A stretch of DNA of 64,000 bases. Origin: Candidatus Bathyarchaeota archaeon. Its GTDB lineage: Archaea > Thermoproteota > Bathyarchaeia > Bathyarchaeales > Bathycorpusculaceae. Within the stretch, counting starts at the first letter, position 1, and the number at the start of each line of letters is the position of its first letter. A program made the translations under genes and the position numbers. The notes under the pieces are model-generated. The model made no database searches. It saw nothing but the letters and a program-made list of their open reading frames with translations, and had not been told where the DNA came from. This document shows positions 1 to 64,000 of the stretch, in pieces. The stretch covers positions 17,833-81,832 of the forward strand of contig JAOZHU010000008.1 of assembly GCA_026014705.1 (NCBI GenBank), written 5' to 3'.

Positions 1-18
1 GCAAAAAAGCAGAGTTAC

Positions 19-744
19 GTGTGGCTGGATGAACTCAGCACCAAAGAAGCCGCTGTTGCCGCCAATGCAGGTACTGTGGTCATTTTCCCCGTTGGCAGCG
101 TGGAGGAACATGGTGACCATTTGCCGTTGTGCACGGATAGCATCCAACCTGAATATGTGGCTGTGGAAGTTGCTAAGCGGACGGGGTGTTTAGTGGCGCC
201 TCCGTTTCGGCATGGCGTTTGTAACGCTGGCAGAAACTTCCCTGGAACCATGAGCATCGAGTTTGAGACTTTGCGGATGGTGGCGCGTGACGTGCTTGCT
301 GAACTCGTGCGAAACGGTTTCAACCGCATCATCGTCTTAAGCGGTCACGCTGGTTCTTCGCATATGGTGGCGTTGCGGTTGGCGGCGCAGGAAGTTGTAA
401 AGCAGTCAAGCCCAGTTTCGGCGAGGAAAACGCGGATTATGGTGTTGTCGGATTTTGATTTCGCGTTTGAAGTGAAGGATTTGGGTTTTCCTGAGACTGA
501 TGGGCATGCTGGTGCCGTGGAGACGTCGCGGGTGATGGCTATTCGCCCTGATTTGGTTAAGGGTAAGGGCAAGGCTGGCGTTATGAATGTGCCGCGGTTT
601 GAGATTGTGCCTGACCCAGAGAAGTATTTTGAGGGTGGCGTGAACGGAGACCCAACCTTGGCTTCGGATGCGAAAGGCAAAGCCATAAACGCCTATGTGG
701 TAGAGCAAGTGGCGAAGCTGGTTGAAGAATTAAAATGCAACTAG
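19..744 (+). CDS. creatininase-family metal-dependent amidohydrolase (ArfB/MptB-like)
   Basis: 241-aa ORF with VIFPVGSVEEHGDHLP, LSGHAGS and ETDGHAG motifs typical of the creatininase fold. The frame is open to the window edge, so the true start may be upstream. Confidence 0.7.
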   Translation: MWLDELSTKEAAVAANAGTVVIFPVGSVEEHGDHLPLCTDSIQPEYVAVEVAKRTGCLVAPPFRHGVCNAGRNFPGTMSIEFETLRMVARDVLAELVRNGFNRIIVLSGHAGSSHMVALRLAAQEVVKQSSPVSARKTRIMVLSDFDFAFEVKDLGFPETDGHAGAVETSRVMAIRPDLVKGKGKAGVMNVPRFEIVPDPEKYFEGGVNGDPTLASDAKGKAINAYVVEQVAKLVEELKCN

Positions 745-769
745 GATTAGCCGCAGCCTTTTTCTCAAA

Positions 770-1396
770 TCATTTTGTCTTGAGCTTTTGACCGATTAAC
801 ACGCGGTAGCCGCTTTCTCTGGCGAGAACTGTGCAGTTGCCGAAGGTCTCGTTGAAAACGGTTGGCAATGTTTTTCCGCCAATTTTTGACCGCACCACCA
901 TTTGAAGAGTGGCTTGGTCTGCCATTGCTTTCGGCGCTTCAGTTATTATGGCTTTAACGGTTTGCATGCCTGCGCTTACAGGCGGGTTCGACAGTACACA
1001 GTTAAAGGTCAAGTCTTTGACTGGTTCATACAAGTAGCCGCTTCTGGCTTCGGCGTTTGGGGTTCGGTTTTTCCTGATGTTATGGTCTGCAAGTTCAACT
1101 GCGCGCGTGTTAACATCTGTCATGACCACATGCAGTTGCGGTTTGAAGGCGGCTGCTACTATGCCAACTGCACCGTATCCACAGCCTATGTCGAGTATTC
1201 TGCCTGTTTCTGGGAGAATCATGTTTTCGATGAGCAGTCGGGTTCCTGTGTCAACGCGTTTTTTGGAGAAAACGGTTGAGGCTGTGAGGAACTCGAATTG
1301 TTTGCCGCGCAATTTGGTGCGGATTACGCCGAGGTGCGCCTTGGATTTTGGGGTTGCTGAAAAATAGTGTTCTGCGCTGGTTTTGTCCTCGGTCAT
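770..1396 (-). CDS. class I SAM-dependent methyltransferase, RsmC/RlmG small-domain type
   Basis: ILDIGCGYGAVG (SAM motif I) and LSNPP (motif IV). The start forms an ATGA overlap with the cbf5 stop, so it is probably co-transcribed. Confidence 0.7.
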   Translation of the reverse strand: MTEDKTSAEHYFSATPKSKAHLGVIRTKLRGKQFEFLTASTVFSKKRVDTGTRLLIENMILPETGRILDIGCGYGAVGIVAAAFKPQLHVVMTDVNTRAVELADHNIRKNRTPNAEARSGYLYEPVKDLTFNCVLSNPPVSAGMQTVKAIITEAPKAMADQATLQMVVRSKIGGKTLPTVFNETFGNCTVLARESGYRVLIGQKLKTK

Positions 1397-2403
1397 TCTT
1401 TGTTACCACTTTTCCAGACTTTGGGGTATGTGCCTCTGGGCATCACAACCCTCTGGAGCGCGGCTGCCGTGCCATGTTTCAGGTTCAAGATTTCTTCGGT
1501 AGAGAGAAGCGCCTTCGCTAAGGCTACGGCTTCGCCTTTCAAGGTTTCAATAACGGTTATTGCACCTTTAGTTATGCCGCTTTCGATGGATAAAACGCCG
1601 GGCACGGTTAAGTTTGCGCCGTGGCATAAGGCGTCAACTGCTGAGTCGCGGACTATGATTTTGGGAATCAGCTCCAGCGCGGTTTCCATGGGCTGAATAA
1701 ACTTTCGGAGTATTCTCTCGTCTTCGGTCTCTTGCCACTCTACGAACCAGTAGGCTACATCGTGCAGCGTCACTTTAGTGGGGCTGTTTTCGGAGAAGGG
1801 ACCTGCGCGTGTTCTGCGGAGTTCTTGCATGTGAGCACCGCAGTTCAGGATTTCGCCGATGTCATAGCAGAGTTTCCGAATGTAGGTTCCGCCTTCGCAG
1901 CCGACTTTAAACAGTACATTTCGCCCGTTCATTTCGAGGAAGTCTATATAGTATATGCGTCTGGTTCGCAGTTGCCTCTTAACTGAAGACCTCAGCGGAG
2001 GGCGCTGGTAAATTTCATCTTCGAATTCCTTCAAAACTTTACGGACTTGCCATTCTTCGGCGTCGCCGTGGAGTTTCATTATGCACACGTATTCTTTGCC
2101 GCTGTAAAGCAAGGCTTGGACAATTTTCGTAGAATCCTCTAAAGTGATGGGCAACACGCCTGTTACTTTGGGGTCGAGTGTTCCGCCGTGTCCTATGCGC
2201 GTCAAATGCAGGATTTTCTTTGTCCAAGCGGCGACTTCGTGGCTTGTCGGTCCAGCGGGTTTGTCCAAGTTTATTACGCCGTAGCGGATGTAATCCTCAG
2301 TTGGTCTTTCTTGCGGTTTGCAGCCGAATTTTGGGTTCGTGGTGTCTTCTGTCTTCACCAGTAGTTCGCGCTTGATTTCCCATGGCGGAGTAGTTTTCGG
2401 CAT
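1393..2403 (-). CDS. cbf5: H/ACA RNP pseudouridine synthase Cbf5 (TruB family with PUA domain)
   Basis: 336 aa with KPAGPTSHEV and GHGGTLDPKVTGVLP catalytic Asp motifs and a C-terminal PUA-like region. Sits next to rpl14e, as in many archaea. Confidence 0.9.
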   Translation of the reverse strand: MPKTTPPWEIKRELLVKTEDTTNPKFGCKPQERPTEDYIRYGVINLDKPAGPTSHEVAAWTKKILHLTRIGHGGTLDPKVTGVLPITLEDSTKIVQALLYSGKEYVCIMKLHGDAEEWQVRKVLKEFEDEIYQRPPLRSSVKRQLRTRRIYYIDFLEMNGRNVLFKVGCEGGTYIRKLCYDIGEILNCGAHMQELRRTRAGPFSENSPTKVTLHDVAYWFVEWQETEDERILRKFIQPMETALELIPKIIVRDSAVDALCHGANLTVPGVLSIESGITKGAITVIETLKGEAVALAKALLSTEEILNLKHGTAAALQRVVMPRGTYPKVWKSGNKE

Positions 2404-2459
2404 GTGTGGGCGTGTTCTCCTGTAGTAAAAAAAGAGAATAGGATGTATAAGCGTTTGGT

Positions 2460-2744
2460 TTATGCTGCTACGGTTTTCGTTTTCGGCGTCATTTCTTCCA
2501 GTTTGCCGGCGTTTTTCAGGGTTGTGGTGACTTCTTCGTCTGATGCGCCTCTGGGTATGTCGATTTTGTCTTGGAGTGGTCTAAGGTGGTTTATGTTGAC
2601 TCTTTTCCTTTTGACTCCAGTGGTTTTTTGTGGTCCCGTAATTAGCACGAAGCTTTTGTCCATGACGTCGATTATGACGCATTTTTTTCCAGTTTCGCGG
2701 CCTGCCAGTTTCACGCAGATTCTGCCTATTTCTATGGAGGGCAT
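2460..2744 (-). CDS. rpl14e: 50S ribosomal protein L14e
   Basis: 94 aa. IEIGRICVKLAGRETGKKCVIIDVMD is a KOW-like motif characteristic of archaeal L14e. Confidence 0.85.
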   Translation of the reverse strand: MPSIEIGRICVKLAGRETGKKCVIIDVMDKSFVLITGPQKTTGVKRKRVNINHLRPLQDKIDIPRGASDEEVTTTLKNAGKLEEMTPKTKTVAA

Positions 2745-3013
2745 CCTTTTCTGGCTCCTTCTCGAGATTGTAGATAATTGAACTGTTAGCGCATATTTAA
2801 ATTTGATATTCTTTCAGCAACTCGGTTGAATGCACGGCGCTCCTGAAATCAAAGAGAAGTCACCGAGCACGCTTGCAGTAGCTATCTTTTCGCGACGGTA
2901 TGAGCAAGGGCTGCCTTATGGACGGCGTAAACTGAGCAGGTTGGGAAGTTAGCGCTTTGCACGAAGGACGGAGTTGCGAGCGACCAGTTCTTGCTGCTGA
3001 AGAAAAACAGTGG

Positions 3014-3580
3014 TTACTTCCTCAGTTTCAGCAGGTAATTCTTCTTGACTGCGACAATGTCTAATAGTGAATGCATGGTTTCGGATTTTTCTTTAACGTC
3101 AAATCCCTTCGTTTTATCTCTTGCTTCCTCCAGAACCATTTCAAGCTCGCCGATTTCCAAAACGGTTGCGGCTATGCAGTAGAGGCTTTTTGAGCGTCCT
3201 TCATTGAATTCCGTCAGCATCTGTTTGAGCAACTGCTCACGGGTTTTCTGTTCTTTCTCGAACTGGGCAAGCCCATTGTTATGGATGAATGCGATGTTGT
3301 CTTCAACTTTCTGGTAAGAAAGAATTGAATCGTGCTCTTTGCCGCTCTCCCTGTGCTTGCACCATCTTTCGCAAGTTTTACTCTCTTCGCAGAATCCGCA
3401 GAACTCTACGCCCTTCTTCTTAAGTGCACAGTTATGGAAGGGGCATGTAGCACCCATGCGGAATTCGCTTTTGCAGCCGCCGCATTTACTTTTTGTTTCT
3501 CTGTGGTAAGCTGGGCAAAGCCTGCAGGAGAGACCGCAAATGCCGATTTCCACATAGCTGATCTGCATTGAAGCTTTCAC
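3014..3580 (-). CDS. Cys-rich DUF3795-like protein
   Basis: N-terminal CGLSCRLCPAY...CGGC...CPFHNC...CGFC cysteine pattern typical of DUF3795. The start may be the internal MQISY. Confidence 0.55.
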   Translation of the reverse strand: MKASMQISYVEIGICGLSCRLCPAYHRETKSKCGGCKSEFRMGATCPFHNCALKKKGVEFCGFCEESKTCERWCKHRESGKEHDSILSYQKVEDNIAFIHNNGLAQFEKEQKTREQLLKQMLTEFNEGRSKSLYCIAATVLEIGELEMVLEEARDKTKGFDVKEKSETMHSLLDIVAVKKNYLLKLRK

Positions 3581-3641
3581 ATTGTGAACAGTACTCTGTT
3601 GCGTTCTTATGGCTTTGCATCGGCAAGAGCTAAAGTGGGTC

Positions 3642-4634
3642 TCAAATGGGCTTAAGCAGCAGTCTGTATGCTTCTTCCTCGATTTCAGCTACTTCCAACA
3701 AGCGGGCTGAGACTTGCTTTCCATTCTGTTGCATGGCTGCTCTGCAAAGTTCAATAATTACCGCTCCTGATTTTTGGAAAAGTGCGGAAGCTTCGTTCCA
3801 GCATTCTACTTTGTACTTGTTTCCCAGCGCTTTCAAGACAGTTGCTTGCCTGAACCGCATTCCATCGCTGTTCTCGTAAGTTATTGGTAGCATCGGCGGC
3901 GTAGTTGCGTAAGCGACCATTTGCTCGAAGCATTTCTTGTCATTCCACTCGGGGATTTGCTCCGTGGCCTTTTGCATTGCAGGAATGCCGAAGAGGTTTA
4001 CTGGCGGTTTCAGCTGCTTCTCTGCCTTGAAGCGGAAACCTTTCGCTGCGACTTCAAACTCGGATGGAATTTTCTCAGGGAGGGCAAACGCTCTGAACGT
4101 GTTCTTCTTGCTCATCCCTGGCGTGCTAACGTCCAAGGATTTTTCAAACTCTTCATACGATATTCTCTGTGCCTGTTTGCAGCAACAGTCATGCACAAAA
4201 ACCGTCTTTTCCTCATCGTCGTATCCAACTACAAGAACGTAATGGATTGGAACATGAATTTTCTTGTAAAGGTAGGGAAAATAATGCAAGTAGTACATGT
4301 CAAGTGCGCCAGCCATCACTGGCAGTCCATCGTCGATGAATCTTTTGAGTTTCGTTAACATGGATTTGAAAGCTTTTCCTTCGATCACGGTTTCGCTGAA
4401 CCCAGTGATTTGGGCAAGGTCTCTTATCAGGTATTTCGGACATGCTCCCCAGTATACTTGATGCGGTGGATTTGCTCTTTTAGAATTGATGAAGGCAAAG
4501 CCGGGCATTCCGCCGACGGATGACAGCAAAAAGTCAGGGTAGTTTACGCCTTTCCAAGCGAACATGTCTTCCAACCCATTCCAGAAGCATGTGGACTCGC
4601 AGACTCTATGCGGTAACGTTATGAGCTTTTTCAT
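3642..4634 (-). CDS. BtrH_N/DUF4872-like protein (papain-like fold family)
   Basis: 330 aa. The N-terminal C-x-STCFWNGLEDM and the later HYVLVVGYDD pattern resemble the butirosin BtrH N-domain family. Call is from memory only. Confidence 0.5.
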   Translation of the reverse strand: MKKLITLPHRVCESTCFWNGLEDMFAWKGVNYPDFLLSSVGGMPGFAFINSKRANPPHQVYWGACPKYLIRDLAQITGFSETVIEGKAFKSMLTKLKRFIDDGLPVMAGALDMYYLHYFPYLYKKIHVPIHYVLVVGYDDEEKTVFVHDCCCKQAQRISYEEFEKSLDVSTPGMSKKNTFRAFALPEKIPSEFEVAAKGFRFKAEKQLKPPVNLFGIPAMQKATEQIPEWNDKKCFEQMVAYATTPPMLPITYENSDGMRFRQATVLKALGNKYKVECWNEASALFQKSGAVIIELCRAAMQQNGKQVSARLLEVAEIEEEAYRLLLKPI

Positions 4635-4816
4635 GTTTCTCCACTAACCAGTCTTAAACTAACCTAATTTGGGCGTTAATACATAGTGTAACTGTGCGGG
4701 GTTACACGGCTAACACTGCGATTGCTGATAGAGAAGGCGGCACTAAGAGTGCGTAACTTTGGCGGGTTACAGCAACTATTTATTTTTTCCGCGGCACTAT
4801 TAGCAGTGGATGCCTT

Positions 4817-5530
4817 ATGGAGAGCGTCGTCGAGAAACTCAGGCAAATCGGACTTGCCGAGTACGAAGCTAAAGCGTACTTGGCGCTGTTGAATACGCAT
4901 CTGAGTACGGCTACACGGGTTTCCGAGAGGTCAGGTGTTCCCCGCACCAAGATTTATGTGGTTCTGGAGTCTCTGCGGGATAAGGGTTGGGTGCGCGTGT
5001 ACTCAGGCGTGCCCTTGCTGTTCAAAGCAGTTGAACCATTGAGAGTGTTCGAGAAGGCTAAGGAAGACTATGCTGAGTTCTTGGCGTCCGTTCAGACGAC
5101 GCTTAAGGAAGAAGTGAATGACATGAAAGAAAAATTCGTGATAAAAAGATTCGACGTAGGCTTAGAAGGGTTGAAAGAGGCAATTAGAAAAGCCAAAACC
5201 GTGGAAATCAACAATGCCACAGCCGACTTCGTGAAAAAGGTAAGCAGCGCCTTCAAGCAAGACGCCATGGTGAAAGTGCTCCTGTTCCCCGGCGAGGCAA
5301 AGCCCAGCAACATGCCGAACGTGCAGTTCAAACAGGCTGAAATAGCCATCATAACCATAATGCGTAACAAGGAAGTTCCATCAATGTCCATAATCCTCGA
5401 CGAAGGCAGAACATTCACGGCTTTCCAAGACCCAGTCGACCACAAATACATCGTGGATGAGATGCTGTATGACGAATGCGCCCACTGCTTCGCGGGATGG
5501 AGCAGCCTAAGCTGGGGCTCAGCCACATAA
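4817..5530 (+). CDS. TrmB-family transcriptional regulator
   Basis: The N-terminal wHTH LGLAEYEAKAYLALL...TATRVSERSGVPRTKIYVVLESLRDKGWV is canonical for TrmB. A C-terminal effector-like domain follows. Confidence 0.75.
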   Translation: MESVVEKLRQIGLAEYEAKAYLALLNTHLSTATRVSERSGVPRTKIYVVLESLRDKGWVRVYSGVPLLFKAVEPLRVFEKAKEDYAEFLASVQTTLKEEVNDMKEKFVIKRFDVGLEGLKEAIRKAKTVEINNATADFVKKVSSAFKQDAMVKVLLFPGEAKPSNMPNVQFKQAEIAIITIMRNKEVPSMSIILDEGRTFTAFQDPVDHKYIVDEMLYDECAHCFAGWSSLSWGSAT

Positions 5531-5550
5531 CCCTGAGGACGTGATTAAAA

Positions 5551-5985
5551 ATGCCCATTGTTGATGGAAAATACGAAGCGAAGATTGGCACAACATTCGC
5601 CACGGCAGAGGAAGGCGTAGCGGAAATAAAGCGCATGGTTCAGAAGTCGCGGAGAATCAGAATCAGCAACATCCCCATGCGCTTGCTGGAAGAACTGAAA
5701 CCGCTGCTGAAAGACAAGGACTTGATGATAATTTTGCCTATGGGCGAGAAACCCGCCGAAGACCTGAAGCAACTCGCGCCGACAGCGACAACTAAGGCGC
5801 GGATTTACGTTGACTATCGCGGGCAGGAAGCCAACTCGGGCTCAATAAGCTTCGCGAGCACTATTTTCAATATTGCATGGGTAAACGATATTATGCTTGG
5901 TGTTTCTACAATAGAGTACGGCAAATGCGTAAAATGCATGGCTGGCAGCTTTGAGGGCGGGTGGCGATACGCTCAAAAATGGTAG
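5551..5985 (+). CDS. hypothetical protein, stand-alone paralog of the TrmB C-terminal domain
   Basis: Shares the C-terminal motif C-x2-C-[FM]-AG...GW with the end of the preceding TrmB ORF (CAHCFAGWSSLSW versus CVKCMAGSFEGGW). Confidence 0.45.
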   Translation: MPIVDGKYEAKIGTTFATAEEGVAEIKRMVQKSRRIRISNIPMRLLEELKPLLKDKDLMIILPMGEKPAEDLKQLAPTATTKARIYVDYRGQEANSGSISFASTIFNIAWVNDIMLGVSTIEYGKCVKCMAGSFEGGWRYAQKW

Positions 5986-6208
5986 CGAAAGCTTTCTGCA
6001 ATCTCCTTTCTTTTTCTGTTGCCGTAGTTGCTCCGTTATAGCCGCAGTGGGCAGTTTACGTTGCGGTAGCCACACATAAACTTAAAGAAACAGTTCAGCC
6101 TAATAGTTACAGTGTTTATTGTTTTCTGGGGGAAAGCGCGGTTTCAGAAAGGCGATTTGACAGGAGGAAAAGAGTTTAGCCGCAGAATTTGGCAGAAGGT
6201 TTTCACGT

Positions 6209-6451
6209 TTGCTCTTTAGAGTTGCCTTTGTTTTTGAACCTTTGTCGCCGCGGCTTATCTCATACTACGTGGCGCAGCGGCTGGATAAGTGGAAGCGGCA
6301 AGAGCTGATTCTTGGTTTCAAAACGCGAACCAAGCGGCTTGGCAAATTCCACTATAAAACACAGATTGACATGGACATGAACGGTGAACAAGCCGCCCGC
6401 GTTCTTGATGACTTGGCTCGCAAACTAAAAAAGAGTAGGGAGGTGAAGTAA
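6209..6451 (+). CDS. hypothetical small basic protein
   Basis: 80-aa ORF. Its stop overlaps the next ATG (TAATG). No recognisable domain. Confidence 0.3.
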   Translation: MLFRVAFVFEPLSPRLISYYVAQRLDKWKRQELILGFKTRTKRLGKFHYKTQIDMDMNGEQAARVLDDLARKLKKSREVK

Positions 6452-6597
6452 TGCCTGAAGAGAAAAAAGGACACGTGAAAATAACAATTGAAGTGGAAGT
6501 CAACGAGCCGCTCATGGACGCCATGAAGCAAGCTATGACGCAGATGTCCTCAGCGTTGCCTGAACTTGTGAAGCACAGACGCGAAGAAAAACACTAA
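6451..6597 (+). CDS. hypothetical 48-aa protein (below ORF-track cutoff)
   Basis: ATG is preceded by a strong SD (GGGAGGTG, 5 nt upstream) and overlaps the upstream stop. Translates to MPEEKKGHVKITIEVEVNEPLMDAMKQAM... Confidence 0.4.
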   Translation: MPEEKKGHVKITIEVEVNEPLMDAMKQAMTQMSSALPELVKHRREEKH

Positions 6598-6757
6598 TGC
6601 AGAACACCGTTTCCACGTTCCACTCATTTTTCGTGTACAACTTGCTGGGTAGGCGTTACGGTGGTTATTATTAATGATTTGCAGAAACGTTTTATACGTT
6701 ACCACATAAACTGCCTACTGAAAAGCCTTTCAACACGAAAGAAGTTGACTTGCAAAG

Positions 6758-7315
6758 ATGCCTAATCACAAGTATCCCGGCGCAGGAAAATTGAGGCGGA
6801 TGGGGCGCAAGCCAGAAGTCACCTTAAGCGCCATCGGTTTACGTTCAGGCATGGTGTTCATGGACATAGGCTGCGGAGACGGCTTCTTCACCATTCCCGC
6901 TGCGCAACTTGTAGGCGAAGCAGGCAGAGTTTACGCTGTGGATGCCGATGCGGCTGCCGTGGAAAAGCTGAGAGACAAAGCTGCAGAAAAAGGCTTAACG
7001 AACATAACCGCTAAGCTTGGGTTGGCAGAGGAAACAGTGTTTTGTGAAGTATGCGCCGACATAGTCTTCTACAGTCGAGTGCTACACGACTTCAAGGACC
7101 CAGCGAGAGTTTTACGAAACGCCAAGCAAATGCTCAAGCCTACTGGGCGACTGGTGAATTTGGACTGGAAGAAGAAACCCACAATGTTCGGTCCTCCAGT
7201 GCGCATTCGTTTTAGTGAAGAGCAGGCTGCAGATCTCATTAAGGCTGCTGGCTTCACCATTGAAAGCGTAGCGTCTGCTGGGCGGAACTTTTACATTATC
7301 ACGGCGAAACCGTGA
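6758..7315 (+). CDS. class I SAM-dependent methyltransferase
   Basis: VFMDIGCGDGFFTIPAA motif I and the downstream acidic loop VYAVDAD. Confidence 0.75.
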   Translation: MPNHKYPGAGKLRRMGRKPEVTLSAIGLRSGMVFMDIGCGDGFFTIPAAQLVGEAGRVYAVDADAAAVEKLRDKAAEKGLTNITAKLGLAEETVFCEVCADIVFYSRVLHDFKDPARVLRNAKQMLKPTGRLVNLDWKKKPTMFGPPVRIRFSEEQAADLIKAAGFTIESVASAGRNFYIITAKP

Positions 7316-7319
7316 ACGC

Positions 7320-7559
7320 TTAGGCTACTGTGCCTACGAGTTTGGTTCTCTCGAGAACTTCGCCTCCGTGAGGCGCCATTTCTAATTCTTCAGTGAGGTC
7401 TTTACCCGCTTGATGAGCGCCGAAGTGGTCGCCGTCCAGCCAGAAAGAGCTTGTGGACACATCGTAAACTTTGCCTTTATACGCTACGTAAGCTGGTTTC
7501 CCGTTTTTCCCGTCGTATTCAGCTAATTCCTCAAGTGTGAATTTTTTAGCTTCAGCCAA
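7320..7559 (-). CDS. cytochrome b5-like heme/steroid-binding domain protein
   Basis: 79 aa. FTLEELAEYDGKNGKPAYVAYKGKVYDVS...GDHFGAHQAGKDLT matches the MAPR/cyt-b5-like signature. Confidence 0.65.
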   Translation of the reverse strand: MAEAKKFTLEELAEYDGKNGKPAYVAYKGKVYDVSTSSFWLDGDHFGAHQAGKDLTEELEMAPHGGEVLERTKLVGTVA

Positions 7560-7805
7560 AACATCACCTTCCCATTCAACTGTTAAGAAGCGAAGGCGGT
7601 TTTAAACATTTAGGAAACCAGCGCGCAACCGCCATCCGCAACAGGCAGTAGCTTTAGCTGAATACGTTTGCTAATCAAGAAATTAATGTGCGCGCTTGAG
7701 AATAGCCTCATTTTGGAATGCTGCTTGTTCTCCCAAACAATTCTCTCATTTAGCCACGTTCCAAACAAAAAAATAGAGGGAAATTGTGTATTTTTTCTCG
7801 CAAAG

Positions 7806-10436
7806 CTACTTTTTCTTAATCAGCACAATAACTGCTACTGCAACTGCAATGATGATTGCTATTGCCGTGCCAATGAAATGCCACGTATAGTCATAAGGCT
7901 GCGGATACACTGGCGGTGCGGTTGCTGGTGGTGCCTCGTCAACGTTTATGAAAGTCTCTGCGTACGACGGATAGTACGATTTGGAGCCTGCGAACGTTGC
8001 CATGATCGTGTAGAATCCTGGCACTTCGGGGACAAAAGCGAGACCGTAGTTTCCGCTCATGTCACTGGTAGCCGTGCCGATGTGCACAAAGTTGCCGTTA
8101 GGATCAAGAGCATCCAAGCTTACGTCAACGCCCTTCGCGTTTGCGGGGATTCCTTGCTGCATGTACAGGTACGCCATCCAGTCATCCATGTATTCGTCGG
8201 AAATCGCTGGGGTTCCTTTTGCCTCGGTGGAGGGTGTCTGGTCAGTTACTGTTCCTTCTATTACGACGCTGTTGCCGTGCACTGAAACTTTAGGCGACGC
8301 TGTCACCGTGGTTGCGCTTGGTCCTTTGCCGAAGCAGTAGATTTGGTTGTCATAGCCGTTGAGTGCCACGAGGTAGCCGTCTGCTATAGCGAAGTTGTCT
8401 CCCGCGTTTCCTGAAGACATTGAGACGCCGAGAAGCGGGAACTTCCACAGTTCAGCGCCGTTTGATGCGTTGATGCAGCGTAGGGTTGGACCGCGCCATG
8501 GCGGCTGCGTAATTGAGTGTTCGCCAGCGCCGATGTAGATTTTTCCGTCTGCGATGGCGCCTATGCCCATTGGGTAGTTGCCGTAGGGTGATTCGAAGCC
8601 GACGTTTGCAGCGGTGTAGTTCCACAGTTGTTTGCCAGTTTTAATGTCGTAGGCGATTAGTACTCCGCCGTAGCCGCAGGTGAGCAGTTTGCCGTCGTAT
8701 ATGTTGTATTGCATGCCGTAGAAGTTCAGGGATGGTTCGCTTGGAGTTGGTCCCCAGAGTTGCTGTCCAGTTGAGAGGCTGTAGCCCCACCACCTTAGTC
8801 CAAGCACTTCGTTGAAGAGGAAGACGCCGTTTTCAACGCTTACAGTTGGTCCCTGCATGGTGCCTGTTCCGAACAAGCCGCCAGCAAGAAGTTCCGCGTC
8901 AGTTGCTTGCTGAGGAGGCGTGAAGGTTATGTTCCACAGTAGCGTGCCTTCTTGGCCTGGTTTAAGGCTTAGCGCCCACAGGTGTCCCTGTTGAACGTAA
9001 GTGCCGTTGTTCTTTCCGCCTACTCCGCCGATTATTATTTCGCCTTCGCGGATTGCGCGTATGGTGCCCTGCACTGCGGGTATGGATACGTTCAGTGAGT
9101 AGCCGTTGTTGCCGTCAAAAGTCATGTTGTACGTTGGTCGCCACATCCAATAGTTGTTGCTGGTGTAGACTGGTTCGTACCATATGGCTCGGCTGGTGTT
9201 CCAAATCTGCAAGCGCATGTTGGCGCCTGAGCCCACGGTGTTGTAGTGCGTTATGCTTCCGTCTTTGCCGTAGACCTGTGTGCCCCAAGTGGTGGCTCCG
9301 AAGAAACCAGCGCTAGTGGGTACATTTTTTATGCTGCATATGTATTTTCCAGTGAAGGCGTCGTACATCCTCCATGTGGTTAGCCCGCCGTTATCGTCCG
9401 TGGTGCTCCATAGGTAGGGTATGCCTCCGTGCTGGTTAGGCGACTCGTAGTCGTAGATTTGGCCGAAAGCCAGCTTTCCGCCTTGGATTGCTCCTGAAGC
9501 GTCGAAGCCGCCGCCAACTCCTGTAACTGGACCCGTCGTGTTCTGGAAGTACTCGACTTCACCAGTGTACAGGTCAAGGCAGTACCAGCCGATTCTTGGA
9601 AGCGACATTACGTTGTAGTAGAGTTTGCCGTTGAGAATTATTGGCGGTTGAAAACCGAGACCCTCGTAGTGGTAGTTGTAGTAGCCGATGTCGCCGAAGC
9701 GTGCATCCATGATGCCTCCCGCCCACATTGGCTGAGACCACATCACGTGCGAGCTTTCAGGTCCTGGTCCGTAGCTGTAGCTTGTAGTGCAGCCGCCAGC
9801 AGCGCCCAACGGGTAGTTCTGTGCAGCACCTGCGAGCCAGTTAGCTGCGAGGCATGCCCAGTTTCTGTTGAGGCTGTTTATCGGTCGTGTCCAGAACTGT
9901 GTGGGTAGCGGCGCGTCGGGCCATGGTTGTACTTGCTCTTCTTGTGCAACGAGTGTTATTGGGTTGCTTTGGCTGGCTAAGTATGTGTCGTTGATGTATG
10001 CGTCTCCGCCGAAGAAGTAGATTCCTCCTGGCGGTACAGGTTGACCCGTGATTTTGGTGTCTGGGAATTTAGCCACAATTGTGTACGTGCCCACTTGGGT
10101 AGGTGTGTATTTAGTGAAGCCTCCTCCAACTGGGTCGGACGTTAATGGTCCCAGTGTTTCTTTGGTGCCGTCGGGTTTGGTGATTTCTATTGTGAATTTC
10201 CAGCGGTCGCCGTATGCGCCGAATGCTGTTGGCGGTACGGCGTTGAGCCAGAATGTTATTCCTGTTTCTTGGTTGACTCCTACGGGGTTGACGGTGCAGA
10301 CTGCGTAGCAGTGGGTTGGTATCTGCCATGCTGGAGTGTGCGCGTTTGCGATTGGTAACGCTAATGAAGCAGCGATTGTTAACGCCAGCGACAGTGCGAT
10401 TAAAGTAGCTGTTGCTCTGTTTTTTGCGATTTTCAT
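7806..10436 (-). CDS. large secreted PQQ-like beta-propeller repeat protein, C-terminally membrane anchored
   Basis: 876 aa with an N-terminal signal-like segment and repeated G-x-L/IY.. and DGKL/IY propeller motifs. The C-terminal TM helix ends in LIKKK. Confidence 0.65.
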   Translation of the reverse strand: MKIAKNRATATLIALSLALTIAASLALPIANAHTPAWQIPTHCYAVCTVNPVGVNQETGITFWLNAVPPTAFGAYGDRWKFTIEITKPDGTKETLGPLTSDPVGGGFTKYTPTQVGTYTIVAKFPDTKITGQPVPPGGIYFFGGDAYINDTYLASQSNPITLVAQEEQVQPWPDAPLPTQFWTRPINSLNRNWACLAANWLAGAAQNYPLGAAGGCTTSYSYGPGPESSHVMWSQPMWAGGIMDARFGDIGYYNYHYEGLGFQPPIILNGKLYYNVMSLPRIGWYCLDLYTGEVEYFQNTTGPVTGVGGGFDASGAIQGGKLAFGQIYDYESPNQHGGIPYLWSTTDDNGGLTTWRMYDAFTGKYICSIKNVPTSAGFFGATTWGTQVYGKDGSITHYNTVGSGANMRLQIWNTSRAIWYEPVYTSNNYWMWRPTYNMTFDGNNGYSLNVSIPAVQGTIRAIREGEIIIGGVGGKNNGTYVQQGHLWALSLKPGQEGTLLWNITFTPPQQATDAELLAGGLFGTGTMQGPTVSVENGVFLFNEVLGLRWWGYSLSTGQQLWGPTPSEPSLNFYGMQYNIYDGKLLTCGYGGVLIAYDIKTGKQLWNYTAANVGFESPYGNYPMGIGAIADGKIYIGAGEHSITQPPWRGPTLRCINASNGAELWKFPLLGVSMSSGNAGDNFAIADGYLVALNGYDNQIYCFGKGPSATTVTASPKVSVHGNSVVIEGTVTDQTPSTEAKGTPAISDEYMDDWMAYLYMQQGIPANAKGVDVSLDALDPNGNFVHIGTATSDMSGNYGLAFVPEVPGFYTIMATFAGSKSYYPSYAETFINVDEAPPATAPPVYPQPYDYTWHFIGTAIAIIIAVAVAVIVLIKKK

Positions 10437-10760
10437 TTTTCTCTTTCCTTCCTTTTTATTCCTGCGTGTTTGCGCAGGAACATGGTTTGGTTTTTATGGT
10501 ATTTTGTCTTATAAGTTTTTGCAAACTTGCCCTTTTGTGAGTGTGCTGCATCCTGAAAATGCTTTCTTGCGGGTGTTTTAATGCGTATTTTGTCTTTTTT
10601 TCGTTTTTCTGGTTGACGTTTTCTAGCACTTTGCCCTTGCCATAGGCGTCTGTTGCAAGCGTGCCTTCTGTTTGGCGGTATCGGCATGATTAAGTAATAG
10701 CATTTATATCTCTATCACGTTCAAACTGCGCGTGTTGGAGGGTGCGTTTAGTCGGGTAAA

Positions 10761-12443
10761 GTGTTGGTTACGTCAGCTTGGCCTTACATTAACGTGACTC
10801 CGCATCTAGGCAACCTCGTTGGTTCAGTGTTGTCTGCGGATGTCGCTGCGCGGTTTTATAGGCTCCGCGGCGAAGAGGTTTTAATGGTTAGCGGTTCGGA
10901 TGAGCACGGCACACCCATCGAAGTTGAAGCCCTAAAGCAGGGAATAACGCCTAAGGCTTTAACTGACCGAAACCACGCATACGTGGCCGAGTTGTTCAAG
11001 CGGTGGGGCGCGTCTTTTGATAATTACACGCGGACTGAGAACCCTGTGCACAAGGAGTTTGTGCAGGAGTTTCTGATGAAAATTTATCGAAATGGCTACA
11101 TTTTCGCTGAAGAATCACGGATGCTGTATTGCGAGCGTGATCAGCGTTTTCTGCCTGACCGCTTCGTTGAGGGTAAATGTCCATACTGCGGGTATGAGCA
11201 TGCTCGTGGAGACCAGTGTGACCGCTGCGGAAGGTTGCTGGAGACGACGTTTCTTGTGGAGCCGCACTGCGTAATCTGCGGGAACTTGCCTGTGGTTAAA
11301 GCTACTAAGCATTGGTATATCGATTTGTCGCAGTTAGCTGAGCCGCTCAGCGAGTATATCAAGGCTAATCGGCAGTTGCCTGCTAACGCCAAGAACTTCA
11401 GCTTGAACTGGATTCAGGAAGGCTTGAAGGCTCGGGCTGTCACTCGCGATGTGGAATGGGGAATTCCTGCGCCGTTTCCAGGAGCCGAGGGCAAGACGGT
11501 TTACGTGTGGGTTGAGGCGGTTTTAGGTTACGTCTCAGCCACCATCGAGTATTGCCGCCGCGTGGGCAAGCCTGAGTTGTGGCGGGAATTCTGGTTCGGC
11601 AAGGATGCGCGTTCACTGTTTTTTGTAGGAAAAGATAACATTCCTTTCCACACGATTTTGCTGCCTGCGCTGCTTTTGGCTTCTGGTGAGGGCTACAATT
11701 TGCCGTGGAACGTTTCAGCCACCGAGTTTCTCCAGTTCAAAGGCGAAAAAGCCTCTAAGAGCCGGCGGATTGGCATCTGGATAGACGAAGCGTTGGAGCT
11801 GTTTCCTGTTGATTATTGGCGGTTCTTTTTGGTGGCTACGCGACCCGAGGCTAAGGATGCGAATTTCTCATGGGAATTCTTCGCGGACAAGATTAACGCA
11901 GACTTGAATGACACATTCGGCAACTTCGTGCACAGGACTTTGACGTTTATTAACTCGCGTTTTGATGGCGCCGTGCCACAAGCCGAGCAGTTAACCATGG
12001 AAGACGAAGCAGTTCTTCAGGGCATACGCGAAAAAGTAGAAACCATGGCTGAAGAGCTCGAAGCAGCTAAATTGCAGTCCGCGGCGAACACACTGATTAG
12101 CCTAAGCCGTTTAGGGAACCAATACTTGAACGAGAAGGAGCCTTGGAACCTGCTTAAGACGGACAGAGCACGCGCAGCGGCTGTTTTGTACGTGGCAGCG
12201 CAAGTTGTGAAGGCGCTTGCCGTGGCTTCGGCTCCGATAATGCCCGGGACGGCGGAGCAGATGTGGCAGACGCTTGGTTTAGCTGGCAGCGTTCACTGGT
12301 GCCGGTGGAGTGACGCGCTTGAGCCGTTGGAGGAGGGGCACAAAATTGCGAAGGCGTCGCCGCTCTTCCGCAAAATAGACTCTACTGCGGAGCAGCTTGA
12401 CGAGTTGTTGGCTAAAGTCAGAGAGAAAATGGCAAATGCTTAA
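10761..12443 (+). CDS. metG: methionyl-tRNA synthetase
   Basis: 560 aa with PYINVTPHLGNLVG (HIGH-type), a CPYCG...CDRCG zinc knuckle and the KMSKS-equivalent KASKS. Confidence 0.9.
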   Translation: MLVTSAWPYINVTPHLGNLVGSVLSADVAARFYRLRGEEVLMVSGSDEHGTPIEVEALKQGITPKALTDRNHAYVAELFKRWGASFDNYTRTENPVHKEFVQEFLMKIYRNGYIFAEESRMLYCERDQRFLPDRFVEGKCPYCGYEHARGDQCDRCGRLLETTFLVEPHCVICGNLPVVKATKHWYIDLSQLAEPLSEYIKANRQLPANAKNFSLNWIQEGLKARAVTRDVEWGIPAPFPGAEGKTVYVWVEAVLGYVSATIEYCRRVGKPELWREFWFGKDARSLFFVGKDNIPFHTILLPALLLASGEGYNLPWNVSATEFLQFKGEKASKSRRIGIWIDEALELFPVDYWRFFLVATRPEAKDANFSWEFFADKINADLNDTFGNFVHRTLTFINSRFDGAVPQAEQLTMEDEAVLQGIREKVETMAEELEAAKLQSAANTLISLSRLGNQYLNEKEPWNLLKTDRARAAAVLYVAAQVVKALAVASAPIMPGTAEQMWQTLGLAGSVHWCRWSDALEPLEEGHKIAKASPLFRKIDSTAEQLDELLAKVREKMANA

Positions 12444-13089
12444 AATTGACTTGCATGTTCACACAGTTTATTCTCCCGATTCACTGATTAGGCTAAAGGA
12501 GCTTGTTTTTTGGGCTAAACAGCGGGGGTTGGACGCGGTGGCGGTTACTGACCACAACCAAGTTGAGGGCGCATTGAAATTTGCTAAGGAAACGGATTTC
12601 TTGATTATCCCGGGCACTGAAGTCAGCAGTAGAGATGGGCACATCGTTGCTCTTAACGTGCATGAAACTTTTCCAAGAGGCTTAAGCGCAGAAGAAACTG
12701 TTGAGCAAATTCACGCGGCAAGCGGCATAGCAGTTGCGTGCCATCCCTTTGCGCTGTTCAAAGGCAGTTTAGGCAAGCATGCCAACGGCAAGTTTGATGC
12801 AGTTGAAACCATTAACGCTTCTGCTTCACCCTTTAAACGAAGCGTAAAAAAAGCTGAAGCAATTGCAGCAAACCTCAAGCTTCCACGGGTTGCTGGCACC
12901 GACGCGCATTACGCGCCTGCCATCGGCTACGCTTACACGGCTGTCGATGCTGCGCCTGACGCCGAAGCAATTGTGAAAGCAATAGTTGCTGGCCGTTGTG
13001 AGCCTTTTGGCAAGCAAGTGCCGTTAGGCTTGAAGCTTAAGAAGCACTACACATTTTTCAAGAGGAAGATTACAAGTACTCTTAAATGA
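12436..13089 (+). CDS. PHP-domain metal-dependent phosphoesterase
   Basis: MLKIDLHVHTVYSPDS...AVTDHN...GTDAH motifs. The ATG at 12436 overlaps the metG stop. The upstream extension in the ORF track is unlikely. Confidence 0.75.
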   Translation: MLKIDLHVHTVYSPDSLIRLKELVFWAKQRGLDAVAVTDHNQVEGALKFAKETDFLIIPGTEVSSRDGHIVALNVHETFPRGLSAEETVEQIHAASGIAVACHPFALFKGSLGKHANGKFDAVETINASASPFKRSVKKAEAIAANLKLPRVAGTDAHYAPAIGYAYTAVDAAPDAEAIVKAIVAGRCEPFGKQVPLGLKLKKHYTFFKRKITSTLK

Positions 13090-13447
13090 ACAAAGGTTTT
13101 TATTTACTGAGAAAAACTTGGGCGCCGCTTGACATACAGAAGCATAAGCCTAAAGCAATCACCACCTTTGGCATAAAACCATGGATAAGCACAAAGCCTG
13201 ATAAACGCAGAAGCACCGCACCTCATCCGCACGCACACCATATCCGCCTGTGCCCCTAACACTCTCCTAACAATAACCTACGCTCTTCGCCAACCCATTT
13301 AATACTTTAAATAGGGGGGCTATAGTTTTTTCCACGCATAAAAATGGAAGCCCCACATATCCAGAGCCTGCTAGAAACAGTGTGCAGAAACCTATCGCTA
13401 ACCTATTAGCGCCATGGAAAACAAAAAATAGAAAGGAAAGAATCTGC

Positions 13448-13756
13448 CTAATAATTTTCCATCTGGTAAAGATCCAAATCCACGTTCAGCGGCTTCTCTG
13501 CTTCACTGCCTTGCTCCAAATCGTACAATTCAGGCATGACTTTGCACCTTTTATTTCGCACAGCGTTCACCTTCACTTTAAGAGGCGCAATCTCCACAGG
13601 CTCGACAACTGCACCGCAGCCTACAAGCGCTTCGTCGCAAACCAACTCAACCGTGCTCTCAACGACCTTGTTCGCCTCATCCAAACTCAAATGCGCCTTC
13701 AACGCGATTTCGTCTGCTTGCTTAGTCAACGCCCTTCCGCCTCCACACTTCAGCAC
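13448..13756 (-). CDS. hypothetical protein overlapping the end of an RHH gene
   Basis: 102-aa ORF. An alternative TTG start at 13729 overlaps the RHH stop (TTGACTAA). No known domain recognised. Confidence 0.35.
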   Translation of the reverse strand: MLKCGGGRALTKQADEIALKAHLSLDEANKVVESTVELVCDEALVGCGAVVEPVEIAPLKVKVNAVRNKRCKVMPELYDLEQGSEAEKPLNVDLDLYQMENY

Positions 13757-13877
13757 TGATTAAATCACGAATAGCCACGCGAATCGCCTCAGCCCTATTC
13801 GGATAAAAACATTCAGTTACCAACTGATCCAAAGCTTTTATATACGTTTCAGGCAAATACAGAGTGATTAACTTCAA
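13722..13877 (-). CDS. ribbon-helix-helix (CopG/Arc-like) DNA-binding protein, 51 aa
   Basis: Not in the ORF track. TTG start with GGGAGAG upstream. Translates to (M)KLITLYLPETYIKALDQLVTECFYPNRAEAIRVAIRDLI, a beta-alpha-alpha RHH pattern. Confidence 0.55.
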   Translation of the reverse strand: MKLITLYLPETYIKALDQLVTECFYPNRAEAIRVAIRDLISAEVWRRKGVD

Positions 13878-14082
13878 GTGTTCTCTCCCTCAACAAACTG
13901 TTAAAAGCATGCATGTATGTTATACTTCTATATGTTATGAGGCAAATATGCATTAAACATGTTCGTGCCACCATTTATAAATATTACAAAAACGATGTTG
14001 CACATTCCTGTAAATTCAGGCGCCAACAACCTTTATTTTTTCATTCCCCATTACCTCATTAAACACGATACGATGACACACA

Positions 14083-15369
14083 ATGTATGTTCACGTGAAA
14101 ACCTTCGGATGCTCAACAAACTTAGCTGACAGCGAAGCCATAGCAGGAAGCCTAAAGCAAGCAGGCTTCACGCTAACCCGTTCCGCCGCGACCGCAAACA
14201 TAATAATTTACAACACATGCGCCGTAAAAGGACCAACAGAAAACCGCGTAATCAACACCATAAAACGCACTCCAAAAAGCAAAAAAGTAATCATTGCAGG
14301 CTGCTTACCGCTCATCAACTTGGAACGCTTACGCCGCGAAACACGCTTCAACGCTGCAGTTGGACCAGCCGCAGCGCAGCAAATCGCCGAAATCACCAAA
14401 CGCGTCCTAAAAGGCGAAAACATAATCGCACTAGAACATGCATTAACCGCTAAGCCGCCCTTGAACATCCCACGCCAAAAAGCAAACCCCATAATCAGCG
14501 TAATCCCCATAAACTACGGTTGCCTCGGCAAATGCGCTTACTGCTGCGTAACCTTCGCACGCGGAAACCTGCGCAGCTACAGCATCACCGAAATCACCCA
14601 ACGAATAACCAGCGACTTAGCCACAGGCACAAAAGAAATCTGGCTCACCTCACAGGATACAGCCTGCTACGGCAAAGACATCGGCACAAACCTCGCAGCG
14701 TTGCTTAATGCTTTAGCCACCGTGAAAGCGGACTTCACAATGCGCATCGGCATGATGACCCCTAACATCGCAACGCCATTCTTGGCTGAACTGATTGAGG
14801 CTTTCAGTAACCCACGCATATTCAAGTTTGTGCATCTGCCCGTGCAAAGCGGCGATGACGAAGTGCTAAAACGCATGCAGCGGTGCTACACTGTTGAGCA
14901 GTTCAAAGCCACCGTAAAGGCGTTCCGAACAGCATTCCCAGAAATCACCATAGCCACCGACGTAATCTGCGGGTTTCCCGGCGAAACCGAAAGCGCATTT
15001 CGAAACACGCTTGCGCTCATCAAAGCAACAAAACCCGACATCATAAACATATCCAAGTTTTTCCCCCGACCACACACGGCAGCAGCAGAAATGCGCAGCA
15101 AATTCATAGACATAGCAGAAATAAAGCAACGCAGCACTGTGCTGGCTCAACTGGCAAAAAGCATATCGCTGGAACGCAACAAACGCTGGATAGGCTGGAA
15201 AGGCAAAGCATTGGTAGACGAAAAGGGAAAAACGCCTAACTCGTGGATAGCCCGCAACTTCACCTACAAACCCATAGTAGTCCACACTTCATCGAACATG
15301 CTCGGAAAAACCGTAAACGTGCAAATCACAGAGGCATTTACCACGTACCTCGCAGGAACCCTTTGCTGA
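14083..15369 (+). CDS. MiaB-family radical SAM tRNA methylthiotransferase (archaeal MtaB/CDKAL1-like)
   Basis: 428 aa with the UPF0004 N-domain (TFGCSTNLADSE), the radical SAM CLGKCAYCC motif and a C-terminal TRAM-like domain. Confidence 0.85.
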   Translation: MYVHVKTFGCSTNLADSEAIAGSLKQAGFTLTRSAATANIIIYNTCAVKGPTENRVINTIKRTPKSKKVIIAGCLPLINLERLRRETRFNAAVGPAAAQQIAEITKRVLKGENIIALEHALTAKPPLNIPRQKANPIISVIPINYGCLGKCAYCCVTFARGNLRSYSITEITQRITSDLATGTKEIWLTSQDTACYGKDIGTNLAALLNALATVKADFTMRIGMMTPNIATPFLAELIEAFSNPRIFKFVHLPVQSGDDEVLKRMQRCYTVEQFKATVKAFRTAFPEITIATDVICGFPGETESAFRNTLALIKATKPDIINISKFFPRPHTAAAEMRSKFIDIAEIKQRSTVLAQLAKSISLERNKRWIGWKGKALVDEKGKTPNSWIARNFTYKPIVVHTSSNMLGKTVNVQITEAFTTYLAGTLC

Positions 15370-15431
15370 ACAACACTATGATTCATCATGAACTTCTGCT
15401 ACTGTTCAGGAGCAATATTCAATAGGCACAC

Positions 15432-16076
15432 GTGACATGCCTAAGAGTAATGATTCCGCTGCTCAACGTTGGCTACAGCAGTTTTCCAGTAAATTCCATA
15501 GGCGACAGAGACAGCGACATTCTGGCTTTCTTAAGCCAAGAAGAATTCACCTTCTTCACTTTCGAAGGGCTCAAACGGCGATTAGGACTACACCCCGAAA
15601 CACTATCCCGCATACTAAACCGCTTAGAACAAGAAGGCATAATCAAAAAAACCAGCGAAGGCTACACCGTCACACAAGAAATCGCCCACCACCTCAAACT
15701 TCACGCCCCTTACACCAGCGAATCAAACTTATCCCTGTTGCAAACCTACCTGCCCTCAGACATCTCCATCCCGCAACTCGTTTCGAACCTCCGAGGAAAA
15801 TGGTTCGGACTACTTCGATGGCTCGGCACAGCCGAAACCCGCGAAACCATCACACTAAAATGGATAACCGAAGACGGCGACATCCAAATCGACGCGAAAA
15901 TCACCGAATCCCAACTCGCAATCGAAGCCAAATTCCTGCACCACGCCAACCTCAACCGCGCATTAAAAGCCGCCTACCAGCTAATGGCGCACATTGGCAA
16001 GCTCTGCGCACGCACACCTATGGCAAGACACGTAGCCTACTTCAACGATTCCACCTTACGCTTGATGTCCGCCTAA
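15432..16076 (+). CDS. winged-helix DNA-binding protein (putative regulator)
   Basis: FEGLKRRLGLHPETLSRILNRLEQEGIIKKTSEGYTV is a wHTH pattern. The start is uncertain. Confidence 0.5.
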   Translation: MTCLRVMIPLLNVGYSSFPVNSIGDRDSDILAFLSQEEFTFFTFEGLKRRLGLHPETLSRILNRLEQEGIIKKTSEGYTVTQEIAHHLKLHAPYTSESNLSLLQTYLPSDISIPQLVSNLRGKWFGLLRWLGTAETRETITLKWITEDGDIQIDAKITESQLAIEAKFLHHANLNRALKAAYQLMAHIGKLCARTPMARHVAYFNDSTLRLMSA

Positions 16077-16158
16077 CCCAATGTGACTGACTTCACGCAT
16101 CTCTCAGTCAACAAATACCCTATTGCATATACTGTTTTTTCAGAGGTGTATACCCAAA

Positions 16159-17091
16159 ATGGCACAACTAGTCAACCCCTTAGAAGTGTTACAAACCATA
16201 TCAAACGCCACAACTGCGCTCGTTCAAAAACTAGCGCCTTCAGTCGTCAGCGTAAAATCGCATATGACACACGGCACAGGCATAGTCCTAAACCGAGAAG
16301 GCTACATAGTCACCTGCAACCACGTACTCAGCGGATGCAACACCGTGAAAATCGGACAAAGCGAAAAAACCTACAACGCCACAGTAATCGGCACAGACCC
16401 CTACAACGACATAGCCCTACTCAAAACCGAATCAGGACACTTCAAACCAGCAGACCTTGCCGACTCCAACAAACTAAACACAGGACAATTCATCATAGCA
16501 TTAGCCAACCCATTCAACAAGCAAATGCCCACCGCCACAACAGGCATAATCACAAACCCCAACACCACACTCAAACACACGCACGGAACAGCCATGGAAA
16601 ACGCAATAGCCACCGACGCCAAACTAAACCCGGGCTTCTCAGGCGGACCACTGGCAGACGCCGCTGGCAGAGTAATCGGCATGAACGCAGCATACGTGTG
16701 GTCACGAGGCATCGCCATACCCATAAACAAAATCAAAACCATCACAGACAGACTCATACACGGCACAGCGATAAAACGTGGCTACTTAGGCATAGTATCC
16801 AACACCGTCATGATACCACAGGAAATCGTCGAAGAAATAGGCATCGACCAAAACACGGGCGTAATGATATTCCAAGTTGAACACGGCTCACCAGCAAAGA
16901 AAGCAGGATTAACAATGGGTGACGTCATCGTGAAATTCAACGGAAAAACCGTCGCAGACTTCTACGACTTACCCCGCTTGCTATCAGACGACGTAGTAAA
17001 CAAAGAAACCAAAATCACAATTCTCCGAGGCGAAAAACTCGTAACCCTAACCATCACACCAACAATAGCAGAGGAAGAACACAATGAATAA
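16159..17091 (+). CDS. HtrA/DegP-like S1C serine protease with PDZ domain
   Basis: Catalytic triad contexts TCNHVL, NDIALLK and GFSGGPL. C-terminal PDZ (GSPAKKAGLTMGDVIV). ATG at 16159 is preferred over the track start. Confidence 0.8.
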   Translation: MAQLVNPLEVLQTISNATTALVQKLAPSVVSVKSHMTHGTGIVLNREGYIVTCNHVLSGCNTVKIGQSEKTYNATVIGTDPYNDIALLKTESGHFKPADLADSNKLNTGQFIIALANPFNKQMPTATTGIITNPNTTLKHTHGTAMENAIATDAKLNPGFSGGPLADAAGRVIGMNAAYVWSRGIAIPINKIKTITDRLIHGTAIKRGYLGIVSNTVMIPQEIVEEIGIDQNTGVMIFQVEHGSPAKKAGLTMGDVIVKFNGKTVADFYDLPRLLSDDVVNKETKITILRGEKLVTLTITPTIAEEEHNE

Positions 17092-17273
17092 ACAAACCCC
17101 CACAACCTTCCCACTTGAATTAGAACCGCCGAATCCGCTTCCAAGACCCACACCGTATCGCCCCATACCGTCTCCCCTGCCGCGATTTCGCACAGAAACA
17201 GCCGCAACGCTATCCAACAAGCTTACCCTGCTGAAAAACTGGAACTAACCAACCGCGCTCAACACGCCATGTT

Positions 17274-17819
17274 TCAGCCTGTTCGCTTCGCACCGCAGTT
17301 CGGGCACACAGTCACAAGCTGATCCATCAGCATTCCACAGTACTTGCATGGAATCATAACCACTTGGCGAACAACCTCTTTTTCTTTAATCACAGGCTGC
17401 GCTGACGGCTGCACAACCTGCAGACCAGCAACACTTGAGGTCACGTCAGGGCGTCCATCCACAGCCACAACACCTTTAATCGACCACGTAACGCTTCTGT
17501 CCATACCCTGAAGAGTCGCGCGTCCACCCGCAGGAATGTTTATGCTCAATGGAAAATCGCGCGTCTCACCATTAGCCAAATGCAGCGGACCACTAAGAAC
17601 AGGCTTCGCAGCAAAAAGCACCGAAGATTCCTGCACTTGACGCGGCAACATGCGCCTCAATTGCGGATCATACTCCTGCCGTATGACCACGGCGCGCTCT
17701 ACACAGGAGATTTCGCACCGCACTTCCGTAGCATCAAAATCTTCATTTGAAGAAACCGTCAGGGTGCCTTCCAAATTTTCGCCTAAAGCAACACTGTACT
17801 GTCCAAGCTTCAACTGCAC
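17274..17819 (-). CDS. arrestin/Spo0M-like beta-sandwich protein with C-terminal zinc ribbon
   Basis: 181 aa. The N-terminal pattern LGE.LEGTLTV...ATEVRCEISCVE resembles SpoOM/arrestin-like folds. The C-terminus is CKYCG...CPNCG. Confidence 0.45.
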   Translation of the reverse strand: MQLKLGQYSVALGENLEGTLTVSSNEDFDATEVRCEISCVERAVVIRQEYDPQLRRMLPRQVQESSVLFAAKPVLSGPLHLANGETRDFPLSINIPAGGRATLQGMDRSVTWSIKGVVAVDGRPDVTSSVAGLQVVQPSAQPVIKEKEVVRQVVMIPCKYCGMLMDQLVTVCPNCGAKRTG

Positions 17820-17967
17820 AGTCGCGTTAGGCGCAGTAAATTTGTTCGTGAATTTTTTGAAGAACAGCCTTAACTCACCGCCTTGTCCATGCGCATTGTT
17901 GTAGTGCTGTTAAACTATTTAATATTTTAAAATTACGCTTTCCAGATAATCATCGCAGGCTGCCGAG

Positions 17968-19002
17968 TTATGCTTGTTGTTGAGCACTTTTCACAGCATT
18001 CACTGTCCGCTCCAGCAAGAGCTGCGCTGCTTCTTGTGAAGGCCAACCTCCGAGTCCACAGTCAGGACCTGTAAACGCCAGCCTATCCTCGTACTTGGCT
18101 TTAACGGCAAGGAACCGTTTTTGTATAACTGATGCTTCCTCAACCAGTTGCTCTGCCGTGGGCTTCGCCGCTCCTTTATCATGTAACTCGGCCAAAATCG
18201 CGTCTATGTCTGTTCTCGCCACGCCCACCCGTATCTGCTTGTCCGCTGCTTCCAGCATGCGTCGCGAGACGCTTTCGATGTTCTTCGGTGACGCAGCATA
18301 CTCAAACGATACGACATCAATGTTCTTAACGCTTAGCAGGTCAGGCAACCGCAACGCCGAGTGAAGGTGAACTTGCCTTACTGCGCCTTGAAAATCAAAA
18401 GCCCGCTCCAAAACGTTGCACAAAACATCGCTATCAGCGGTTACATCGGCAAACCCGAAGCTTGGCTCGTCAATGGACACTACTGCTGTTTTGACGTGCT
18501 TCGAGTCTAACAATGCTTTTCGCGCGAAACGTCGAATTGTCTCCGCAAAGCCTTCAAGCACATCCACGTAAGCCACAGAGCCAATCTCTTTCAGATACTG
18601 TTCCATGGGACCGAACAGCGACACACGCAGCTGAATCTTTTTTCCAAACTCTTCGCTGAGGCGTTTGGCTTCGCTTTTAATTAAGTGCACTTCAGGCAGA
18701 ACCGCATGTGACTCATCCACCACAAACGTGCCCTTTTCCATTGCCCTGTGGATGAGGTCACCTACTTGCCGCATGCCGCTGTACTGCTGTGGGTAGTTAA
18801 CGACATCCAGTCCTGTGAGACATTTTTTCTTGAACGCGTCAAGTGTGACTGTGCAGAAATTTCGCTGCACAAAATCGTTTGCACTTGGGTCTTCTCCGTT
18901 TATGATTGCCTCCCTTGCGAGGCAATAGGCTTTATCGAATGTTTCCCTGCCAACGTTCGGAGGCAGTGGAAAACTTCCTATGTCGTCAATTAACGCGTTC
19001 AT
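17968..19002 (-). CDS. MetE-C-terminal-like (cobalamin-independent methionine synthase family) protein
   Basis: Motifs SIDEPSFG, VHLHS and TGPDCGLGG are typical of the MetE/URO-D-like TIM-barrel family. Start taken at MNALIDDIGSFPLPP. Confidence 0.6.
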   Translation of the reverse strand: MNALIDDIGSFPLPPNVGRETFDKAYCLAREAIINGEDPSANDFVQRNFCTVTLDAFKKKCLTGLDVVNYPQQYSGMRQVGDLIHRAMEKGTFVVDESHAVLPEVHLIKSEAKRLSEEFGKKIQLRVSLFGPMEQYLKEIGSVAYVDVLEGFAETIRRFARKALLDSKHVKTAVVSIDEPSFGFADVTADSDVLCNVLERAFDFQGAVRQVHLHSALRLPDLLSVKNIDVVSFEYAASPKNIESVSRRMLEAADKQIRVGVARTDIDAILAELHDKGAAKPTAEQLVEEASVIQKRFLAVKAKYEDRLAFTGPDCGLGGWPSQEAAQLLLERTVNAVKSAQQQA

Positions 19003-19125
19003 GACGCTATATTTCTTGTTGAAATCTATTAAAGTTATAGCTGTAATGCACAAAAGGTGTTTGCTTAGGCACACGTATAAAAGAGAGAGAAAACTATTTG
19101 CTTAATGCATTAAAGCGGGAAAAAC

Positions 19126-19458
19126 ATGACTGAAGAACCTAATAAGAGTGAAAGCCCACCTGTGGAGAAACTTCTGGTTGACGACCCCACGAACTTTCCG
19201 TTCCACGCTGCTTACATGGTTTATTCAGAAGCATTTGACACGGCAACCAGCAACGAAGCTAAAGCTGATTTGAACATGAACATTGAAGCCCTCAAACAAG
19301 GCAAAATAGACTGTGAAACCTTTTACAGGAACATTGCGCGTTACCGAAGGTTGTCTCCGACGCCGCATCAGGAACGTTTTTCCATAGAAACTCAGAGAAA
19401 ACGAGATTGGCGCATGAAATCCCAAAGAGAAGAACGCATCCGAAGACACAAAAAATAA
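19126..19458 (+). CDS. hypothetical protein
   Basis: 110-aa charged ORF with no recognised domain. Confidence 0.35.
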   Translation: MTEEPNKSESPPVEKLLVDDPTNFPFHAAYMVYSEAFDTATSNEAKADLNMNIEALKQGKIDCETFYRNIARYRRLSPTPHQERFSIETQRKRDWRMKSQREERIRRHKK

Positions 19459-19627
19459 CGCTAACACTGGAATAGCTTTCAGAATCTTTTTTATCCGAAG
19501 ACAAAAACTTAACCATTCACTAGGAAGCATGAACAGTTTAGACGTGTTTAAACAGTTTAAAGGGAACTTTTATTTACAGAAGCTACGTTGAAAAGACGCT
19601 TAACGCAAATAAATGGAGTAGTCAAAA

Positions 19628-20392
19628 ATGCGGTCATCAGAAATTGCGATGATAGGAATCTGCGCCGCTTTGTATGCGGTAATAGGGCTCTTAACTAGTT
19701 TCGGTCTCAGCTTAGGCGGCGTAGCCTTTTGGCCTGCAGTGGTAATTCCTTCAGTATTCGCCGTCTTGTTTGGTCCTTGGGTAGGCGGAACAGGAGCAGC
19801 CATAGGAATATTCATAAGAGACGTAATCTACCATGGCGACCCCTTACTTAGCTTGTCTGCCGGAGTCACAGGCAACTTCGCCATGTGCTTCCTAATAGGA
19901 TACATCTCGCGCACCAGCCTTAGCCGCAAAAAACTCGGCATCAGCGTAATAGTCAGCGGCTCCGTAATCATTGCCGGCATATTGCTGCCGACCTTGCTGT
20001 TGCCCGCTGAATCGGCGCTTTTCACAGGGTTGAGAAACTCCGAGATAATCGCTCTGCTAGCAGCAGTTGTTGCCGCAAGTGTCCTTGCAGTTGCGGTGTT
20101 GTTTGCGTTCAAGAAAGAGTGGAGAAATTTCAGTTCAGGTGCTTTGATTGGGCAAGGCGTAGGCGCGACCATCGTGGCGATTGTCGTGTGGTTGTACAGT
20201 AACTTATTTTTTTCTCCAGGCGGCTACTTCAAATCGCCGTTGCCGTCTTCATTTGTCCCGCTAGTGTTTGTGTGGACAGTAGCCACAGAAATCCCTTTCG
20301 TGCTAGTTCTCGGCCCGCCCATAATCAAAGCAGCTTACAGGGCTTTCCCAGCACTTAGGCTCACACAAAAAACGGAGAAAAAGGCGACATAA
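19628..20392 (+). CDS. ECF-transporter S-component-like membrane protein
   Basis: 254 aa with about 6 TM helices. The N-terminal IAMIGICAALYAVIG pattern is like ECF S components/QueT. Its stop overlaps the start of pantoate kinase. Confidence 0.45.
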   Translation: MRSSEIAMIGICAALYAVIGLLTSFGLSLGGVAFWPAVVIPSVFAVLFGPWVGGTGAAIGIFIRDVIYHGDPLLSLSAGVTGNFAMCFLIGYISRTSLSRKKLGISVIVSGSVIIAGILLPTLLLPAESALFTGLRNSEIIALLAAVVAASVLAVAVLFAFKKEWRNFSSGALIGQGVGATIVAIVVWLYSNLFFSPGGYFKSPLPSSFVPLVFVWTVATEIPFVLVLGPPIIKAAYRAFPALRLTQKTEKKAT

Positions 20393-21339
20393 TGACCAAA
20401 CGAACAGCCAAAGCTTTCTCACCCGCTGGAATTTCAAGTTTCTTTGAAATCTGCGACAGAACAGCCGACGGCAAGCCTACCGCGGACTTAGAGCATGTTG
20501 GTGCCAGAGGCGGCGGTTTCGCACTTCAGAAAGGTGTCTCAACCTCGGTTTCAGCGTCAGAAGCAGCAAACTCGGGCGTTCGCGTTTACATAAATGGAAA
20601 ACTTGCGCCGGAAGCAGAGACCACAAGTACCGCCGTCCAGATGCTGCTGAGCAACGCTCGCTGTGCTTACGCTGTCGTTGTCGAGCATGAAGTTTCAGTT
20701 CCAATCGGCGCTGGGTTCGGCACAAGTGCAGGCGGAGCTTTAACCGCGGCGTTGGCGCTTTCAAGAGCGTTAGAGTTGCCGTTAACGTTCAATCAGATTG
20801 GCAGAATCGCGCATGTTGCTGAAGTTAAATGCAAGACTGGTTTAGGCACTGTTGGCCCATTGATGATTGGCGGATGCATTCTCACGGTTCAGCCAGGCGC
20901 GCCTGGCTTTAGCGTCATCGACCGCATCCCGTTGGATTCAGATTACGCTGTTGTTGCTGGCGTTTTCGGATCCACGCCCACTCGGCAAGTGCTTTCCTCT
21001 GAGGAGCAGAGGCGCAAGGTTAACAGTTACGGAAGAAAAACTTTGGACGCTATTTTGGCTAAGCCAACGTTGGAGAATTTTTTGGCATGTTGCTGGGACT
21101 TCGCTGAGAATGCAGGTTTCGCTACGGAACGTGTTCGGCAGCTAGTGCGGTTAGCGGAGAAGGCTGGTGCTGTTGGCGCAGCGCAGAACATGGTCGGGGA
21201 AGCGGTTCATGCAGTGACCCATGAGGGAAACGCTGCGGATATAGCAGAAGCTTTTAAGCAGTTGTTACCAAACGAGAACATTGTTACGTCTAGAATTGAT
21301 ATGCAGGGAGCTAGGCTGGTGGAGCATGAAAAAGTTTAG
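20392..21339 (+). CDS. pantoate kinase (archaeal CoA pathway, GHMP kinase family)
   Basis: N-terminal AFSPAGISSFFEI and the GHMP motif PIGAGFGTSAGGALTAALA. Adjacent to archaeal PPAT. Confidence 0.75.
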   Translation: MTKRTAKAFSPAGISSFFEICDRTADGKPTADLEHVGARGGGFALQKGVSTSVSASEAANSGVRVYINGKLAPEAETTSTAVQMLLSNARCAYAVVVEHEVSVPIGAGFGTSAGGALTAALALSRALELPLTFNQIGRIAHVAEVKCKTGLGTVGPLMIGGCILTVQPGAPGFSVIDRIPLDSDYAVVAGVFGSTPTRQVLSSEEQRRKVNSYGRKTLDAILAKPTLENFLACCWDFAENAGFATERVRQLVRLAEKAGAVGAAQNMVGEAVHAVTHEGNAADIAEAFKQLLPNENIVTSRIDMQGARLVEHEKV

Positions 21340-21811
21340 GAAAGTAGGAGTTGGCGGAACATTCGATGAACTTCACAGAGGCCACCGCGTTTTGCTTGCG
21401 AAAGCTTTTAAGATTGGCGAACGTGTTGCTGTTGGCTTGTGTTCCGACGAGTTCGTGAAGAAGTTAGGCAAGCCGCATGTGACGGCTTCTTACGAAGAGC
21501 GATTGAAAGAGTTGAAGGCTTTTCTGGGCGATTTAGGCGTGGTTGAAAGGGCTGAGGTTGTTCCTTTGAATGACCAGTTTGGCACAACCTTGAGCGGAGG
21601 TTGCATTGAAGCGTTAGTTGTGAGTGAAGAGACTAAACCGATTGCTGTTCGGATTAACGATAAAAGGCGAGAGGTAGGTCTGCCGCCGCTGGAAATAGTC
21701 ACCGTGCTCATGGTGCCTTCTGAAAACTGTGCACCCATTTCTACCACAAGAATCCGCAAGGGCGAGATGGACCGCGAAGGTCGCTTGCTGAAAAACTGTG
21801 GCAAGCGCTGA
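21326..21811 (+). CDS. coaD: archaeal phosphopantetheine adenylyltransferase
   Basis: MKKFRKVGVGGTFDELHRGHRVLL is the nucleotidyltransferase (T/H)xGH motif. C-terminal ISTTRIR. Overlaps the pantoate kinase end. Confidence 0.8.
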   Translation: MKKFRKVGVGGTFDELHRGHRVLLAKAFKIGERVAVGLCSDEFVKKLGKPHVTASYEERLKELKAFLGDLGVVERAEVVPLNDQFGTTLSGGCIEALVVSEETKPIAVRINDKRREVGLPPLEIVTVLMVPSENCAPISTTRIRKGEMDREGRLLKNCGKR

Positions 21812-22038
21812 AACATTAACTTAATAGTTAGTTGTATAAAGCCAATTGTTGCCTACGAGATGTTTTTAAGGCAGTTCCAGCAGGTCTGTGAGAACGGCTG
21901 TGTGTTATACTGGATGGATAAGCTATTTTCGGCTCGTAATATTGCCAAATTGGACTTATTGCCTTCTGAGAAATCTGGCTTATATCGGCTTTCGTAACTT
22001 ATGAGACACTGTAACACGGCTTAAGGAGGAAACCAAAA

Positions 22039-22746
22039 ATCATACCTACAACAAACCATGAAAATAACCGCGATTTCGAAACGCAGATAATAATCGCGGC
22101 TTTAAACGAGGAACCAGGCATTGGGCAAACAATAACGGAGCTTACAGAAAACTTGAACACAACTCGTGTCTTAGTCGTTGACGGCAATAGCCATGATAGA
22201 ACCGTGGAAATCGCCAAAAACTGTGGCGCAGAAATCGTTTTTCAAGATGGCGTCGGCAAAGGCGACGCAATAGCGAAGGCGCTTGGATACACTGATTCTG
22301 ACGTTAAATACATTGTGCTTACTGATGCCGACTTCACGTATCCGGCGGAGTATGTTCCTAAAATGATTGAGATACTGGAGCGGAACCCTCGCGTGGGTAT
22401 GGTTTGCGGGAACAGGTTCAGTCAACGCGTTGATTCGGAAACTTTGCGGGGGTCATTCTATTTGGGAAACAGGCTGCTGGCTTTTGCACATAACCTCTTT
22501 AACGGCGTGGACATGCGTGATCCGTTGACTGGTTTGCGCGTTATACGCGCTGAAATACTTCGCGATGTATCTTTGAAATCTAAGGGTTTCGATATTGAGG
22601 TTGAACTGAACCGCTGGGTGGAGCGGAAAGGCTTTGAAATTGTTGAAGTGCCAATTATCTATCGGAAGCGGTTGGGCGAGAAAAAACTGAAACTGAAACA
22701 TGGTTCAACCATCTTAAAGCGGATACTGCTCGAAACCACTTACTGA
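22039..22746 (+). CDS. family 2 glycosyltransferase (dolichyl-phosphate sugar synthase-like)
   Basis: IIIAALNEEPGIG, VVDGNSHDRT and LTDADFTYP (DxD) motifs. The conserved N-terminus lies upstream of the first canonical start (TTG 22153), so the start is assigned provisionally to ATC 22039 after GGAGG. Confidence 0.65.
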   Translation: MIPTTNHENNRDFETQIIIAALNEEPGIGQTITELTENLNTTRVLVVDGNSHDRTVEIAKNCGAEIVFQDGVGKGDAIAKALGYTDSDVKYIVLTDADFTYPAEYVPKMIEILERNPRVGMVCGNRFSQRVDSETLRGSFYLGNRLLAFAHNLFNGVDMRDPLTGLRVIRAEILRDVSLKSKGFDIEVELNRWVERKGFEIVEVPIIYRKRLGEKKLKLKHGSTILKRILLETTY

Positions 22747-22760
22747 TTGTCTTTCATTTT

Positions 22761-23528
22761 TTAGAACTCGAATCTTGGTTCAGAAGCAACTGAAGATAGC
22801 AGTTTTTCTGCTGCCTCTTCCTGCTTTTCTGTGCCGCTGACCGCGAGTAAGCAGCTGCCTTCTGCCCCACAGACACCGCCGGCTGCAATCAACTCGGCGG
22901 TGGCGCTTGTTAAGAGGGTTATTGCATCTAACTCTGTGAACACTTGGCCAGGGACTGGAAACAGGCGGTACCCTTTTGCGCTAGGCATGTTTATTTTTGC
23001 GGCTATTGTGTGTAAATCTCCGCATAGGCGTTTTTCTAAGCCTACAGGTATGATTAGGCTGACGCGCCGTCCCAGCACGGCTTGCAGAGCCACGGCTATT
23101 GTTCCAGCTTTAGTGTGTCCTATTAAGATGGCTGCTTGTTTCTTCTGCAAATCCAAAGCGTTCGCGCCTTTTAGGATAACGTCGCCTTCTTTGAGGTCGT
23201 CAACTACGTTGGCTATTGTTTTGCCTTTCTGCCACATGCCCCGCGTTATTATTACGTCGCCTGGAAATTTGCTTTCGTCAGTCAAGCGTCCTTCAGCGGT
23301 TACTGTTTTCGCGGGTGGCAAGATTATGCCGCGGAAGAAGTGTTTTCTGGAGAAATCGCCAGTTATGCCGTGTGTTTTGAAGATTTCTTCGGTTACGTAG
23401 CCGTTGGTTGTGCCTGCAAGGATAACGATGGTTCCCTGTTTTAAGGCATTTTGCACTGTGGGATGCGTTGCTAGTGCTTTGGCGATTAGTCGTTTTCCCG
23501 CAGCGGGTGTAATAACGTACTGTTTCAT
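22761..23528 (-). CDS. conserved hypothetical protein
   Basis: 255-aa soluble ORF with coding-like composition. No family recognised by eye. Confidence 0.45.
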
Positions 23529-23700
23529 GCGTTCTCATCCCGTTTTTTCAGTTGGTTTGCGCTGGTGATTTAGATGGCATGTTGATAATAAATCTTAGTG
23601 GATTGCTGGGGTTTGTTGTTGGTTTTTGCTTTTTTGGCTATTTTTGCTCAATGTGTGCATTAGCCTTTTGATGTGGTGGAAAAAAGCATACGTGTGATGG

Positions 23701-24261
23701 TTATTCTTTTGGATTGACTTCAAAGGTCATGTAACCCAGACTTAGTGTGTTGCTTGTCATCGTTGGAAAGACTATGACAGGAGAACCGTCTAGACTTACG
23801 GTTAATTCGTGCCAGCAGTTTCTTGCTACTTCAACGATAAAGCGGTCTGTGTAGTTGGGGATGTTGTATATCTCCACGAAGGCTTCGATGTCTCCGTGTT
23901 CTTGTTGTCCATGTTGGAACACCCAATAGTTGACGGTTGTTTGAAAGTAGTCTTCGCTGTCTTCTTCTCGTAGCTCATAGAAATCGCAAACGCGGATGGG
24001 ATTGGTGAAATTTGTTTCTGTGATGTTTACGGTTAGGCGGTTTTTGATGGCTGTTATTTCCTCATATAACGGCAAATTCGCTTTTTCAGGTGACAGCTGT
24101 GGGCGTAGCGTCAAAAGATTCAGTAGCGCAAGCGTAGCCGTCGCTGAGAAAACCAACGATAGAATAATTACTTTTCTCTTTTTTATTTCAATTCCCCCGA
24201 TTTTTTGTCTGCTCTGCAGGGTAAAAAATTTTGCGTGCGCCGAAAAGGTGAGTTCTAGCAT
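23701..24261 (-). CDS. hypothetical N-terminally anchored protein
   Basis: 186 aa. One TM helix (VIILSLVFSATATLALLNLL) followed by a soluble domain. Confidence 0.4.
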   Translation of the reverse strand: MLELTFSAHAKFFTLQSRQKIGGIEIKKRKVIILSLVFSATATLALLNLLTLRPQLSPEKANLPLYEEITAIKNRLTVNITETNFTNPIRVCDFYELREEDSEDYFQTTVNYWVFQHGQQEHGDIEAFVEIYNIPNYTDRFIVEVARNCWHELTVSLDGSPVIVFPTMTSNTLSLGYMTFEVNPKE

Positions 24262-24359
24262 AGGTTTCGATTAGTTTCTTCGAAGACTGGCAACGTTTAT
24301 TGTTAAGTTCGGTTTGAAAGCAAAAAAAGGGTGGGGATTATTCTTTAGTGTACGTGGTT

Positions 24360-26069
24360 TTATGGTGGATAAAGCAGAGTTGAGTCGTCACCGCCAGTAA
24401 CGTAGCTGTTTATCGTGTTGACTGTCGTGACTTTGCCTGTTGAATCGATGACCATGCTGAAAACTATCCATATGTCGGTGCCTGAAGGCTGGTTTGAAGG
24501 TGGTGTAAAGCGATAAATGCCTTTATTTGGGATTACTAGGTTGACTTCTGCGTTTGACGTGGCTATTTTGCCTTCTCCGTCGAAGTGTCTCACTGAGTAT
24601 TGATAGGTTCCCGGACGCAGTTTTGAGATAGATATAACTTCGGGTCCATAGCTGTCTGTGTCGTCAGTATCTAAGTTCGCGAAAGGCGTCGAAGTTAACG
24701 AGCCTTCTTCCCAATAGTAGACATGGAATGTTCCGCCACCGTCCAATTTAGCTGCGAGGTGGCTATCTAAGTCTTCTGGGGTCAAGCCCCATGTTAACGT
24801 AATCTGTATCACTGGTGCGTCTATTACTATGTCGCCGACGTTGTATTCTTCATTTTGTACTAAGGGACCTGCTTGGAAGACTGTGCTTTTATGGCCACCT
24901 TTGGATGCTTGGTACTTGAATGTTACGCCAACTTCTACTGGGATTCGCGTGAAGGTGCCGTCTGCTTTGGTTTCGGTTTCGCCGCTTGCCCATCTCTGCT
25001 GGTACCATCCTGTTCCCCAGCATTTGACTTGGGCGCCTTGAACTGGGTTGCCGTTGGAGTCTACGACGCGTCCGCTTACGTATGCTGCGGGGTAGCGGAT
25101 GTCAAAGTTCCAAGTTGAGAAGTGGCTCACTGTGCCTGTGAAGCTTCCTGAGGCTGCGTCGTATGTGCCTTGTCCTTCTTCTTGCCAGACGCCTGTGGCT
25201 GGGTCGAAGTACCACATTGGGCACGTGCCTAAGGCTGCTGCTTCGCTTTGCATGCTGTATGGGACTTTAATCTGGATTGTGGCGTTTTGGCCGCTTGCCA
25301 ACTGCAGTTGTTCGCCGCTTTGGCTTGTTATGGATACTTCCATGAAGCCGAAGGATTTAATGGGCGAGATTGTCTGGTCTGCTGCGGATTTTCCGAGGTA
25401 TTCGCCTGGGAAGGCGTTGGCTTCCATTTCGTTGCTTGGGTCGAAGGATGTTACGGTGGCTTCTGCCATTCCCGTGTATAGCGTGTTTTGCAGTGTTCTC
25501 AGCGAGTTTGCCGCGATTACGAGTCTAGCGTTGTCCACGGTTGTTATCGTGATGCCTTGGGCGGCGTCGAAGGTGACGGTTGTGTCGGCAGGGCTTAGTG
25601 TGACTTCCACGAAGTTGCTTTCTCCAGAGTAAATGTTGGTCACTTTGTAGGTGGTGGCATAGCCGTTTTTGGTGAATTTGACGACTTGTTTGCTTCCTGG
25701 CAGGACGTTTGCTACGCTGAACCATCCTTGGTCGTTTGTTGAGCTTGTCTTTCCGCTTATGCTGACTGTGACATCGGAGAGAGCGGAGCCTGAGGTGTCA
25801 ACTACTGTGCCTATCAGCACGCCGTAGGTTACGATGCTCGTTCCTCCAGTGGGCGTAGGCGTAGGTGACGGTGTTGGCGTCGGATTAATCGTGCCAGGGC
25901 GCCACGGAATGATGTTGAAGACGAGAAGCATCACTATGATGATGACGGCTGCTGCGACGACGGCTGCGGAAATTATGCCTGTTTTTCTTTTGCTACCTGT
26001 CTTGGTTGGTGGCGGAGGTGGAGGAGGCGGATAAGCTAGTTTGAATAAACGTTTAGTCATTTGTTTCAC
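24360..26069 (-). CDS. membrane-anchored surface protein with carboxypeptidase-regulatory-like domains and N-terminal poly-proline tail
   Basis: 569 aa. N-terminus is AYPPPPPPPPT, then a TM helix, then a PTPTPSPTPTP linker. Two GxVVDxxGxxLxxVxV CarboxypepD_reg-like units. Confidence 0.6.
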   Translation of the reverse strand: MKQMTKRLFKLAYPPPPPPPPTKTGSKRKTGIISAAVVAAAVIIIVMLLVFNIIPWRPGTINPTPTPSPTPTPTGGTSIVTYGVLIGTVVDTSGSALSDVTVSISGKTSSTNDQGWFSVANVLPGSKQVVKFTKNGYATTYKVTNIYSGESNFVEVTLSPADTTVTFDAAQGITITTVDNARLVIAANSLRTLQNTLYTGMAEATVTSFDPSNEMEANAFPGEYLGKSAADQTISPIKSFGFMEVSITSQSGEQLQLASGQNATIQIKVPYSMQSEAAALGTCPMWYFDPATGVWQEEGQGTYDAASGSFTGTVSHFSTWNFDIRYPAAYVSGRVVDSNGNPVQGAQVKCWGTGWYQQRWASGETETKADGTFTRIPVEVGVTFKYQASKGGHKSTVFQAGPLVQNEEYNVGDIVIDAPVIQITLTWGLTPEDLDSHLAAKLDGGGTFHVYYWEEGSLTSTPFANLDTDDTDSYGPEVISISKLRPGTYQYSVRHFDGEGKIATSNAEVNLVIPNKGIYRFTPPSNQPSGTDIWIVFSMVIDSTGKVTTVNTINSYVTGGDDSTLLYPP

Positions 26070-26165
26070 CTTGGTTTACAACCTCTCGCTGCGCTTGCAT
26101 ATAAGTTTACTTTCCAGCTTCGGCGGATAGACACATCGTGAAAACTCATTTTTTTAAGAAAAGTG

Positions 26166-26243
26166 TGGCGGGCTCGACGGGAATTGAACCCGCGACCCCC
26201 GGATTAAAAGTCCGGTGCTCTAGCCTGACTGAGCTACGAGCCC
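26166..26243 (-). tRNA. tRNA-Lys (anticodon UUU), CCA encoded
   Basis: Manual fold gives acceptor GGGCUCG/CGAGCCC, D arm GCUC/GAGC, anticodon stem CCGGA/UCCGG with loop CUUUUAA, and T loop UUCAAUU. Discriminator G is followed by a genomic CCA. Confidence 0.9.
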
Positions 26244-26638
26244 TCTGACTCGCGTTGTCGTTCATAGGGAAAACAAAAGAGGTTTTTTAGCATTTCGATT
26301 CGCACAGCAGGTTTGCCAACAAGAATCAATGATTTGTTCAGCCCAAAAAAGCAACATTGCTTTATGGCACTCAATAGACAATAAATTGACGCGAAATATT
26401 TGAAGCCATTATCAGTTGTATGCATAAACATGTAAGTTTATCTATTAAGCTGTTAATCTGCTTCAAGTATGCGTGCTCCTGTTGTTGGGTTCTAAAAGGG
26501 ATTGGAGTTATCTAGGTAGGAGAACGATAACTTACATTTGGGTGAAGATTTACCTGAATTTTTGTGTTCACAAGTTTCAAGGCGCATTCCACGTTAAAGT
26601 GCATGAGCATTGCTTGTTGTGTTTTTCCCTTCGTTTTG

Positions 26639-26648
26639 TTTAAATATT
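26639..26648 (+). promoter_or_regulatory. putative TATA box upstream of rps12
   Basis: TTTAAATATT lies about 40 nt upstream of the rps12 ATG. GAGGAT is SD-like, about 9 nt before the ATG. Confidence 0.3.
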
Positions 26649-26686
26649 AGTGTTGGTGTTTATGCTGTGCAAGAGGATAAATTAGA

Positions 26687-27127
26687 ATGGGTTCCAAGTC
26701 TCCACGCGGCGAATTTGCCGCACGGCAATTAAAGAAGAAGCGGAAAAACTTCCGTTGGTCAGATCGTTACTATAACCGCCGCATGCTCATGCTTGACCAA
26801 AAAGTCGACCCTATGGAAGGCGCACCCATGAGCAGAGGCATAGTTCTCGAAAAAGTAGGTGTTGAATCTAAGCAGCCTAACAGCGCCATCCGCAAATGCG
26901 TTCGCACCCAACTAATCAAGAACGGGCGTGTGATCACAGCATTTTTGCCAGGCGACGGCGCACTCAATCTGGTTGACGAACACGATGAGGTAACCGTTGA
27001 AGGTATAGGCGGCACTCGTGGCGGAGCCATGGGTGACATTCCTGGTGTTCGCTGGAAGGTTATAATGGTCAACGGTGTATCTTTGAACGAGCTGGTTTAT
27101 GGAAGAAAGCAGAAGCCTGCACGGTGA
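26687..27127 (+). CDS. rps12: 30S ribosomal protein S12
   Basis: 146 aa. [19 protein letters not shown] and PGVRWKV are canonical for archaeal S12/uS12. Confidence 0.95.
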
Positions 27128-27132
27128 CATGC

Positions 27133-27714
27133 ATGAGCACGACAACGCAAACAGAAATTAAGCTTTTCCAGAAATGGAGCTTCAAAGACATTAAGGTTAA
27201 CGATTTAGGGTTGCAGCGTTACTTGAATTTGACGCCAATGGTGGCGCCGCACAGCATGGGCAGGCATGAGCATCAGAGGTTCCGCAAAGCAAACGTGAAC
27301 ATTGTTGAGCGTTTGATTAATAACCTTATGCGCCCCGGCAAAAACGCAGGCAAAAAAGCCAAAACGACTAATATCGTCAAACAAGCCTTCGAAATAATAA
27401 ACTTGCGTACAGGAAAAAACCCTGTAGAAGTCTTAGTTAGGGCAGTGGAAAACTCGGCGCCATGCGAAGACACCACGCGTATCAGCTACGGAGGCGTAGT
27501 CTACCATCTGTCAGTGGATGTTGCCCCGCAAAGGCGCATAGACTTAGCTATTAGGCATATTAGCGAAGGTGCACGTGCTGCTTCGCTTAACACGCCACGT
27601 TCAATAGAAGAATGCATAGCTGACGAATTGATTCTGGCAGCGAACAACGACATTAAGAGTTCCGCCGTAGCCAAGCGCAACGAAATAGAACGTGTTGCGC
27701 AGTCCTCGCGGTAA
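27133..27714 (+). CDS. rps7: 30S ribosomal protein S7
   Basis: IVERLINNLMRPGKNAGKK...RISYGGVVY...VDVAPQRR are uS7 signatures. Lies immediately after rps12. Confidence 0.9.
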   Translation: MSTTTQTEIKLFQKWSFKDIKVNDLGLQRYLNLTPMVAPHSMGRHEHQRFRKANVNIVERLINNLMRPGKNAGKKAKTTNIVKQAFEIINLRTGKNPVEVLVRAVENSAPCEDTTRISYGGVVYHLSVDVAPQRRIDLAIRHISEGARAASLNTPRSIEECIADELILAANNDIKSSAVAKRNEIERVAQSSR

Positions 27715-27717
27715 TCG

Positions 27718-28893
27718 CTATCGTACGTGAATCTCCACTACGTCGCCGTCTTCCAACACGAATCCTAAACCCACTTTCTGCGGGCTAAAAGCTAAGCGCT
27801 TAGACCAAACTTTTGCAAACGCAAAGTCTCGCTCAAAATCAGTGTGGATGCTTTTCGCTAAATCATGCAGCGTTGCGTTCTTCTTCAAAGTAAATGGTTT
27901 CTTTGAAAAGTCTCTGGCGCTGGGTTCCTTAGTGTACACGCGGATTATGCCTAACGCCTTGAACAGGCTGCTGCCGAGTTTTTCTAAACCGAGCTTTTTC
28001 TCGCAAGAGACAGCGACAATTGGAATTTTCCCGTCGACATAAGTCTCTAGCAACCGCAAATTCGCGTCTGCACATGTCAAATCTAGTTTATTCGCCACAA
28101 TCACTGCTGGTCTGTAAGTGGTGCTTTCGAAAATTGCGTCTTCGACGTCATCCAAAGTTACTTCACCTGAAATCTTGACGATTGCATCAGTGATTCGGTA
28201 ACTCCTCAACAGCGCTTCAACTTCTCGCATCGTGCAGTCAACGAGTTTCCCGACCAAAATTATTCGCAGGCTTGCGCCAGCGTATCGTCGGTCAATGTCC
28301 ACGCGTCCTTTAGGCTTGCTAACTAGGACACGTGCCTTCTCCAGCTCGCTTAAAATTAGTTCCAACTGTGCAATAGGGTTTTCAGATAAGTCTACCATCA
28401 AAATTAAGCCATCTGCGTTTCTCGCAACTGCAAGCGTCTGCAATCCCCACGCGCGTCCATCAGCTGAGCCTTCCATCAGCGCAGGTGCTTCAACAATCTG
28501 GAACTGTACATCCTCGAAGTTCATCACTGCAGGCACAGGCTCACGCGTTGCGTAAGGTGCCGTGGAAACCAAAACGTTCGCGTTCGTAACCGCAGATAGG
28601 AGGCAGCTTTTTCCTGCTTTAGTTACGCCGAGCAGTGCTACCTGCGCAGCGCCTTCTTTCTCGATGAAAAATTTCGGTCCCCCCCGCGCCGCGCGTTTTT
28701 GTTTCTTCTCTTCCATCTCTTTGCGCAAAACAGCCATTTTTTTCTTTATCTGCCCGCGAAGCTTCAATGTTCCTTTGTGCTGCGGAACGCAGCTGAGGAA
28801 CTCCTGCATTTTCTGCAGTTTCTCTTTGGGATGGCGGGCTGCTTCAACCTCAGCCCACTTGTCCTTTGCTTCAGGAGGCAAATTCGTTGGCAT
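27718..28893 (-). CDS. DRG/OBG-like GTPase with C-terminal TGS domain
   Basis: 391 aa. G1 is GVTKAGKS. The C-terminal IRVYTKEP...LEDGDVVEI is a TGS pattern. Confidence 0.75.
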   Translation of the reverse strand: MPTNLPPEAKDKWAEVEAARHPKEKLQKMQEFLSCVPQHKGTLKLRGQIKKKMAVLRKEMEEKKQKRAARGGPKFFIEKEGAAQVALLGVTKAGKSCLLSAVTNANVLVSTAPYATREPVPAVMNFEDVQFQIVEAPALMEGSADGRAWGLQTLAVARNADGLILMVDLSENPIAQLELILSELEKARVLVSKPKGRVDIDRRYAGASLRIILVGKLVDCTMREVEALLRSYRITDAIVKISGEVTLDDVEDAIFESTTYRPAVIVANKLDLTCADANLRLLETYVDGKIPIVAVSCEKKLGLEKLGSSLFKALGIIRVYTKEPSARDFSKKPFTLKKNATLHDLAKSIHTDFERDFAFAKVWSKRLAFSPQKVGLGFVLEDGDVVEIHVR

Positions 28894-29527
28894 ACAGCTT
28901 CAACTCTAAATACTCACAAAAACAAGTTTAATATCATTTCTACTTCAGTGGCTTCGCGCGGCACGTTGAAGTAACCCCTTATCGCTAAACAGGCTAACTC
29001 TTATCTTAAATACTCTTGTAGAATGCTTGTTGAGAATTACTTTTCGCTTCATTGATTTTCTTCTATTGTTCTGTTTTAGCTGGCGGATGCTGCGTTGAGT
29101 ACAAAAAATGTGTTGTGCGCATCATATTTATTTTATTAGCTGCGCTTACAATGGTGGCTTAATTCAAATGTTAAAATAATCAAATGCGATTTCACAGATG
29201 GCGCCCTCCACACGACGCGATATTCTGATGGCTAAGCTGAACACAACAAGATTTCAAAGTGAGGAAAGAAACTGCGGTTGTTCTCCAGTAAATTTTAGGC
29301 AACCCAAACAATAAAACGTTAATGGTGCGAAACAGGAGAAAACCTAACGTTTGGCTTTGATGCACCATTTATTTAAAGGAAACATGTTGTTCAGGCGCCA
29401 CAAGCAGTCTGCAAATGTAGAGGATAAACGCGGAAGTTCAATGATAAGCTTAAAATAATTGAAAGGACAGTTGTGTTAACGAATTCACTAAAAAATAGGG
29501 AAAAATAGAAAAAAAGAGGAATGAAAA

Positions 29528-30832
29528 ATGAGCAAAAGTACGAAGCCACACTTAAACCTCGTCATTATGGGGCACGTTGACCACGGAAAATCCACAACCA
29601 CAGGGCACTTGCTGTACAAAGCCGGAGCAATTGATGAAAGAACCATCAAGGCTTTCGAAGAAGAAGCCGAGAAAATGGGCAAAGGCACATTCAAGTACGC
29701 GTGGGTTCTCGACAACCTCAAGGAAGAACGCGAAAGAGGCGTAACCATTGACCTTCGATTCCTAAAGTTCGAGACCAAGAAATTCTTCTACACAGTCATA
29801 GACGCGCCAGGACACAGAGACTTCGTGAAAAACATGATTACCGGCGCAAGCCAAGCTGATGCTGCTGTGCTCTTCTGCTCAGCCAAGAAAGGCGAGTTTG
29901 AAGCAGGCATCGGTCCAGGCGGGCAAACACGAGAACACGCATTTCTAGCCTTCACGTTGGGCGTTCGGCAAGTCATAGTTGCAGTTAACAAGATGGACGA
30001 CATATCAGTTAACTGGAGCAAAGAGCGATACGAAGAAATCAAAAACGAAGTTTCAAGAATGCTCAAAATGGTCGGCTTTAAAGTTGAAAAAATCAACTTT
30101 GTGCCAGTTTCAGGATGGACAGGCGACAACTTGATAACTAAAAGCACTAACATGCCCTGGTACACAGGACCAACTTTGATTGAAGCTTTAGACCTTTTGG
30201 AAGTGCCACCTAAACCAACCAACAAGCCGCTGCGCATTCCAGTCCAAGACATTTACAGCATTACAGGCATTGGCACAGTTCCAGTTGGCAGAGTTGAAAC
30301 AGGCATACTGAAGGAAGGCGCCACCCTAATTTTCATGCCGTCTAACAAGACTGCGGAAGTAAAATCCATCGAGATGCACCACGCGCGCATACCCATAGCG
30401 GAACCAGGCGACAACATCGGCATGAACGTGAGAGGCATAGCTAAGACGGATGTTCACCGCGGAGACGTTGCAGGACCAGTAGACAACCCGCCCACCGTAG
30501 CCAAAGAGTTCATCGGGCAAATAATCGTGATTTACCATCCAACCGCCATTGCTGCTGGCTACACTCCAGTTCTCCATTACCACACGGGGCAGATAGCGTG
30601 CAGGTTCACTGAACTGCTGAAGAAAATTGACCCTCGCTCTGGGCAAGTAACCGAGGAGAAACCCAGCTTTCTGAAGACAGGCGACGCTGCTTGGGTGCGA
30701 ATGGAACCGTTGCATCCTATAGCATTGGAGACGTATCAGGAATTTCCCGAGCTCGGTCGATTTGCTATCCGAGACATGGGCACAACTGTGGCTGCTGGCG
30801 TCGTGAAGGAAATAACCAAGAAGGGACCCTAA
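29528..30832 (+). CDS. tuf: translation elongation factor EF-1 alpha
   Basis: 434 aa with [18 protein letters not shown] and NKMD motifs. SD AGAGGA lies upstream. Confidence 0.97.
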
Positions 30833-30840
30833 ACTCTCCC

Positions 30841-30850
30841 TTTTTTTGTT
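30841..30850 (+). terminator. oligo-T archaeal terminator after tuf
   Basis: A T7-G-TT run begins 9 nt after the tuf stop codon. Confidence 0.45.
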
Positions 30851-31193
30851 TAAAGCCTCCTCTCTTTTCAAGTCTTCTTTGACTGCTGAAACGTTGCGCA
30901 CAACATTTATTATTTTGTTTAGGCTATTATTACTATTAGCTTGCTTAAGCAGGAGTTGCGTTTTAGTGAATTCTCGTGTTATGAAATCAAAAAAGCCTCT
31001 ACGGGAAGAGGAGTTTCACTCCAGCTTAGAGGTAAAAGTTGACGAGGAACGCTTAAGCGAACTGCTGGAGAAGGCTTCACTGAAGGATGTGCCTCTCGAA
31101 GAAAGACGAAGAGAAGCACAAAAACCGTTATACTTGATACGCTATGAATGACTGCTTCTAAACGCTTCGCAGGACTGGAGTGAACTGCGCAGG

Positions 31194-32660
31194 TTATCCT
31201 CTGAACCTTTTCACAAGAATGTAAATGCTTGCCAAGGCTATTAGTGCGACGATGGCTCCTGCAGCTATTACCAACTCTGTGGAGGCGTTGTTGGTGATTG
31301 TCCAGATTCTCATGTCTGGGTCGCATAGTGTGGCAACATACATGCATCCCACGGTTACTATTCGCATTTTTCCATCACCTGTCAAATTGCCCGTGGCAAC
31401 ATTCCAGGCGCAAACGCCTTCGCCGACTATCCATTCTGTGCTTTGTTTTAGCGTTAGTGTGTTTTCATTCCAGTTCCACACTTTAAGTTCGGCTTTTTCT
31501 TTGTTGGTTTCGTTTGTCCAATGGCCATATTTGGTGGTTACACCGCTGGTGACAATTTCCTTTTTTCCGTCTGCGTCCACGTCGTTAATGGATATCGCCT
31601 TAAGCTCAGTCAGATCCAAGTTTGTCCATTCTCGGCTCGTTTCAAGATTCAAGTTGTTTCCTGTCCAGTTCCATATTCTGAGTTGTCCTTCGATTTTGTC
31701 TCCGTTATAAGTGACGCCTCCTGTGATAATTTCGGCGAAGCCATCGTCGTCAACATCGCTTATTTTGATGTTATATGCCATTGTGTTGCCCATTACATTT
31801 CCCGCGACATCCAGCGCGTAGCCATCTGCCTTGCGCCATTCTGCACTACATCTCAAACTCAGTTCTGCGTCGTTCAACTGCCAAACGCGTAGTTGTCCGC
31901 TGCTGTTTTTTGGGCTGTTGATGTAGCCGCAAGTGGCGATTTCAACTGTGCCATCGTTGTCTAGGTCAGCTGCGTTGACCGAGTTTGCGCGTGCGATGTC
32001 GTTTGGGGCTGTCCATTCAGCTTTAGCCTTGAGTGAAAGGCTGTTTCCGTTCCATTGCCAGACGCTGAGCTGCGCGTTAGGCTGGCTGGTGTTGTAGGCT
32101 CTTCCGACTGTGAGTATCTCTGGCTTGTTGTCGTTGTCGACGTCGGCGACGAAAATTGCGTTTGCATACACTTCGGGGTAGTTTCCTCGAAGAGTTAAGT
32201 TTTGTCCGTTCCAATTCCATATTCGAAGTGAAAAAGCGGTGCTTGTGTTGTTGATTAGTCCGCCCGCGGTTAGTATCTCAGTTTCGCCGTCGCCGTCTGC
32301 GTCTCCAGCGTAGATACAGCCGATGTTGCCTGGCCAGTTTTCGCTTTTTTCAAGAGTGAGGTTTTGTCCGTTCCAGTTCCAGATCCGAAGCGGCGCGCCG
32401 AGGCTTGTTCTGGTTTCGTTTATTATGCTGTAGGCGAGACCGCCTGTGATTATTTCGTCTTGTTCGTCGCCGTCTGCGTCTGCTACGGCAATGTTGTGGG
32501 TGCCTGGTATGCATGTGCCTCCGACGCAGTAGGTGTCCCAGTGTTGTTCTACTTCCATTATGAGCGCGTTTGGCTGGGAATATTCTCGTAGGGCGAGTGA
32601 GAAGACGACAAGTAAGAGAAACGCGAGAAGAAAAGTGGCTATCAGTGATTTGTTTTTCAT
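31194..32660 (-). CDS. FG-GAP/VCBS-type beta-propeller surface protein, C-terminally anchored
   Basis: 488 aa. Six DxDxDG..EI.TxG calcium-loop motifs alternate with LRIWNWNGQNLTL-type strands. Signal peptide present and the C-terminal TM helix ends in KRFRG. Confidence 0.7.
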   Translation of the reverse strand: MKNKSLIATFLLAFLLLVVFSLALREYSQPNALIMEVEQHWDTYCVGGTCIPGTHNIAVADADGDEQDEIITGGLAYSIINETRTSLGAPLRIWNWNGQNLTLEKSENWPGNIGCIYAGDADGDGETEILTAGGLINNTSTAFSLRIWNWNGQNLTLRGNYPEVYANAIFVADVDNDNKPEILTVGRAYNTSQPNAQLSVWQWNGNSLSLKAKAEWTAPNDIARANSVNAADLDNDGTVEIATCGYINSPKNSSGQLRVWQLNDAELSLRCSAEWRKADGYALDVAGNVMGNTMAYNIKISDVDDDGFAEIITGGVTYNGDKIEGQLRIWNWTGNNLNLETSREWTNLDLTELKAISINDVDADGKKEIVTSGVTTKYGHWTNETNKEKAELKVWNWNENTLTLKQSTEWIVGEGVCAWNVATGNLTGDGKMRIVTVGCMYVATLCDPDMRIWTITNNASTELVIAAGAIVALIALASIYILVKRFRG

Positions 32661-32866
32661 TTAGTTGCGTCCTTTGGCAAGGGCTGTTAGTGTATGCTTT
32701 TGTTTAGGATATAGCTGTTTTGGGTTTTCAACTGTTTAGGCTGCCGTTGCGGAGGTTAGTGTGGATGGGTCTGAGTTTGCTTTGGTGCTGTATTCTCGCG
32801 GAGGGTGCTTGGTCAGGTTGGAAACGGAAGTGAAATAAACAGGAGGGTTGCGCTTATTTTAGCGGA

Positions 32867-33586
32867 GTGGAGTTTGTGTCTGGGGCTGAAACGCTTCTGC
32901 CTTACTTGAAGGATAAAAAGAAGGCTGATGTTGAGGAGCCGACTATAATTGTGGATAGTCGTGAGGCGAGCAGTGCGGCGAAGATTGTAAAGGGTCTTGT
33001 TGAGCGCGGCGTTAACGTTAGGACTGAAACTTTGGAAAAAGGCGATTACATTTTGTCTGACCAGTGTGCAGTGGAGAGGAAGACTGTGCAGGATTTTGTG
33101 TATACGCTTACGCGGCGGTATCTTTTTGAGCAGTTGTTCAGGTTGAAGGAGGCTTATCCGAAGTCGCTGATACTTCTGGAGGGTTATTTGCCGATAATTT
33201 ATAAGTTCAGTCACATTCAACCCGTTGCGATTTGGGGTGCAATGTTTAACTTAGCCAAGAACGGTATCGCGCTGGTGAACACGACGTCTTATAAGGAGAC
33301 TATTGACTTTTTGCATGTTGCCGCTAAGCAGGAGCAGATTGTTGAGAAGAGGGCGCCGACGGTTCATGCTTTTAAGAAGATGGACACGCTGGCTGATGCG
33401 CAGGTGTATTTTGTTGCCAGTTTACCCAATATTGGGAGGGAGAAGGCGCTGGCTGTGCTTAAGTCGTATCAGACGCCTTTGAATGCTTTGATTAGTGTGG
33501 ATGATTGGGCGAAGACGGTTCATGGTTTGGGTCCGGTGATTAGCAATAGGGTTAAAGAAGTGTTGAATACGCCTTTCAGAGAATAG
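32867..33586 (+). CDS. xpf: short-form XPF/ERCC4 nuclease with HhH2 domain
   Basis: ERCC4 motif IIVDSRE...GDYILSDQCAVERKTVQDF. C-terminal helix-hairpin-helix LPNIGREKALAVL...VHGLGPVISNRV. Confidence 0.75.
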   Translation: MEFVSGAETLLPYLKDKKKADVEEPTIIVDSREASSAAKIVKGLVERGVNVRTETLEKGDYILSDQCAVERKTVQDFVYTLTRRYLFEQLFRLKEAYPKSLILLEGYLPIIYKFSHIQPVAIWGAMFNLAKNGIALVNTTSYKETIDFLHVAAKQEQIVEKRAPTVHAFKKMDTLADAQVYFVASLPNIGREKALAVLKSYQTPLNALISVDDWAKTVHGLGPVISNRVKEVLNTPFRE

Positions 33587-33729
33587 TTTCGAATGGGTTT
33601 TCCAGCCTTTCAATTTGCATCTGTGAAATTGTACTGCATTTGGTATTTCTATGTGGCGCCTTGAGTTTAGGTAGTCACAAACCATAAAAAACGGTTGGTG
33701 CAATACAATATGTAAAAGGAGCGATAACG

Positions 33730-34260
33730 TTGGACAAGGTACGTTTGATTCTTACCGCGTTTACTATAGCTATTAACGTGTTACCCATCACTGGTGTGTT
33801 GATTATTTATCATGATAACTTGCTGGGTTTGGTGTTTCCAGCAGAGGTAAGCGATATCATCGATGACGGCGTAATCCCTGAAAACCCTCTGGGGAACTTC
33901 ACTTTGGTGGATTCGCAGTATGATGCTGCGGCGCGGACGGTTACGCTTACGTTTGAGGTTACGAATCCTTTGGATTTTGATTTGTCGATCAGTTCGTTCT
34001 CCGCTGATGTCCAATGCGCCGCGCATGGTTTTCCCATGGGGCACGTGACGCTTGCTAACCCGGTTGACATTGGGGCGGGCGCAACTACGAGGGTTGTTAT
34101 TGTTGCGGCTTGGACTGAAGCGGCGGTGAATCATTTTGATACTGCACATGCGGGCTCGGAGAGTATTGATGTTGAGTTGGCTGGTTTCAGTGCGAATGTT
34201 AACGGTGTAACCATTGATAGTGCTGAGCATGTGCGGATTCCCAGTTTCCCGGTGGGTTGA
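33730..34260 (+). CDS. hypothetical N-anchored protein (LEA14/Ig-like beta-sandwich?)
   Basis: 176 aa. One N-terminal TM helix, then a beta-rich domain (TLTFEVTNPLDFDLSISSFSADV). Confidence 0.4.
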   Translation: MDKVRLILTAFTIAINVLPITGVLIIYHDNLLGLVFPAEVSDIIDDGVIPENPLGNFTLVDSQYDAAARTVTLTFEVTNPLDFDLSISSFSADVQCAAHGFPMGHVTLANPVDIGAGATTRVVIVAAWTEAAVNHFDTAHAGSESIDVELAGFSANVNGVTIDSAEHVRIPSFPVG

Positions 34261-34277
34261 GGTAGGAGTGGAAAACG

Positions 34278-34892
34278 GTGCGGTTGAGGTTTAACTGGTT
34301 GGGTCTTGCTGGCGGCATCGCCACAATTGTTATGGTTGCTGTGACGTTGTTTTATCCGTGGTGGCAGCTGAGGGTCGGCGAAGGCTTGTTGACGGCGAAC
34401 GTTTCGCCTTTGAATACTAATTTCAGTGTGTTGGGTACGGCGTTTGCGGTGCCGCTGGTTTGGGCGATAAATTTGACGAGTATGCTTACGTTTCTGATGG
34501 TGGGCGTTGTGATGATTGTTTACTCGGTTTTTCCAGCTAAGTCTTACTCGAAGCAGCTGCTTGATTTTGCTTATAGGAAGCCGCTGTATATGCTGGTGAT
34601 GTTCGTTATTGTGCTTTTTGTGTTTACTTTGGTTGCGCAGGTTGTGGTGCGGTTTGATGTTCCGTTTGTGGGCTCGGTGAACAGTGTTTTGCGGGTGCCT
34701 TTTGTTCAGAACACGACTGCAAGCGTTGTTATTTCTGCGGAGTTTCTGTGGCCTTTTTGGTTGGCTGTTGCCGCGGCGGTGTTGTGTGTTGCTGCGAGAG
34801 TCTATCATAGGCGTTTTGCTGTCGTGCCGAGGCTTGATGTTGCGCCTGTTGTTTCTCAACCTGCTGCGCCTCAGGCTGAGACTGGCGTTTAG
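34278..34892 (+). CDS. hypothetical integral membrane protein
   Basis: 204 aa with about 5 hydrophobic helices. GTG start 18 nt after the upstream gene. Confidence 0.45.
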   Translation: MRLRFNWLGLAGGIATIVMVAVTLFYPWWQLRVGEGLLTANVSPLNTNFSVLGTAFAVPLVWAINLTSMLTFLMVGVVMIVYSVFPAKSYSKQLLDFAYRKPLYMLVMFVIVLFVFTLVAQVVVRFDVPFVGSVNSVLRVPFVQNTTASVVISAEFLWPFWLAVAAAVLCVAARVYHRRFAVVPRLDVAPVVSQPAAPQAETGV

Positions 34893-35012
34893 TGGTTTTT
34901 TTGTGGAGTATAGCTACGGTGCAATGTGGGTTGTTGGATGCTAAGGTTTAAAGCTTAAAAGGCAGTATTTTATTGCCTTCAGCGGTTGAATGCCGAGGAA
35001 GTGCTGTTGCAG

Positions 35013-35087
35013 GGGGCTGTCGGCTAGTTTGGTCTAGGCTTGTAGCCTCGGGCGCTATAGACCCCGGTTCAAATCCGGGCAGCCCCA
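35013..35087 (+). tRNA. tRNA-Pro (anticodon CGG)
   Basis: Acceptor GGGGCUG/CAGCCCC, anticodon stem GUAGC/GCUAU with loop CUCGGGC, T arm CCCGG-UUCAAAU-CCGGG. 75 nt, no encoded CCA. Confidence 0.85.
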
Positions 35088-35333
35088 TTATCGTTTGTTT
35101 TTTGTAAATTGGGTCTTCAGGGTTGCTGTGTGTTGCTGTGAAGTGCTGGGTGTGCTTTTGCATACTTTTTGGTTGCCGCCTTTGTTTTGTTCATTGGCTT
35201 GGATTTTGCTGTTTTCGGGCATTTAGATTTGTTGTAAAAACTGCATTATAGCATTAATTATGAATTGTATTATTGTGAAGTGTATATGTGTTGTACAATA
35301 GCATGCACAGTTTTAAATACATCTTGTTATCAA

Positions 35334-35579
35334 ATGCGGTTTGAGGTGATAAGTGTGATAAGGATTGACCCAGAGAAGCTTTTAGGTCCTGTAGCTGATC
35401 CCGGTCCAGAAATTTGGGGACCATGGATAAAAGAGTTAACGGCAGACCAACGTCGCGTTTTGATTGAGAAAGAAATAGACCAGCGCATCAGCGTGGTGAA
35501 GTTCCAGATGCAGAGCCTGAAAGCAGAACTCGACAAGTTGGAAACCGTGAAATCCATGATGAAAACCAAGGGGAAATAG
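35334..35579 (+). CDS. hypothetical 81-aa protein, probably leaderless
   Basis: TTTTAAATA lies about 20 nt upstream of ATG 35334, with no SD. Coiled-coil C-terminus. Sits directly upstream of the B12-radical SAM gene. Confidence 0.4.
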   Translation: MRFEVISVIRIDPEKLLGPVADPGPEIWGPWIKELTADQRRVLIEKEIDQRISVVKFQMQSLKAELDKLETVKSMMKTKGK

Positions 35580-35621
35580 CCAATAGCCTCAACAAGCGAA
35601 GCGTCCGTTCAAAGATGTGAC

Positions 35622-37166
35622 GTGACTCTAATAGGCTATGACGATGAGGAAAACCTTGGTCTACGCTCAATCGCCGCCTACCTCGACAAGCACAATGTCA
35701 AAGTCAGCATTGAAGCATACAAGAAAAAGGCAAGCGCGCAAACCCTGAAGCATATTCGCGAATCGAAGCCTAGGCTGGTTGGTTTCTCCCTAATTTTTCA
35801 ACCCATGTTCATGGAATTCGCCGCGCTCCTGAAATATCTTCGGCTCAACGGCGTAACCGCCCATTTCACCATGGGCGGTCATTTCCCCACTATACAATGC
35901 GAGAAGACGCTGGAGCTTATTCCTGAACTTGACACGGTGGTACGTCACGAAGGCGAAGTTACCTTGCTAGATCTCTTCAGGAACTTAGATAACGCTGACA
36001 AGTGGATTGAAATTAAAGGCATTGCTTTCAGAAAAAATGGCAAAATCTGCCTTACTTCTCCTCGACCGCTCATCGAAGACCTTGATTCGCTTCCATTCCC
36101 TGTGAGACGTTGTAAAGTGCAGAAGTACCGCGGCGTCTCTGCCTGTTCAATTCTAGCCAGCCGCGGCTGCTACTACAACTGCAGTTTCTGCAGCGTCCGC
36201 CAGTTCTACGGCACGGCGCCAGGCTCAAAGCGGAGGGCTCGTTCTCCTTCCAATGTCGCCGAGGAAATGCAGCAGCTCTTCAAAAAAGGCATGAGAATCT
36301 TCAAGTTTGTAGACGACGACTTGGGCATGAAAACGCAGGTTCAGAAAGACTGGATCAGCAACTTCGCTTCCGAGCTCAGAACGCGGGGAATAGGCGACAA
36401 AATCCTCTGGCGCATATCCAACCGCGTGGACGAATTAGACCTTGAATGCTTGCGGATGCTTGAGGAGGTTGGTCTTGCCTTCGTGTACATGGGCATTGAA
36501 TCAGGAAGCAATCAGGGGCTTAGAATCTGCAACAAGCATTATTCAGTTAAAGACATTTACAACGCGCTGGAAATACTCGCCGAAGCTGCTGTGCGTTTTG
36601 ACTATGGCTTCATGATGCTTACGCCTGGAACCACGTTCGAGTCAATTGAGGAAGACCTTGAATTTCTCAAAAACCTCACGGCGAACGGTCGCGCCATCGT
36701 TCACTTCACGAAGATGCTGCCTTACGCTGGCACAGCTATTGAGCAGCAATTGAAGGACGCGGGGCGGCTTGAAGGCACATTAGACTATCCCACTTACCGC
36801 TATTTGGATCCGCGGCTAAATTTGATGGAGGCATTTTTGGTGAAAACGTTCCATGAAGCAATTTTCGGGGAATCTGCGCTCGTGAACCAACTGCGCATGT
36901 TATTGTTTGATATCGAAGTTATAAAGAAGTTTTATCCAGAAAAATATAGGCTATCCGAGTATGCAGAAGCAGTCAAGAACGCCGTGACGCGCTATAACGA
37001 GTCAGCCATAGAAACAATTGAGATGGCGCTCAAATTCATGCGGCAACACAGTTATGACGATATACTCTACTACTGGGACGCATTGGACTTCTTGACACAG
37101 CAGGAGCTAGCTGCCCAGTCAAAAGTAGACCAGCTGATTAACACGTTGACTCCGAATCCCGCTTGA
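35622..37166 (+). CDS. B12-binding-domain radical SAM protein (class B)
   Basis: 514 aa. N-terminal Rossmann-like B12 domain, then ASRGCYYNCSFCSV (CxxxCxxC). Confidence 0.8.
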   Translation: MTLIGYDDEENLGLRSIAAYLDKHNVKVSIEAYKKKASAQTLKHIRESKPRLVGFSLIFQPMFMEFAALLKYLRLNGVTAHFTMGGHFPTIQCEKTLELIPELDTVVRHEGEVTLLDLFRNLDNADKWIEIKGIAFRKNGKICLTSPRPLIEDLDSLPFPVRRCKVQKYRGVSACSILASRGCYYNCSFCSVRQFYGTAPGSKRRARSPSNVAEEMQQLFKKGMRIFKFVDDDLGMKTQVQKDWISNFASELRTRGIGDKILWRISNRVDELDLECLRMLEEVGLAFVYMGIESGSNQGLRICNKHYSVKDIYNALEILAEAAVRFDYGFMMLTPGTTFESIEEDLEFLKNLTANGRAIVHFTKMLPYAGTAIEQQLKDAGRLEGTLDYPTYRYLDPRLNLMEAFLVKTFHEAIFGESALVNQLRMLLFDIEVIKKFYPEKYRLSEYAEAVKNAVTRYNESAIETIEMALKFMRQHSYDDILYYWDALDFLTQQELAAQSKVDQLINTLTPNPA

Positions 37167-37225
37167 AAACGCGTGTAAACAGAACATCTAAATAGAAAAT
37201 CCCCACAATACTTTTCGAGTGAGCC

Positions 37226-38209
37226 ATGAGAAAAATCGTTATCCTCACTGCCGCGTTGATTATCGCCTTGATATTTTTTTCCGCAGCGTTGGCTGTGATT
37301 TTTAATCCTACCCAAGCGAGATTTCAAACAATCTGCATTAGACCAGACGGCTCGATAGACCCGCCAACAGTACCAGTCAAGCGCGACGGAAACACGTACT
37401 ACCTAACAAGCGATATTTACTCCTCGCCCAATGTGCAGTCGGCTTTCGTAGTGGAAAAAGACAACATAGTAATCGACGGTGCAGGCTACACTCTCCACGG
37501 CACCTACAATGGAACCAAAGACGTTGACTGGACAGTAGGCCAGGGACCGTACAACGGCACAGGCGCCCCACCGTGGACTGTGGGCATAGACATAGCCGAC
37601 ATAAGCTTGGGAAACTTGACCATCAGGAATTTGACGGTTAAAAACTTCAGCATCGGCATGTTCATCTGGACCTCAAACAATACAATAGTAGACAACATCG
37701 TAGTTGACAACATCGTCGGCATAATGGTATCCGAATCCTCCAACAGCTTCATCGGAAATTACATAGCGAACAATGATGAAGGCCTTTTCTTGGCTGTAAA
37801 CAGCGCTGGTTGCTTCGCTGAGAACATGACCAGTTACCACAACAGCTTCGTAAACAACACTAAACAGGTTAACGGCTGCCAATGCACTGACAGTGTTGAG
37901 AACTGCACAACGTACTCCACGAACATTTGGGACAACGGCAGCGAAGGCAACTACTGGAGCGACTATGAAGGAACCGATGAGGACGGAGACGGCATAGGTG
38001 ACGAGCCTTACGTAATTGACCTTAAGAACCAAGACCGTTACCCACTCATGGAATGCCCAGTAATTTCTCCCGCTGCAAACGCTGAAACGCACGGCGCTTT
38101 TTCTCTGGCAGCAATAGTCTCAACAGCTGTTGCTATCGCCGGTTTACTGCTTTATTTCAGGAAACACAATAACCATCGAATGATAGCTTTTCAGCGGGAC
38201 TCGCATTGA
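37226..38209 (+). CDS. right-handed parallel beta-helix (NosD-like) surface protein, C-terminally anchored
   Basis: 327 aa. Repeated N-x-I/V-x-x-N beta-helix rungs (NLTIRNLTVKN, NNTIVDNIVVDN) and a GIGDEPYVI motif. TM helix near the C-terminus. Confidence 0.6.
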   Translation: MRKIVILTAALIIALIFFSAALAVIFNPTQARFQTICIRPDGSIDPPTVPVKRDGNTYYLTSDIYSSPNVQSAFVVEKDNIVIDGAGYTLHGTYNGTKDVDWTVGQGPYNGTGAPPWTVGIDIADISLGNLTIRNLTVKNFSIGMFIWTSNNTIVDNIVVDNIVGIMVSESSNSFIGNYIANNDEGLFLAVNSAGCFAENMTSYHNSFVNNTKQVNGCQCTDSVENCTTYSTNIWDNGSEGNYWSDYEGTDEDGDGIGDEPYVIDLKNQDRYPLMECPVISPAANAETHGAFSLAAIVSTAVAIAGLLLYFRKHNNHRMIAFQRDSH

Positions 38210-38266
38210 GTGAATTTTACAAAACTTATATGAGCACCAGAGAACAAATAACTGCTGAGCGCAGCT

Positions 38267-39853
38267 ATGAACCAAAAAACTGCTCTCTGCTTCACCATCG
38301 CAATTGCACTTTTACTCTGTATTCTCAGTGTTTATAATGTCCAGCAAGCAACAGGCTGCTATGGTCCGCACATAACTGGAGAAATAAACAAAACGGAATT
38401 CACCCTAAACGAGAACGCTACAGTAACAGGCGAAATCTGCCCCGCAGAAGCCAACATCACCGTGCGCATAACGTTCACCAGACCAGACTACACATGGATA
38501 GACCACATTGTGCAAACCGACAGCCAAGGCAGATTTAACGTCACTCAAAAACTCGACATGGTCGGCTACTGGAACATATTCCCGATTTACGGGCACATAT
38601 GCGACAGACTGCACGCAACCGTGGTTGACCCCGCAGAGCCTTCGGCGTCATCGCCCATGGTCAAGCTGCCACCCTACAAACCCAACTTTTCACTCATAAC
38701 CGTAGCTGCCATCGCCCTAAGCGTCGGCGTAGTAGCTGCCACAACGGGGACAAAAAACAAAACCCGCAAAATCAGCTCCTTCAGGCTGCTCGTGCAAATA
38801 GCCTTCGTCTTCATCCTCTTCGCAGGCGTATTCATCGACCACTTCAATCTGCCCGTGCCCGCTGAACAAATCGCACCCCACGAGTTACTCGTCGGTGCAA
38901 CCGAGTTCGGCGAAGCCATGCCAGATGGTCTGCCGCTTCCAGTTTTCGCGTGCTACTACCCATGCGGCAGAACTTTTCTCTGTCCACTTTGGCCGATACA
39001 AACGTACATTTACCCATTCGCGGATGCTGGTCGAGGGTGGGGTGTGAACTACGCCATTTCAGGTTTGGAACGCTTAGCCATAGTGTTCGGCGGCGTAATC
39101 CTACTATCAATCCTTCTGGGAAAGTTTTTCTGCGGTTGGATTTGCCCCTTTGGCTTGTATATGGATTTAATCACTCGCTTAAGGAAAGCTTTCAAAATCA
39201 AGCATAAACTTTTCTCCGATGGCTTTAACGCCAAATTCCATCAACTCGGCTACGTGATTTTGGCTCTCCTCATAATCTTAAGCGTCATCTTCGGCTCGCA
39301 AGCAATCGTAGGCGCCCAACTGGTTCCGGGAACCGAACAAGGCGGCTTTGTCTACAATTATTTTTCAGCGCCGTTCTGCCAAGTTTGTCCCATGAAGCCC
39401 CTGTGCATATTGCTGCAGACTTCCGTGGGGCTGATGCGCCCAGAATGGATAGTGGAAAACACCGCAGGCACGTTTTTCGAGTTGGGCTATTACATTACTT
39501 CGCTGAACCTCTTCATCCTCGGCTTAGTCACCGTAGCCGCCTTCTTCTACAGGCGAGTATGGTGCAGAATATGCCCCCTCGGCGCCTTAATTGCCTTGTT
39601 CAACCGTTTTCCACCCTTCAAATGGATATCAGTGCTCCGTCTGGAAAAGAACGAGGAGAAATGCACCAAATGCGGCGTCTGCAAAAGAGTCTGCCCCACA
39701 CAGGTGACCGAAGTCTACGAGCAAAAAGGCGGAGACGTAACCACATCGCATTGTCTGCTGTGCTTGCGCTGCGTTGAAATGTGCCCCTACGAAGACGCAT
39801 TAAGCTTAAAAGCCGCGGGAAAAACAGTGGTGAAATCACGAAACTGGCTGTAG
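38267..39853 (+). CDS. NapH/NosR/MauN-type membrane polyferredoxin with N-terminal extracellular Ig-like domain
   Basis: 528 aa. CxxxCP motifs FFCGWICPFG and VWCRICPLG, plus two 4Fe-4S motifs CTKCGVCKRVCP and CLLCLRCVEMCP. Confidence 0.7.
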   Translation: MNQKTALCFTIAIALLLCILSVYNVQQATGCYGPHITGEINKTEFTLNENATVTGEICPAEANITVRITFTRPDYTWIDHIVQTDSQGRFNVTQKLDMVGYWNIFPIYGHICDRLHATVVDPAEPSASSPMVKLPPYKPNFSLITVAAIALSVGVVAATTGTKNKTRKISSFRLLVQIAFVFILFAGVFIDHFNLPVPAEQIAPHELLVGATEFGEAMPDGLPLPVFACYYPCGRTFLCPLWPIQTYIYPFADAGRGWGVNYAISGLERLAIVFGGVILLSILLGKFFCGWICPFGLYMDLITRLRKAFKIKHKLFSDGFNAKFHQLGYVILALLIILSVIFGSQAIVGAQLVPGTEQGGFVYNYFSAPFCQVCPMKPLCILLQTSVGLMRPEWIVENTAGTFFELGYYITSLNLFILGLVTVAAFFYRRVWCRICPLGALIALFNRFPPFKWISVLRLEKNEEKCTKCGVCKRVCPTQVTEVYEQKGGDVTTSHCLLCLRCVEMCPYEDALSLKAAGKTVVKSRNWL

Positions 39854-39911
39854 CCGCATCACAACAGCGGACGCAGCACAGCGCTATGTTTCAGGCGGAG
39901 AACGCAATCAC

Positions 39912-40757
39912 ATGTTCCATGTGGAAAAAATGAAAAGAAGCGACTTCCAATTCGCAGTTCAACTGGCAAATACAATGCAGTGGAACATGACAACAGAAGA
40001 CTTCAAGTTCATGAAAAACCTTGAGCCTGAAGGCTGTTTCACTCTTTTTTACGGCTCCGAACCCGTAGGCATCGCCACCTGCATCAGCTTCGACAAAGCA
40101 GGCTGGTTCGGCAACCTCATAGTCAAAGACGCTTACCGAGGACAAGGCGCAGGAACCCTCTTAGTCAACCATGCACTTAACTACCTGAAACGTGCATGCG
40201 TGGAGACTGTTGGACTCTACGCCTTCCCGCCTTTAGCAGGCTTCTACGAGCAGTTCGGCTTCAAACCTGACATGGATTTTCTGGTTCTCAAAGGCAAAAC
40301 TGCCTCACCCGCAACAGCTGGAACGCTGCAACCGCGAAAAGCAACAAAACAAGATTTCCCTGCAGTAATCGCCTTTGACGCGCAATGCTTCGGCGCACAG
40401 CGGAAAAAACTGCTGGAACCTCTGCTGTCTGGCGAAGGCAACCTGTGCTATATAGCAATCAGCGACCATGAAATCACGGGGTACTGCGCAGCAAAAGCTT
40501 ATGAGGAAACAGTTGAAGTTGGACCCTTAATGTGCCCTAAAAACCGTGTTGAAACCACCATCGCTCTTCTCAGAAGCGTCCTCAGCAAGTTGCCTAACCG
40601 CCCCGTTTTCGCTTGCGCCCCTGCCGAAGAAACCATCCTTCTCGAAACCTTGATCCAGATGGGATTGCAGGAAGACTTCCGCGTGACAAGAATGTTTTTA
40701 GGACCCGCTGTTGCTAAGGGCTGCACATACATGGCGGAGTCTCTGGAAAGAGGATGA
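39912..40757 (+). CDS. GNAT-family N-acetyltransferase (two-domain)
   Basis: LIVKDAYRGQGAGTLLV is the acetyl-CoA-binding motif A (R/Q-x-x-G-x-G/A). Confidence 0.7.
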   Translation: MFHVEKMKRSDFQFAVQLANTMQWNMTTEDFKFMKNLEPEGCFTLFYGSEPVGIATCISFDKAGWFGNLIVKDAYRGQGAGTLLVNHALNYLKRACVETVGLYAFPPLAGFYEQFGFKPDMDFLVLKGKTASPATAGTLQPRKATKQDFPAVIAFDAQCFGAQRKKLLEPLLSGEGNLCYIAISDHEITGYCAAKAYEETVEVGPLMCPKNRVETTIALLRSVLSKLPNRPVFACAPAEETILLETLIQMGLQEDFRVTRMFLGPAVAKGCTYMAESLERG

Positions 40758-40763
40758 TGCGTA

Positions 40764-42128
40764 GTGGCTGATGACTTGTGCCGCTTGCTTGTGGAGGGCT
40801 TCCTTGAAAGCTCATGGCCCTGCGTAGAAGCATTAGTGGCTAAGCTTGCCGTATTCAAAGCGGAAGAAAACCGACCAAGAGTCACACTGTTCCAGTTCAA
40901 AAACGGCAAGCGCGTTGACTCAACCTTCAACGGAAACCACTTCTTCCTCAGAGGCTCAGTTGAATACTCAAACCCGCAGTTAACAGTGGAAGAAGCCCAA
41001 GGAGTCATCGGCACCCGACTGCTGGCAACCTGCGGCAACTACTTCAGCGTTTACGGCTTGCACAAACCAGAAGCCAACGACATCGCCCAAATATGCGAAG
41101 CACTGCAAAAACCGCCCGAAGGGCGAATCGTGCCGTTCCTGCTGAACACGGATGACGTGGAGCCCGACCGTTATTCAATGAACCCGCTGAAATCGTCCAT
41201 CGCAACCAGCGGCCAAGGCGCTTTCCCAGCAGCCTACGTCAAAACCGACAGTCTCGCATTGGATTCGCAGTTTGTGGCAAGGTACGAGGGCAAACTGGTA
41301 ACCAGAAACGAAGCTGAACTCGTGAGCCGCTGCTTGGAAAACGCTGCGGGCTCGTACGTGGATTTTGTGGACGCCGTGAAATACGCGCAGCTTACGCAGC
41401 TTTCCGAAGTGTTCAGCATGGACTTGACGCTTCACGCGTTGCGCCTGCCCTTAGCAACGCTGCAATCCGAGACACACGATGGCTTGCTTCACCACGTTAT
41501 CAGCGAAGCGCATAGAAACTACGACGCAGTTAAGCAAGCGTACGACTGCATGGGCAGAAGCATGACTAAGCGGACAACGCTGTTGACTGTGCCGCACTCG
41601 CCGAAAGGCTACGGCTCCAAACGCGCAGCACGAGGCAGGATTCACTTTGACGGAAACAAGTTGACAAGCGTAAGCGTTACGTATCAGACAACTCGGCTTT
41701 ACCCGAACGATATCGACCCAGAAGACATTAGCGTTGCCCAAGCCAAAGACAACTTCACAGTAAGAGGCGAAGCGCTTGCTGACTACCGCTTCGCTGAGAC
41801 GCCGTCGTCGCCGCAGTTTTTCCTTTACTCGCTGGCTTCGCCTGAAAACGCTGCGCTGTGGCACGGTATCGGTGCTTTTGGTTCGCTGCAGCTTCTGCAG
41901 AGTTATGCAGCCGCGCGCGCTGCTTGCAGCAGAGGCGAACTGGTCAGGGATTTAACTGAGCGATTTGGCGTAAGCACCGAGGTGCCGTTACAGTTTAATC
42001 TTGCGCCCGAGTGCATGTGGGTTCACCCTGTGCACCGCAACATAGATGCGAGCATAGGCTGCGTGGAGAATCTTGCTGATTTAGCGCGGATGGGCATGAA
42101 ACTCGAGTATCTCTCAGCCTTCAGTTAG
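40764..42128 (+). CDS. hypothetical 454-aa protein, no recognised domain
   Basis: GTG start 4 nt after the GNAT stop. Long uninterrupted ORF with coding-like composition. Confidence 0.5.
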   Translation: MADDLCRLLVEGFLESSWPCVEALVAKLAVFKAEENRPRVTLFQFKNGKRVDSTFNGNHFFLRGSVEYSNPQLTVEEAQGVIGTRLLATCGNYFSVYGLHKPEANDIAQICEALQKPPEGRIVPFLLNTDDVEPDRYSMNPLKSSIATSGQGAFPAAYVKTDSLALDSQFVARYEGKLVTRNEAELVSRCLENAAGSYVDFVDAVKYAQLTQLSEVFSMDLTLHALRLPLATLQSETHDGLLHHVISEAHRNYDAVKQAYDCMGRSMTKRTTLLTVPHSPKGYGSKRAARGRIHFDGNKLTSVSVTYQTTRLYPNDIDPEDISVAQAKDNFTVRGEALADYRFAETPSSPQFFLYSLASPENAALWHGIGAFGSLQLLQSYAAARAACSRGELVRDLTERFGVSTEVPLQFNLAPECMWVHPVHRNIDASIGCVENLADLARMGMKLEYLSAFS

Positions 42129-42143
42129 GAGCGGGTGTGAGAC

Positions 42144-42674
42144 ATGGAGTGGCTGGAGGATATTGTTTTCAGTGTTTACCGCTTGTTGAGGCGGCTACGG
42201 TTGCGAGGACTACTACGGCTGGGGGCTTCAACCCGCAGGTTCACTGATGTCTTCAAGGGGTTCGAAAAAGTTGAAGCAGTGAAACGCATTTTCGGCGAAG
42301 AAACCGAGAAGGTTCTCCGCAACCTCAAAGTTGAGTTCATAGCGTTTGGCGGTTACATGGGCGTTGACGATGTGACGGGGCACTTGCTGGTTAATCCACG
42401 TTACCTGAAAAGCGGCGACAGAGTGGACATTTACTTGGACATTATCCACGAGCTTTATCATATCAAACAGTTCATGGAAGGCAAGGAACTTTTTGACAAC
42501 CGCTTTGAATACGTGGATAGACCAACTGAAATTGAGGCTTACAGCTACACGGTGCAGGAAGCGCGGCGGCTCGGACTAAGTGACGAGAGAATCTGTGAGT
42601 ATTTGAAAACTGAGTGGATGAGCGAACGCGATTTCAAACGGCTGGCGAAAGCAGTCAATGTTTCATGCTGTTAA
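42144..42674 (+). CDS. putative HExxH zinc metallopeptidase-like protein
   Basis: IIHELYHIKQ followed about 25 aa later by EIEAY, a gluzincin-like spacing. Confidence 0.45.
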   Translation: MEWLEDIVFSVYRLLRRLRLRGLLRLGASTRRFTDVFKGFEKVEAVKRIFGEETEKVLRNLKVEFIAFGGYMGVDDVTGHLLVNPRYLKSGDRVDIYLDIIHELYHIKQFMEGKELFDNRFEYVDRPTEIEAYSYTVQEARRLGLSDERICEYLKTEWMSERDFKRLAKAVNVSCC

Positions 42675-43859
42675 CTCCAGCGCTTCACGGTAAACCGCCA
42701 GCATCCTCTCAGCGCACACGTTCCACGTGAAATTATCCATGACGAACCTGCGCCCATTAGCGCCCATCTTTTCACGCAGCCGTCCATCCTGCAGCAACCG
42801 CAGCAAAGCATCAGCTAACTCGTCGCTGCTGCCGCGTTTAACAAGCAACCCTGTTTCGCCGTTAACCATGGCTTCGTTTACGCCGCCCACATCAAAGGCA
42901 ACAACTGGCTTCGCTGTTGCCTGCGCCTCCAGCAGCACGATGCCCTGTCCTTCCTGAATGGACGGCAAAGCAAACACGTCGGCGCAGTTATAAACCGCTG
43001 TAAGCGCTTCTTCAGTTAACCCGCTCAAAAACGTGAAGTTGCCTAAGAGGCTGGCTTCATTTAGGCTTGTTGTTAACTGACTTTTCAGTGGTCCAGAGCC
43101 GACAATTACAAAGTGCGTGCTTGCTTCTTGTTTGACTATTTTTTTCGCAGCTTTGATGAGGAATGGTAAGCCTTTGCGCGGGATTAAGCTGCCTACGAAG
43201 AGCACGACGGGCTTGTTGTCTAACTTGAACTGTCGTTTCGCCGCTGCTGGGTCGTGGGTGGGTTTGAATTTTTCTGGGTCAACTCCGTTTGGGATGATGC
43301 GCACTTTCGCTGTGTCAACTTGGTAGTGTTTCTGTATTTTCTCCAGTGAATGCTTGCTTATTGTGGCTACGAGCGTCGCGTTTTTGGCTGTTTCCTCTTC
43401 CAGTTTGGCAAGCCTACGCATAAAGCGGTTGGCAAGGTTGTCCCTCAATGTTTGTTGTCTGTTCTTTTTAGCTTGTTCGTATTCATCAGCGAGGACGCCG
43501 TGAACCACATGTACGAACGGCTTGTTGCTGCCCTGTTTCTTTAGCGCCTTTAGGAATCCGTAGCCGCTTGAAAGGTGCGCTTCATAGACATCTGCGTGTA
43601 GCTCGCTGGTTTTCTTGGAGAGGCTTCTGTTAAAAGACCAATTGTCTAAAGGGAAGAGTTTATCTGTTGAACGGCATGGAACATAGTTTACTCCGTTGAT
43701 TACTGTTGGCTGTTTGAAGCCTGCTTTGGTGCCGCTGTAAACTGTGATGTCTGCTTGCTGGCTAAGTCGCTTCGTGATTTCGGTTATGCGCCGCTCTACG
43801 CCTCCAAAGTACAAGTGCGGCGGCTGCGTGTTGAACACGGCTAAACGAAACTTTCCCAT
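42663..43859 (-). CDS. family 4 (GT-B) glycosyltransferase
   Basis: 398 aa. The C-terminal FALPSIQEGQGIVLLEAQATAKPVVA is the EX7E Glycos_transf_1 motif. Confidence 0.8.
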   Translation of the reverse strand: MGKFRLAVFNTQPPHLYFGGVERRITEITKRLSQQADITVYSGTKAGFKQPTVINGVNYVPCRSTDKLFPLDNWSFNRSLSKKTSELHADVYEAHLSSGYGFLKALKKQGSNKPFVHVVHGVLADEYEQAKKNRQQTLRDNLANRFMRRLAKLEEETAKNATLVATISKHSLEKIQKHYQVDTAKVRIIPNGVDPEKFKPTHDPAAAKRQFKLDNKPVVLFVGSLIPRKGLPFLIKAAKKIVKQEASTHFVIVGSGPLKSQLTTSLNEASLLGNFTFLSGLTEEALTAVYNCADVFALPSIQEGQGIVLLEAQATAKPVVAFDVGGVNEAMVNGETGLLVKRGSSDELADALLRLLQDGRLREKMGANGRRFVMDNFTWNVCAERMLAVYREALELTA

Positions 43860-43946
43860 AGACGCACTGCTCTTTGGTTATCTTCTAGAGACGCTAATGC
43901 TTTTATATACTATCGTCTTGTAATTGCGGATATACTGGGATGCAAG

Positions 43947-46900
43947 GTGACTGCCAAACCGAACGCTGATTCAAGTTTAAGCCTTACGCCAGATTACCGT
44001 CCGCTTGAGCTGGAAAAGGAAATTCGCGAGTTCTGGGAAACCAGCCGAATCCGCGAGAAACTGGAACTCAAAGAAAAAAACTGCAAGGGCATCTTGGGCT
44101 ACGTGGAAGGACCGCCTACCCTGAACGGCATTCCACATATCGGTCACGCCAGAGGACGCGTGATGAAAGACATCCGCTACCGCTGGAAGACCATGCAGGG
44201 TTACTACGTGCCTTTCTGGGCAGGCTGGGACTGCCAAGGCTTACCCGTGGAGTTGGAAGTGGAAAAGCTTCTGGGCGTGAAGAACAAGCGGGAACTCGTG
44301 GAGCGCGTAGGAGAAGAACGCTTCATTGAAGAATGCAAAAAAGTCATCATGCGCTACCACCGCGAATGGGTGGAAGCCGACAAGCGATTGGGCATAGCGA
44401 TAAACCAAGAAAAAGCGTACTGGACCTACCGTGACGAGTACATAGAACGCGAATGGCAAATACTCAAGCGCGCTTGGGAACAGAACCTGCTGGAAGAAGG
44501 CTACTACGTGGTGGCGTACTGCCCCGGATGCCAAACATCCTTGAGTAGCGCTGAAGTGGGATACGAAGGCTCCTATAAGGAAGTGGAAGACCCCTCACTT
44601 TACTTTAAGTTTAGAGTGGCAGATGAGCCGAACGAGTTTTTCCTCGTGTGGACCACCATGCCGTTCACGATTATAACCGACACCATGCTTGCCGTGCATC
44701 CTGAAGCGGAGTACGCTAAAGTGCGAGTTGGCGACGAAACTTGGATTATGGCGCGGCAACGCGTGGAACCCGTCATGCAGGAACTCGGCATCGCAAAATA
44801 CGAAATCGCCGCGGTAGTAACGGGCAAAAGCCTCGAAGGCGCAAAATACGATTACCCGCTTAAAGACATAATCCCGAAGCAGGTTGAGCTTGAAGGAAAA
44901 CATGCGCTTGTGCACAGGGTCATAGGCGAAGACTTCGTGGACCTGAACACTGCCACAGGCGTTGTGCATCTGTCGCCCGGCAACGGTGAAGAAGACTTCT
45001 GGGCTGCACATAAACGCGGCGTGCCAATCTTCGCGCCTTTTGACGATGAGGTCAAATTCACCAAAGACGGAGGCATATTTAACGGCGTCTTCGCAAGAGA
45101 CGCGGACATGCTGGTGGTTGAGGAACTGCGCAGCAGAAACGCCTTCGTGAAAGTTAGCAAAGTCAAACACGAGTACCCCACGTGCTGGCGGTCGCATCAC
45201 AAACTGGTTTGGTTGGCAAGAAAAGAGTATTTCCTGCGAACCGACAGGATAAACAGCAAGGTGCTTGAAGCCGCCGAGAAAACCACCTACTACTTTGACG
45301 AGCCCAAAAACCGTTTCGTGGCTTTCCTGAAAGAAGGCAAACCATGGTGCATCTCACGCGAACGCGTTTGGGGTACGCCTTTGCCCATTTGGGCATGCGA
45401 CAATTGTGGGCAAAAACGGGTTGTAGCCAGCCAAAAAGAACTCGCAGCCGACGCGCTGGAGCAAGTGCCTGCGAACTTCGAGTTGCATAAGCCGTGGGTT
45501 GACCGCGTAACGCTAAAGTGCACCAAATGCAGCGGCACAATGCACCGTGAAGATTATGTTTTGGACACGTGGCACAACAGCGGCGCCTCGCCGTACGCAA
45601 GGTTTACAGATGAGGAAGTGGCAAGATTCGTGCCCACCGACTTCTTAACCGAAGGTATAGACCAGACTCGCGGGTGGGCTAACTCGTTGTTGCTGGAGCA
45701 CGTGATATTAACGGGCAAGCCCGAGAGTCCTTACCGCGCTTTCCTGTTCCAAGGGTTAACACAGGACGCGAAAGGCAGAAAAATGAGCAAAAGCTTAGGT
45801 AATGTAGTAGAGACAAACAAGCTTCTGGATAAGTACTCAGCGGACTTGTGCAGGTTCTACATGATGCGGAAGTGCGCGCCGATAGACTTCATGAACTTTG
45901 ACCTGCAGGAGCTTAACCGCCGTTCTTACCAAGTGTTGTCTACACTGTATCATCTGAGCAGGTTCTTCCTGCAGAACGCCGAGTTCGACGGATTTAAGCC
46001 ATCAAGAAAACAGCGGTTTACAGGCAGAACGCTGGACACGTTGCAGCCTCCAGACCAGTGGCTGCTCTCGAAACTGCAATCAGCTATCAAAGAATACACT
46101 GCTAAGCTGGAAATTTGCCAGTTCAACGCTGCCCTCGCAATCTTGGAGGATTTCGTCATAGACACACTAAGCCGGCTCTACGTGCCGATGATACGGAAAG
46201 AACTCTGGACTGACGACCCTGAAACCCGAGAAAGACGACTTGCAATATACGCCATACTGCATTACACGTTGAAGACGATTACTCTGCTTTTCAACCCTGT
46301 TACGCCTTACCTGAGCGAAGCACTTCACCAGAAGGTCTACAGAAAACTCGACCCAACGCTGCCTGAATCCGTGAACTTCGAACAGTGGCCTGAACCAGAA
46401 GAAAAAATGCGAAACGAAACCGTGGAGCAGCAATTCGACACCTTGTTCAAATGCGTTTCCTTAGCTTACGCCGCCAGGCAACAAGCAAAACTCAAGCGAA
46501 GATGGCCACTCAGCAAAATAATTGTCGCCGCGCCAGCAAACGTCGTTAACGCCCTAAAAAACGTGGAATCGTTATTCTTGGAGCTAACAAACGTTAAAGC
46601 CGCAGAATACGCCCCGCAAGTTCCAGATTACGTCGCAGGAGAAAACTGGGCATCCGCCTCAGAAAACGAAATACATGTGTTCGTAAGTGGACACCGCGAC
46701 GAAAAACTGTTAGGCGAGGGTCTCATGCGGGACCTAGCACGCCGAGTTCAAGCATTGCGAAAGGAACGCGGCTACGTGCCCACAGACATTCTAGATGCCG
46801 TCCACATTGCCGAGCTTGACGGGGAAAGCACAGGGCTACTGGAGCCATACTTGAAGGAGATGGCGGAGCTAGTTCGCGCCAAAAAAGTGTACTTGCACTC

Positions 46901-46976
46901 GAGCCGCAGCGAAGTTGAAGCCGACTGGTGCGAGTACCAAGTGGACGACAAGAAAATCTACATAACAATCCACTGA
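43947..46976 (+). CDS. ileS: isoleucyl-tRNA synthetase
   Basis: 1009 aa. PPTLNGIPHIGHARG (HIGH), GWDCQGLPVE and KMSKSLGNVV. Size and motifs fit archaeal IleRS. Confidence 0.85.
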   Translation: MTAKPNADSSLSLTPDYRPLELEKEIREFWETSRIREKLELKEKNCKGILGYVEGPPTLNGIPHIGHARGRVMKDIRYRWKTMQGYYVPFWAGWDCQGLPVELEVEKLLGVKNKRELVERVGEERFIEECKKVIMRYHREWVEADKRLGIAINQEKAYWTYRDEYIEREWQILKRAWEQNLLEEGYYVVAYCPGCQTSLSSAEVGYEGSYKEVEDPSLYFKFRVADEPNEFFLVWTTMPFTIITDTMLAVHPEAEYAKVRVGDETWIMARQRVEPVMQELGIAKYEIAAVVTGKSLEGAKYDYPLKDIIPKQVELEGKHALVHRVIGEDFVDLNTATGVVHLSPGNGEEDFWAAHKRGVPIFAPFDDEVKFTKDGGIFNGVFARDADMLVVEELRSRNAFVKVSKVKHEYPTCWRSHHKLVWLARKEYFLRTDRINSKVLEAAEKTTYYFDEPKNRFVAFLKEGKPWCISRERVWGTPLPIWACDNCGQKRVVASQKELAADALEQVPANFELHKPWVDRVTLKCTKCSGTMHREDYVLDTWHNSGASPYARFTDEEVARFVPTDFLTEGIDQTRGWANSLLLEHVILTGKPESPYRAFLFQGLTQDAKGRKMSKSLGNVVETNKLLDKYSADLCRFYMMRKCAPIDFMNFDLQELNRRSYQVLSTLYHLSRFFLQNAEFDGFKPSRKQRFTGRTLDTLQPPDQWLLSKLQSAIKEYTAKLEICQFNAALAILEDFVIDTLSRLYVPMIRKELWTDDPETRERRLAIYAILHYTLKTITLLFNPVTPYLSEALHQKVYRKLDPTLPESVNFEQWPEPEEKMRNETVEQQFDTLFKCVSLAYAARQQAKLKRRWPLSKIIVAAPANVVNALKNVESLFLELTNVKAAEYAPQVPDYVAGENWASASENEIHVFVSGHRDEKLLGEGLMRDLARRVQALRKERGYVPTDILDAVHIAELDGESTGLLEPYLKEMAELVRAKKVYLHSSRSEVEADWCEYQVDDKKIYITIH

Positions 46977-47053
46977 CGCATCAGCGGCACGAAGATATTC
47001 GGCATTCACCATAGGCGACTGAAGAATAAAAAAATGGGAGAATTTTCGGTTTA

Positions 47054-47611
47054 CTAATACGCAGTTGGCGGGGGAGGCGGAGGCGGATAAGCTGCGGCTT
47101 CTGCCGGCTTCTTCATCGATGCAACAAACATCAGTATTGCCGCAACCAAGGCAATCCAGAAACCAAACGACAGATACGCCGAGTAATTCACAGTTGTTCC
47201 CTCGTAGTCCATGGAACCACCGCCGAACAGTCCTACTGCTGGCAAGTCCTCTGCTGGCGGTGAACTTGAAAGTTCAAGCTGCAGTCCCACCGCGAAAATT
47301 ATGATTGCGAGTAACGCAAGCACTCCGCCGATGGCAACTAGTTTCGCCTTATTGATTTTCACGCTGGCTATGATGCATATCACTCCAGCAGTCAGCACTA
47401 GTGCAAGGGCGACATAGCCATACCAGATTCCTAAGTCTGCGGCTTCTGACATCCCTAACCCTGATACAGTTGCTTGGTACGGATACACTGAGAAGTCCAT
47501 TGAGAAGCCCATGCCCATTATCGAACTAGAAATCGACAGTGCCCACCATGGTAACGCTAAGCTGACGAACGCCAGTATGCCTCCAATAACGCCGATAATA
47601 TTCAGTTTCAA
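47054..47611 (-). CDS. integral membrane protein with C-terminal poly-proline tail
   Basis: 185 aa with about 5 TM helices. Ends KKPAEAAAYPPPPPPPTAY. Confidence 0.5.
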   Translation of the reverse strand: MKLNIIGVIGGILAFVSLALPWWALSISSSIMGMGFSMDFSVYPYQATVSGLGMSEAADLGIWYGYVALALVLTAGVICIIASVKINKAKLVAIGGVLALLAIIIFAVGLQLELSSSPPAEDLPAVGLFGGGSMDYEGTTVNYSAYLSFGFWIALVAAILMFVASMKKPAEAAAYPPPPPPPTAY

Positions 47612-47811
47612 AGGGTCATTCTCCTCGCATTCATGTTATTCGGTTAGCTTATAAGACTTCTTACCGAAATGAACCTATTACTGGTACATATTGTCAATCA
47701 CATGCCGGCGCGGTTCTGAAACTTAAACTAATGTAAACCTAATCGACGCTTTCCTGCGAAAAAGCAAAAAAAGGGAGTTTGGCTCTCTTTGAAGCACCAA
47801 ACAAGCAGTCT

Positions 47812-48324
47812 TCAGCTTGGCGGTGGCGGCGGAGGCGGCGAAGCAGAAGCGAACGCTTGCTTCACTTGGACAACCGTGGTTCCAGCCATTCGATCAGTAT
47901 ATTTCTGTCGTCTGTCAGGTCCTGGCGTTGCAATTCCGATTATCCAGTCTAACAGCAGGAAAAAGCCATATATTTTGCTTATGTTGCGGATAAATGCTGC
48001 GTTGAACATTAGTTTGCTGCCGTTTACCATCTGCACTTTGAACCCTAGGACTTTTTTGCCTATTGTAGCGCCAGAGTTAACTTCCATGAACGCGAAATAG
48101 AGCACTTGGAGTAGACCTAAGATAAAGAGCATCAGGAACCAGCTCCACCACGGCGCATAGGAAACTGTGACACCCCAAACCGTGTAAGAAGGCCAGAGTA
48201 TCCCTGAAAGTAGCCAGAATATGATGTACGCCGGAATGCCGATTATTATGCTGTCAATGACGAGTGCGAGAAATCGAAAGAGCCAATGATTCAAGTCAAG
48301 TTCTGAACTGCTCCCTGTTGTCAT
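47812..48324 (-). CDS. RDD-family membrane protein with C-terminal poly-proline tail
   Basis: 170 aa. WLFRFLALVIDSIIIGIP is an RDD-like N-terminus. PDRRQKYTDRMAGTTVV, then ends SASPPPPPPPS. Confidence 0.55.
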   Translation of the reverse strand: MTTGSSSELDLNHWLFRFLALVIDSIIIGIPAYIIFWLLSGILWPSYTVWGVTVSYAPWWSWFLMLFILGLLQVLYFAFMEVNSGATIGKKVLGFKVQMVNGSKLMFNAAFIRNISKIYGFFLLLDWIIGIATPGPDRRQKYTDRMAGTTVVQVKQAFASASPPPPPPPS

Positions 48325-48508
48325 GTTTTATCAACTCCCATGCTATTTCGTAACAAGGTGTTATTATCATTTTCTATCACGGAAACAAACGCGCCACAGA
48401 CCGTGTTGCCCCTGTTTTTCGGGCGGTTTCACTGTTCAATCGCCCCGCGCGAAGTGGGTTAAGCTTATAAAACCCAGCGATGCTAAATAGTATCTCTGAG
48501 GTGTCACA

Positions 48509-48889
48509 TTGGCCAAACTGCAAAAAGAGAAAAGCGTAACCAAAGACAGACTCATCGGCATGACAGTTATCGACTCAGAAGGAAACATCGTAGGAACAGT
48601 TAAAGATGTAGGCTTCACTATTGGGAAAGCTGGAATTTCCCTAAGCGTCGAAGACAAAGACGGCGAAATCCGAAGCGTTTCATGGGACAACATCCAAGGA
48701 GCAGGAGACTTCGTCATCCTGAAGCCCGCCGCGGCAGAACCAGCAGCCGTCGCGCAACCAGTACAAGCGGCACAGGCGGCTCAACCAGCCCAGGCAGCAC
48801 AGCCGACATGCCCAACATGCCGTGGTCCGCTGAGCTATATTCAGCAGTACCAGAGATGGTATTGCTATAAATGCCAAAAATACGTGTAG
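48509..48889 (+). CDS. PRC-barrel domain protein with Q/A-rich linker and C-terminal zinc ribbon
   Basis: LIGMTVIDSEGNIVGTVKDVGF...GDFVILK is a PRC-barrel pattern. The linker AQPVQAAQAAQPAQAAQP is followed by CPTCRG...WYCYKCQKY. Confidence 0.6.
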   Translation: MAKLQKEKSVTKDRLIGMTVIDSEGNIVGTVKDVGFTIGKAGISLSVEDKDGEIRSVSWDNIQGAGDFVILKPAAAEPAAVAQPVQAAQAAQPAQAAQPTCPTCRGPLSYIQQYQRWYCYKCQKYV

Positions 48890-49048
48890 CCTCGTTTTGG
48901 GCATCACTCTCCGCCATTTTTCTTTATTTCCTTCAAATTGAACGGTGCGGTAATGGCTTTTTGTGATTATGTTCATTGTGCTATTGCAGGAAGGCGCCGA
49001 AAACGCTAAATTCTCATGTTGCATGCTCTCTGTAGAATGGCAAGCGTT

Positions 49049-49123
49049 GGGCCGGTAGTTCAGTCTGGTATGAACGCTTGATTCGCAATCAAGAAGCCGC
49101 GGGTTCAAATCCCGCCCGGTCCA
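49049..49123 (+). tRNA. tRNA-Ala (anticodon CGC), integration target
   Basis: Acceptor GGGCCGG/CCGGUCC with the G3:U70 Ala identity pair. Anticodon stem CUUGA/UCAAG with loop UUCGCAA. T arm GCGGG-UUCAAAU-CCCGC. Confidence 0.9.
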
Positions 49124-49125
49124 CT
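49082..49125 (+). repeat. attL (44-bp core, part of intact tRNA-Ala)
   Basis: ttcgcaatcaagaagccgcgggttcaaatcccgcccggtccact is identical to 62236-62279. Confidence 0.9.
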
Positions 49126-49303
49126 CCACCCTTTCCTGCGGGAAAGCGTGGACGGAAATGGGTTGTTTTGGTTGATTGATGGATTCTATGGCTTCTATGC
49201 AGGCTTTTATGGCGTTTTCGCTGATTTTAGAGATGTTTAATCCTAATTCTTTGCCCTTTTCGTAGATTTTTTGGTCTATTGTTACGCTCACTTTTTTTCG
49301 CAT
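49082..49303 (-). CDS. integrase N-terminal fragment int(N) (RHH-like N-terminus)
   Basis: MRKKVSVTIDQKIYEKGKELGLNISKISENAIKACIE...ERVEWTGRDLNPRLLDCE ends at a codon boundary at the att edge. An alternative start is 49339. The 219-aa track ORF is read-through into host DNA. Confidence 0.7.
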
Positions 49304-49423
49304 CCTACTTTCGCTCTCCCCATCCGTACCTATACGCATACATGCGTATATATGCCGTTGGGAGTTGAACTTTATTGTGATTTGAAAGAAAAGAGGGAAA
49401 TATTGTTGTGCACTTTTGATTCC

Positions 49424-51142
49424 TTAAGATTTTATTTGATCAAGTATCCAATGAGGACCGTTTTCGTATCTCAAGTAGTTATCCACGTGAACGTAGGATG
49501 GTTCAGTGTAGGTGTTGGACCAACCAGACATTGATCCGCTTTCCCATGTTTCGCTAAAGAGTGCTACGCCATCATCGGTAAAGCTCCAATTGCCGTTATA
49601 ATATTTGACTAATTGTCCTCCGTCTGCTCCAGTGAATACGTTGTTTATGCTCCTATCTGAATTGTAAGCTGAACCGTCGTAGTATATGCAAGTTCCACCA
49701 GATTGGCCGGATGGCAAATAGTAGTAGACATTGAACCAGAGGTTGTCGTAGTAGCGCCGCATTTCAGCGTAGTACCAAATATTTTCATAGATTGGTGTTG
49801 CACATATCCACGTGGTCATGGCATTGTTTTTGACGTACCGTATGCCCAAATATATTTCGCCATCATCATCGTAGACCGCTACTATGTCGTGCCATTTAGA
49901 CCAGTCATTTGTGTTTCTCGCACAGGCCAGAACCGCGTAATTACCTCCTCCCGCGTCTCCATTTGTGAACATGTCGATGTTGAAGAGTGTTCCGAGTTTG
50001 CAGTCACTTTCTCTATCCCAAGTGAAACTAACGGTCTTTTGTGTGTATGCTTTATCGCTTGTGCTTTCTGAGTAGGTGCAGAATGATCCAAGATAGGAAC
50101 CCCACATGTTGCCCCAAATTTTCTTTTGTAGCATAGCCCATGAATGGCCTTCCCATCCGCCTTCAAAGTAGAAGTAATCTGATACTTCGTCGCATTGGCT
50201 ATAAATGGGTTCTACTGCAAGTGTTTGCCACCAGAAGAAATAACTTAAGTCAGAATAGAACGATTCCATTTCATCAATCAAATACTCAGTTTCAGTGTAA
50301 TCCAAGTTGAATGTTTCGCCAATGAATATTTGCTTATCTGGTTCATTCAAGTAGTTATAGGAATGACAATGACTGGCCCATTGGGTAGTACCGTAATGAT
50401 GTCGCCATTCATTGATCGCGAAAACTTCTTGATGTGTGTCTATGAAATCCCAATAGTCAGAGTATTTAACGCTGTCAAAGAACCAACAGTCACGATTAAT
50501 ATAGAAAGTTCCTGAAGCATTGTTAATTACATTTCCCATTGGAATGCTCTCAAAGGTAAACGGAATAGTGCTATAACTGTTCCACAAATCGTATAACATG
50601 TCTATGTAATCTGCCATATCCTCAAAGCTGTCGTAAGCCAAGTTATTGCCTGTTGGGTCACCGCAGTGAGGGCATGTTTGGTTAGCTTCGACCTCCTCCT
50701 CACCTATGAAAACTTTGACATCACTGTGATCCGCAAGATAATTCGCCAAATAGTAATAGAAATTACTTGCTTCACTATACGTCAATTTTTCTCCTGTGTG
50801 AAAGGTCGTTCTTGTCGCTACATAGATAACGTCATAGTAGTCATCAAAGTAATCTACCCACGTATGAATTCTGCCCGCAACGTAAGAGCCACTGTATAAA
50901 TCAGGGTCATAACCATAAGTAATCTTCACCGCTTGAAAGACTATTCCTTTACGAGTGTATGCTTCGTCAAGCATAGCTTTGACTGTAGCTGGAGTGATAT
51001 TGTTTTCGTCGCATGTCCAAGCTGAAATGAGTATGCCGAAATTACTTGTCCTATCTGTTGCGAAGGCAACATTTTGTGGGCCAAGTGTCACCAGTAGTAG
51101 CAAAGACAACGATACAACGATCCATAGCGATTTTTTGTTCAT
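49424..51142 (-). CDS. secreted aromatic-rich 572-aa protein (possible carbohydrate-active/lectin-like)
   Basis: Signal peptide MNKKSLWIVVSLSLLLLVTLG. Very Y/W/D/N-rich and AT-rich coding. ATGA overlap with the upstream gene. Confidence 0.6.
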   Translation of the reverse strand: MNKKSLWIVVSLSLLLLVTLGPQNVAFATDRTSNFGILISAWTCDENNITPATVKAMLDEAYTRKGIVFQAVKITYGYDPDLYSGSYVAGRIHTWVDYFDDYYDVIYVATRTTFHTGEKLTYSEASNFYYYLANYLADHSDVKVFIGEEEVEANQTCPHCGDPTGNNLAYDSFEDMADYIDMLYDLWNSYSTIPFTFESIPMGNVINNASGTFYINRDCWFFDSVKYSDYWDFIDTHQEVFAINEWRHHYGTTQWASHCHSYNYLNEPDKQIFIGETFNLDYTETEYLIDEMESFYSDLSYFFWWQTLAVEPIYSQCDEVSDYFYFEGGWEGHSWAMLQKKIWGNMWGSYLGSFCTYSESTSDKAYTQKTVSFTWDRESDCKLGTLFNIDMFTNGDAGGGNYAVLACARNTNDWSKWHDIVAVYDDDGEIYLGIRYVKNNAMTTWICATPIYENIWYYAEMRRYYDNLWFNVYYYLPSGQSGGTCIYYDGSAYNSDRSINNVFTGADGGQLVKYYNGNWSFTDDGVALFSETWESGSMSGWSNTYTEPSYVHVDNYLRYENGPHWILDQIKS

Positions 51143-51363
51143 TCATTTTCAGTTTCCTCCATCTTACAACCAGATGGTTGGATACAACCTTCAACTATGA
51201 CAACATGACCGTAAGGTGACTCACACGCCCAGACGACGCGAACATTCTTGTCCGTTTTGAAGAGTTTCTTGCCGAGAGCTCTGGCTACGGCGAGGACATC
51301 GCCCATGTCCCAGTCGGGGCGGTTTTGTGGTTTCACGATTAAGGCTTTCTGAACTTTCGTCAT
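51139..51363 (-). CDS. hypothetical 74-aa protein
   Basis: ATG 51363 overlaps the upstream stop (ATGA) and its own stop overlaps the next ATG (ATGA). Translates to MTKVQKALIVKPQNRPDWDMGDV... Confidence 0.5.
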   Translation of the reverse strand: MTKVQKALIVKPQNRPDWDMGDVLAVARALGKKLFKTDKNVRVVWACESPYGHVVIVEGCIQPSGCKMEETENE

Positions 51364-51695
51364 GGTTTCTTCCTTAATTGATTTTTGTCGCAGCTGTAGC
51401 AGCGTACGCCGGGGATCCACATGCCCGCACGTTTGCAGTGAACTTTGCCGTCGGATACGGCGCCATCCAAGAATAGGCAGAGCACACGCATGGGTTGCGG
51501 TTCTTCAGGCCTCGCGTACACACTAATTTTAAGCTGTGGATTCCCAAGGCTATGCGCTTGATTATGCTGCTGCATGAATGCCTCTATTTTTCTGCTGACT
51601 TTGTCGCCTTCACGTTTACAGATTTCCTGAAATGTTTGCAATGTTGCCTTGTCTATGTAGATGTTGGTGCGGGTTTTCTCGTTTGACTCAGTCAT
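51360..51695 (-). CDS. RHH-domain regulator with C-terminal Cys-rich extension
   Basis: MTESNEKTRTNIYIDKATLQTFQEICKREGDKVSRKIEAFMQ is an RHH pattern. The C-terminus is C..CKRAG...CYSC. Repeat arrays lie immediately upstream. Confidence 0.55.
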   Translation of the reverse strand: MTESNEKTRTNIYIDKATLQTFQEICKREGDKVSRKIEAFMQQHNQAHSLGNPQLKISVYARPEEPQPMRVLCLFLDGAVSDGKVHCKRAGMWIPGVRCYSCDKNQLRKKP

Positions 51696-51715
51696 ACTAT
51701 TCACTTCTTTTATGA

Positions 51716-51741
51716 GTGAATAACACACGTGAATAACACAC
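51716..51741. repeat. perfect 13-bp tandem direct repeat (gtgaataacacac x2)
   Basis: Read directly. The two units span 51716-51728 and 51729-51741. Confidence 0.85.
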
Positions 51742-51812
51742 ACGACACGACTACACGTGATAGTCTCCGCTAACGTAAACGCCATCATTTGATATTCTTT
51801 CAGGCGTTTTTT

Positions 51813-51836
51813 GTGTGTTATTCCTTTGTGTTATTC
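51813..51836. repeat. two inverted-orientation copies of the same motif (gtgttattc), 13-bp spacing
   Basis: gtgttattc at 51815-51823 and 51828-51836 is the reverse complement of the gaataacac core in the 51716-51741 repeats. Confidence 0.8.
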
Positions 51837-52098
51837 AGTCAGTTTGATTCAATTTCTTGGTTAATTCGGCAATCTTTGCCTCGAGTTCTTTGATTCGTTT
51901 GTCTTTGCTGTTCTCGGTCAGTTTTTTGAGGAGTTTGTCGATTTGCGGTTTGAGAGTGTAGCCTAATGCTATGCCGATGGGTAATGCCAACAGAGGCACG
52001 GCGTAGGCTATGATGATGCTGATTAGGATGGCGGCGACTTTGAGAAGTCGTTTGTTGCTCAGGATTTCTTCAAAGAAATCGAGTATGACGTCAAGCAT
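51835..52098 (-). CDS. small membrane protein with C-terminal coiled coil
   Basis: 87 aa. Hydrophobic VAAILISIIIAYAVPLLALPIGIALGY, then KELEAKIAELTKKL. Confidence 0.5.
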   Translation of the reverse strand: MLDVILDFFEEILSNKRLLKVAAILISIIIAYAVPLLALPIGIALGYTLKPQIDKLLKKLTENSKDKRIKELEAKIAELTKKLNQTD

Positions 52099-52264
52099 AC
52101 CCTTTATCCGCTCCCCTGAGTTTTCTTATGCAGGCATCTCCTGTTTCTTGCAAGCGCGGTCGCTGACATTTGTCGCCTACCCAATAGAGCATCCACCCGA
52201 GTAGCCACGTAGCGGTAATCAGCGGCCAGTAGATCAGTAGCAGAAGGCGATTCAACCACTTCAC
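52091..52264 (-). CDS. 57-aa TM mini-protein (below ORF-track cutoff)
   Basis: GTG start overlaps the upstream stop (GTGA), with GAAGGAGGT 6 nt upstream. Translates to (M)KWLNRLLLLIYWPLITATWLLGWMLYWVG... Confidence 0.5.
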   Translation of the reverse strand: MKWLNRLLLLIYWPLITATWLLGWMLYWVGDKCQRPRLQETGDACIRKLRGADKGYA

Positions 52265-52440
52265 GCTTTGACCTCCTTCTCAAAGCATTCACAAACACAA
52301 CAGGGAAAACCTGAAGTAACGCGCTTTCTCCCACAAAGGTTCTCTCGAAGTGCGGGATGTATATCTGGCGCACTACATCGTATGCCTTGTTTACCTTTTC
52401 GACTTACTGCTGATTTGCAGTGTTCAGCGGTCTTGCTCAT
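52261..52440 (-). CDS. 59-aa Cys-rich mini-protein
   Basis: ATGA overlap with the upstream gene. Translates to MSKTAEHCKS...IRCS...LCGRK...FPCCVCECFEKE. Confidence 0.45.
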   Translation of the reverse strand: MSKTAEHCKSAVSRKGKQGIRCSAPDIHPALRENLCGRKRVTSGFPCCVCECFEKEVKA

Positions 52441-52826
52441 GCTTTGATTCCCTCCAGCGCCAACTTTGCCCTAATCAAACCGTCAATGGTGCGGTCTAAG
52501 TAGCGAGCGTCAATGTGCGCTTCGAACCATGTTGTCCAGTCCCAAGCGTTACTACGTGCATACCCCAGCGTCTCCACGTGGTATGCGCCGTTTACGAATA
52601 GGACGATTTGCGGGTGGGGGGCGGTTTTTCCGCCGTCAGGCAGCAGCTTCACCGAAAGTACGTTGCGCTCGTGGTGTGTGTTTTGGTCGGCGTAGGCTAT
52701 GCGTGGCGGGATGCCTGTGCCTGCGAAGATTCGTGTTGGGTATGCTTTGGCGGCTTCCAAGGGGATTTCGCCGTATATTGTGCCGTTGGGTATGCGCTTC
52801 AAACTTTGCACAGCGAAACCTCCCAA
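52437..52826 (-). CDS. hypothetical 129-aa protein
   Basis: The track ORF. The more likely start is GTG at about 52811, 7 nt after GGGAGG. No domain recognised. Confidence 0.5.
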   Translation of the reverse strand: MGGFAVQSLKRIPNGTIYGEIPLEAAKAYPTRIFAGTGIPPRIAYADQNTHHERNVLSVKLLPDGGKTAPHPQIVLFVNGAYHVETLGYARSNAWDWTTWFEAHIDARYLDRTIDGLIRAKLALEGIKA

Positions 52827-53089
52827 TCAAAATGTTTACTGCAATAACGGTAGAAGACGCAGTCTCCGCATCCGAAGTCGCATGGGCATGTTTCTGTGCA
52901 GAATAATGGGCTTTTATGTGTGCATTTTGGGCATTTTGGGTTGGCTTCTTGTTTGGAAGAAGGGAGAGCATGCTCAACGGCGCCGGTCGCTTCCAAGCCC
53001 CTGCTGCTGCCTTCAGGGGACTCTCCGAGATTTGAACTTGGTTTGGGTGATGAATCGGCAAGGTTGCGGTGAGAGAGCGCAGGCGCCAT
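52799..53089 (-). CDS. 96-aa protein with Cys-rich C-terminus
   Basis: Internal ATG of the 154-aa track ORF. C-terminus is CPKCTHKSPLFCTETCPCDFGCGDCVFYRYC. Confidence 0.4.
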   Translation of the reverse strand: MAPALSHRNLADSSPKPSSNLGESPEGSSRGLEATGAVEHALPSSKQEANPKCPKCTHKSPLFCTETCPCDFGCGDCVFYRYCSKHFDWEVSLCKV

Positions 53090-53109
53090 GTTTCTTTTCC
53101 CCAAGAAGC

Positions 53110-53289
53110 CTAACCCCTGCTTGGTAGGGTACGTTGCAGTGTATCGCAGGGTATCGGGTGGTACTCGCGGAGGTTGACGAATTCGCAGTGGAATCTTCCG
53201 CAGGCGCAACTCAGCGTTTTTGTGTCGCTGTCCCAGACCATGTGCTCGTGGCATACGGTGCATTCAAAGCTGCTGCGGTACCGCGTCAT
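53110..53289 (-). CDS. 59-aa zinc-ribbon mini-protein
   Basis: Translated manually as MTRYRSSFECTVCHEHMVWDSDTKTLSCACGRFHCEF... The ATG overlaps the upstream stop (ATGA). Confidence 0.5.
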   Translation of the reverse strand: MTRYRSSFECTVCHEHMVWDSDTKTLSCACGRFHCEFVNLREYHPIPCDTLQRTLPSRG

Positions 53290-53456
53290 TGGAATCCTTC
53301 CTTGATGATTTTCTTCAGCTTCTCAGTACATTCAGGGCATAAATCGCGTTGAAAATCGTCGCCATCATCGTCTACGTTTGAGCCGAAAACTACCCAATTT
53401 AAGTCGTTTTGATTCTCGATTTCTTTGCCACAGTTATCGTAACAATAAAGTTTCAT
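53286..53456 (-). CDS. 56-aa zinc-ribbon mini-protein
   Basis: GGAGG lies 10 nt upstream. Translates to MKLYCYDNCGKEIEN...DLCPECTEKLKKIIKEGFQ. Confidence 0.5.
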   Translation of the reverse strand: MKLYCYDNCGKEIENQNDLNWVVFGSNVDDDGDDFQRDLCPECTEKLKKIIKEGFQ

Positions 53457-53521
53457 TTTGATATCGCCTCCAACTTCGCATACGCAGGTTTCTCAATTTT
53501 GTGAAGTTGCCGCATTCCATT

Positions 53522-54070
53522 TTACTCCTTTTTTTCGGTGAATGTATTTTTAGTGATGACTGCGGCTTTGGTGTTGACACAGATTTTGCCGTTTTTGCGT
53601 ACAATTGACTGCGGCGACTTTATGTTGACTTCTGCAGTGCTGGAACCAAAAGTGATGATTTCTACAGTGCTGGAACCATAAACACAGATTTTCTTAGGAT
53701 TAACTGCAAAACCTACAACATCTTTGAACACTTTTTCTTCGCCTTCAAAAGCAACCTGCACTTTAACATCATTAACCAACTGCATAAAAACAGCTTCTTC
53801 AATCGCACTTTTACGCTGTAAATACCACTCAGGCAAGGTATCCTGTTCATCCTCTGTATACGTCCATTTGGAAATAGGCATCATCTGCCGCGGGTCAGGA
53901 GGGGTAACTTCGACAAAAACTCGATCTCTGACTTTAATAGCGTCACAATCGTCTAAGGGTTTTAGACCAAATTCCTCTTCTATTTTTGCATGGCTATTTG
54001 TTTTAAATGAACCTAAGACTTCGGCTTTGCCATTGCGCCACGCAATAACGTAGCTTTTCATTTTGCACAT
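53522..54070 (-). CDS. hypothetical 182-aa protein
   Basis: Start chosen at ATG 54070, 6 nt after GGAGGC. No domain recognised. Confidence 0.5.
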   Translation of the reverse strand: MCKMKSYVIAWRNGKAEVLGSFKTNSHAKIEEEFGLKPLDDCDAIKVRDRVFVEVTPPDPRQMMPISKWTYTEDEQDTLPEWYLQRKSAIEEAVFMQLVNDVKVQVAFEGEEKVFKDVVGFAVNPKKICVYGSSTVEIITFGSSTAEVNIKSPQSIVRKNGKICVNTKAAVITKNTFTEKKE

Positions 54071-54273
54071 GTTTTTGCCTCCAACTTCGCATACGCCTCC
54101 CGTGCCAATTGCGCGCATGTTTTCGGTTTAACTGAGGGAATGTAAGCGGTGAGGTTAGAGCAAACGTGAGTTTCGCCATCAGCGGTTTCGCTTGTTATGC
54201 AGCGGCGGTCACCATACTCGCAATGAGGTAGGGCACAGTAAAATTCAAGTGTTATTTTTCTCCCTGTTTTCAA
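54058..54273 (-). CDS. 71-aa Cys-rich protein
   Basis: FYCALPHCEYGDRRC...HVCSN...CAQ pattern. Lies in the tightly packed minus-strand chain. Confidence 0.4.
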   Translation of the reverse strand: MKTGRKITLEFYCALPHCEYGDRRCITSETADGETHVCSNLTAYIPSVKPKTCAQLAREAYAKLEAKTCAK

Positions 54274-54281
54274 CGGCGTAA

Positions 54282-54449
54282 CTAAGCCTCCTGCCCAACG
54301 GTAACATTCGTTTCGGGATATCGCATCAGAAAGTTGCGTATGGCCTCTTTGACGATTTCCCCGCGGCTTCTGAATCCATGCTTACCAACGAGTTTATCGA
54401 TTTCATCAACCATTTCGTTGGGGAGTTTTATCGTGGTGTAGTCGTTCAT
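54282..54449 (-). CDS. ribbon-helix-helix (CopG/Arc/MetJ-type) regulator, 55 aa
   Basis: Not in the track. MNDYTTIKLPNEMVDEIDKLVGKHGFRSRGEIVKEAIRNFL. GAGGGG lies 8 nt upstream. Confidence 0.6.
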   Translation of the reverse strand: MNDYTTIKLPNEMVDEIDKLVGKHGFRSRGEIVKEAIRNFLMRYPETNVTVGQEA

Positions 54450-54450
54450 T

Positions 54451-54474
54451 CTATTACCCCTCTATTACTAATAG
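54451..54474. promoter_or_regulatory. candidate RHH operator: palindrome CTATTAcTAATAG plus extra CTATTA half-site
   Basis: The perfect palindrome at 54462-54474 and the half-site at 54451-54456 lie directly upstream of the RHH gene start (54449). Confidence 0.4.
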
Positions 54475-54537
54475 ACTACAACAAATCGTGAAGAAGAAAC
54501 AGAAAGAAGGATGGAAAATCGATCTGCCAGATGAAAC

Positions 54538-55527
54538 CTAACTATGCTTGTATATTTCAATGGCTATGAAAACCGCAAAAACCAAAACACCGATGGTTAC
54601 TGCAAAAACATACGGGTTATTGTACCATAAGTCACTCTGCGAAGACTCTGTCGGCGTTGGATCAGGAGAAATACCCAGTAACTCTAAAAGCGACATATAG
54701 ACTTCTTTTTCCTCATCGTCTATAGTTAGGAGACCGAAATAATTTTCCTTTTCAGGCACTAAACCCGTGTTGTCGTACATTTCGTAAATGAAGATTTTAT
54801 CGACTTCAGGGGTTAATCCAACAATGTTATCGACAAGATACTCTGCTTGACCGGTTTCTGTGTAGCCCTCTGTCGCTGAGGGTCTTCCGATTTCAGTTAC
54901 CCAGACGTTCTTGTTAGTTATTCCTTTTAAAGTGTCTATTGTCGCAACGTTTGCGGATAACTCATCATAAAGGTGCACTCCCAGATAGTCATAGTAGAAT
55001 CTTATTTCTGTGTTGTTGTAGACGGCATTGAAGTAATCCATCCAATTTTCTATTGGAGCTAACGCCCCAGAAATTACCAACGCGCCTGTTTCGTTCTTGA
55101 TTATTTGATAGGCGCTTTTCAGCATCTCAGTGTAGTTTTCAGGTGGAATATAGGCAGCTCCGTTCGGTTCGTTCCAAATCTCCCATGCGTCTATTTCCTG
55201 TGCTATGGGGTTATCGAGAATGTCGTAGAGCGTGTTGTTCCAAAGTTCAGGGGTCAAATCCGCAGCGTTTACGGTTCTGTTGTCGATTATTGCCAAAATT
55301 TTTATGTTGTGAGCTTTCAGGGCAGACATAGCGACGTCGCTTTCGTTGTATTGATAATCCATTCTAACCCACCTAACTTTCAGCTCTGAGAGGCGATCAA
55401 GCGTGGAACTACGATAATCTTCTGGGTGCAAACACACGTTTACTTCATAATTTGGTGAAGCATAAGCTAAAGTAATCAAAACTAAGAATGAAACAATGAT
55501 GATGTTTGTGGCCACTGTTTTTTTCAT
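54538..55527 (-). CDS. secreted clan GH-A (GH5-like TIM-barrel) glycoside hydrolase, C-terminally membrane anchored
   Basis: Signal peptide MKKTVATNIIIVSFLVLITLAYA. WEIWNEPN (acid/base NEP) and NVWVTEIG (nucleophile) motifs. PDPTPTE linker plus a TM helix ending IYKHS. Confidence 0.65.
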   Translation of the reverse strand: MKKTVATNIIIVSFLVLITLAYASPNYEVNVCLHPEDYRSSTLDRLSELKVRWVRMDYQYNESDVAMSALKAHNIKILAIIDNRTVNAADLTPELWNNTLYDILDNPIAQEIDAWEIWNEPNGAAYIPPENYTEMLKSAYQIIKNETGALVISGALAPIENWMDYFNAVYNNTEIRFYYDYLGVHLYDELSANVATIDTLKGITNKNVWVTEIGRPSATEGYTETGQAEYLVDNIVGLTPEVDKIFIYEMYDNTGLVPEKENYFGLLTIDDEEKEVYMSLLELLGISPDPTPTESSQSDLWYNNPYVFAVTIGVLVFAVFIAIEIYKHS

Positions 55528-55564
55528 TTTTTGTGCCTTAAGAATAGAAAAAAAGGTTGTGGGA

Positions 55565-56221
55565 TTAGAACTTTTTGATGTACCCGACACAGATACCCAC
55601 CGCCGCCAAGGCAACCACAACGCCCATCAGACCATACATTGCCGTCGTTACCGGGGCAGTCCGCGAATAGTTAGCTATGGTCACCACAATATAACCCGCT
55701 ATTTGACTGTTTTGCGGGTGCCCAGCAACGTTAATGTCAGTCAACGTGAAACCTGAATGCGCTGTTTTGTAGATCTGACTTGAGCCACTGTACACTGTCA
55801 AATATGTGCCGTCGTATTGAAAAGTCACAGTTTTGGAGTATGAGGAAACGGTTTTTTGGTACACTGTTCCTGTCTTTGTCCAGTTAGTGTATTTGTACAA
55901 GTATTCGGTCAGTTGGCCGCCTTCAGCTACGGTGTCGTGCTCCCAGCTTATTCCCCATCCGTCATGATCTGGATTTGCGATTTGCACTAAAAACCATGCT
56001 GTGTCATTGGTTGGCGCAGAAACTTCATGCAAATTTGAGAAATCCACAGTTACAGTGAAATTGCTATATGAGTTATCCAGCGTATCCCAGTACTCTGTGT
56101 ATATTTGGTCTTCGTTGAATGTGTATACTTCATTTGTTGTCGCAGCATAGACAGGAGTTGCTATAGCGATGCACAGCACTGCCAATACTGCAAGAGTCAG
56201 AAGTGCGTTCCGCCGGTGCAT
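55565..56221 (-). CDS. secreted beta-sandwich protein with C-terminal TM anchor (candidate envelope/structural protein)
   Basis: Start at ATG 56221, 11 nt after GGGAGG. Signal peptide LLTLAVLAVLCIAIATPVYA. TM helix ending GYIKKF. The upstream part of the 265-aa track ORF is rejected. Confidence 0.55.
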   Translation of the reverse strand: MHRRNALLTLAVLAVLCIAIATPVYAATTNEVYTFNEDQIYTEYWDTLDNSYSNFTVTVDFSNLHEVSAPTNDTAWFLVQIANPDHDGWGISWEHDTVAEGGQLTEYLYKYTNWTKTGTVYQKTVSSYSKTVTFQYDGTYLTVYSGSSQIYKTAHSGFTLTDINVAGHPQNSQIAGYIVVTIANYSRTAPVTTAMYGLMGVVVALAAVGICVGYIKKF

Positions 56222-56238
56222 TTGCGGATCCGCCTCCC

Positions 56239-56346
56239 TTAGAACTTGCCAAATTTCTTCAGCAAGCCAAGGACCATTCCAAGCATGGCGAAGGTGATGA
56301 TTAGGGGCATCCATTCGAGCACAGTGGATGTTATGTCTGAGCTCAT
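56239..56346 (-). CDS. 35-aa hydrophobic mini-protein
   Basis: GGAGG lies 9 nt upstream of the ATG. Translates to MSSDITSTVLEWMPLIITFAMLGMVLGLLKKFGKF. First gene of the leftward unit. Confidence 0.45.
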   Translation of the reverse strand: MSSDITSTVLEWMPLIITFAMLGMVLGLLKKFGKF

Positions 56347-56385
56347 TCGCTTTATCCTCCAAAAGATACTCTCATGTCCCAAATA

Positions 56386-56425
56386 AAACATTTGTTAAAC
56401 AAAATGGTTAACAATGTTTAAATTT
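56386..56425. promoter_or_regulatory. divergent control region: imperfect inverted repeat and TATA-like box
   Basis: AAACATTTGTT (56386-96) and AACAATGTTT (56410-19) form a 10/11 inverted repeat. TTTAAATTT (56417-25) lies about 28 nt upstream of the leaderless-looking ATG at 56449. Confidence 0.4.
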
Positions 56426-56448
56426 AAGTGTTTTGTTATATTTGGTAC

Positions 56449-56619
56449 ATGGAAAAGAACGAGTGCGGCAGACTTAACCTCTACCTTCCAAAAACCCTCA
56501 TTGCTTGGCTAACAAAACAAGCAGAAAGCAACCATCGAAGCCTCAACAACTACGTTACCGTTGTTCTTGAAGACCATAAAAAAGAGAAGGAGACAGCACC
56601 ATGTATATCGGTGCATTAA
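56449..56619 (+). CDS. ribbon-helix-helix regulator, 56 aa
   Basis: MEKNECGRLNLYLPKTLIAWLTKQAESNHRSLNNYVTVVLEDH is an RHH pattern. First gene of the rightward unit. Confidence 0.55.
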   Translation: MEKNECGRLNLYLPKTLIAWLTKQAESNHRSLNNYVTVVLEDHKKEKETAPCISVH

Positions 56620-56843
56620 TCCAGTTCCCAGACGGCGCACGGAAAATAGTTGAGTCAATAAGCGAACACGACTCCATAGCCATAGCCAAATTCATGGGCA
56701 AAATCGCCAAGTACGCCAAAAAAGAAAACAAGCTTGTGAAGGTGTGCGCTGACGACGTCAAAGCTCTCAAAGCTTTGTCGAAAGCGCTCGGCGGCGTAAC
56801 GGTTGAATGGGGAGTCATAGAGAGGGAGTACCCATGCGAATAA
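56601..56843 (+). CDS. hypothetical 80-aa protein
   Basis: GAAGGAGA lies 8 nt upstream. Overlaps both neighbours. Confidence 0.45.
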   Translation: MYIGALIQFPDGARKIVESISEHDSIAIAKFMGKIAKYAKKENKLVKVCADDVKALKALSKALGGVTVEWGVIEREYPCE

Positions 56844-58384
56844 ACTTGATTAAAATCAGTAGCGTCCTGATTTTTGCACTTCTGCTTTTAACAGCAACAG
56901 CTCCTAATTTTGCGAAAGCAATAGAGTCACAAACGGTAACCGTTTTTCCTGTTGCTGACGCCATGTGTGACAGCTTTAAACCTGACGAGAATTTCGGGTA
57001 TGCGAGCACTTTTACCGTTGGCGTCCAAGCAGATACGAGCATAAGAAAATATTACGCTAAATTTGACTTGTCAAGCTTCAACCTATCAAACATAATTAGT
57101 GCAAAGCTAAGGTTTTTGCCATTTCAAACGTCAAGCTCCTTCGCGATGGACATACACGAATGCGAAGATTACTGGCAGGAACCTACAATTTGTTGGAATA
57201 ATGCACCGTTCCAACAAAGCAAAGTTGGCGATTGCTGGATTGGCGACACTGGCATATGGTACGAGTTAAACGTTACATCCTTCGTAAAAACAGAATATGA
57301 TAAAGTCTGGAGTGTTGTATTTACTAACCAAACGGCAGTGGCAAACGCGGTAGCCTATTTCTTTAGCCGCGAAGACAGTCAATACTCTCCGAGGCTTATC
57401 ATAGAGTACATTCCACAACAAAGCACGCCTCCATCCGCTTCAGGCGGGCAATGGACATTAACGGGGGTAAGCGGTAACTGGAGCTACTCTACGGATCCAC
57501 TTCTGCTCGCGGGGGAAGGATGGAACGCTTCCCCCGCTTTCGCCAACTTCACCCACGGAAACCTGAACAAGACCTTTGCTGATGGGGAAGGCTTCCAAAT
57601 CAACTTCACCGTCAGCATTCAAGGCAACCGTCGTGAGTGGTGGTGGATTGAAGGCACCAAACGATTCTACTTTAGCCTTGGGATTCACGGTACTAATGAC
57701 GCAGCATATACGTTGTTCTACATTGCGCATGAACAAGGGTTTGCTTGGAGCAGCAGCGAAGCAAAAGTTGGCACACAACAGCAATACAATATTGGCAAGC
57801 CATGGCCGAGCTTGCAGGTTGGCGAAACAGTTGACACAACAGGCGCCGTGTACTATATACAAGTAATCCGTGTCAACGCCACTACGGCTAAAGTTGTATA
57901 TGCCACTAACGTGTTTGGCAACGACTTGGAAATTACTGAAGGCAGCATAAAAACCTTTAACGAAACGCTTACAGTGGATTCGTCAGTTTGGGATAATCCA
58001 GTGCTTAACTTGTACGCTGGTCATGACGGCAGTGGCACCTTTGAGTGCGTTTTTGGCGATGTGTACGTAGGCACCATAACAGGTTTTGAAGATCAAACAC
58101 CAACGCAACTTAACCCTAACCCGTTCCAATGGCTAATCGACGGTTTCAATTTTATTTGGGGTTTGGCTACCATGATAGGCGCCTTTGCAGGCGCGTTTTT
58201 GCCAATTTTGCCATGGATATTCCTGTTTTACGCTTTAGATGTAATAGTGACAAGCGTCCAAGTCGGCAGCGTACAACCAATCGGCAAATTCGCCCTGATG
58301 ATCTGGGAATTCCTGCTCAAGGTATGGTTCGTGCTCGTGCGTATTGGCCAACTCATCTGGGATGCGATAACTTTCTGGACGTGA
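56834..58384 (+). CDS. spike-like secreted protein: signal peptide, DNRLRE/CBM-like N-domain, C-terminal multi-TM region
   Basis: Start at ATG 56834 after GAGGGAG. PVADAMCD...NFGYAS...YYAKFDLSSF...AKLRF...YWQEPTICWNNAP pattern. The last ~90 aa form 2-3 hydrophobic helices. Confidence 0.6.
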   Translation: MRINLIKISSVLIFALLLLTATAPNFAKAIESQTVTVFPVADAMCDSFKPDENFGYASTFTVGVQADTSIRKYYAKFDLSSFNLSNIISAKLRFLPFQTSSSFAMDIHECEDYWQEPTICWNNAPFQQSKVGDCWIGDTGIWYELNVTSFVKTEYDKVWSVVFTNQTAVANAVAYFFSREDSQYSPRLIIEYIPQQSTPPSASGGQWTLTGVSGNWSYSTDPLLLAGEGWNASPAFANFTHGNLNKTFADGEGFQINFTVSIQGNRREWWWIEGTKRFYFSLGIHGTNDAAYTLFYIAHEQGFAWSSSEAKVGTQQQYNIGKPWPSLQVGETVDTTGAVYYIQVIRVNATTAKVVYATNVFGNDLEITEGSIKTFNETLTVDSSVWDNPVLNLYAGHDGSGTFECVFGDVYVGTITGFEDQTPTQLNPNPFQWLIDGFNFIWGLATMIGAFAGAFLPILPWIFLFYALDVIVTSVQVGSVQPIGKFALMIWEFLLKVWFVLVRIGQLIWDAITFWT

Positions 58385-58388
58385 AAAC

Positions 58389-58907
58389 ATGCCACAAGTG
58401 AAAATGAAACTTGAAATCCGAGACAAAGACCAAACATTCACCACCAAAGCCACATACGACCCAGACACGCATCTGGCAATCGCACAGCGCAAGTTCCGAC
58501 AGCAATTCCCCACCAAATACGTAGTCTCCCCAGACGACATAGTAAAACATATTACAACACGTGGACGGATCGAGTTGAAAGCCGATGTCAGCGTAGAAAC
58601 CCGCCATAGCATTCGCATAGCGCCGAACCCAGATTGGAAATCCATGTCTGACGAGCAGAAAATAGCCACGGAACATAAACCGCCAGATGTGCCAGACAAA
58701 AGCTTCAAAATTGACCTGCACGACCTGAAAACACTATACCAAGAACTCAAAAACATGCTTGACTACTTCACCGAAAGAAGCTACTGGGACAGCTTAATCA
58801 AAAAAGGCAAACTCTCCATAAGCACAATCCTGATCCTGCTCACCGCAGGCGGCGGACTATTCTACCTCATCCGCGACATAATCCTGCCAATCTTCGGAGC
58901 GCACTAA
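58389..58907 (+). CDS. hypothetical protein with C-terminal TM helix
   Basis: 172 aa. Ends LSISTILILLTAGGGLFYLIRDIILPIFGAH. Confidence 0.5.
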   Translation: MPQVKMKLEIRDKDQTFTTKATYDPDTHLAIAQRKFRQQFPTKYVVSPDDIVKHITTRGRIELKADVSVETRHSIRIAPNPDWKSMSDEQKIATEHKPPDVPDKSFKIDLHDLKTLYQELKNMLDYFTERSYWDSLIKKGKLSISTILILLTAGGGLFYLIRDIILPIFGAH

Positions 58908-58910
58908 AGC

Positions 58911-59288
58911 ATGGATGACAGCGAGAAAGCGCGACTCAAGAAAGAACTCATGCAGCGCTTAGGACTAAGCACCAAAGAAGAAGCCATAGCCAAATCAGTC
59001 ACCGAACTAACCGACAAAGACAAACTAAAAATGATGACAAACCTGCTTCAAGGCGAGGATGCTTCATTCGCCACGCTCAGCGTCATAGCAGACAGATACA
59101 AGCTGCCATGGCTACGCCAAACCGTAGACGAAAGACTCGAGCTTCGCATGAGCGTGAGCGGGTGGAAAGCCAACCAAATAGTCACGGTAGCAACAGAGAA
59201 AATGAAGGAGATCCGCCGAAGCCTCAGAGACAGGATATTCCATCGTGGCGAGAAAGGCAGCAAATGGCAAGTAGAGGAATTCGAATGA
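58911..59288 (+). CDS. hypothetical 125-aa protein
   Basis: Charged, helical. Lies 3 nt after the upstream stop, and its own stop overlaps the next ATG. Confidence 0.45.
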   Translation: MDDSEKARLKKELMQRLGLSTKEEAIAKSVTELTDKDKLKMMTNLLQGEDASFATLSVIADRYKLPWLRQTVDERLELRMSVSGWKANQIVTVATEKMKEIRRSLRDRIFHRGEKGSKWQVEEFE

Positions 59289-59374
59289 TAGAGCTACTGG
59301 TGCATTTCTTGATTGGCTTTGTTGTTGGATTCGTTATTGGAATCTCATTGCATCCCATTTCCAAGGGTGATTAA
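59285..59374 (+). CDS. 29-aa TM mini-protein
   Basis: ATGA overlap with the upstream gene. Translates to MIELLVHFLIGFVVGFVIGISLHPISKGD. Confidence 0.35.
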   Translation: MIELLVHFLIGFVVGFVIGISLHPISKGD

Positions 59375-59376
59375 AA

Positions 59377-59715
59377 ATGAGTTTTCAACCTAAAAAGAAA
59401 TATGATATCGAGATGCAAACACTCCAAACGCTTAGCCAGAAACTCGCAGCGAAACGGAACGACCTTGCCGACTACGCTTGCAATCTTAACGCTGACAAAC
59501 TCGCAATACTCGACTTGTACATCAAAGCCTATGAAAAAGAGGGTCCTGAATTTACCGACTGGTTGAAAGGCATGCGCGAGCAACTTAAGCTCCAAGGCGA
59601 AGCCTTGTGGATCATGCACGCAGACGTGCTCACAAACCTTGGTTTGAAAGTTGGAAAGACTGGAATGAGGGAGATCAGTGGAAAACGCAGCAATGGTCCA
59701 GACGCCCCAGTATAG
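59377..59715 (+). CDS. hypothetical 112-aa protein
   Basis: Starts 2 nt after the previous stop. Helical, no domain recognised. Confidence 0.45.
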   Translation: MSFQPKKKYDIEMQTLQTLSQKLAAKRNDLADYACNLNADKLAILDLYIKAYEKEGPEFTDWLKGMREQLKLQGEALWIMHADVLTNLGLKVGKTGMREISGKRSNGPDAPV

Positions 59716-60475
59716 TGAAGCGTTAGCTGACATAGTTTCACAGTTTTTTAAACAGTACAAGTATCCCGTCTGCGTCATCTATGGCAACCCCGACACAGGA
59801 AAAAGCGACACCGCCTGCCTATTCGCCGAAATCGCACTCAACGAGAAATGCATAGACTACTTTGCGTCGAATATGAGTACTTATGGTCATGGCGAGAAAA
59901 TTACTTCGTTACAGGATGTCAACTACTGGTTTGCTCATCAAGTCGGAAAGAAACTGTTTATTCTTGATGAAGCTGGAATCCATGATGATACGCGCTCGCC
60001 GCTTAGCGGATTAACCCGCAAGATACGCCACAGCGTCTTTGTGACCCGCAAGTTCTTTGGTCATTGGATCTTCATTCTGCAGGATATCAAGGACTTGGAT
60101 ACTTGGAAAGACAGCGAGCTCACAGGCATGATCGTCAAGAAGCAAGTGTTCGGCAACGAGTTTGTTGCAAAGATCAAGTGCAAGTGGAACGAGGACCTCA
60201 TAACTGTCCGTGACTTCCCGAAAGCCACATTGCCATTTGACACGTTGGATATTGCACCATTCACTCTCGAACGGCAACTCACAGACGAAGAACTGGAGCT
60301 GAAGGGCACGCCGAATAAAGTCGCGTACCTCTATGCGGCGACTGGGAATTTTAGCGTTATTTGTAAGCAGTTGAAGCAGGATACTGGGCAAGAGTGGAAG
60401 CCTATGCAAGTGAAGCGTGCGCTTCAGCAGTACATACGGCAAACCCTGCGAGCACATGAATCGCCTGAAAATTAA
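59678..60475 (+). CDS. P-loop NTPase (Walker A/B)
   Basis: Walker A is GNPDTGKS (aa 36-43) and Walker B is KLFILDEAG. The start could be the internal Met at 59693. Confidence 0.65.
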   Translation: MENAAMVQTPQYSEALADIVSQFFKQYKYPVCVIYGNPDTGKSDTACLFAEIALNEKCIDYFASNMSTYGHGEKITSLQDVNYWFAHQVGKKLFILDEAGIHDDTRSPLSGLTRKIRHSVFVTRKFFGHWIFILQDIKDLDTWKDSELTGMIVKKQVFGNEFVAKIKCKWNEDLITVRDFPKATLPFDTLDIAPFTLERQLTDEELELKGTPNKVAYLYAATGNFSVICKQLKQDTGQEWKPMQVKRALQQYIRQTLRAHESPEN

Positions 60476-60577
60476 AAAACCCGTTAATTAACGCAGTGCG
60501 TAGTGTTGAGGTACCATCTCAAGTTTTGTTAAGTTTTCGGGTTTAGGCGTGGTTTCTCCATGCTTTAGACTAATAAT

Positions 60578-60940
60578 CTAAAGTTCGCTACGTAACAAAG
60601 GACGTTTTTCATGTGAGAATTTGGGGAGTTGCTGTTGACCGCAATAAAGATTTTCAGACATCTTAATTTGCATCTTGGTCTTCTTAGTCAGAGCAGCTCG
60701 CGTAATTGCAGTTCCCTGGGATAGACTATAACTCTTTGCAAAGTTGTTCTTCCGAGTTTGAGTCTTAATCGCTAATGTCCAATGCGGAAGAATTCTTTTT
60801 GTCTCAAGGTATATGTTTGGGTCAGCGACGCATCTCTCACAAGCGAAAGCTTTGACGTATCCGCTGACGCTAGTCAAGCCGATTACTATGCCGTGGTCGC
60901 TGTGGAACCCGCATACGCAGCAGTTCATTCCCCGTTCCAT
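60578..60940 (-). CDS. zinc-ribbon-containing hypothetical protein
   Basis: 120 aa. N-terminal CCVCG...CERC. Confidence 0.4.
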   Translation of the reverse strand: MERGMNCCVCGFHSDHGIVIGLTSVSGYVKAFACERCVADPNIYLETKRILPHWTLAIKTQTRKNNFAKSYSLSQGTAITRAALTKKTKMQIKMSENLYCGQQQLPKFSHEKRPLLRSEL

Positions 60941-61278
60941 CCGATAACCGTACCCGCCAACCGCTCCCAGTGGCGCTCACATAAACCCACCCTTCGTTTG
61001 TCGCCTTTCGCCGTCTTGTACTGCACATAAAGAAGCGGATTCATTTGGCAATCTTTGCATTTGTGATACTCTGCGAGGCGCATGGCATTAAGCGGTCGGC
61101 TAATGTCAGCGCCATCATGCCGCATTGGAAGGTCTCGCTCGTCTGAAATTATATATTTCTCAAGAGCATCGTGTTCTTGATGGACTTTGCATGCTGAAAC
61201 ACGATTTTTTACTTGTACATGTTGTTTTTCCATGACACCAATCAAGCAATTTCCTCCACTAAATTCTTTCAAATTCAC
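60925..61278 (-). CDS. Cys/His-rich hypothetical protein
   Basis: 117 aa. HKCKDC...CERH pattern. Lies downstream of int(C) on the same strand. Confidence 0.4.
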   Translation of the reverse strand: MNLKEFSGGNCLIGVMEKQHVQVKNRVSACKVHQEHDALEKYIISDERDLPMRHDGADISRPLNAMRLAEYHKCKDCQMNPLLYVQYKTAKGDKRRVGLCERHWERLAGTVIGWNGE

Positions 61279-61368
61279 AAATAGATGCTAATTTTCCATG
61301 AACAGCAAATAAGTGAGCATATGTGAAGTCGCCAAGGCTACACTCTTTTCTTAAAGATATGCCAAGCC

Positions 61369-62262
61369 TCAAACTTTCACCTTCTCTTGTATCTCGCTTA
61401 TACCCTGAAACACACGAGTCCTCAAGTCTACAATCAACGCAGGATTGAAGTAGTGCTGCATGAACACGCTTCCCGTTACCCTGCCATGCAGAAAATCAAT
61501 CTCTTGCTGCTTGAGATACTTTGTCATAAACGTGGCATGTGCCTCACGCACGTCGCTGAACCGCAAAGGTAAAACCCGCTTCGTGCTCGTTTGAATCGTG
61601 AACTTGTTAAGCTGCTTACTTTCCGCTACGTGATACACCAAGTCTTGTGGCACAAATGACACAAATGCCTTTTTCGTATTCCGCAGAAAGAGCTCTTTAA
61701 ACTTGTAATGCTCCAGCACCGCCTTGTCATGCACGTAGTAATCAGCGAGCTTTCGCTCCGCCGCCAACTTAATAACCAAATTGTAAGCCGAAACAGCTTC
61801 AACAAGCCGCAAACCCGTCACCGCTAAAAAGTCCACGAATACAGCAAACTCAGGACGCAACCGCTTCAAATCACGGATCCACTGCCAAATTTCCTCAGGG
61901 TTCTGTATTTTATTTAGTCGCTCAATAAACACATCATCCTTGCTTTTACCTGCCCACTTCAAATTATACTGGGATGCCAACCGCCGCCAATCATCATACT
62001 CACCACGAAACTTGGCCAACGCACTAAGCGAAGCCATAACCAACCGCCGCTTCCCAGCACTAAACCCAAGCAACGCCGACAAATCACGCCCTAAAAAGCA
62101 ATCCTGAAAACTCCGAGCGTAATTCGCCATGTACCGCGCAACATGCGGCTTATGCTTCCCCTCACTCAACAACCACTCTTCAAACTTAACCCAGAACTCC
62201 CAACCGAGGGAGTCGCGAGAACCGCGGGTTTTCGCTTCGCAATCAAGAAGCCGCGGGTTCAA
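61369..62262 (-). CDS. SSV-type tyrosine integrase, C-terminal catalytic fragment int(C)
   Basis: AVTGLRLVEA (Arg), DVREAHATF, FLHGRVTGSVFMQHY (His-x-Arg ... Tyr) contexts. The 5' end runs into attR. Codons NPRLLDCE are the antisense of the tRNA T-arm and anticodon stem. Confidence 0.8.
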   Translation of the reverse strand: MNPRLLDCEAKTRGSRDSLGWEFWVKFEEWLLSEGKHKPHVARYMANYARSFQDCFLGRDLSALLGFSAGKRRLVMASLSALAKFRGEYDDWRRLASQYNLKWAGKSKDDVFIERLNKIQNPEEIWQWIRDLKRLRPEFAVFVDFLAVTGLRLVEAVSAYNLVIKLAAERKLADYYVHDKAVLEHYKFKELFLRNTKKAFVSFVPQDLVYHVAESKQLNKFTIQTSTKRVLPLRFSDVREAHATFMTKYLKQQEIDFLHGRVTGSVFMQHYFNPALIVDLRTRVFQGISEIQEKVKV

Positions 62263-62279
62263 ATCCCGCCCGGTCCACT
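62236..62279 (+). repeat. attR (44-bp core, orphan tRNA-Ala 3' half)
   Basis: Identical to 49082-49125. Followed by the host oligo-T tract. Confidence 0.9.
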
Positions 62280-62305
62280 ATTTCTGAAGTTCTTGGGGTG
62301 GGTGC

Positions 62306-62319
62306 TTTTTTCTTTTTTT
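62306..62319 (+). terminator. oligo-T tract, displaced terminator of tRNA-Ala
   Basis: TTTTTTCTTTTTTT lies 27 nt after attR, where the original tRNA 3' flank would be. Confidence 0.4.
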
Positions 62320-62399
62320 GTTTGGTGTGTTTTTATTTTGATTCGGATTACGAATCTGAATAAGTAATGTTTATTAAGAATTAAGATTTAATATACAGT

Positions 62400-62690
62400 T
62401 TGCGTTGCCACAACCAAGTGGCAATGAATCGACTGAAAGAAGGAACCAACATGAAAAAAGAAACAAACGCCACCGAACCCTACTACTACATAGCCTTAGT
62501 AGTAAAGGGCACAGAAAAACAATACCTAAACCTTCTCAAATACCTCAAAAACCGCAACAAATCCCAAGTAATATACCAATGCAAATCCCTCACCTACCTC
62601 CGCATAGCCAGAGACAACGGCGTCAAAATTCAAGCTGCCCACATCGGACAACAGCTTGAAACTGAAACACAGGGAGGTGCTGCACCATGA
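62400..62690 (+). CDS. hypothetical protein
   Basis: The track ORF. The likely start is an internal Met (62424 or 62451). Its stop overlaps the next ATG (ATGA). Confidence 0.35.
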   Translation: MRCHNQVAMNRLKEGTNMKKETNATEPYYYIALVVKGTEKQYLNLLKYLKNRNKSQVIYQCKSLTYLRIARDNGVKIQAAHIGQQLETETQGGAAP

Positions 62691-63247
62691 AAAACTTCTT
62701 AAGGAATAAGCGAGCTTTAGGCACGTCAGTAGCCAACCTCATCGTCATAACAGCCACTGTGCTACTGTCTCTCACCGTGACAACTTTTGCCATGAACATC
62801 ACCGCAAGTCAAGTGCAGAAAGAAAGCATGTACATTGCAAGCAGCCACATATGGTACGTCAACAGCACCTACAGCATCGGCGCAATAGCCGCCACCAACA
62901 CCGGACCAACCGACATTGTGCTAACAAGACTCGTCATTAAAGGAATGCAATGCGCTTGGAACGGCGAAACAAATTTCGTCGTCTACTGCAAAGAACAGAA
63001 TTCACCCGGCGACCTGCCTTTCGTTGCAAACCTAACCCGAGAAGACAACGTCATAGCCATATCGAACTCCACCTACACTTTCACCGCTACAAGCGAAGGA
63101 TTGACGCTTAAATCAGGCTGGACAATCATGTTCTACATCGTCATACCTGAATGCATAATGGTTTACGACTTGGGTACACCCGTGCGCATAACACTCGCTA
63201 CAACTCAAGCAGTCTACTGCACTGAAACCAATGTCCAAACATCGTAA
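62687..63247 (+). CDS. archaeal type IV pilin-like protein (class III signal peptide)
   Basis: The N-terminal KRALGTSVANLIVITATVLLSLTV resembles a prepilin-type signal (basic residues, small residue, ~20 hydrophobic residues). A beta-rich domain follows. Confidence 0.45.
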   Translation: MKNFLRNKRALGTSVANLIVITATVLLSLTVTTFAMNITASQVQKESMYIASSHIWYVNSTYSIGAIAATNTGPTDIVLTRLVIKGMQCAWNGETNFVVYCKEQNSPGDLPFVANLTREDNVIAISNSTYTFTATSEGLTLKSGWTIMFYIVIPECIMVYDLGTPVRITLATTQAVYCTETNVQTS

Positions 63248-63272
63248 AAACCACTAACATTCGGCGGAAGAG

Positions 63273-63581
63273 GTGACGACTGTGTGGCTTCTCGCCCTGT
63301 ATGTGTTGCTGCAATTCCTAGACGCAGCAATCACAGTCTACGGAGTCAACGCAGGATTGCTGTCGGAGCTCAACCCGCTGGTTCAGCCAACAAACCTCGC
63401 TCATGTAGCATTAAAGGCATTCGCAACCGTTGTAACAGCGTGGCTGATTTGGTTCGCCTATAAGCGAGCAGTCGCTGCCAACTCGCAAGTGTCCATCCGC
63501 CTTGTCTACGTGGCAACAGCAGGCTTAACGTTGTGGTACGCTTTCGTCGCTGTCCACAACCTCTACCATCTTTTTCTCTAG
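63273..63581 (+). CDS. small 3-4 TM membrane protein (DUF5658-like)
   Basis: LLQFLDAAITVYGV...ELNPL pattern. 102 aa. Confidence 0.4.
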   Translation: MTTVWLLALYVLLQFLDAAITVYGVNAGLLSELNPLVQPTNLAHVALKAFATVVTAWLIWFAYKRAVAANSQVSIRLVYVATAGLTLWYAFVAVHNLYHLFL

Positions 63582-64000
63582 TTCTCTCTAAACCTAAGGC
63601 AAATCAAGATGATTATGCCCCCTTAATGGCGCTCGAGTTTTCAGGGAACTCGAATTACCAAGAAAACAAGAGTCAGAATCATCTAAGTTTCTTGATCTCC
63701 ATAACGAGCGGTTTATGGCAGTTGACACATCTTGTCACAACAAGCTCAAAACCATTCAGTAGGTCAAAGTGGCGCCGCGTGTACTGGCTCTGTTTCGCGT
63801 GGTTACACGTAGCTTGGTTAACCGCAATTATTTGCCTCTCGTCCATTCCCCTTTCCCATAACCGCCTTTGTACGGCTGCGCAAATAACTTTTGTGGAAGA
63901 ATCTTCTATTCAGCGTGCACGCATCTGCACACTACTAACCAGTTGTTAGAGAAATGCAAGATACGCCACTTTCCAAAAACCGCTGAAAGGGGCACTTTCC

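Follow-up and report, generated by a model that had tools for sequence, protein, structure and literature searches.

A probable integrated element in a Bathyarchaeia tRNA-Ala gene, with a split SSV-type integrase and a pleolipovirus-type NTPase

The interval 49126-62235 of the window (the whole 64-kb stretch of DNA that was analysed), together with one copy of a 44-bp repeat, is best read as the integrated form of a circular dsDNA element, 13.1 kb in length, of an uncultured Bathyarchaeia archaeon. We place the probability of this reading, taken with that of its cargo given below, at roughly 85%. The mechanism by which it would have integrated is already known, indeed textbook, and we assign it with slightly greater confidence still.

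Integration site and composition

The features that define the two ends of the element are as follows.

49049..49124, plus strand: host tRNA-Ala(CGC), in which attL takes up the 3' part starting at the anticodon loop
49082..49125, plus strand: attL, the 44-bp core in its left copy, repeated exactly on the right and equal to the last 44 nt from tRNA-Ala
62236..62279, plus strand: attR, right copy of the core, an exact repeat and orphan tRNA 3' half
49082..49339, minus strand: Int(N), 5' fragment of the integrase gene, with an RHH (CcdA-like) domain and linker
61369..62262, minus strand: Int(C), 3' fragment of the integrase gene, with the entire catalytic domain (PF16795)

ARAGORN places an intact tRNA-Ala with anticodon CGC at the left end, where the sequence scores 69.8 bits as a tRNA (Rfam RF00005) and the acceptor stem, read directly as GGGCCGG/CCGGTCC, sets T70 opposite G3. 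The sequence-only reading had proposed that one copy of a perfect 44-nt direct repeat completes this tRNA while the other forms an orphan 3' half, and each part of that proposal was borne out: the two copies match exactly, the left one makes the intact tRNA, and neither ARAGORN nor inspection of the sequence revealed a tRNA 5' half upstream of attR. The core has just two copies across the 64-kb window with up to 8 mismatches tolerated, the sequences flanking it are not alike on either side, and an exact 44-mer repeat within 64 kb cannot have arisen by chance. The T tract expected behind attR is present at 62306-62320, but it begins about 26 nt downstream rather than at once.

Composition also sets the interval apart. 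The element has a GC content of 45.4% against 48.9% in the left flank and 47.1-50.3% in the host, where the lowest segment of equal length (13.1 kb) stands at 47.1%, and in tetranucleotide profile it lies at a distance of 0.0147 from the host, whereas host segments lie at 0.0084 +/- 0.0007 (z = 8.6). The element is thus a statistically real outlier in GC and k-mer profile, although the difference described as visibly more AT-rich is of modest size.

A split integrase gene

The minus-strand ORFs read both att copies in one frame, giving ...WTGRDLNPRLLDCE..., and joining position 62235 through one att copy to 49126 yields a continuous 374-aa ORF. This rejoined integrase carries an RHH domain (PF07362, residues 14-52) and PF16795, "Archaeal phage integrase" (residues 198-354, scoring 42.9 bits where 27 is the cut-off), with attP occupying codons 72-86 within the linker between them. 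Because att lies inside the rejoined ORF, the repeat is tied to the integrase, and the restored 374 codons contradict the possibility that it is a generic tRNA fragment unrelated to that gene. The tyrosine integrase first noticed at the edge of the element is real but incomplete, its gene being divided between both edges. Int(N) reads antisense into att and the tRNA, through which its ORF (48680..49339) passes, and shares 76% identity with the N-terminal end of an intact integrase on the circular relative L009; Int(C) is 100% identical to P0001, "integrase [Candidatus Bathyarchaeota archaeon]". In the homologue alignment the invariant residues are R229, K274/K275, R316, Y348 and, within the HGR motif, G337 and R338; H336 of that motif is almost invariant.

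About half of the integrase homologues listed are 330-387 aa long and align over 93-100% of the rejoined protein, while most of the remainder are 224-330 aa and start at or after the att-encoded segment, those of about 295 aa starting exactly at the att-encoded position. This segment differs among homologues as an antisense reading of the tRNA T-arm (for example GFEPGSS, DLNPGRQ and GFEPTTS), and homologues of other specificity carry antisense-translated 3' halves of other tRNAs at the same position. Judged by these sequence features, the integrase is of the SSV-type, or "suicidal", class, whose own gene is cut in two by insertion.

Relatives, circular forms and the site in other genomes

The element belongs to a widespread and apparently undescribed family of 134 metagenome loci; relatives of its ATPase and integrase were not found in IMG/VR. 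L009 is a circular contig of about 19.4 kb with a 103-bp terminal overlap, in which the identical 44 bp lie within an intact 375-aa integrase gene, and it is collinear with the window across 61853-62279 and then 49078-49401, that is, through right end, att and left end in turn. More than one relative carries the identical 44 bp within an intact integrase gene. L024 closes into a circle of 10,963 bp and shows the gene order of the window element, with an intact integrase gene that crosses the contig junction, and in a third contig a unit of 14,159 bp is present 1.5 times.

An identical tRNA-Ala with the same upstream neighbour (77-88% identity) occurs in four other Bathyarchaeia MAGs. One of them holds a related element in this tRNA, bounded by the same 44-bp att. 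In the other three the site is not occupied by the family, and what comes after the tRNA is cas genes, a PadR gene or other DNA; the right flank in related genomes is not syntenic with that of the window. The JGI metagenome contigs do not contain the exact attB junction. Neither an empty site nor an excised circle of this exact element was found among related genomes and metagenome contigs. The proposed attL/attR architecture is nevertheless supported jointly by the integrase gene, the att sites of relatives, the homologues in other tRNAs, the occupied site and composition.

Cargo of the element

The conserved cargo comprises two divergent operons.

49424..51142, minus: 572-aa secreted protein in a variable slot adjoining Int(N)
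51139..51420, minus: conserved small protein, 93-aa ORF (60-88% identity in L003/L004, L009, L013 and L024)
51360..51695, minus: conserved 111-aa protein (57-73% identity in L003/L004, L009 and L013)
51717..51835, no strand: intergenic repeats, GAATAACAC twice and then its reverse complement twice, an inverted repeat
51835..52098, minus: 87-aa membrane protein with a TM-like segment and coiled-coil tail (60-65% identity in L009 and L013)
52437..52826, minus: conserved 129-aa protein (47-78% identity in L003/L004, L009, L010, L023 and L024)
52847..53089, minus: stretch whose only similarity is to the leader at the N-terminus of relatives' C5 DNA methylase
53110..53456, minus: pair of small ORFs of 59 and 56 aa, with CxxC motifs
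53522..54273, minus: 198-aa and 71-aa ORFs, variable cargo
54282..54449, minus: CopG-type ribbon-helix-helix regulator, 55 aa (PF01402, E 5e-10)
54538..55620, minus: membrane-anchored glycoside hydrolase-like protein (PF11790, E 6e-10)
55565..56221, minus: secreted protein of about 218 aa with TM-like segments, a C-terminal TM anchor and basic tail
56239..56346, minus: 35-aa peptide MSSDITSTVLEWMPLIITFAMLGMVLGLLKKFGKF, with acidic N-terminus, one TM segment and basic C-terminus
56428..56619, plus: RHH/Arc-like small regulator, first gene of the plus-strand operon
56601..56843, plus: conserved 80-aa soluble protein without a TM segment (57-80% identity in relatives)
56807..58384, plus: 525-aa spike-like membrane protein (PF24517, E 8e-24)
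58389..58907, plus: 172-aa protein of the family core, with a C-terminal TM anchor (TM-like segment 142-166)
58911..59288, plus: 125-aa soluble protein of the family core (33-92% identity across loci)
59377..59715, plus: 112-aa soluble protein of the family core, overlapping the ATPase gene start (29-91% identity)
59678..60475, plus: P-loop NTPase (phrog_1979, E 9e-16), pleolipovirus NTPase homologue
60578..61278, minus: two small ORFs, 120 and 117 aa, adjoining Int(C) (73% identity in L022 for the former, 42-66% in relatives for the latter)

In the left part, the 572-aa protein has an N-terminal signal/TM-like segment (residues 3-28) with no C-terminal anchor, was without match in Pfam and PHROG, and has a 28% identical homologue at the same position in the circular L024, while in relatives its slot is filled by proteins of 1147-1413 aa. 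The 111-aa gene is called at that length in relatives too and likely starts MTESNEK; its product has no Pfam match, although its N-terminus seems RHH-like in our own reading. The repeats upstream of this gene are 81% identical to L009 and are a candidate operator or origin. The 129-aa protein gave no match in Pfam or PHROG. The L009 methylase aligns with the window over residues 1-76 only (tblastn), so that the methylase domain present in the relatives' gene (PF00145) is missing from the window element. CxxC motifs suggest that the 59- and 56-aa ORFs may be zinc fingers, the latter being 52% identical in L009 and L010, and the 198-aa and 71-aa ORFs match no family in Pfam or PHROG, the former having weak homologues only, in L047 and L051. 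The CopG-type regulator is kept in L003, L009 and L010. The glycoside hydrolase-like protein has an N-terminal signal/TM and a C-terminal TM segment, its slot in relatives being occupied by a GH99-like protein. The position of the 218-aa protein is taken in relatives by genes of 214-218 aa, in which the anchor duplicates the adjoining 35-aa peptide. This peptide, 52-93% identical in loci where it was detected, is among the most conserved products of the family and is a candidate virion membrane protein.

In the plus-strand operon, the first regulator is 84% identical in L009, with weak matches to Arc, TraY and HicB (E about 1e-3) that fall below cut-offs. The 525-aa protein has a signal peptide, a CBM96 head at residues 43-200, a beta-sandwich core at about 215-425 that is conserved and, at its C-terminus, three hydrophobic helices, likewise conserved, that end in LIWDAITFWT, and it carries 10 N-x-S/T sites; its head is missing in 8 of 11 homologues (the window's own excluded) and is by this comparison exchangeable. 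AF2 models of this protein are of low confidence (pLDDT 53.7 and 61.7), and in Foldseek they match only lectin, ConA-like and CBM folds, so that the spike-like protein looks lectin-like, unlike the pleolipovirus fusogen VP4. The 172-aa protein is 31-82% identical across most loci and 24-29% in two distant ones.

HRPV-3 ORF5 is a full-length member of phrog_1979 (E 3e-137), and hhalign of the element NTPase gave 98.7% and 3e-16 in a first comparison with the pleolipovirus NTPase and 99.2% and 3.5e-19 against a four-virus VP8 alignment. These profile comparisons make the element NTPase a homologue of the NTPase that pleolipoviruses conserve (HRPV-1 VP8, HRPV-3 ORF5). The sole tblastn match among phage records was HRPV-3; family members among 50,697 phage records are confined to Pleolipoviridae, and none occurs in 72,556 plasmid records.

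Discussion

The convergence of these observations argues for a specific route of integration. In its free form the element carries a 374-aa integrase gene, as the ORF reconstruction shows: the RHH domain is N-terminal, the SSV-type tyrosine-recombinase domain C-terminal, and the linker that connects them contains the 44-bp attP, identical to the 3' part of tRNA-Ala(CGC), as in intact relatives. By homology, the integrase would recombine attP with the tRNA gene. The tRNA stays intact, its 3' half being replaced by the identical one that the element brings in as attL; the orphan half remains at the far end as attR, and the integrase gene is cut, Int(N) standing on the left and Int(C) on the right. 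Int(C) retains the entire catalytic domain but has lost the start codon and the promoter. Excision should for this reason depend on an intact integrase provided in trans by a related element, as work on suicidal integrases implies (PMC8371274), and this copy may be trapped. The opposing view, in which a tRNA fragment was duplicated by chance or segmentally beside an ordinary genomic island formed without site-specific recombination, draws on the general tendency of tRNA genes to border variable regions and on the lack of right-flank synteny among relatives. It is contradicted by the ORF that runs continuously across the rejoined ends, by the identical att within relatives' intact integrase genes, one on the circular L009 contig, and by the same att bounding a related element in another genome, and we give it a negligible chance.

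The conserved cargo encodes RHH regulators, secreted or anchored proteins, a spike-like lectin-fold protein, the 35-aa peptide and a VP8-type NTPase. We infer that these genes make up the module that forms the particle of a membrane-enveloped, non-lytic virus with only a partial resemblance to pleolipoviruses, and the family may be a virus distantly related to that group. The odds that it is a virus rather than a plasmid are about even. Somewhat less probable is an integrative plasmid or cryptic element with the same integration and no virion, whose module alters the cell surface or moves DNA by vesicles or another route. Searches of the ORFs against protein families recovered the integrase, NTPase, RHH, glycoside hydrolase and CBM96 domains but no capsid or replication protein (Pfam, PHROG), and the missing capsid, packaging and known fusogen genes favour a plasmid, as do the failure to find the family in IMG/VR, surface enzymes (GH, CBM96) that could serve the host, and the classing of most integrated elements of related Thaumarchaeota as cryptic, one with a split SSV1-like integrase (PMC6563490). 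Against this stand the distribution of the NTPase family among phage and plasmid records, the lack of conjugation or partition genes in Pfam searches, and a family core of exactly the membrane-protein and NTPase genes, with integrase and accessory genes varying, as fits a morphogenetic module. Membership of the pleolipovirus lineage itself, as a true provirus (Pleolipoviridae or 'Thalassapleoviridae'-like) whose VP4-type fusogen has become too divergent to be recognised in the spike, would account for the NTPase homology, the gene order, the genome size (11-19 kb in circular relatives against 7-17 kb in pleolipoviruses; PMC10919331) and tRNA integration, yet is unlikely: hhalign gave the spike a probability of 0.1% against VP4 and detected no homology to VP3, VP4, ORF6 or ORF7, three Foldseek searches with the two low-confidence spike models placed no HRPV fusogen among the top 50 matches, and the ectodomain, all-beta, is conserved over no more than about 210 aa. 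Less likely again is a spindle-shaped, fusellovirus-like provirus. The SSV-type integrase typical of that group, the 44-bp att as in SSV1, the small hydrophobic proteins and the precedent of Huangdivirus, a spindle-shaped provirus reported from Bathyarchaeia (PMC10848311), speak for it, but SSV1 VP3, VP2, C792 and the other SSV1 proteins tested (VP1 not among them) showed no similarity, and the ATPase matches SSV1 B251 only as a generic AAA+ protein (78%, E 2e-5) against 99.2% for pleolipovirus VP8.

The element shares features with two known systems. In SSV1 the integration site is likewise 44 bp long, at about codons 64-78 of the integrase gene, and the catalytic tyrosine motif at integrase residue 314 aligns with Y348 of the element. 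In HRPV-1, HRPV-3, HRPV-10 and His2 a spike gene is followed by that of an anchored protein of about 175 aa and then the NTPase gene, the same order as in the element; pleolipovirus genomes are similar in size to its circular relatives, and AvPV1 integrates at a tRNA as the window element does.

Integration into tRNA-Ala and a self-split integrase gene

The element lies between two exact copies of a 44-nt sequence that extends from the anticodon loop of a tRNA gene to 1 nt beyond its 3' end as called by ARAGORN. Its two ends are defined by the following features:

49049-49124, plus strand: tRNA-Ala(CGC) (ARAGORN; 69.8 bits with Rfam)
49082-49125: left copy of the repeat (attL)
62236-62279: right copy of the repeat (attR)
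48680-49339, minus strand: ORF of Int(N), the left-end fragment of the integrase
61369-62262, minus strand: ORF of Int(C), the right-end fragment of the integrase

The sequence-only reading had described an exact tRNA-Ala direct repeat with an intact tRNA on the left and an orphan 3' half on the right, and this description holds: the right copy is without the tRNA 5' half, and the sequences flanking the two copies differ on each side. No third copy was detected in the window with up to 8 mismatches allowed, and an Rfam scan returned nothing besides the tRNA. The oligo-T expected behind the right copy is present as a T-rich tract but begins about 26 nt downstream. The interior had also been called AT-rich, with a comparison of GC and k-mer composition against the flanks proposed as a check. 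The 13.1-kb element does differ, having a GC content of 45.4% where host segments of equal length never fall below 47.1% and a tetranucleotide profile whose distance from that of the host exceeds the distance of host segments by 8.6 SD; the shift is real but small.

The Int(C) ORF starts within attR (...NPRLLDCEAKTRGS...), the Int(N) ORF runs from the left end of the element through attL and on antisense across the tRNA (...WTGRDLNPRLLDCESS...), and both att copies are read in one shared frame. Joining 62235 to 49126 through a single att copy, as in an excised circle, yields an uninterrupted ORF of 374 aa in which att spans codons 72-86; the annotation of SSV1 places its 44-bp integration site at codons ~64-78 of its integrase gene. 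The rejoined protein matches the CcdA ribbon-helix-helix (RHH) family PF07362 at residues 14-52 and PF16795, "Archaeal phage integrase", at residues 198-354 (E 6e-11, 42.9 bits with a cut-off of 27). Across 21 integrase homologues there is no variation at R229, K274/K275, R316, G337, R338 and Y348, and almost none at H336. The Y348 motif EIDFLHGRVTGSVFMQHY aligns, at an overall hhalign probability of only 8.7%, with IIDFIQGRKPTRVLTQHY of the SSV1 integrase, a stretch ending at residue 314, the SSV1 nucleophile; similarity to the SSV1 integrase beyond this Tyr motif was undetectable. Neither tblastn of the integrase against phage records nor a profile search of the PDB gave a match.

Integrases of the SSV-type or "suicidal" class carry the recombination site within their gene, and integration parts Int(N) from Int(C) (PMC8371274). 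The defining features of this class that were found here are a PF16795 domain, an attP within the integrase ORF, a 44-bp tRNA-derived att with the tRNA restored, and the catalytic residues including the tyrosine. Judged from these sequence features, the window integrase is of the SSV type, its gene split by the insertion. The split ties the repeat to the recombinase without requiring an empty site, and the original interpretation of the repeat as attL and attR of a site-specific integration is supported by an attP inside the integrase gene and a single ORF on rejoining. Self-splitting integrases of this type and their use of tRNA genes have been known for about twenty years. After integration Int(N) is left as a stand-alone RHH protein, which suggests that insertion itself may make a regulator.

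Several further features border the element. Directly after the tRNA (49125-49147) lies a short hairpin, CTTTCC TGC GGGAAAG, which is supplied by the element and kept in the related locus L013; once integrated, it could replace the native tRNA terminator. The right flank (62280-64000) has a GC content of 46.0%, below that of the left flank, and encodes a DUF5658 protein at 63273-63581 (PF18902, E 8.5e-9), a family that also takes in one SSV1 ORF. This flank, of which 1.7 kb lies inside the window, may be an older island or the remnant of another element. To the left of the tRNA, two host membrane proteins on the minus strand (47054-47611 and 47812-48324) carry poly-proline tails, PPPPPPPTAY and PPPPPPPS.

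Integrase homologues, tRNA sites and circular relatives

The rejoined integrase has 375 homologues. The best match is P0001, the Int(C) of this element as annotated (266 aa) under the name "integrase [Candidatus Bathyarchaeota archaeon]". Exact-sequence look-ups of this annotated Int(C) and of two host proteins from the flanks gave no match, probably owing to differently called start codons. Roughly half of the homologues listed have a length of 330-387 aa and match 93-100% of the query, many of them having both Pfam domains; most of the remainder are 224-330 aa long, cover the last 59-83% only and begin, in the alignment, at or after the att-encoded segment. PF16795 is present in most homologues and the CcdA-like RHH N-domain in many of the full-length ones. 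In the long homologues the att-encoded segment is the antisense translation of differing tRNA 3' halves (WTGRDLNPRLLDCE, VRPPGFEPGSSTWQ, WCGRRDLNPGRQRGR, GRVGFEPTTSSLE), so attP in this integrase family is an exchangeable cassette, derived from tRNA, inside the gene. One homologue, P0047 (468 aa), combines PF00145 and PF16795 in a single protein. A C5 DNA methylase (PF00145) is carried by relatives, for example at 291-1085 of the related contig L009; the window element retains just the 76-aa N-terminal leader of the methylase gene (52847-53089), which sits in an unusually GC-rich kilobase (51.5%).

An identical tRNA gene with the same upstream neighbour (77-88% identity) occurs in four Bathyarchaeia MAGs of the GTDB set, and the downstream genes are different in each of the related genomes. 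GCA_964632845.1 has a related Int(N) (80% identity) after the tRNA and an exact att copy where its element ends, so that the same site is occupied by a different family member. No gene of this element family follows the tRNA in the other three MAGs: in one (L015, JAWBOE010000015.1) the tRNA-Ala is directly followed by a T-run, with cas7 and cas5 behind it (1032-2866), and in another a PadR gene follows it. Because their downstream genes are unlike the right flank of the window, these are sites unoccupied in related species and not a precise empty site. The empty tRNA-Ala site that the sequence-only reading proposed to look for was thus recovered in part, as three unoccupied sites in related MAGs, but a scan of JGI metagenome contigs for the exact attB (empty-site/attR) junction gave no match.

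L009 has the identical 44 bp within an integrase gene that is intact and encodes 375 aa; an exact 103-bp terminal overlap marks this contig as circular, at ~19.4 kb. Window 61853-62279 aligns to L009 11159-11588 and window 49078-49401 to L009 11541-11864, so in a circular relative a single att copy connects what are the two ends of the window element. A second contig, L024, closes through a 91-bp terminal overlap to 10,963 bp, with the gene order of the window element, an intact integrase gene spanning the junction and a different attP. In three further relatives, L010, L011 and L099, the element is integrated and its Int(C) end bears the same att. Two contigs hold more than one unit, namely Ga0272448_1002783 (L031/L032), where a 14,159-bp unit is present 1.5 times (99.99% identity), and Ga0315282_10002297 (L038/L054) with two copies of a ~17.6-kb unit (11.4 kb at 99.97%, 1.36 kb at 88.7%); they are either circular genomes assembled beyond one unit or tandem arrays, and a window-type integrase is absent from both.

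Two other loci carry related integrases. The contig L001 holds the identical 44 bp within the intact gene of P0004, the second-closest full-length integrase homologue; it has just the integrase and att in common with the element, its cargo being unrelated. In L094 (Ga0172365_10007665), a ~4.8-kb mini-element lies between att-like copies at 453-496 and 5280-5323, which have 3-4 mismatches to the 44-mer, and encodes a distant ATPase (28% identity) besides Int(N) and Int(C). This mini-element may represent a reduced or satellite-like form within the family.

Cargo genes and the virus-type NTPase

The probable genes of the element are arranged in two operons, which diverge from ~56.4 kb:

56239-56346, minus strand: 35-aa membrane peptide
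55565-56221, minus strand: ~218-aa secreted protein with a C-terminal anchor
Minus strand: anchored glycoside-hydrolase-like protein (PF11790)
Minus strand: CopG RHH regulator (PF01402)
Minus strand: small CxxC-motif ORFs
Minus strand: conserved proteins of unknown function
Minus strand: 572-aa secreted protein adjoining Int(N)
Plus strand: small RHH/Arc-like protein
Plus strand: 80-aa protein
56807-58384, plus strand: 525-aa secreted, spike-like protein (here, the spike)
Plus strand: 172-aa anchored protein
Plus strand: 125-aa and 112-aa soluble proteins
59678-60475, plus strand: 265-aa P-loop NTPase

The NTPase matches phrog_1979 (E 9e-16), of which the NTPase of Halorubrum pleomorphic virus 3 (HRPV-3) is a full-length member. 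Profile comparison with HRPV-3 ORF5 gave 98.7%, and hhalign against an alignment of HRPV-1, HRPV-3, HRPV-10 and His2 gave 99.2% (E 3.5e-19) over 178 columns. Searches of the PDB with the ATPase profile returned only weak RFC-type AAA+ matches, and Pfam gave for the ATPase family only sub-threshold generic P-loop matches, with Zot in 4 of 26 members. A VP8-type NTPase within a morphogenetic block, one of the features by which pleolipoviruses are recognized, is thereby present in the element.

The spike consists of a signal peptide, a CBM96 head, a conserved ~210-aa core and, at the C-terminus, three hydrophobic helices that are likewise conserved, and 8 of its 11 homologues are without the CBM96 head. 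Its AlphaFold models, built from a 12-sequence alignment, are of low confidence (pLDDT 53.7 and 61.7), and at that confidence Foldseek searches of the PDB and BFVD pair them with no folds other than lectin, ConA-like and CBM ones. The HRPV fusogen was not among these matches, a result from which a very diverged VP4 could escape given the model quality, and the spike alignment scored 0.1% in hhalign when compared with four VP4 sequences. For homologues of VP3, ORF6 and ORF7, hhalign detected no signal for any core gene, using shallow alignments of 3-4 sequences. Of the core genes, each compared in hhalign with pleolipovirus proteins (VP4 included) and with SSV1 structural proteins, the ATPase alone was positive. 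As possible analogues there are the 35-aa peptide and the 172-aa anchored protein.

In relatives (for example L003 5446-6232 and L009 4548-5316), the adjoining 214-218-aa secreted protein ends in an anchor and basic tail to which the 35-aa peptide is nearly identical; the stretch common to both reads ...VPLIVTFAMLGMVLGLLKKFGKI in L003. The peptide thus looks like a free-standing copy of its neighbour's anchor, and its layout of acidic N-terminus, hydrophobic middle and basic C-terminus recalls small coat or membrane proteins of virions. Elsewhere in the element, GAATAACAC occurs four times in 51717-51835, two copies direct and, ~75 bp from them, two inverted, in an intergenic region upstream of a conserved 111-aa gene; the region is conserved in L009 and is a candidate operator or origin. 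No replication protein was recognized with Pfam in the element or its relatives, nor did the relatives' 1202-aa and 1411-aa proteins give a Pfam match. A sigma-70 promoter and terminator scan found fewer sites than in shuffled sequence, with a consensus that is not meaningful for an archaeon.

An integrated virus or an integrative plasmid

Through its NTPase the element belongs to a family that counts 79 clusters in the protein collection (Bathyarchaeia where named) and, in JGI metagenomes, 134 loci or more; several of its genomes are circular, at 11-19 kb. One ATPase homologue, P0152 (67% identity), sits on a 3.3-kb contig labelled Candidatus Jordarchaeaceae (Asgard), which reflects either a binning error or a broader host range. 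Across loci the 35-aa peptide, the C-terminal part of the spike, the 172-, 125- and 112-aa proteins and the NTPase recur as a set, and the integrase and accessory genes vary. Such a conserved core of membrane proteins and NTPase is the pattern expected for a particle-forming module.

That the element is a virus is the reading we narrowly favour, with a probability of about 0.5. Among 50,697 phage records the NTPase family occurs in Pleolipoviridae only, and it has no match among the 72,556 plasmids of PLSDB. An integrative plasmid, which we place a little short of even chances, has to be considered beside the absence of VirB4/TraG-type transfer ATPase families from the Pfam results for any ORF, the sole ATPase being of the VP8 type; set against the viral interpretation, scans of IMG/VR with the ATPase and integrase profiles confirmed no relatives. 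The V-shaped VP4-type spike and fusogen is a hallmark of pleolipoviruses (PMC10919331), and because this fusogen was sought and not found the element is not to be filed as a pleolipovirus. Within the viral reading we tentatively propose, with the odds against so specific a claim, that it is a provirus representing a new virus family of Bathyarchaeia, non-lytic and membrane-enveloped, in which an ancient NTPase-centred morphogenetic module shared with pleolipoviruses would be combined with a different, lectin-fold spike bearing swappable carbohydrate-binding heads and with the 35-aa membrane peptide.

If this proposal is true, it would be the first such enveloped-virus lineage outside Euryarchaeota-type phyla, abundant in sediments and digesters and apparently overlooked by virus-prediction pipelines, with none found in IMG/VR. 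If particles exist, pleomorphic-type viruses would reach Thermoproteota, with the pleolipovirus NTPase as the only hallmark link. We found no description of this element family in the literature searched; the family seems undescribed, the mechanism of integration itself being known, and the window element offers a way into it. It also provides a clean, internally proven case of a self-splitting integrase in Bathyarchaeia, a sediment lineage that is abundant and uncultured and for which few mobile elements have been described.

Relation to known mobile elements

In its integration system the element resembles SSV1 and SSV2 of Sulfolobus, pTN3 and pT26-2 of Thermococcales and NitEve-E3 of Thaumarchaeota, which share the PF16795 domain, an attP within the integrase gene and the Int(N)/Int(C) split. 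Here att corresponds to the 3' portion of a tRNA gene and has the 44-bp length annotated in SSV1; SSV-type att sites are typically 40-50 bp (PMC8371274). The class has been described as a hyperthermophile trait (PMC8371274), whereas the host here belongs to Bathyarchaeia, and the window Int(N) is a CcdA-like RHH domain (PF07362). The cargo is unrelated to that of fuselloviruses. The features of spindle viruses, a two-helix hydrophobic major capsid protein (VP1/VP3) and the end-filament protein, went undetected: hhalign of the element's proteins against SSV1 VP3, VP2, C792 and five other SSV1 proteins (VP1 left out) gave no match.

The cryptic integrated elements of Thaumarchaeota are likewise small and integrase-bearing, most being <20 kb, and few of their genes can be annotated (Krupovic et al. 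2019, PMC6563490), and NitEve-E3 also has a split, SSV1-like integrase, without viral hallmark genes (PMC6563490). Thaumarchaeal att sites are mostly <26 bp and as short as 8 bp (PMC6563490), compared with 44 bp here, and unlike these elements the window family has a recognizable conserved module with a virus-type NTPase. The viruses reported for Bathyarchaeia, Fuxiviridae, Kunpengviridae, Chiyouviridae and Huangdiviridae (Duan et al. 2024, PMC10848311), share the host class, and one of them, Huangdivirus, is also a provirus and encodes a tyrosine integrase; in contrast to the window element, these four families are head-tailed, filamentous or spindle-shaped and were recognized by their capsid proteins (PMC10848311). 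Pleolipoviruses are unmentioned in that survey (PMC10848311).

With Pleolipoviridae and 'Thalassapleoviridae' (HRPV-1, HRPV-3, His2, AvPV1) the element shares a homologous NTPase, a spike-sized secreted anchored protein upstream of a ~175-aa anchored protein and the NTPase, circular genomes of similar size, and integration at tRNA genes, the AvPV1 provirus lying in tRNA-Gly. It differs from them in having no detectable VP4-type fusogen, VP3, ORF6 or ORF7 and an integrase of a different type. The known hosts of pleolipovirus-like viruses are Halobacteria, Methanonatronarchaeia, Methanomassiliicoccales and Archaeoglobi (PMC10919331), whereas the host of this element belongs to the phylum Thermoproteota.

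Follow-up and report, generated by a model that had tools for sequence, protein, structure and literature searches.

Among solved structures, the nearest relatives of the enzyme described here are two glycosidases of family GH39, i.e., PslG of Pseudomonas aeruginosa (CAZy GH39; PDB 4zn2, 5bx9, 9g17) and BcGH39 of Bacteroides cellulosilyticus (5jvk), both with a clan GH-A barrel, an acid/base in an NEP motif and a nucleophile in a TE motif. PslG is membrane-tethered and endo-acting on surface polysaccharide, with Glu165 as acid/base and Glu276 as nucleophile (PMC11912335). Glycan-cleaving enzymes are also known from viruses, e.g., the tailspike depolymerases (GH5-like; phages POR1, RSB3 and Bacchae), which are soluble tail proteins, and the receptor-destroying enzymes of enveloped animal viruses, which are type II and of unrelated fold. 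In archaeal viruses, carbohydrate-active proteins have been proposed for a tail protein of SSV19 and for 'Huangdivirus', a Bathyarchaeia provirus with a predicted polysaccharide lyase (PMC10791045; PMC10848311), and according to a 2024 review no S-layer-hydrolysing enzyme has yet been identified in them (PMC10791045). The published Bathyarchaeia virome comprises four families, none of the type of the element reported here (PMC10848311). The Pleolipoviridae, e.g., HRPV-3 (Betapleolipovirus), infect haloarchaea, range from 7 to 17 kb and, in the virions known, have a single spike, a single internal membrane protein and no enzyme; integrating members exist (PMC12642806).

Here, we describe a predicted glycosidase (GH329) that is encoded together with a candidate lectin (b218) and a small peptide (p35) in an integrated element, located in a 64,000-nucleotide stretch of Bathyarchaeia DNA (the whole of which we call the window). 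GH329 shares the barrel type and both catalytic motifs with PslG and BcGH39, and like PslG it is predicted to be membrane-tethered and may act on a surface polysaccharide. Unlike these two enzymes it is archaeal and sits on a mobile element; the identity is about 20%, the C-terminal β-sandwich of the PslG/XynB type is absent (stalk and TM helix follow directly on the barrel), and the anchor is a C-terminal helix combined with a signal peptide, whereas that of PslG/BcGH39 is N-terminal. The role proposed for GH329, binding followed by cutting, is that of the tailspike depolymerases, but GH329 is a predicted type I membrane protein, encoded by an archaeal element that is presumably enveloped, and no homology to the phage or animal-virus enzymes is implied. 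With SSV19 and 'Huangdivirus' the cassette has in common the idea that a virus of archaea breaks down glycans of the S-layer or cell surface, but those are spindle-shaped viruses with other enzyme classes. The element (13 kb) has a homologous NTPase (phrog_1979) and a colinear block in common with the Pleolipoviridae, i.e., a small protein, a large signal-peptide/TM spike, two or three small proteins and the NTPase; it differs from them in its Bathyarchaeia host, in spike and membrane proteins without detectable similarity and in adding a cassette of a predicted anchored lectin and glycosidase.

The integrated element

The original prediction had called the glycosidase element-encoded, and the borders of the element bear this out: the cassette lies inside 13.15 kb that are flanked by two identical copies of a 44-nt att repeat in a tRNA-Ala gene, and the two halves of the integrase, int(N) and positions 62235-61369, rejoin through att in an uninterrupted 374-aa frame (Table 1). 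The integrase is of the SSV type (type I), split upon integration. No empty tRNA-Ala site was found among 30 relatives, and the right flank is not conserved; in G003, a genome of the same genus, the tRNA-Ala site is occupied by an element of its own.

The spike-like 525-aa protein of the rightward module combines an N-terminal CBM96/DNRLRE carbohydrate-binding module with C-terminal TM segments. The NTPase belongs to the same family as ORF5 of HRPV-3 (E 2.6e-137 to phrog_1979), it reaches HRPV-3 by tblastn at E 1e-3, and the gene order of the element is colinear with VP1-VP2-ORF3-ORF4-ORF5 of that virus. PHROG and Pfam searches with the spike and the small membrane proteins gave no match to the pleolipovirus families phrog_2231 and phrog_3232, and the NTPase is the only pleolipovirus hallmark detectable by sequence in an element that we infer to be viral. 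A spindle-shaped virus like 'Huangdivirus' was rejected on the sole basis of this NTPase being of the pleolipovirus family. The AT-rich region between the cassette and the divergent structural/NTPase module probably has a regulatory role. At the far left of the element, the 572-aa secreted protein has no Pfam, PHROG or PDB match, and shows two invariant Glu residues (alignment A4) and an hhalign probability of 80% to the GH family; it may contain another GH-A-like barrel, highly divergent, together with a β-rich C-terminal domain. We also considered it as a copy of two equally long fusions of GH99-like and GH39-like domains (P0004 and P0005), to which it has no similarity.

Table 1 Features of the element and its putatively glycan-directed cassette (window positions)
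Feature	Position	Strand	Basis
tRNA-Ala(CGC), integration target	49049..49124	+	ARAGORN
attL, 44-nt direct repeat, 3' part of the tRNA	49082..49125	.	100% identity, spacing 13154
int(N), N-terminal integrase fragment	49126..49339	-	joins int(C) through att
572-aa secreted protein	49424..51142	-	signal peptide; homologs in L082 (42% identity) and L097
RHH (CopG-type) regulator, downstream of cassette	54282..54449	-	PF01402, 39.3 bits
GH329 (329 aa, predicted type I membrane glycosidase): signal peptide, GH39-like clan GH-A barrel, Pro/Thr stalk, TM anchor	54538..55527	-	Pfam, profile, fold and alignment evidence
b218 (218 aa, type I membrane protein, predicted lectin)	55565..56221	-	AF2, Foldseek, family
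p35 (35-aa single-TM peptide)	56239..56346	-	ORF, TM prediction, family comparison
AT-rich divergent intergenic region, cassette versus structural/NTPase module	56347..56427	.	sequence, gene orientation
RHH-like small protein, first gene of rightward module	56428..56619	+	ORF; kept in all sister elements
525-aa spike-like membrane protein	56807..58384	+	PF24517, 84.8 bits; NF033679; PDB 8wab; TM segments
265-aa P-loop NTPase, pleolipovirus type	59678..60475	+	phrog_1979, E 8.9e-16
int(C), C-terminal SSV-type integrase part, start inside attR	61369..62262	-	PF16795, 43.9 bits; phrog_5127
attR, second 44-nt repeat copy	62236..62279	.	repeat search

The enzyme and its partners

By ORF list and sequence, the three reading frames (329, 218 and 35 aa) sit where the original prediction had placed them, and the parts that it read in the largest are all there: a signal peptide (hydrophobic N-terminal stretch MKKTVATNIIIVSFLVLITLAYA, followed by SP), WEIWNEPN at residues 115-122, WVTEIG at 209-214, a Pro/Thr linker, i.e., a Pro/Thr/Ser stalk at about 287-300 (SPDPTPTESSQSD), and a C-terminal hydrophobic TM helix at about 303-328 (305-328 in the AF2 model) with a tail of 3 residues. 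Six N-glycosylation sequons are present, every one within the ectodomain. The reading frame is beyond chance, because it passes a Pfam model above threshold, has 84 homologs and recurs in a conserved order of three genes. As both GH329 and b218 have signal peptides they are predicted type I membrane proteins, and a strict tail-anchored topology, the label given earlier to the 218-aa protein, was rejected for either of them.

The glycosidase identity withstood scrutiny. PF11790 is the only Pfam model that GH329 passes (39.8 bits versus a gathering score of 21), the Pfam GH39 model PF01229 staying below its own (15.8 versus 26 bits), and PHROGs and NCBIfam searches gave no match. In a PDB profile search with the GH329 family, GH39 structures came out best (5jvk, E 3.8e-29; PslG, E 2.9e-28) with alignments that span the whole barrel, followed by GH39 β-xylosidases at E 1e-9 to 1e-6; with the single sequence, PslG/BcGH39 are likewise the best match, at E 7e-8. 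The AF2 model (pLDDT 87.2, pTM 0.81) has eight β/α units across residues 30-285, its top fold match is again PslG (E 1.4e-14, TM 0.68), and all top fold matches are GH-A barrels (targets of 413-490 aa). By sequence profile as well as by predicted fold, the nearest solved relatives of GH329 are therefore GH39 enzymes, PslG and BcGH39. The Pfam name of PF11790 suggests instead a GH128 β-1,3-glucanase, and these enzymes (PDB 6uaq, 6ubd and others) have this domain and a similarly small barrel in common with GH329; their solved structures, however, match the family profile weakly and over part of the barrel (E 8e-7 to 1e-2, positions 168-264 alone), none is among the top 50 fold matches, and the label was dropped since GH39 structures are far closer (about 1e-28 versus at least 8e-7). 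The catalytic glutamates are likewise conserved, as had been anticipated: E120 and E212 are invariant, together with N119, H185 and Y187, in 33 aligned homologs at identities down to 23%, and in the profile alignment they fall on Glu165 and Glu276 of PslG. E120 stands in the N-E-P motif after strand 4 (N119-E120-P121), and E212, within WVTEIG, is positioned after strand 7. This alignment and the model support a clan GH-A glycosidase with E120 as putative acid/base and E212 as putative nucleophile.

The β-sandwich postulated for the 218-aa protein also finds backing in a confident model (pLDDT 87.2) with 13 strands across residues 30-184, ahead of the C-terminal TM segment at 189-218. Its top Foldseek matches are galectins, GH16 and CBM66 (E 6e-6 to 1e-4, TM about 0.6 by target), and no sequence similarity to lectin families was detected in Pfam, PHROG or NCBIfam. 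We predict from the model that b218 is a galectin/ConA-like β-sandwich and a candidate lectin; its family comprises 33 clusters. The sequence of p35 equals the consensus C-terminal anchor of the b218 family and is 92-100% conserved in sister elements, i.e., p35 may act as a free copy of this anchor helix.

Relatives and the exchangeable third gene

The order of p35, b218 and a third gene recurs in related elements from other samples, and in total 11 such elements (the window's own included) were compared, from Bathyarchaeia and, in one case, Methanomethylicales. The third gene is GH39-like in three of them (the window, L083 and L105), which answers positively the question of homologs in other archaeal mobile elements, and GH99-like in another four (L088, L106, L109 and L111), the L088 protein passing PF16317 with 36 bits (GA 33). 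The remaining four (L097, L107, L108 and L112) encode secreted proteins without Pfam match or recognisable glycosidase domain, of which three end in a C-terminal TM/anchor and one (L108) runs off the locus; this lack of a recognisable GH in 4 of 11 elements is an observation that points against a host-glycan module. The GH99-like protein of L088 is 51% identical to GH329 over the last 41 aa, i.e., stalk and anchor, with a common WY(N/Q)NP motif before the TM segment. P0004 and P0005, the nearest relatives from metagenomes, join a GH99-like to a GH39-like domain in one protein, which suggests that both domains act on one substrate. Between the window and L105, identity is 82% for the NTPase, 42% for GH329 and 38% for b218, a pattern expected of surface-exposed proteins. 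The L105 enzyme was not placed by the tree, which does not support one ancestral acquisition of the GH by the element family.

Searches of a set of 5.8 billion proteins returned the 84 homologs of GH329, most with a precomputed PF11790 domain. In the 33-homolog alignment the C-terminal anchor is present in the element copies (P0001 and P0002) and one near relative (P0003, on a 1.2-kb contig that provides no genomic context), while cellular relatives stop after the barrel; the element-borne GH of L105, which is outside this alignment, is C-terminally anchored as well. The cellular homologs lie in ordinary chromosomal contexts, one of them adjoining a glycosyltransferase cluster (GT4/GT2/UDP-glucose-dehydrogenase genes), and a role in cell physiology is thus plausible for the family. 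Among the window's own genome and 60 relatives, matches were found in three: one is the copy in the element, that in G003 covers the anchor only, and that in G031 has 30% identity. The enzyme is otherwise missing from the host lineage, and the single copy in the host genome is that of the element. No match was obtained by tblastn against 50,697 phage and archaeal-virus records, IMG/VR viral contigs contained one weak relative only (L082), and among viral proteins the fold is matched most closely by GH5-type proteins of tailed phages. The fold, catalytic residues, topology, place in the element, conservation of the slot and swapping of domains were all computed here.

Possible roles of the cassette

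Based on these comparisons, we postulate, with about an even chance of being right in our judgement, that p35, b218 and GH329 make up an exchangeable host-surface-glycan module of pleolipovirus-like integrated Bathyarchaeia elements, which binds and cuts at entry or egress. GH329 would be exported by Sec as a type I membrane glycoprotein, its ectodomain a compact (β/α)8 retaining glycosidase of the GH39/PslG-like kind, raised on a flexible Pro/Thr stalk over one TM helix that leaves a tail of 3 residues in the cytoplasm; the b218 lectin would be membrane-anchored in like manner. Upon induction, the cassette proteins would be inserted in the host membrane and exit in the membrane that wraps a vesicle-like particle, alongside the CBM96 spike. 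We infer this incorporation into particles, and likewise which substrate is cut and when in the cycle: b218 and CBM96 may attach to a glycan on the host surface, either exopolysaccharide or an S-layer/N-linked glycan, which GH329 cuts, opening a way to the membrane at entry and/or releasing particles and preventing their re-adsorption at exit. Such a receptor-destroying role would follow a logic analogous to that of viral neuraminidases or phage tail depolymerases. The glycan-directed nature of the partners (the predicted galectin/ConA-like fold and the CBM96 on the spike) counts for a host glycan as the target, and the lack of the enzyme elsewhere in the host lineage counts for the module as well.

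The original prediction had left the choice between such a role and an auxiliary gene, and the comparative data favour glycan cleavage at entry or egress, display on the cell or envelope membrane to that end being the most likely. Under lysogenic conversion, a live alternative that we consider rather unlikely, the integrated element would express the cassette and its products would decorate the surface of the host. Lectin and glycosidase might there modify exopolysaccharide or biofilm matrix made by the host itself, or harvest environmental polysaccharide, with a fitness benefit for the host, or trim receptor glycans and so exclude superinfection. The nearest characterised relative, PslG, is indeed membrane-anchored and processes the exopolysaccharide of its own cell (PMC11912335), one cellular homolog neighbours the glycosyltransferase genes mentioned above, and an enzyme otherwise missing in the host lineage would be an added capability. 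Metabolic cargo, however, would not be expected to keep its slot, its stalk and anchor and its lectin partner while unrelated GH families are swapped, and the anchor is missing in the cellular relatives. The arrangement of the genes speaks on both sides, as the cassette genes form a leftward unit of their own, upstream region included, yet this control region is common to the cassette and the structural module.

Two further alternatives concern the vehicle and the enzyme itself. An integrative or vesicle-transferred plasmid, with the anchored lectin and glycosidase serving cell-cell contact or vesicle docking, seems improbable. Pleolipovirus-type genes do occur on haloarchaeal plasmids too, no capsid or known pleolipovirus structural protein was found with Pfam and PHROG, and searches of IMG/VR viral contigs for the NTPase and for the anchor motif returned nothing; on the other hand, the element is colinear with the pleolipovirus core and its NTPase family is the pleolipovirus one, and since on a membrane vesicle the glycosidase would do almost the same thing, this alternative differs mainly in name. 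That GH329 is a glycan-binding receptor protein, non-catalytic or acting differently, which merely keeps the GH fold, we regard as highly improbable: with about 260 aa its barrel is unusually short, the GH39 β-sandwich domain is missing, and its status as an enzyme is a prediction from sequence and model, but pseudo-enzymes normally lose such residues as the two Glu, N119 and the HxY motif, all retained throughout the 33 homologs. Going beyond the host-glycan module itself, and quite tentatively, as we consider it rather doubtful, enveloped pleolipovirus-like viruses of Bathyarchaeia and Methanomethylicales might carry a membrane-borne pair in which b218 and the CBM96 spike bind and the exchangeable anchored GH39-like or GH99-like glycosidase cuts, an archaeal, independently evolved counterpart of the attachment and receptor-destroying pairing of enveloped animal viruses.

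How most archaeal viruses pass the glycosylated envelope is an open question, and the cassette is a good, concrete and clonable candidate for the glycan-cleaving enzyme of entry or exit so far missing from them. Given the swaps of GH39-like and GH99-like domains on one anchor, the clear catalytic residues and the predicted lectins, its variants can be compared in assays. Bathyarchaeia are an abundant sediment lineage, and their pleolipovirus-like elements, a group not yet described, gain a functional trait with the cassette. If the bind-and-cut reading is true, it would be the first concrete enzyme set for an archaeal virus crossing or leaving the glycan/S-layer barrier; if instead lysogenic conversion is, the provirus would supply a surface glycosidase that is missing from the host lineage.

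A predicted anchored glycosidase

Three closely spaced minus-strand ORFs span positions 54538-56346 of the window, and all the features that the original prediction listed for the 329-aa product (GH329), i.e., signal peptide, both catalytic motifs, Pro/Thr linker and C-terminal TM helix, are present in the ORF. The hydrophobic N-terminus ends in AYA, with SP following, WEIWNEPN occupies residues 115-122 and WVTEIG residues 209-214, and a Pro/Thr/Ser stretch (~287-300) leads to a hydrophobic helix (303-328) and then only three residues; all six N-x-S/T sequons lie within the ectodomain. As both GH329 and the neighboring 218-aa β-sandwich protein (b218) have signal peptides, they are type I membrane proteins. 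The earlier description of b218 as tail-anchored thus holds for its C-terminal TM anchor and not for the strict tail-anchored class.

Features of the integrated element in window coordinates
Feature	Position	Strand	Description
attL	49082-49125		perfect 44-nt repeat, 3' part of tRNA-Ala(CGC)
572-aa secreted protein	49424-51142	-	element's left end
329-aa protein (GH329)	54538-55527	-	signal peptide, GH motifs, stalk, TM helix
218-aa protein (b218)	55565-56221	-	signal peptide and C-terminal TM segment
35-aa peptide (p35)	56239-56346	-	single TM helix
Spike-like protein	56807-58384	+	CBM96 module on N-terminal side
attR	62236-62279		second copy of perfect 44-nt repeat

GH329 matches PF11790 (Glyco_hydro_cc; 39.8 bits vs. 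a gathering score of 21), and the GH39 and GH17 models of Pfam leave sub-threshold traces. Among 5.8 billion clustered proteins, 84 relatives were recovered, nearly all with PF11790 and nearly all 280-310 aa long, and E120, E212, N119, H185, Y187 and W209 are invariant in the 33 that were aligned (down to 23% identity). The single sequence matches PslG, a GH39 enzyme of Pseudomonas aeruginosa, at E 7e-8, and the family profile spans the whole barrel of two PslG-type GH39 structures (BcGH39, 5jvk, 3.8e-29; PslG, 2.9e-28), followed by GH39 β-xylosidases (~1e-9); GH128 structures, which have the Pfam model PF11790 in common, reach 8e-7 or worse, over positions 168-264 only. The NEP motif aligns with WNEPN of PslG and the TE motif with STEWG, so that E120 corresponds to Glu165 and E212 to Glu276. 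A 2025 study showed these two PslG residues to be, respectively, acid/base and covalently labelled nucleophile in a retaining endo-β-glucosidase (PMC11912335). In the confident alignment-based AlphaFold2 model (pLDDT 87.2, pTM 0.81), residues 30-285 form a (β/α)8 barrel, which is followed by a disordered stalk and a helix at the end. The best Foldseek match in the PDB is PslG (E 1.4e-14, query TM 0.68); 5jvk comes next, and members of other clan GH-A families after it. When predicted viral structures are searched, GH5-type proteins of tailed bacteriophages score highest and no archaeal virus is among the matches. Both the family assignment and the conservation of the two Glu therefore agree with the original prediction and, based on sequence and model, we call GH329 a predicted retaining glycosidase of clan GH-A that is GH39-like (PslG-type), has a minimal barrel and lacks the β-sandwich domain carried by solved GH39 enzymes.

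The lectin-like partner and a second candidate enzyme

A word-indexed search recovered only three close relatives of b218; a profile search of 1.84 billion representatives recovered 33 clusters, nearly all of 200-225 aa and matching end to end. One 1607-aa metagenomic protein (P0091) repeats the central β-sandwich domain 14 times in tandem. The b218 model (pLDDT 87.2) places a 13-strand β-sandwich between signal peptide and TM helix, and in fold it comes closest to galectins, GH16 lichenases and CBM66 (E 6e-6 to 1e-4). The predicted fold is a ConA/galectin-like jelly roll, from which a lectin function may be proposed. In sequence, p35 is nearly identical to the C-terminal anchor consensus of the family, W(I/L)PxIVxFAMLGMxxGxIKKFGK. 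It looks like a detached b218-family anchor that sister elements retain at 92-100% identity. The anchor of the window b218 itself diverges from this consensus.

The 572-aa protein has no family match. Two invariant Glu ~110 residues apart are found in it, in its homologs at loci L082 (42% identity) and L097 (565 aa) and in the unassigned protein that L097 has as third gene of the cassette; aligned with the GH39-like family (hhalign probability 80%, E 1.5e-5), the second Glu of this group coincides with the nucleophile. The 572-aa protein may be another, highly diverged glycosidase. The IMG/VR contig L082 (IMGVR_UViG_3300017929_000341, 2286-5458) is unrelated to the element; it has the 572-aa homolog on one strand and a distant GH relative (446 aa, 25% identity) on the other, so the two genes travel together elsewhere too.

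The element and its exchangeable third gene

Within the 13.15-kb element, an SSV-type integrase (PF16795) begins inside the right att copy, and minus-strand 49339-49082 joined to 62235-61369 gives an uninterrupted 374-aa frame, i.e., a gene split by its own integration and seemingly intact. The rightward block (RHH, 80 aa, the 525-aa spike-like protein with signal peptide and TM segments, 172, 125 and 112 aa, and a 265-aa P-loop NTPase) is colinear with VP1-VP2-ORF3-ORF4-ORF5 of the pleolipovirus HRPV-3. The NTPase matches phrog_1979 (8.9e-16), to which HRPV-3 ORF5 belongs (2.6e-137), and HRPV-3 directly at E 1e-3 (tblastn). Neither the NTPase nor the anchor motif was found in IMG/VR, and the published Bathyarchaeia virome comprises four families, none pleolipovirus-like (PMC10848311).

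The spike-like protein starts with a CBM96/DNRLRE carbohydrate-binding module, seen only in the window and L088 in a comparison with L083, L097, L105, L108 and L109. As the proteins of the other elements (315-348 aa) match only residues 216-525, CBM96 is an accessory module joined to a conserved C-terminal part that holds the TM segments.

With the enzyme, b218, the NTPase and a degenerate DNA pattern based on the anchor as queries, we collected 11 related elements (the window included). With few exceptions, their leftward unit runs from p35 through a b218-family protein to a secreted, C-terminally anchored protein. This third position holds a GH39-like/PF11790 enzyme in the window and in other archaeal mobile elements, L083-86 (89% identity) and L105 (42%, with its own C-terminal anchor), a GH99-like protein in L088/L110 (PF16317, 36 bits vs. 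33), L106, L109 and L111, and a secreted protein without family assignment in L097, L107, L108 and L112. The L088 GH99-like protein and GH329 end in the same stalk/anchor (...YWYQNPVTFVAIAGVLIFAVFVGIEVYKHS; 51% identity over the last 41 residues), and identity between window and L105 is 82% for the NTPase, 42% for the enzyme and 38% for b218.

The nearest relatives of both enzyme and element are in Bathyarchaeia MAGs. In a same-genus genome (G003, C16:4008-4055 and 23623-24029, the contig of L088), a larger sister element of ~19.6 kb occupies this tRNA-Ala and has an identical att copy of 48 nt; just beyond the att site of that element lies a 438-aa signal-peptide/TM protein with DUF4185 (L088, 13036-14352, minus strand). 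L107, from a Candidatus Methanomethylicales MAG (JACIVQ010000018.1), encodes RHH, a p35-like peptide, a b218-like protein, two more secreted proteins and a tyrosine recombinase. Given that this related cassette occurs outside Bathyarchaeia, the family seems to span at least two classes of Thermoproteota.

Possible roles of the anchored enzyme

Across 61 genomes (the window's own and 60 relatives), GH329 has matches in three: the element copy itself, G003 (anchor only) and G031 (30% identity); the host genome has no further copy. Cellular relatives stop directly after the barrel, with an N-terminal hydrophobic segment only, and lie in ordinary chromosomal neighborhoods, one adjoining a glycosyltransferase cluster. 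One other C-anchored protein and two metagenomic fusion proteins share a clade of the tree with the element enzyme (100/99 support). Since the fusions (P0004 and P0005, loci L089-L091; 571-572 aa) join a GH99-like to a GH39-like domain, both activities could share one glycan target. One adjoins a subtilisin-like protease, the other six unannotated opposite-strand genes.

The main rival to a role in particles is that the cassette is expressed from the provirus on the host surface, where it would remodel the matrix, help to acquire nutrients or trim receptors and so exclude superinfection; the analogy with PslG and the chromosomal homologs of the enzyme keep this reading plausible. Slot, anchor, lectin-like partner and position by the structural block are kept while the catalytic domain is swapped between unrelated GH families, a pattern more in line with a host-interaction module than with a metabolic passenger. 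Roughly 37% of the element by length codes for secreted or anchored, apparently glycan-directed proteins, including the CBM96 spike and the 572-aa protein. Most likely, the enzyme would be displayed on the membrane from which the particle envelope forms and would there cut a host surface glycan during entry and/or exit; we infer that the element is viral, that its particles incorporate the enzyme and that such a glycan is the substrate.

Fold and mechanism of the enzyme are ordinary. What is unusual is the context, as a pleolipovirus-like element of Bathyarchaeia here pairs a type I anchored, exchangeable glycosidase with an anchored lectin-like protein. The pleolipovirions known so far have a spike and one membrane protein and lack an enzyme (PMC12642806), whereas this element encodes both anchored proteins. 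A recent review notes that, the SSV19 proposal excepted, archaeal viruses have yielded no identified hydrolase that degrades the S-layer (PMC10791045). The cassette may be likened to a variant of the virus-borne depolymerase or receptor-destroying enzyme.

Follow-up and report, generated by a model that had tools for sequence, protein, structure and literature searches.

The question raised by this locus is whether a block of eight rightward genes (56449–60475), which the initial annotation had read as a virus-like morphogenesis module, belongs to a virus. The window, i.e., the whole stretch of DNA analysed, comprises 64,000 nucleotides from an uncultured Bathyarchaeia archaeon (GCA_026014705.1, JAOZHU010000008.1:17833-81832). 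The genes do form an operon, but they do not stand alone: a temperate mobile element of 13.15 kb (49082–62279), inserted in a tRNA-Ala gene, surrounds them, and they constitute its conserved core. No description of such an element was found in the literature searched.

The target of integration is a tRNA-Ala (CGC) gene on the plus strand (49049–49124; ARAGORN, Rfam tRNA 69.8 bits). A 44-bp direct repeat covers its 3′ half (attL, 49082–49125), and repeat comparison found the 100% identical second copy (attR, 62236–62279) overlapping the 5′ end of Int(C), the catalytic part of an SSV-type tyrosine integrase (61369–62262, minus strand; Pfam PF16795, Archaeal phage integrase, 3e-11; phrog_5127, 2e-12). 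The N-terminal fragment, Int(N), reads through attL (49082–49303, minus strand). Joined in silico, the fragments form a single uninterrupted frame of 374 codons, and from M13 onward the rejoined integrase can be aligned with its intact counterpart of 375 aa from the circular contig L002, the alignment running across the att-encoded WTGRDLNPRLLDCE. The att site thus lies within the integrase gene, which was broken in two when the element integrated. The SSV-type ("suicidal", type I) archaeal integrases likewise have the att site inside the int ORF, and their gene is broken into Int(N) and Int(C) when the element enters a tRNA gene in its 3′ half; no difference was seen in the features compared, and this part of the element is ordinary. 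Between module and integrase lie two small minus-strand genes (60578–61278; 120 and 117 aa), the 117-aa product being 39–46% identical to those of genes at the same position in L002–L006.

Together with the att repeats and the split integrase, four related circular episomes from metagenomes (19,417, 10,963, 14,159, and 17,583 bp) show that the locus is mobile and not a syntenic cellular one. Their gene content resembles that of the element in the window (for the 10,963-bp genome as judged by inspection). The complete circular relatives have no recognisable replication gene, and IMG/VR yielded no relatives of the element.

All eight ORFs of the operon are on the plus strand, in the order RHH, p80, 516-aa protein, p172, p125, p28, p112, and NTPase, with intergenic gaps of −19, −10, +4, +3, −1, +2, and −38 nt. 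With gaps this small, the coupling of the genes is real. The first gene encodes an Arc/CopG-like RHH regulator (56449–56619) and is kept in relatives; its matches (Pfam Arc 8e-4 and TraY 1e-3, both below Pfam's own cut-offs; PHROG Arc-like repressor 7e-4) are weak but consistent with the initial RHH call. Inspection of the sequence upstream revealed a divergent promoter/operator (56385–56423), in which an imperfect palindrome, AAACATTTGTTAA...TTAACAATGTTT, overlaps a TATA-like TTTAAAT box 26–32 nt upstream of the RHH ATG. The palindrome, a putative RHH binding site, and the promoter are kept by most relatives in a 14-sequence alignment, and the same RHH-operator cassette is also present in a contig of a head-tailed virus.

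Divergently transcribed from this region are three minus-strand membrane or secreted genes (54538–56346) that belong with the module and are found at the same position in relatives. The most distal encodes a glycoside-hydrolase-like protein with signal peptide and C-terminal TM helix (54538–55527; Pfam Glyco_hydro_cc, 6e-10), and relatives have GH99/GH71-like genes at this position. Next to it is the gene for a secreted protein of about 218 aa with a C-terminal TM anchor (55565–56221) and positional homologues of 214–255 aa in most relatives. The third, p35 (56239–56346), is a peptide of 35 aa whose acidic N-terminus precedes a single TM helix and a KKFGKF tail. It is found in most loci, is among the element's best-conserved proteins (62–94% identity across tblastn relatives), and has a TM helix and KKFGK tail that are nearly invariant in six aligned relatives. 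The C-terminal anchors of the positional homologues of the 218-aa protein match the p35 HMM, and this homology suggests for p35 a role in membrane anchoring, not in a coat.

The spike-like glycoprotein of 516 aa (56834–58384, plus strand; 525 aa with start 56807 in the NCBI annotation) is composed of a signal peptide, a CBM96/DNRLRE head (aa 34–191; Pfam CBM96 7e-24, NCBIfam DNRLRE 2e-20; CBM96 structure 8wab matched at 1e-10), a core (aa ~205–415), and a membrane anchor of two to three helices ending in IWDAITFWT; signal peptide, head, and multi-TM C-terminus had been called initially. The protein is not a fusogen of the V-shaped VP4 type: Foldseek with the AF2 model of the core (pLDDT 87) retrieved legume lectins, ERGIC-53, and VIP36 at E ~1e-5, and not 6QGL. 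As modelled, the core is a beta-sandwich like those of ConA and L-type lectins, carried by a helical membrane anchor. Its family comprises 134 cluster representatives, mostly of 320–360 aa without a head; the CBM96 head is present only in a minority of homologues and is an exchangeable module. In BFVD such heads match domains of large phage proteins; a pectate lyase from Bacillus phage SP-15 is one of these. No other protein of the module evolves as fast as the spike (61% identity versus 80–92% for most neighbours), and its head diverges further (45–50%), a pattern expected of a host-recognition protein. N-glycosylation sequons number 10 in the spike, 6 in the glycoside-hydrolase-like protein, and 4 in the 218-aa protein; a sequon scan found none in p172, p125, p112, and p80.

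The remaining small plus-strand genes encode p80 (56601–56843), a soluble 80-aa protein (77–81% identity in close relatives, 44% in L006) with no family match in Pfam or PHROGs; p172 (58389–58907), tail-anchored as claimed, in which a variable linker joins a conserved N-domain to the C-terminal TM helix; p125 (58911–59288), soluble and helical, with the motif SVxGWRANQIV; p28 (59288–59374), the single-TM peptide, which has 28 rather than the initially reported 29 aa and is encoded between the helical proteins p125 and p112, not ahead of them (32-aa gene calls hold this position in L002, L003, L004, L018, L019, and L021); and p112 (59377–59715), soluble and helical, 112 aa, whose homologues are 77–96% identical in Bathyarchaeia and 47% in the Nitrososphaerota locus L010. 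In every case the p112 gene lies immediately before the NTPase gene and overlaps it, and the pair is kept even in loci without membrane genes. The other end of the element is its variable arm, on the minus strand. It consists of the gene for a secreted 572-aa protein with signal peptide and no family match (49424–51142), resembling by eye a secreted protein of 566 aa that the 10,963-bp circular genome encodes at this position, and of a set of small genes (51139–54449; 93, 142, 87, 129, 56, 198, and 71 aa, the 56-aa ORF being Zn-ribbon-like) that includes a CopG-type RHH (54282–54449; Pfam RHH_1, 5e-10). The small genes are partly conserved in L002, L003, L005, L006, and L007; a domain search found no replication domain among them.

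A link to pleolipoviruses is provided by the last gene of the operon, encoding an AAA+ NTPase of 265 aa (59678–60475, plus strand). The Walker A (GNPDTGKS) and Walker B (LFILDEAG) motifs noted initially are read in the translation. Its sole significant PHROG match is phrog_1979 (8.9e-16), which contains the NTPases of HRPV-3, SNJ2, His2, and HRPV-10, each matching it at 1e-93 or better. The pleolipovirus NTPase family was also found by hhalign (99.2%, E 2e-19, 175 columns) and by hmmsearch (HRPV-3 2e-18, His2 2e-11, SNJ2 3e-9), and HRPV-3 ORF5 by tblastn (1e-3); matches to PDB were weak and RFC-like. Judged by these comparisons, the protein is genuinely homologous to the core NTPase of pleolipoviruses. 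From reading, its C-terminal tail appears helix-turn-helix-like and is putatively DNA-binding. The p172-p125-p112-NTPase block occurs in 33 of the 39 informative loci (Bathyarchaeia and Nitrososphaerota), 30 of which also carry the spike core, and p35 and the ~220-aa anchored protein are conserved with it across contigs of both groups. The module is more than a chance assembly, as dozens of independent contigs carry this same block. It should be noted, however, that the full block is absent from the other six loci and that distant NTPase relatives adjoin primpol/helicase genes in integrated elements without a membrane module (L011 and L012). The tie between the NTPase and virion formation is therefore not a strict one, and the NTPase alone is no proof of a virion.

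Compared with the beta- and gamma-type Pleolipoviridae (HRPV-3, SNJ2, His2), the element shares the homologous NTPase, a small circular genome without a capsid gene, of a size in or near the pleolipovirus range of 7–17 kb (PMC12642806), and, with some members such as SNJ2, temperate integration into tRNA genes. The gene order (spike, membrane-anchored protein of ~170–190 aa, small proteins, NTPase) parallels that of HRPV-3, SNJ2, His2, HGPV-1, and AvPV1. The link to pleolipoviruses proposed initially stands for the NTPase, but profile searches revealed no VP3-like multi-TM protein and no ORF6/ORF7 similarity. Of the five pleolipovirus core genes, only one has a detectable homologue. The pleolipovirus spike has the V-shaped VP4/VP5 fold, in contrast to the lectin-type spike here; the element's NTPase is ~120 aa shorter and lacks the N-terminal region; the SNJ2 integrase forms its own distinct tyrosine-integrase family (PMC5861418) rather than being SSV-type; and the hosts are Halobacteria rather than Thermoproteota (Bathyarchaeia). 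Thalassapleoviridae (AvPV1, ApPV1, GacPV1) also integrate into tRNA genes, in non-halophilic archaea, and ApPV1 has a similar order of integrase, RHH, structural genes, and AAA+ ATPase, with a gene for ~110–155 aa directly before the ATPase. Yet there is no detectable similarity to their VP3-like and VP4-like proteins, and hmmsearch did not link the NTPase to their ATPases. Huangdiviridae share the host class, and the Huangdivirus is a provirus with tyrosine integrase, AAA+ ATPase, and polysaccharide-degrading enzyme (PMC10848311), but its capsid proteins VP1-3 are of fusellovirus type and its ATPase is of ATV type, and no such proteins were found in the element.

On balance we favour, with modest confidence, a temperate, capsid-less, membrane-enveloped virus or vesicle-borne element of a new group linked to pleolipoviruses by the NTPase only. 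Besides the NTPase homology, gene order, and genome size, this reading is supported by the mobility of the element, an envelope-like set of proteins with signal peptides, TM anchors, and sequons, the fast-evolving spike and head with the phage-protein matches of the latter, the conservation of the block, and the RHH-operator cassette shared with a head-tailed virus. Against it stand the single shared core gene, the lectin-type spike, the missing link to thalassapleovirus ATPases, the lack of IMG/VR relatives and of a recognisable replication gene, and the distant NTPase relatives in elements without membrane module. The initial virus-morphogenesis interpretation is partly supported, by the NTPase link and mobility but not by a VP4-type spike. 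The main competing view, which we consider possible but rather doubtful, is that of an integrative plasmid (pT26-2/pR1SE-like) whose membrane block and AAA+ ATPase serve DNA or protein transfer, secretion, or remodelling of the host surface, with no virus-like infectious particle having its own entry machinery. The pT26-2 family (Thermococcales, Methanococcales), compared here by description only, indeed follows the same logic: SSV-type integrase, tRNA targets, a conserved, mostly TM block with carbohydrate-binding domain and AAA+ ATPase, and a variable arm; for its block vesicles or transfer have been considered, the authors favouring a transfer system (PMC6972569). The NTPase relatives in primpol/helicase plasmid-like elements, the lack of a capsid and of IMG/VR relatives, and the possibility that glycosidases and CBM proteins are cargo useful to a polymer-degrading host point the same way. 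However, the ATPase of pT26-2 is VirB4/HerA-like rather than of pleolipovirus type, its elements are larger (17–38 kb) and from a different host phylum, and homologues of its core proteins are confined to the family (PMC6972569). Domain searches found no VirB4-, VirD4-, or HerA-type ATPase, relaxase, or Rep, and no conjugation or known plasmid function; tblastn with the NTPase matched nothing in PLSDB, and its sole significant PHROG match is to a virion-module NTPase. The divergence of spike and head, too, is that expected for host recognition. For capsid-less membrane vesicles, the border between the two explanations is partly semantic.

A virus of another morphotype, with a coat protein too small or divergent to be recognised, is very unlikely. 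Its particle could, for instance, be filamentous or spindle-shaped and consist of p35; the lectin-fold protein would then be its terminal adhesin, and the NTPase would drive assembly. Inovirus major coat proteins have the same layout as the well-conserved p35, namely acidic N-terminus, hydrophobic helix, and basic tail, and the distant L011 NTPase has a weak Zot-like match (1.6e-3). The inovirus assembly ATPase pI, however, has a TM segment that the NTPase lacks, no rolling-circle Rep was found, and the homology of p35 to its neighbours' anchors suggests an anchor role. SSV-type integrases are typical of spindle-shaped viruses (PMC7253208), but p35 has a single helix where the capsid proteins of spindle viruses have a two-helix hairpin (PMC10848311), and none of the window's proteins has a PHROG match to fusellovirus or other spindle-virus capsids or to the Zot family. 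In agreement with the initial annotation, Pfam, PHROGs, and NCBIfam revealed no capsid, Rep, polymerase, or MCM domain. Highly improbable is also a defective or domesticated remnant, i.e., an immobile integrated copy whose surface genes now serve the host. SSV-type insertion does inactivate the integrase gene (PMC7253208), pT26-2 cores persist in immobile copies (PMC6972569), and the NTPase gene call of L018 is shortened to 151 aa. But neither half of the integrase gene is interrupted, and the two restore one frame when joined; the att repeats are identical over all 44 bp, every module gene is intact, and the gene content is, by inspection, like that of the free 10,963-bp genome.

For the capsid-less enveloped element that we favour, we infer that particle formation would proceed as follows. 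After excision, the RHH protein would act on the palindromic divergent promoter, freeing the operon. The Sec-exported, N-glycosylated spike, glycosidase, and ~218-aa protein would enter the cell membrane together with p172, p35, and p28, and the soluble p80, p125, and p112 with the NTPase would carry the circular DNA to this membrane patch, from where, in the manner of pleolipoviruses, capsid-less membrane vesicles may bud without lysing the cell. The lectin-fold spike with its exchangeable head (here CBM96) would bind a new cell's surface glycans, which the anchored glycosidase would trim; DNA would then enter via membrane fusion, a fusogenic activity of the lectin-fold spike being something that we purely infer, and integrate into a tRNA gene.

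None of the four ratified families of Bathyarchaeia viruses is pleomorphic (PMC12451623). The element is probably an undescribed, distant relative of the pleomorphic archaeal viruses, and it is best treated as representing a group that works like a pleolipovirus but stands outside Pleolipoviridae and Thalassapleoviridae.

The interval at 49082-62279 of the window, 13.15 kb in length, is bounded by a perfect 44-bp direct repeat (49082-49125 = 62236-62279), whose left copy, attL, is the 3' half of tRNA-Ala(CGC). The right copy, attR, overlaps the 5' end of a minus-strand gene for an archaeal phage-type tyrosine integrase (61369-62262; PF16795, 3e-11; phrog_5127, 2e-12), the N-terminal part of which is encoded by a minus-strand ORF that starts at 49339 and runs through attL. 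When the two halves are joined over one att copy, an uninterrupted frame of 374 codons results. From M13 on, its product aligns throughout with the uninterrupted 375-aa integrase encoded by an episomal relative (58% identity, E = 1e-160), and the peptide encoded by att, WTGRDLNPRLLDCE, is part of this alignment. Thus, the att site lies inside the integrase ORF and the gene is split upon integration into the tRNA gene, which is the self-splitting mode of SSV-type integrases (PMC7253208), and the integration system of the element is an ordinary member of that type. A CRISPR array is not found in the window. Directly to the right of attR (62687-63247, plus strand) there is a gene for a 186-aa protein, whose N-terminus (KRALGTSVANLIVI...) resembles a class III signal peptide of the type IV pilin/archaellin type; it is presumably a surface-filament gene of the host.

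The family also exists as circular genomes, represented by four metagenomic contigs. Two of these have terminal overlaps: Ga0311022_11431380 (19,417 bp) of 127 nt and Ga0136652_1001247 (10,963 bp) of 91 nt. The other two, Ga0272448_1002783 (L041 plus L042; 14,159 bp) and Ga0315282_10002297 (L049 plus L066; 17,583 bp), are head-to-tail concatemers, 1.5x and 2x, respectively, which could reflect assembly wrap-around or genuine replication concatemers. An intact SSV-type integrase is present in two of the four. The window element has no recognisable replication protein, and none is found among selected proteins of the circular 19.4-kb relative (L002) and of the related locus L006 or among the ORFs read in two of the circular genomes. 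In L002 a 1,411-aa protein without Pfam match (11888-16123, minus strand) adjoins the integrase, where the window element has a 572-aa secreted protein. The left part of the window element shows some further peculiarities. Its G+C content at 52000-53300 is 0.515 as compared to 0.43-0.46 in the remaining element, and here both strands have long overlapping ORFs, of which only that for 129 aa at 52437-52826 (minus strand) is kept in relatives (74-78% identity). A 30-nt tandem repeat at 53626-53691 (2.2 copies, 81% matches) lies within the minus-strand ORF 53522-54118 and encodes a repeated GSST..E..I peptide close to the C-terminus.

The module within this interval, which the initial annotation had described as a virus-like morphogenesis unit, comprises eight genes at 56449-60475, all of which are indeed found on the plus strand. 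They encode, in this order, an RHH protein, p80, a 516-aa spike-like protein, p172, p125, p28, p112 and an NTPase. Since the intergenic distances are small or negative (-19, -10, +4, +3, -1, +2 and -38 nt), the genes form a single tightly coupled operon. The assignment of the first protein to the RHH regulators agrees with weak matches under Pfam's cut-offs (Arc, 8e-4; TraY, 1e-3) and with a PHROG Arc-like repressor (7e-4). As had been read from the sequence, a signal peptide precedes a CBM96/DNRLRE domain (Pfam, 7e-24; NCBIfam, 2e-20) in the 516-aa protein, the C-terminus of which is hydrophobic with two to three helices, p172 is tail-anchored, and the last protein is a Walker NTPase (Walker A GNPDTGKS, Walker B LFILDEAG). 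The small TM peptide is present, too, but contrary to the annotation it has 28 aa and is encoded between the two helical proteins. Domains of capsid proteins, Rep, polymerases or MCM are detected neither by Pfam nor by PHROGs or NCBIfam, again as annotated, and p80, p172, p125, p28 and p112 belong to no family in these three collections.

Divergent from the module, minus-strand genes at 54538-56346 encode membrane or secreted proteins: the peptide p35, p218 and a glycosidase. N-glycosylation sequons are found in the spike-like protein (10), the glycosidase (6) and p218 (4), and there are none in p172, p125, p112 and p80. The sequence of p35 is MSSDITSTVLEWMPLIITFAMLGMVLGLLKKFGKF, with 62-94% identity across relatives. 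An HMM of p35 also matches the C-terminal membrane anchors of the adjacent secreted proteins of approximately 220 aa in relatives (1e-11 to 1e-18; e.g., SQWMPLIITFAMLGVALGFIKKYAG in the 14,159-bp genome); p35 has the appearance of such an anchor encoded on its own.

Compared with 38,880 PHROGs, the NTPase gives a single significant match, phrog_1979 (8.9e-16); a DnaC-like PHROG family is matched with only 0.09. Since phrog_1979 is in turn matched by HRPV-3 ORF5, SNJ2 gp17, His2 ORF33 and HRPV-10 ORF7 at 1e-93 to 1e-153, it is confirmed to be the family of the pleolipovirus core NTPase. An hhalign comparison of 34 Bathyarchaeia-type NTPases with five from pleolipoviruses yields a probability of 99.2% and E = 2e-19 over 175 columns, and the similarity reaches well past the Walker motifs (e.g., RKFxGxxIxI and IPxTxxxFDTxDxAxF). 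In hmmsearch the enzymes of HRPV-3 (2e-18), His2 (2e-11) and SNJ2 (3e-9) are found, and the ATPases of thalassapleoviruses are not reached. The element thus has a member of the HRPV-1 gene 8 family, the core putative NTPase of the Pleolipoviridae/Trapavirae. Because of weak matches to RFC in the PDB, the protein is assigned to the AAA+ class. A tblastn search of PLSDB with the NTPase gave no match.

With the spike-like protein the picture is different. A protein with 100% identity to it is encoded in a Candidatus Bathyarchaeota MAG, which assigns the host to this lineage. In its homologues the conserved portion is the C-terminal ~310 residues; of 11 aligned sequences, no more than 4 have the CBM96 head, among them that of the window. 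In an exhaustive profile search the family comprises 134 cluster representatives; most are of 320-360 aa and have a signal peptide followed by an ectodomain of ~210 aa and the anchor. The head is a genuine CBM96 domain (PF24517, 84.9 bits vs a cut-off of 26; NF033679, 73.5 bits vs 34), superimposes on the solved CBM96 structure 8wab (Foldseek E = 1e-10, target TM-score 0.76) and also matches CBM96-type domains of large phage proteins, including a pectate lyase of Bacillus phage SP-15. The full-length AF2 model is mediocre (pLDDT 63.6) with Foldseek matches dominated by the head, and it was replaced by a model of the core only, based on a 33-sequence alignment (pLDDT 87). This predicts a beta-sandwich that leads into a pair of long helices, and its Foldseek matches in the PDB are legume lectins, ERGIC-53, VIP36 and botulinum-toxin binding domains (E ~3e-5 to 3e-4, probability ~1.0, with modest query TM-scores of 0.24-0.33). 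As modeled, the core has a ConA-like jelly-roll fold. The proposal of a spike or fusion protein, taken as a VP4-like fusogen with the unique V-shaped fold of 6QGL (pleolipovirus VP5), does not hold: L-type lectins are matched instead, 6QGL is absent from the best 50 PDB matches of the core model, and no pleolipovirus spike is among the PDB or BFVD matches listed for the full-length model. Also negative were hhalign and hmmsearch comparisons with 5-8 pleolipovirus-type spikes and a tblastn search of phage records with the core, and a PDB sequence search with the spike profile returned only spurious antibody matches.

The composition of the module is well conserved. Close relatives have in common RHH, p80, spike, p172, p125, p28, p112, NTPase and integrase and, on the opposite strand, a glycosidase-like anchored protein, an anchored protein of ~220 aa and a 35-aa peptide. 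In L010, a distant copy from a Nitrososphaerota MAG, the spike core lacks the CBM head and is found with p170, p133, p102, NTPase and integrase. A scan of JGI metagenomes yielded 176 NTPase relatives. Among 39 non-redundant loci, each extending 2.5 kb or more upstream of the NTPase gene, p172, p125 and p112 occur together in 33, in 30 of these with the spike core. It is directly shown that the window element is a temperate mobile element and that its family is widespread and conserved. Six of the 39 loci lack this combination, L011 and L012 from Bathyarchaeia chromosomes among them, in which the membrane genes, with spike, p172 and p125, are absent. There, a distant NTPase (26-30% identity) lies beside a primase-polymerase, an SF3-type helicase and an integrase (L011, 6642-11505; L012, 5650-8782); L012 has a type I restriction-modification system upstream. 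One NTPase homologue (P0020, 67% identity) carries the label of a Candidatus Jordarchaeaceae (Asgard) MAG, which could be due to mis-binning or to a broader host range. A third homologue search, run with the deep alignment, gained almost nothing, and IMG/VR protein scans with the NTPase and its 34-sequence alignment gave no relatives.

The divergent promoter at 56385-56423 has an imperfect palindrome that overlaps a TTTAAAT box and is kept in most of 13 aligned relatives. An exact 18-mer of this promoter, GTTTAACAATGTTTAAAT, has as its sole match an unrelated head-tailed virus contig, L103 (IMG/VR UViG_3300035643_000220), in which, at 2199-2404, it adjoins the gene of an RHH homologue (1e-16); L103 also carries a terminase large subunit, a Mu-like portal and a cement protein. 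Since the putative operator and an RHH homologue are found together in L103, the switch is common to unrelated mobile elements. These probably have the same hosts, and the shared switch could lead to cross-regulation or cross-immunity.

How close is the element to known viruses? The virus-like observation is real and its core intuition good: the NTPase is homologous to that of pleolipoviruses and the gene order is parallel to theirs, but neither the spike fold nor VP3 is matched. When all module families were compared by hhalign and hmmsearch with the proteomes of HRPV-3, SNJ2, His2, HRPV-10 and HGPV-1 and of the thalassapleoviruses AvPV1, ApPV1 and GacPV1, the NTPase alone was matched; outside the module, the integrase weakly matches that of ApPV1. 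Just upstream of the spike, where pleolipoviruses have the VP3-like membrane protein, there is p80 without a TM segment, and p80, p35 and the spike anchor align with four VP3-like proteins with probabilities of at most 0.1%. No profile similarity to VP3-like, ORF6/7-like or other proteins of both virus groups is seen for p80, p172, p125, p28 and p112; for p172, p125 and p112 versus the positional equivalents of HRPV-1 ORF6/ORF7 in five pleolipoviruses and versus the thalassapleovirus proteomes, this refers to shallow alignments of sequences only. Four of the five pleolipovirus core genes are thus without detectable counterpart. Because the VP4 fold and VP3 are not found, the element falls outside the Pleolipoviridae and Thalassapleoviridae, although it appears pleolipovirus-like in working. 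Pleolipoviridae/Trapavirae have capsid-less, enveloped, pleomorphic virions that bud non-lytically. In the literature searched, the hosts of pleolipovirus relatives are so far limited to Halobacteria, Methanonatronarchaeia, Methanomassiliicoccales and Archaeoglobi (PMC10919331). The known virome of Bathyarchaeia comprises four families, two head-tailed, one filamentous and one spindle-shaped, none pleomorphic (PMC10848311, PMC12451623), and a survey of Thaumarchaeota for integrated elements makes no mention of a module of this kind (PMC6563490). A description of the family was not found in the literature searched.

We somewhat favor a pleolipovirus-like way of life, in which the element is either a non-lytic virus with a membrane envelope and no capsid or is carried by vesicles. 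This view is supported by NTPase homology, by the parallel gene order, by a genome size in or near the pleolipovirus range (PMC12642806), by a group of proteins that are exported, glycosylated and membrane-anchored, and by the spike, which, above all in its head, diverges faster than the other parts (identity with the closest relatives 45-50% in the head and 69-77% in the core versus ~91-92% in p125, p112 and NTPase). The anchored glycosidases, by analogy possibly receptor-destroying enzymes or depolymerases, and the absence of conjugation and plasmid-replication hallmarks and of a PLSDB match for the NTPase point in the same direction. Against it weigh the four undetected core genes, the different spike fold, the presence of the NTPase family in plasmid-like elements and the failure to find a relative in IMG/VR. 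The same occurrence in plasmid-like elements would fit an integrative plasmid whose membrane proteins form a transfer module, as proposed for pT26-2 (PMC6972569), which we consider rather unlikely; the pT26-2 family, whose core consists of seven genes (t26-5p, 6p, 7p, 11p, 13p, 14p and 15p) (PMC6972569), shows an architectural resemblance to the window element.

A different virion morphotype built from p35 is improbable: p35 has one helix, whereas the VP1-like capsid protein of spindle viruses has two hydrophobic helices. No PHROG match to VP1 or to the DnaA-like ATPase of Fuselloviridae/spindle viruses is found among the module genes scanned, and a fusellovirus was rejected for want of the VP1-like protein. 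A domesticated remnant is about as improbable; the integrated copy looks complete because by inspection its gene content resembles that of the free 10,963-bp genome, a resemblance that extends to the secreted protein (566/572 aa) and several small genes of the left arm. The att sites and the integrase, together with the existence of episomes, led us to reject an ordinary cellular surface operon, and a conjugative element was rejected because T4SS genes are absent: Pfam and NCBIfam find no conjugative or integrative-conjugative domains in the larger ORFs of the element or in the scanned proteins of ten relatives.

Going beyond the virus or vesicle view, we tentatively put forward, as a possible though doubtful reading, that the family represents a widespread but hitherto overlooked lineage of enveloped viruses without capsid that infect Thermoproteota (Bathyarchaeia, Nitrososphaerota), with a novel class of attachment/fusion protein, in which the NTPase (with p112) would be the sole ancient shared gene. 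The attachment/fusion protein would then consist of a ConA-like lectin ectodomain, a conserved helical-hairpin anchor and swappable glycan-binding heads. If so, the vesicle-virus lifestyle or its NTPase module would be older than the divergence of the main phyla of archaea, or would have moved from one of these phyla to another.

Bathyarchaeia rank among the most abundant archaea in sediments. The group of the window element has apparently been missed by current virus-detection catalogues, as the contrast between IMG/VR and the JGI metagenomes indicates. Should the element turn out to be a plasmid-type transfer system, it would be a new one, in a major uncultured lineage. If, on the other hand, particles are made, Thermoproteota would be added to the range of the vesicle-type virus lifestyle, spike core, p172, p125, p112 and NTPase would provide a marker set for metagenomes, and membrane fusion in archaea could be studied with a second, structurally unrelated envelope protein. 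The significance would be larger if both particles and a new type of fusion/attachment protein were demonstrated.
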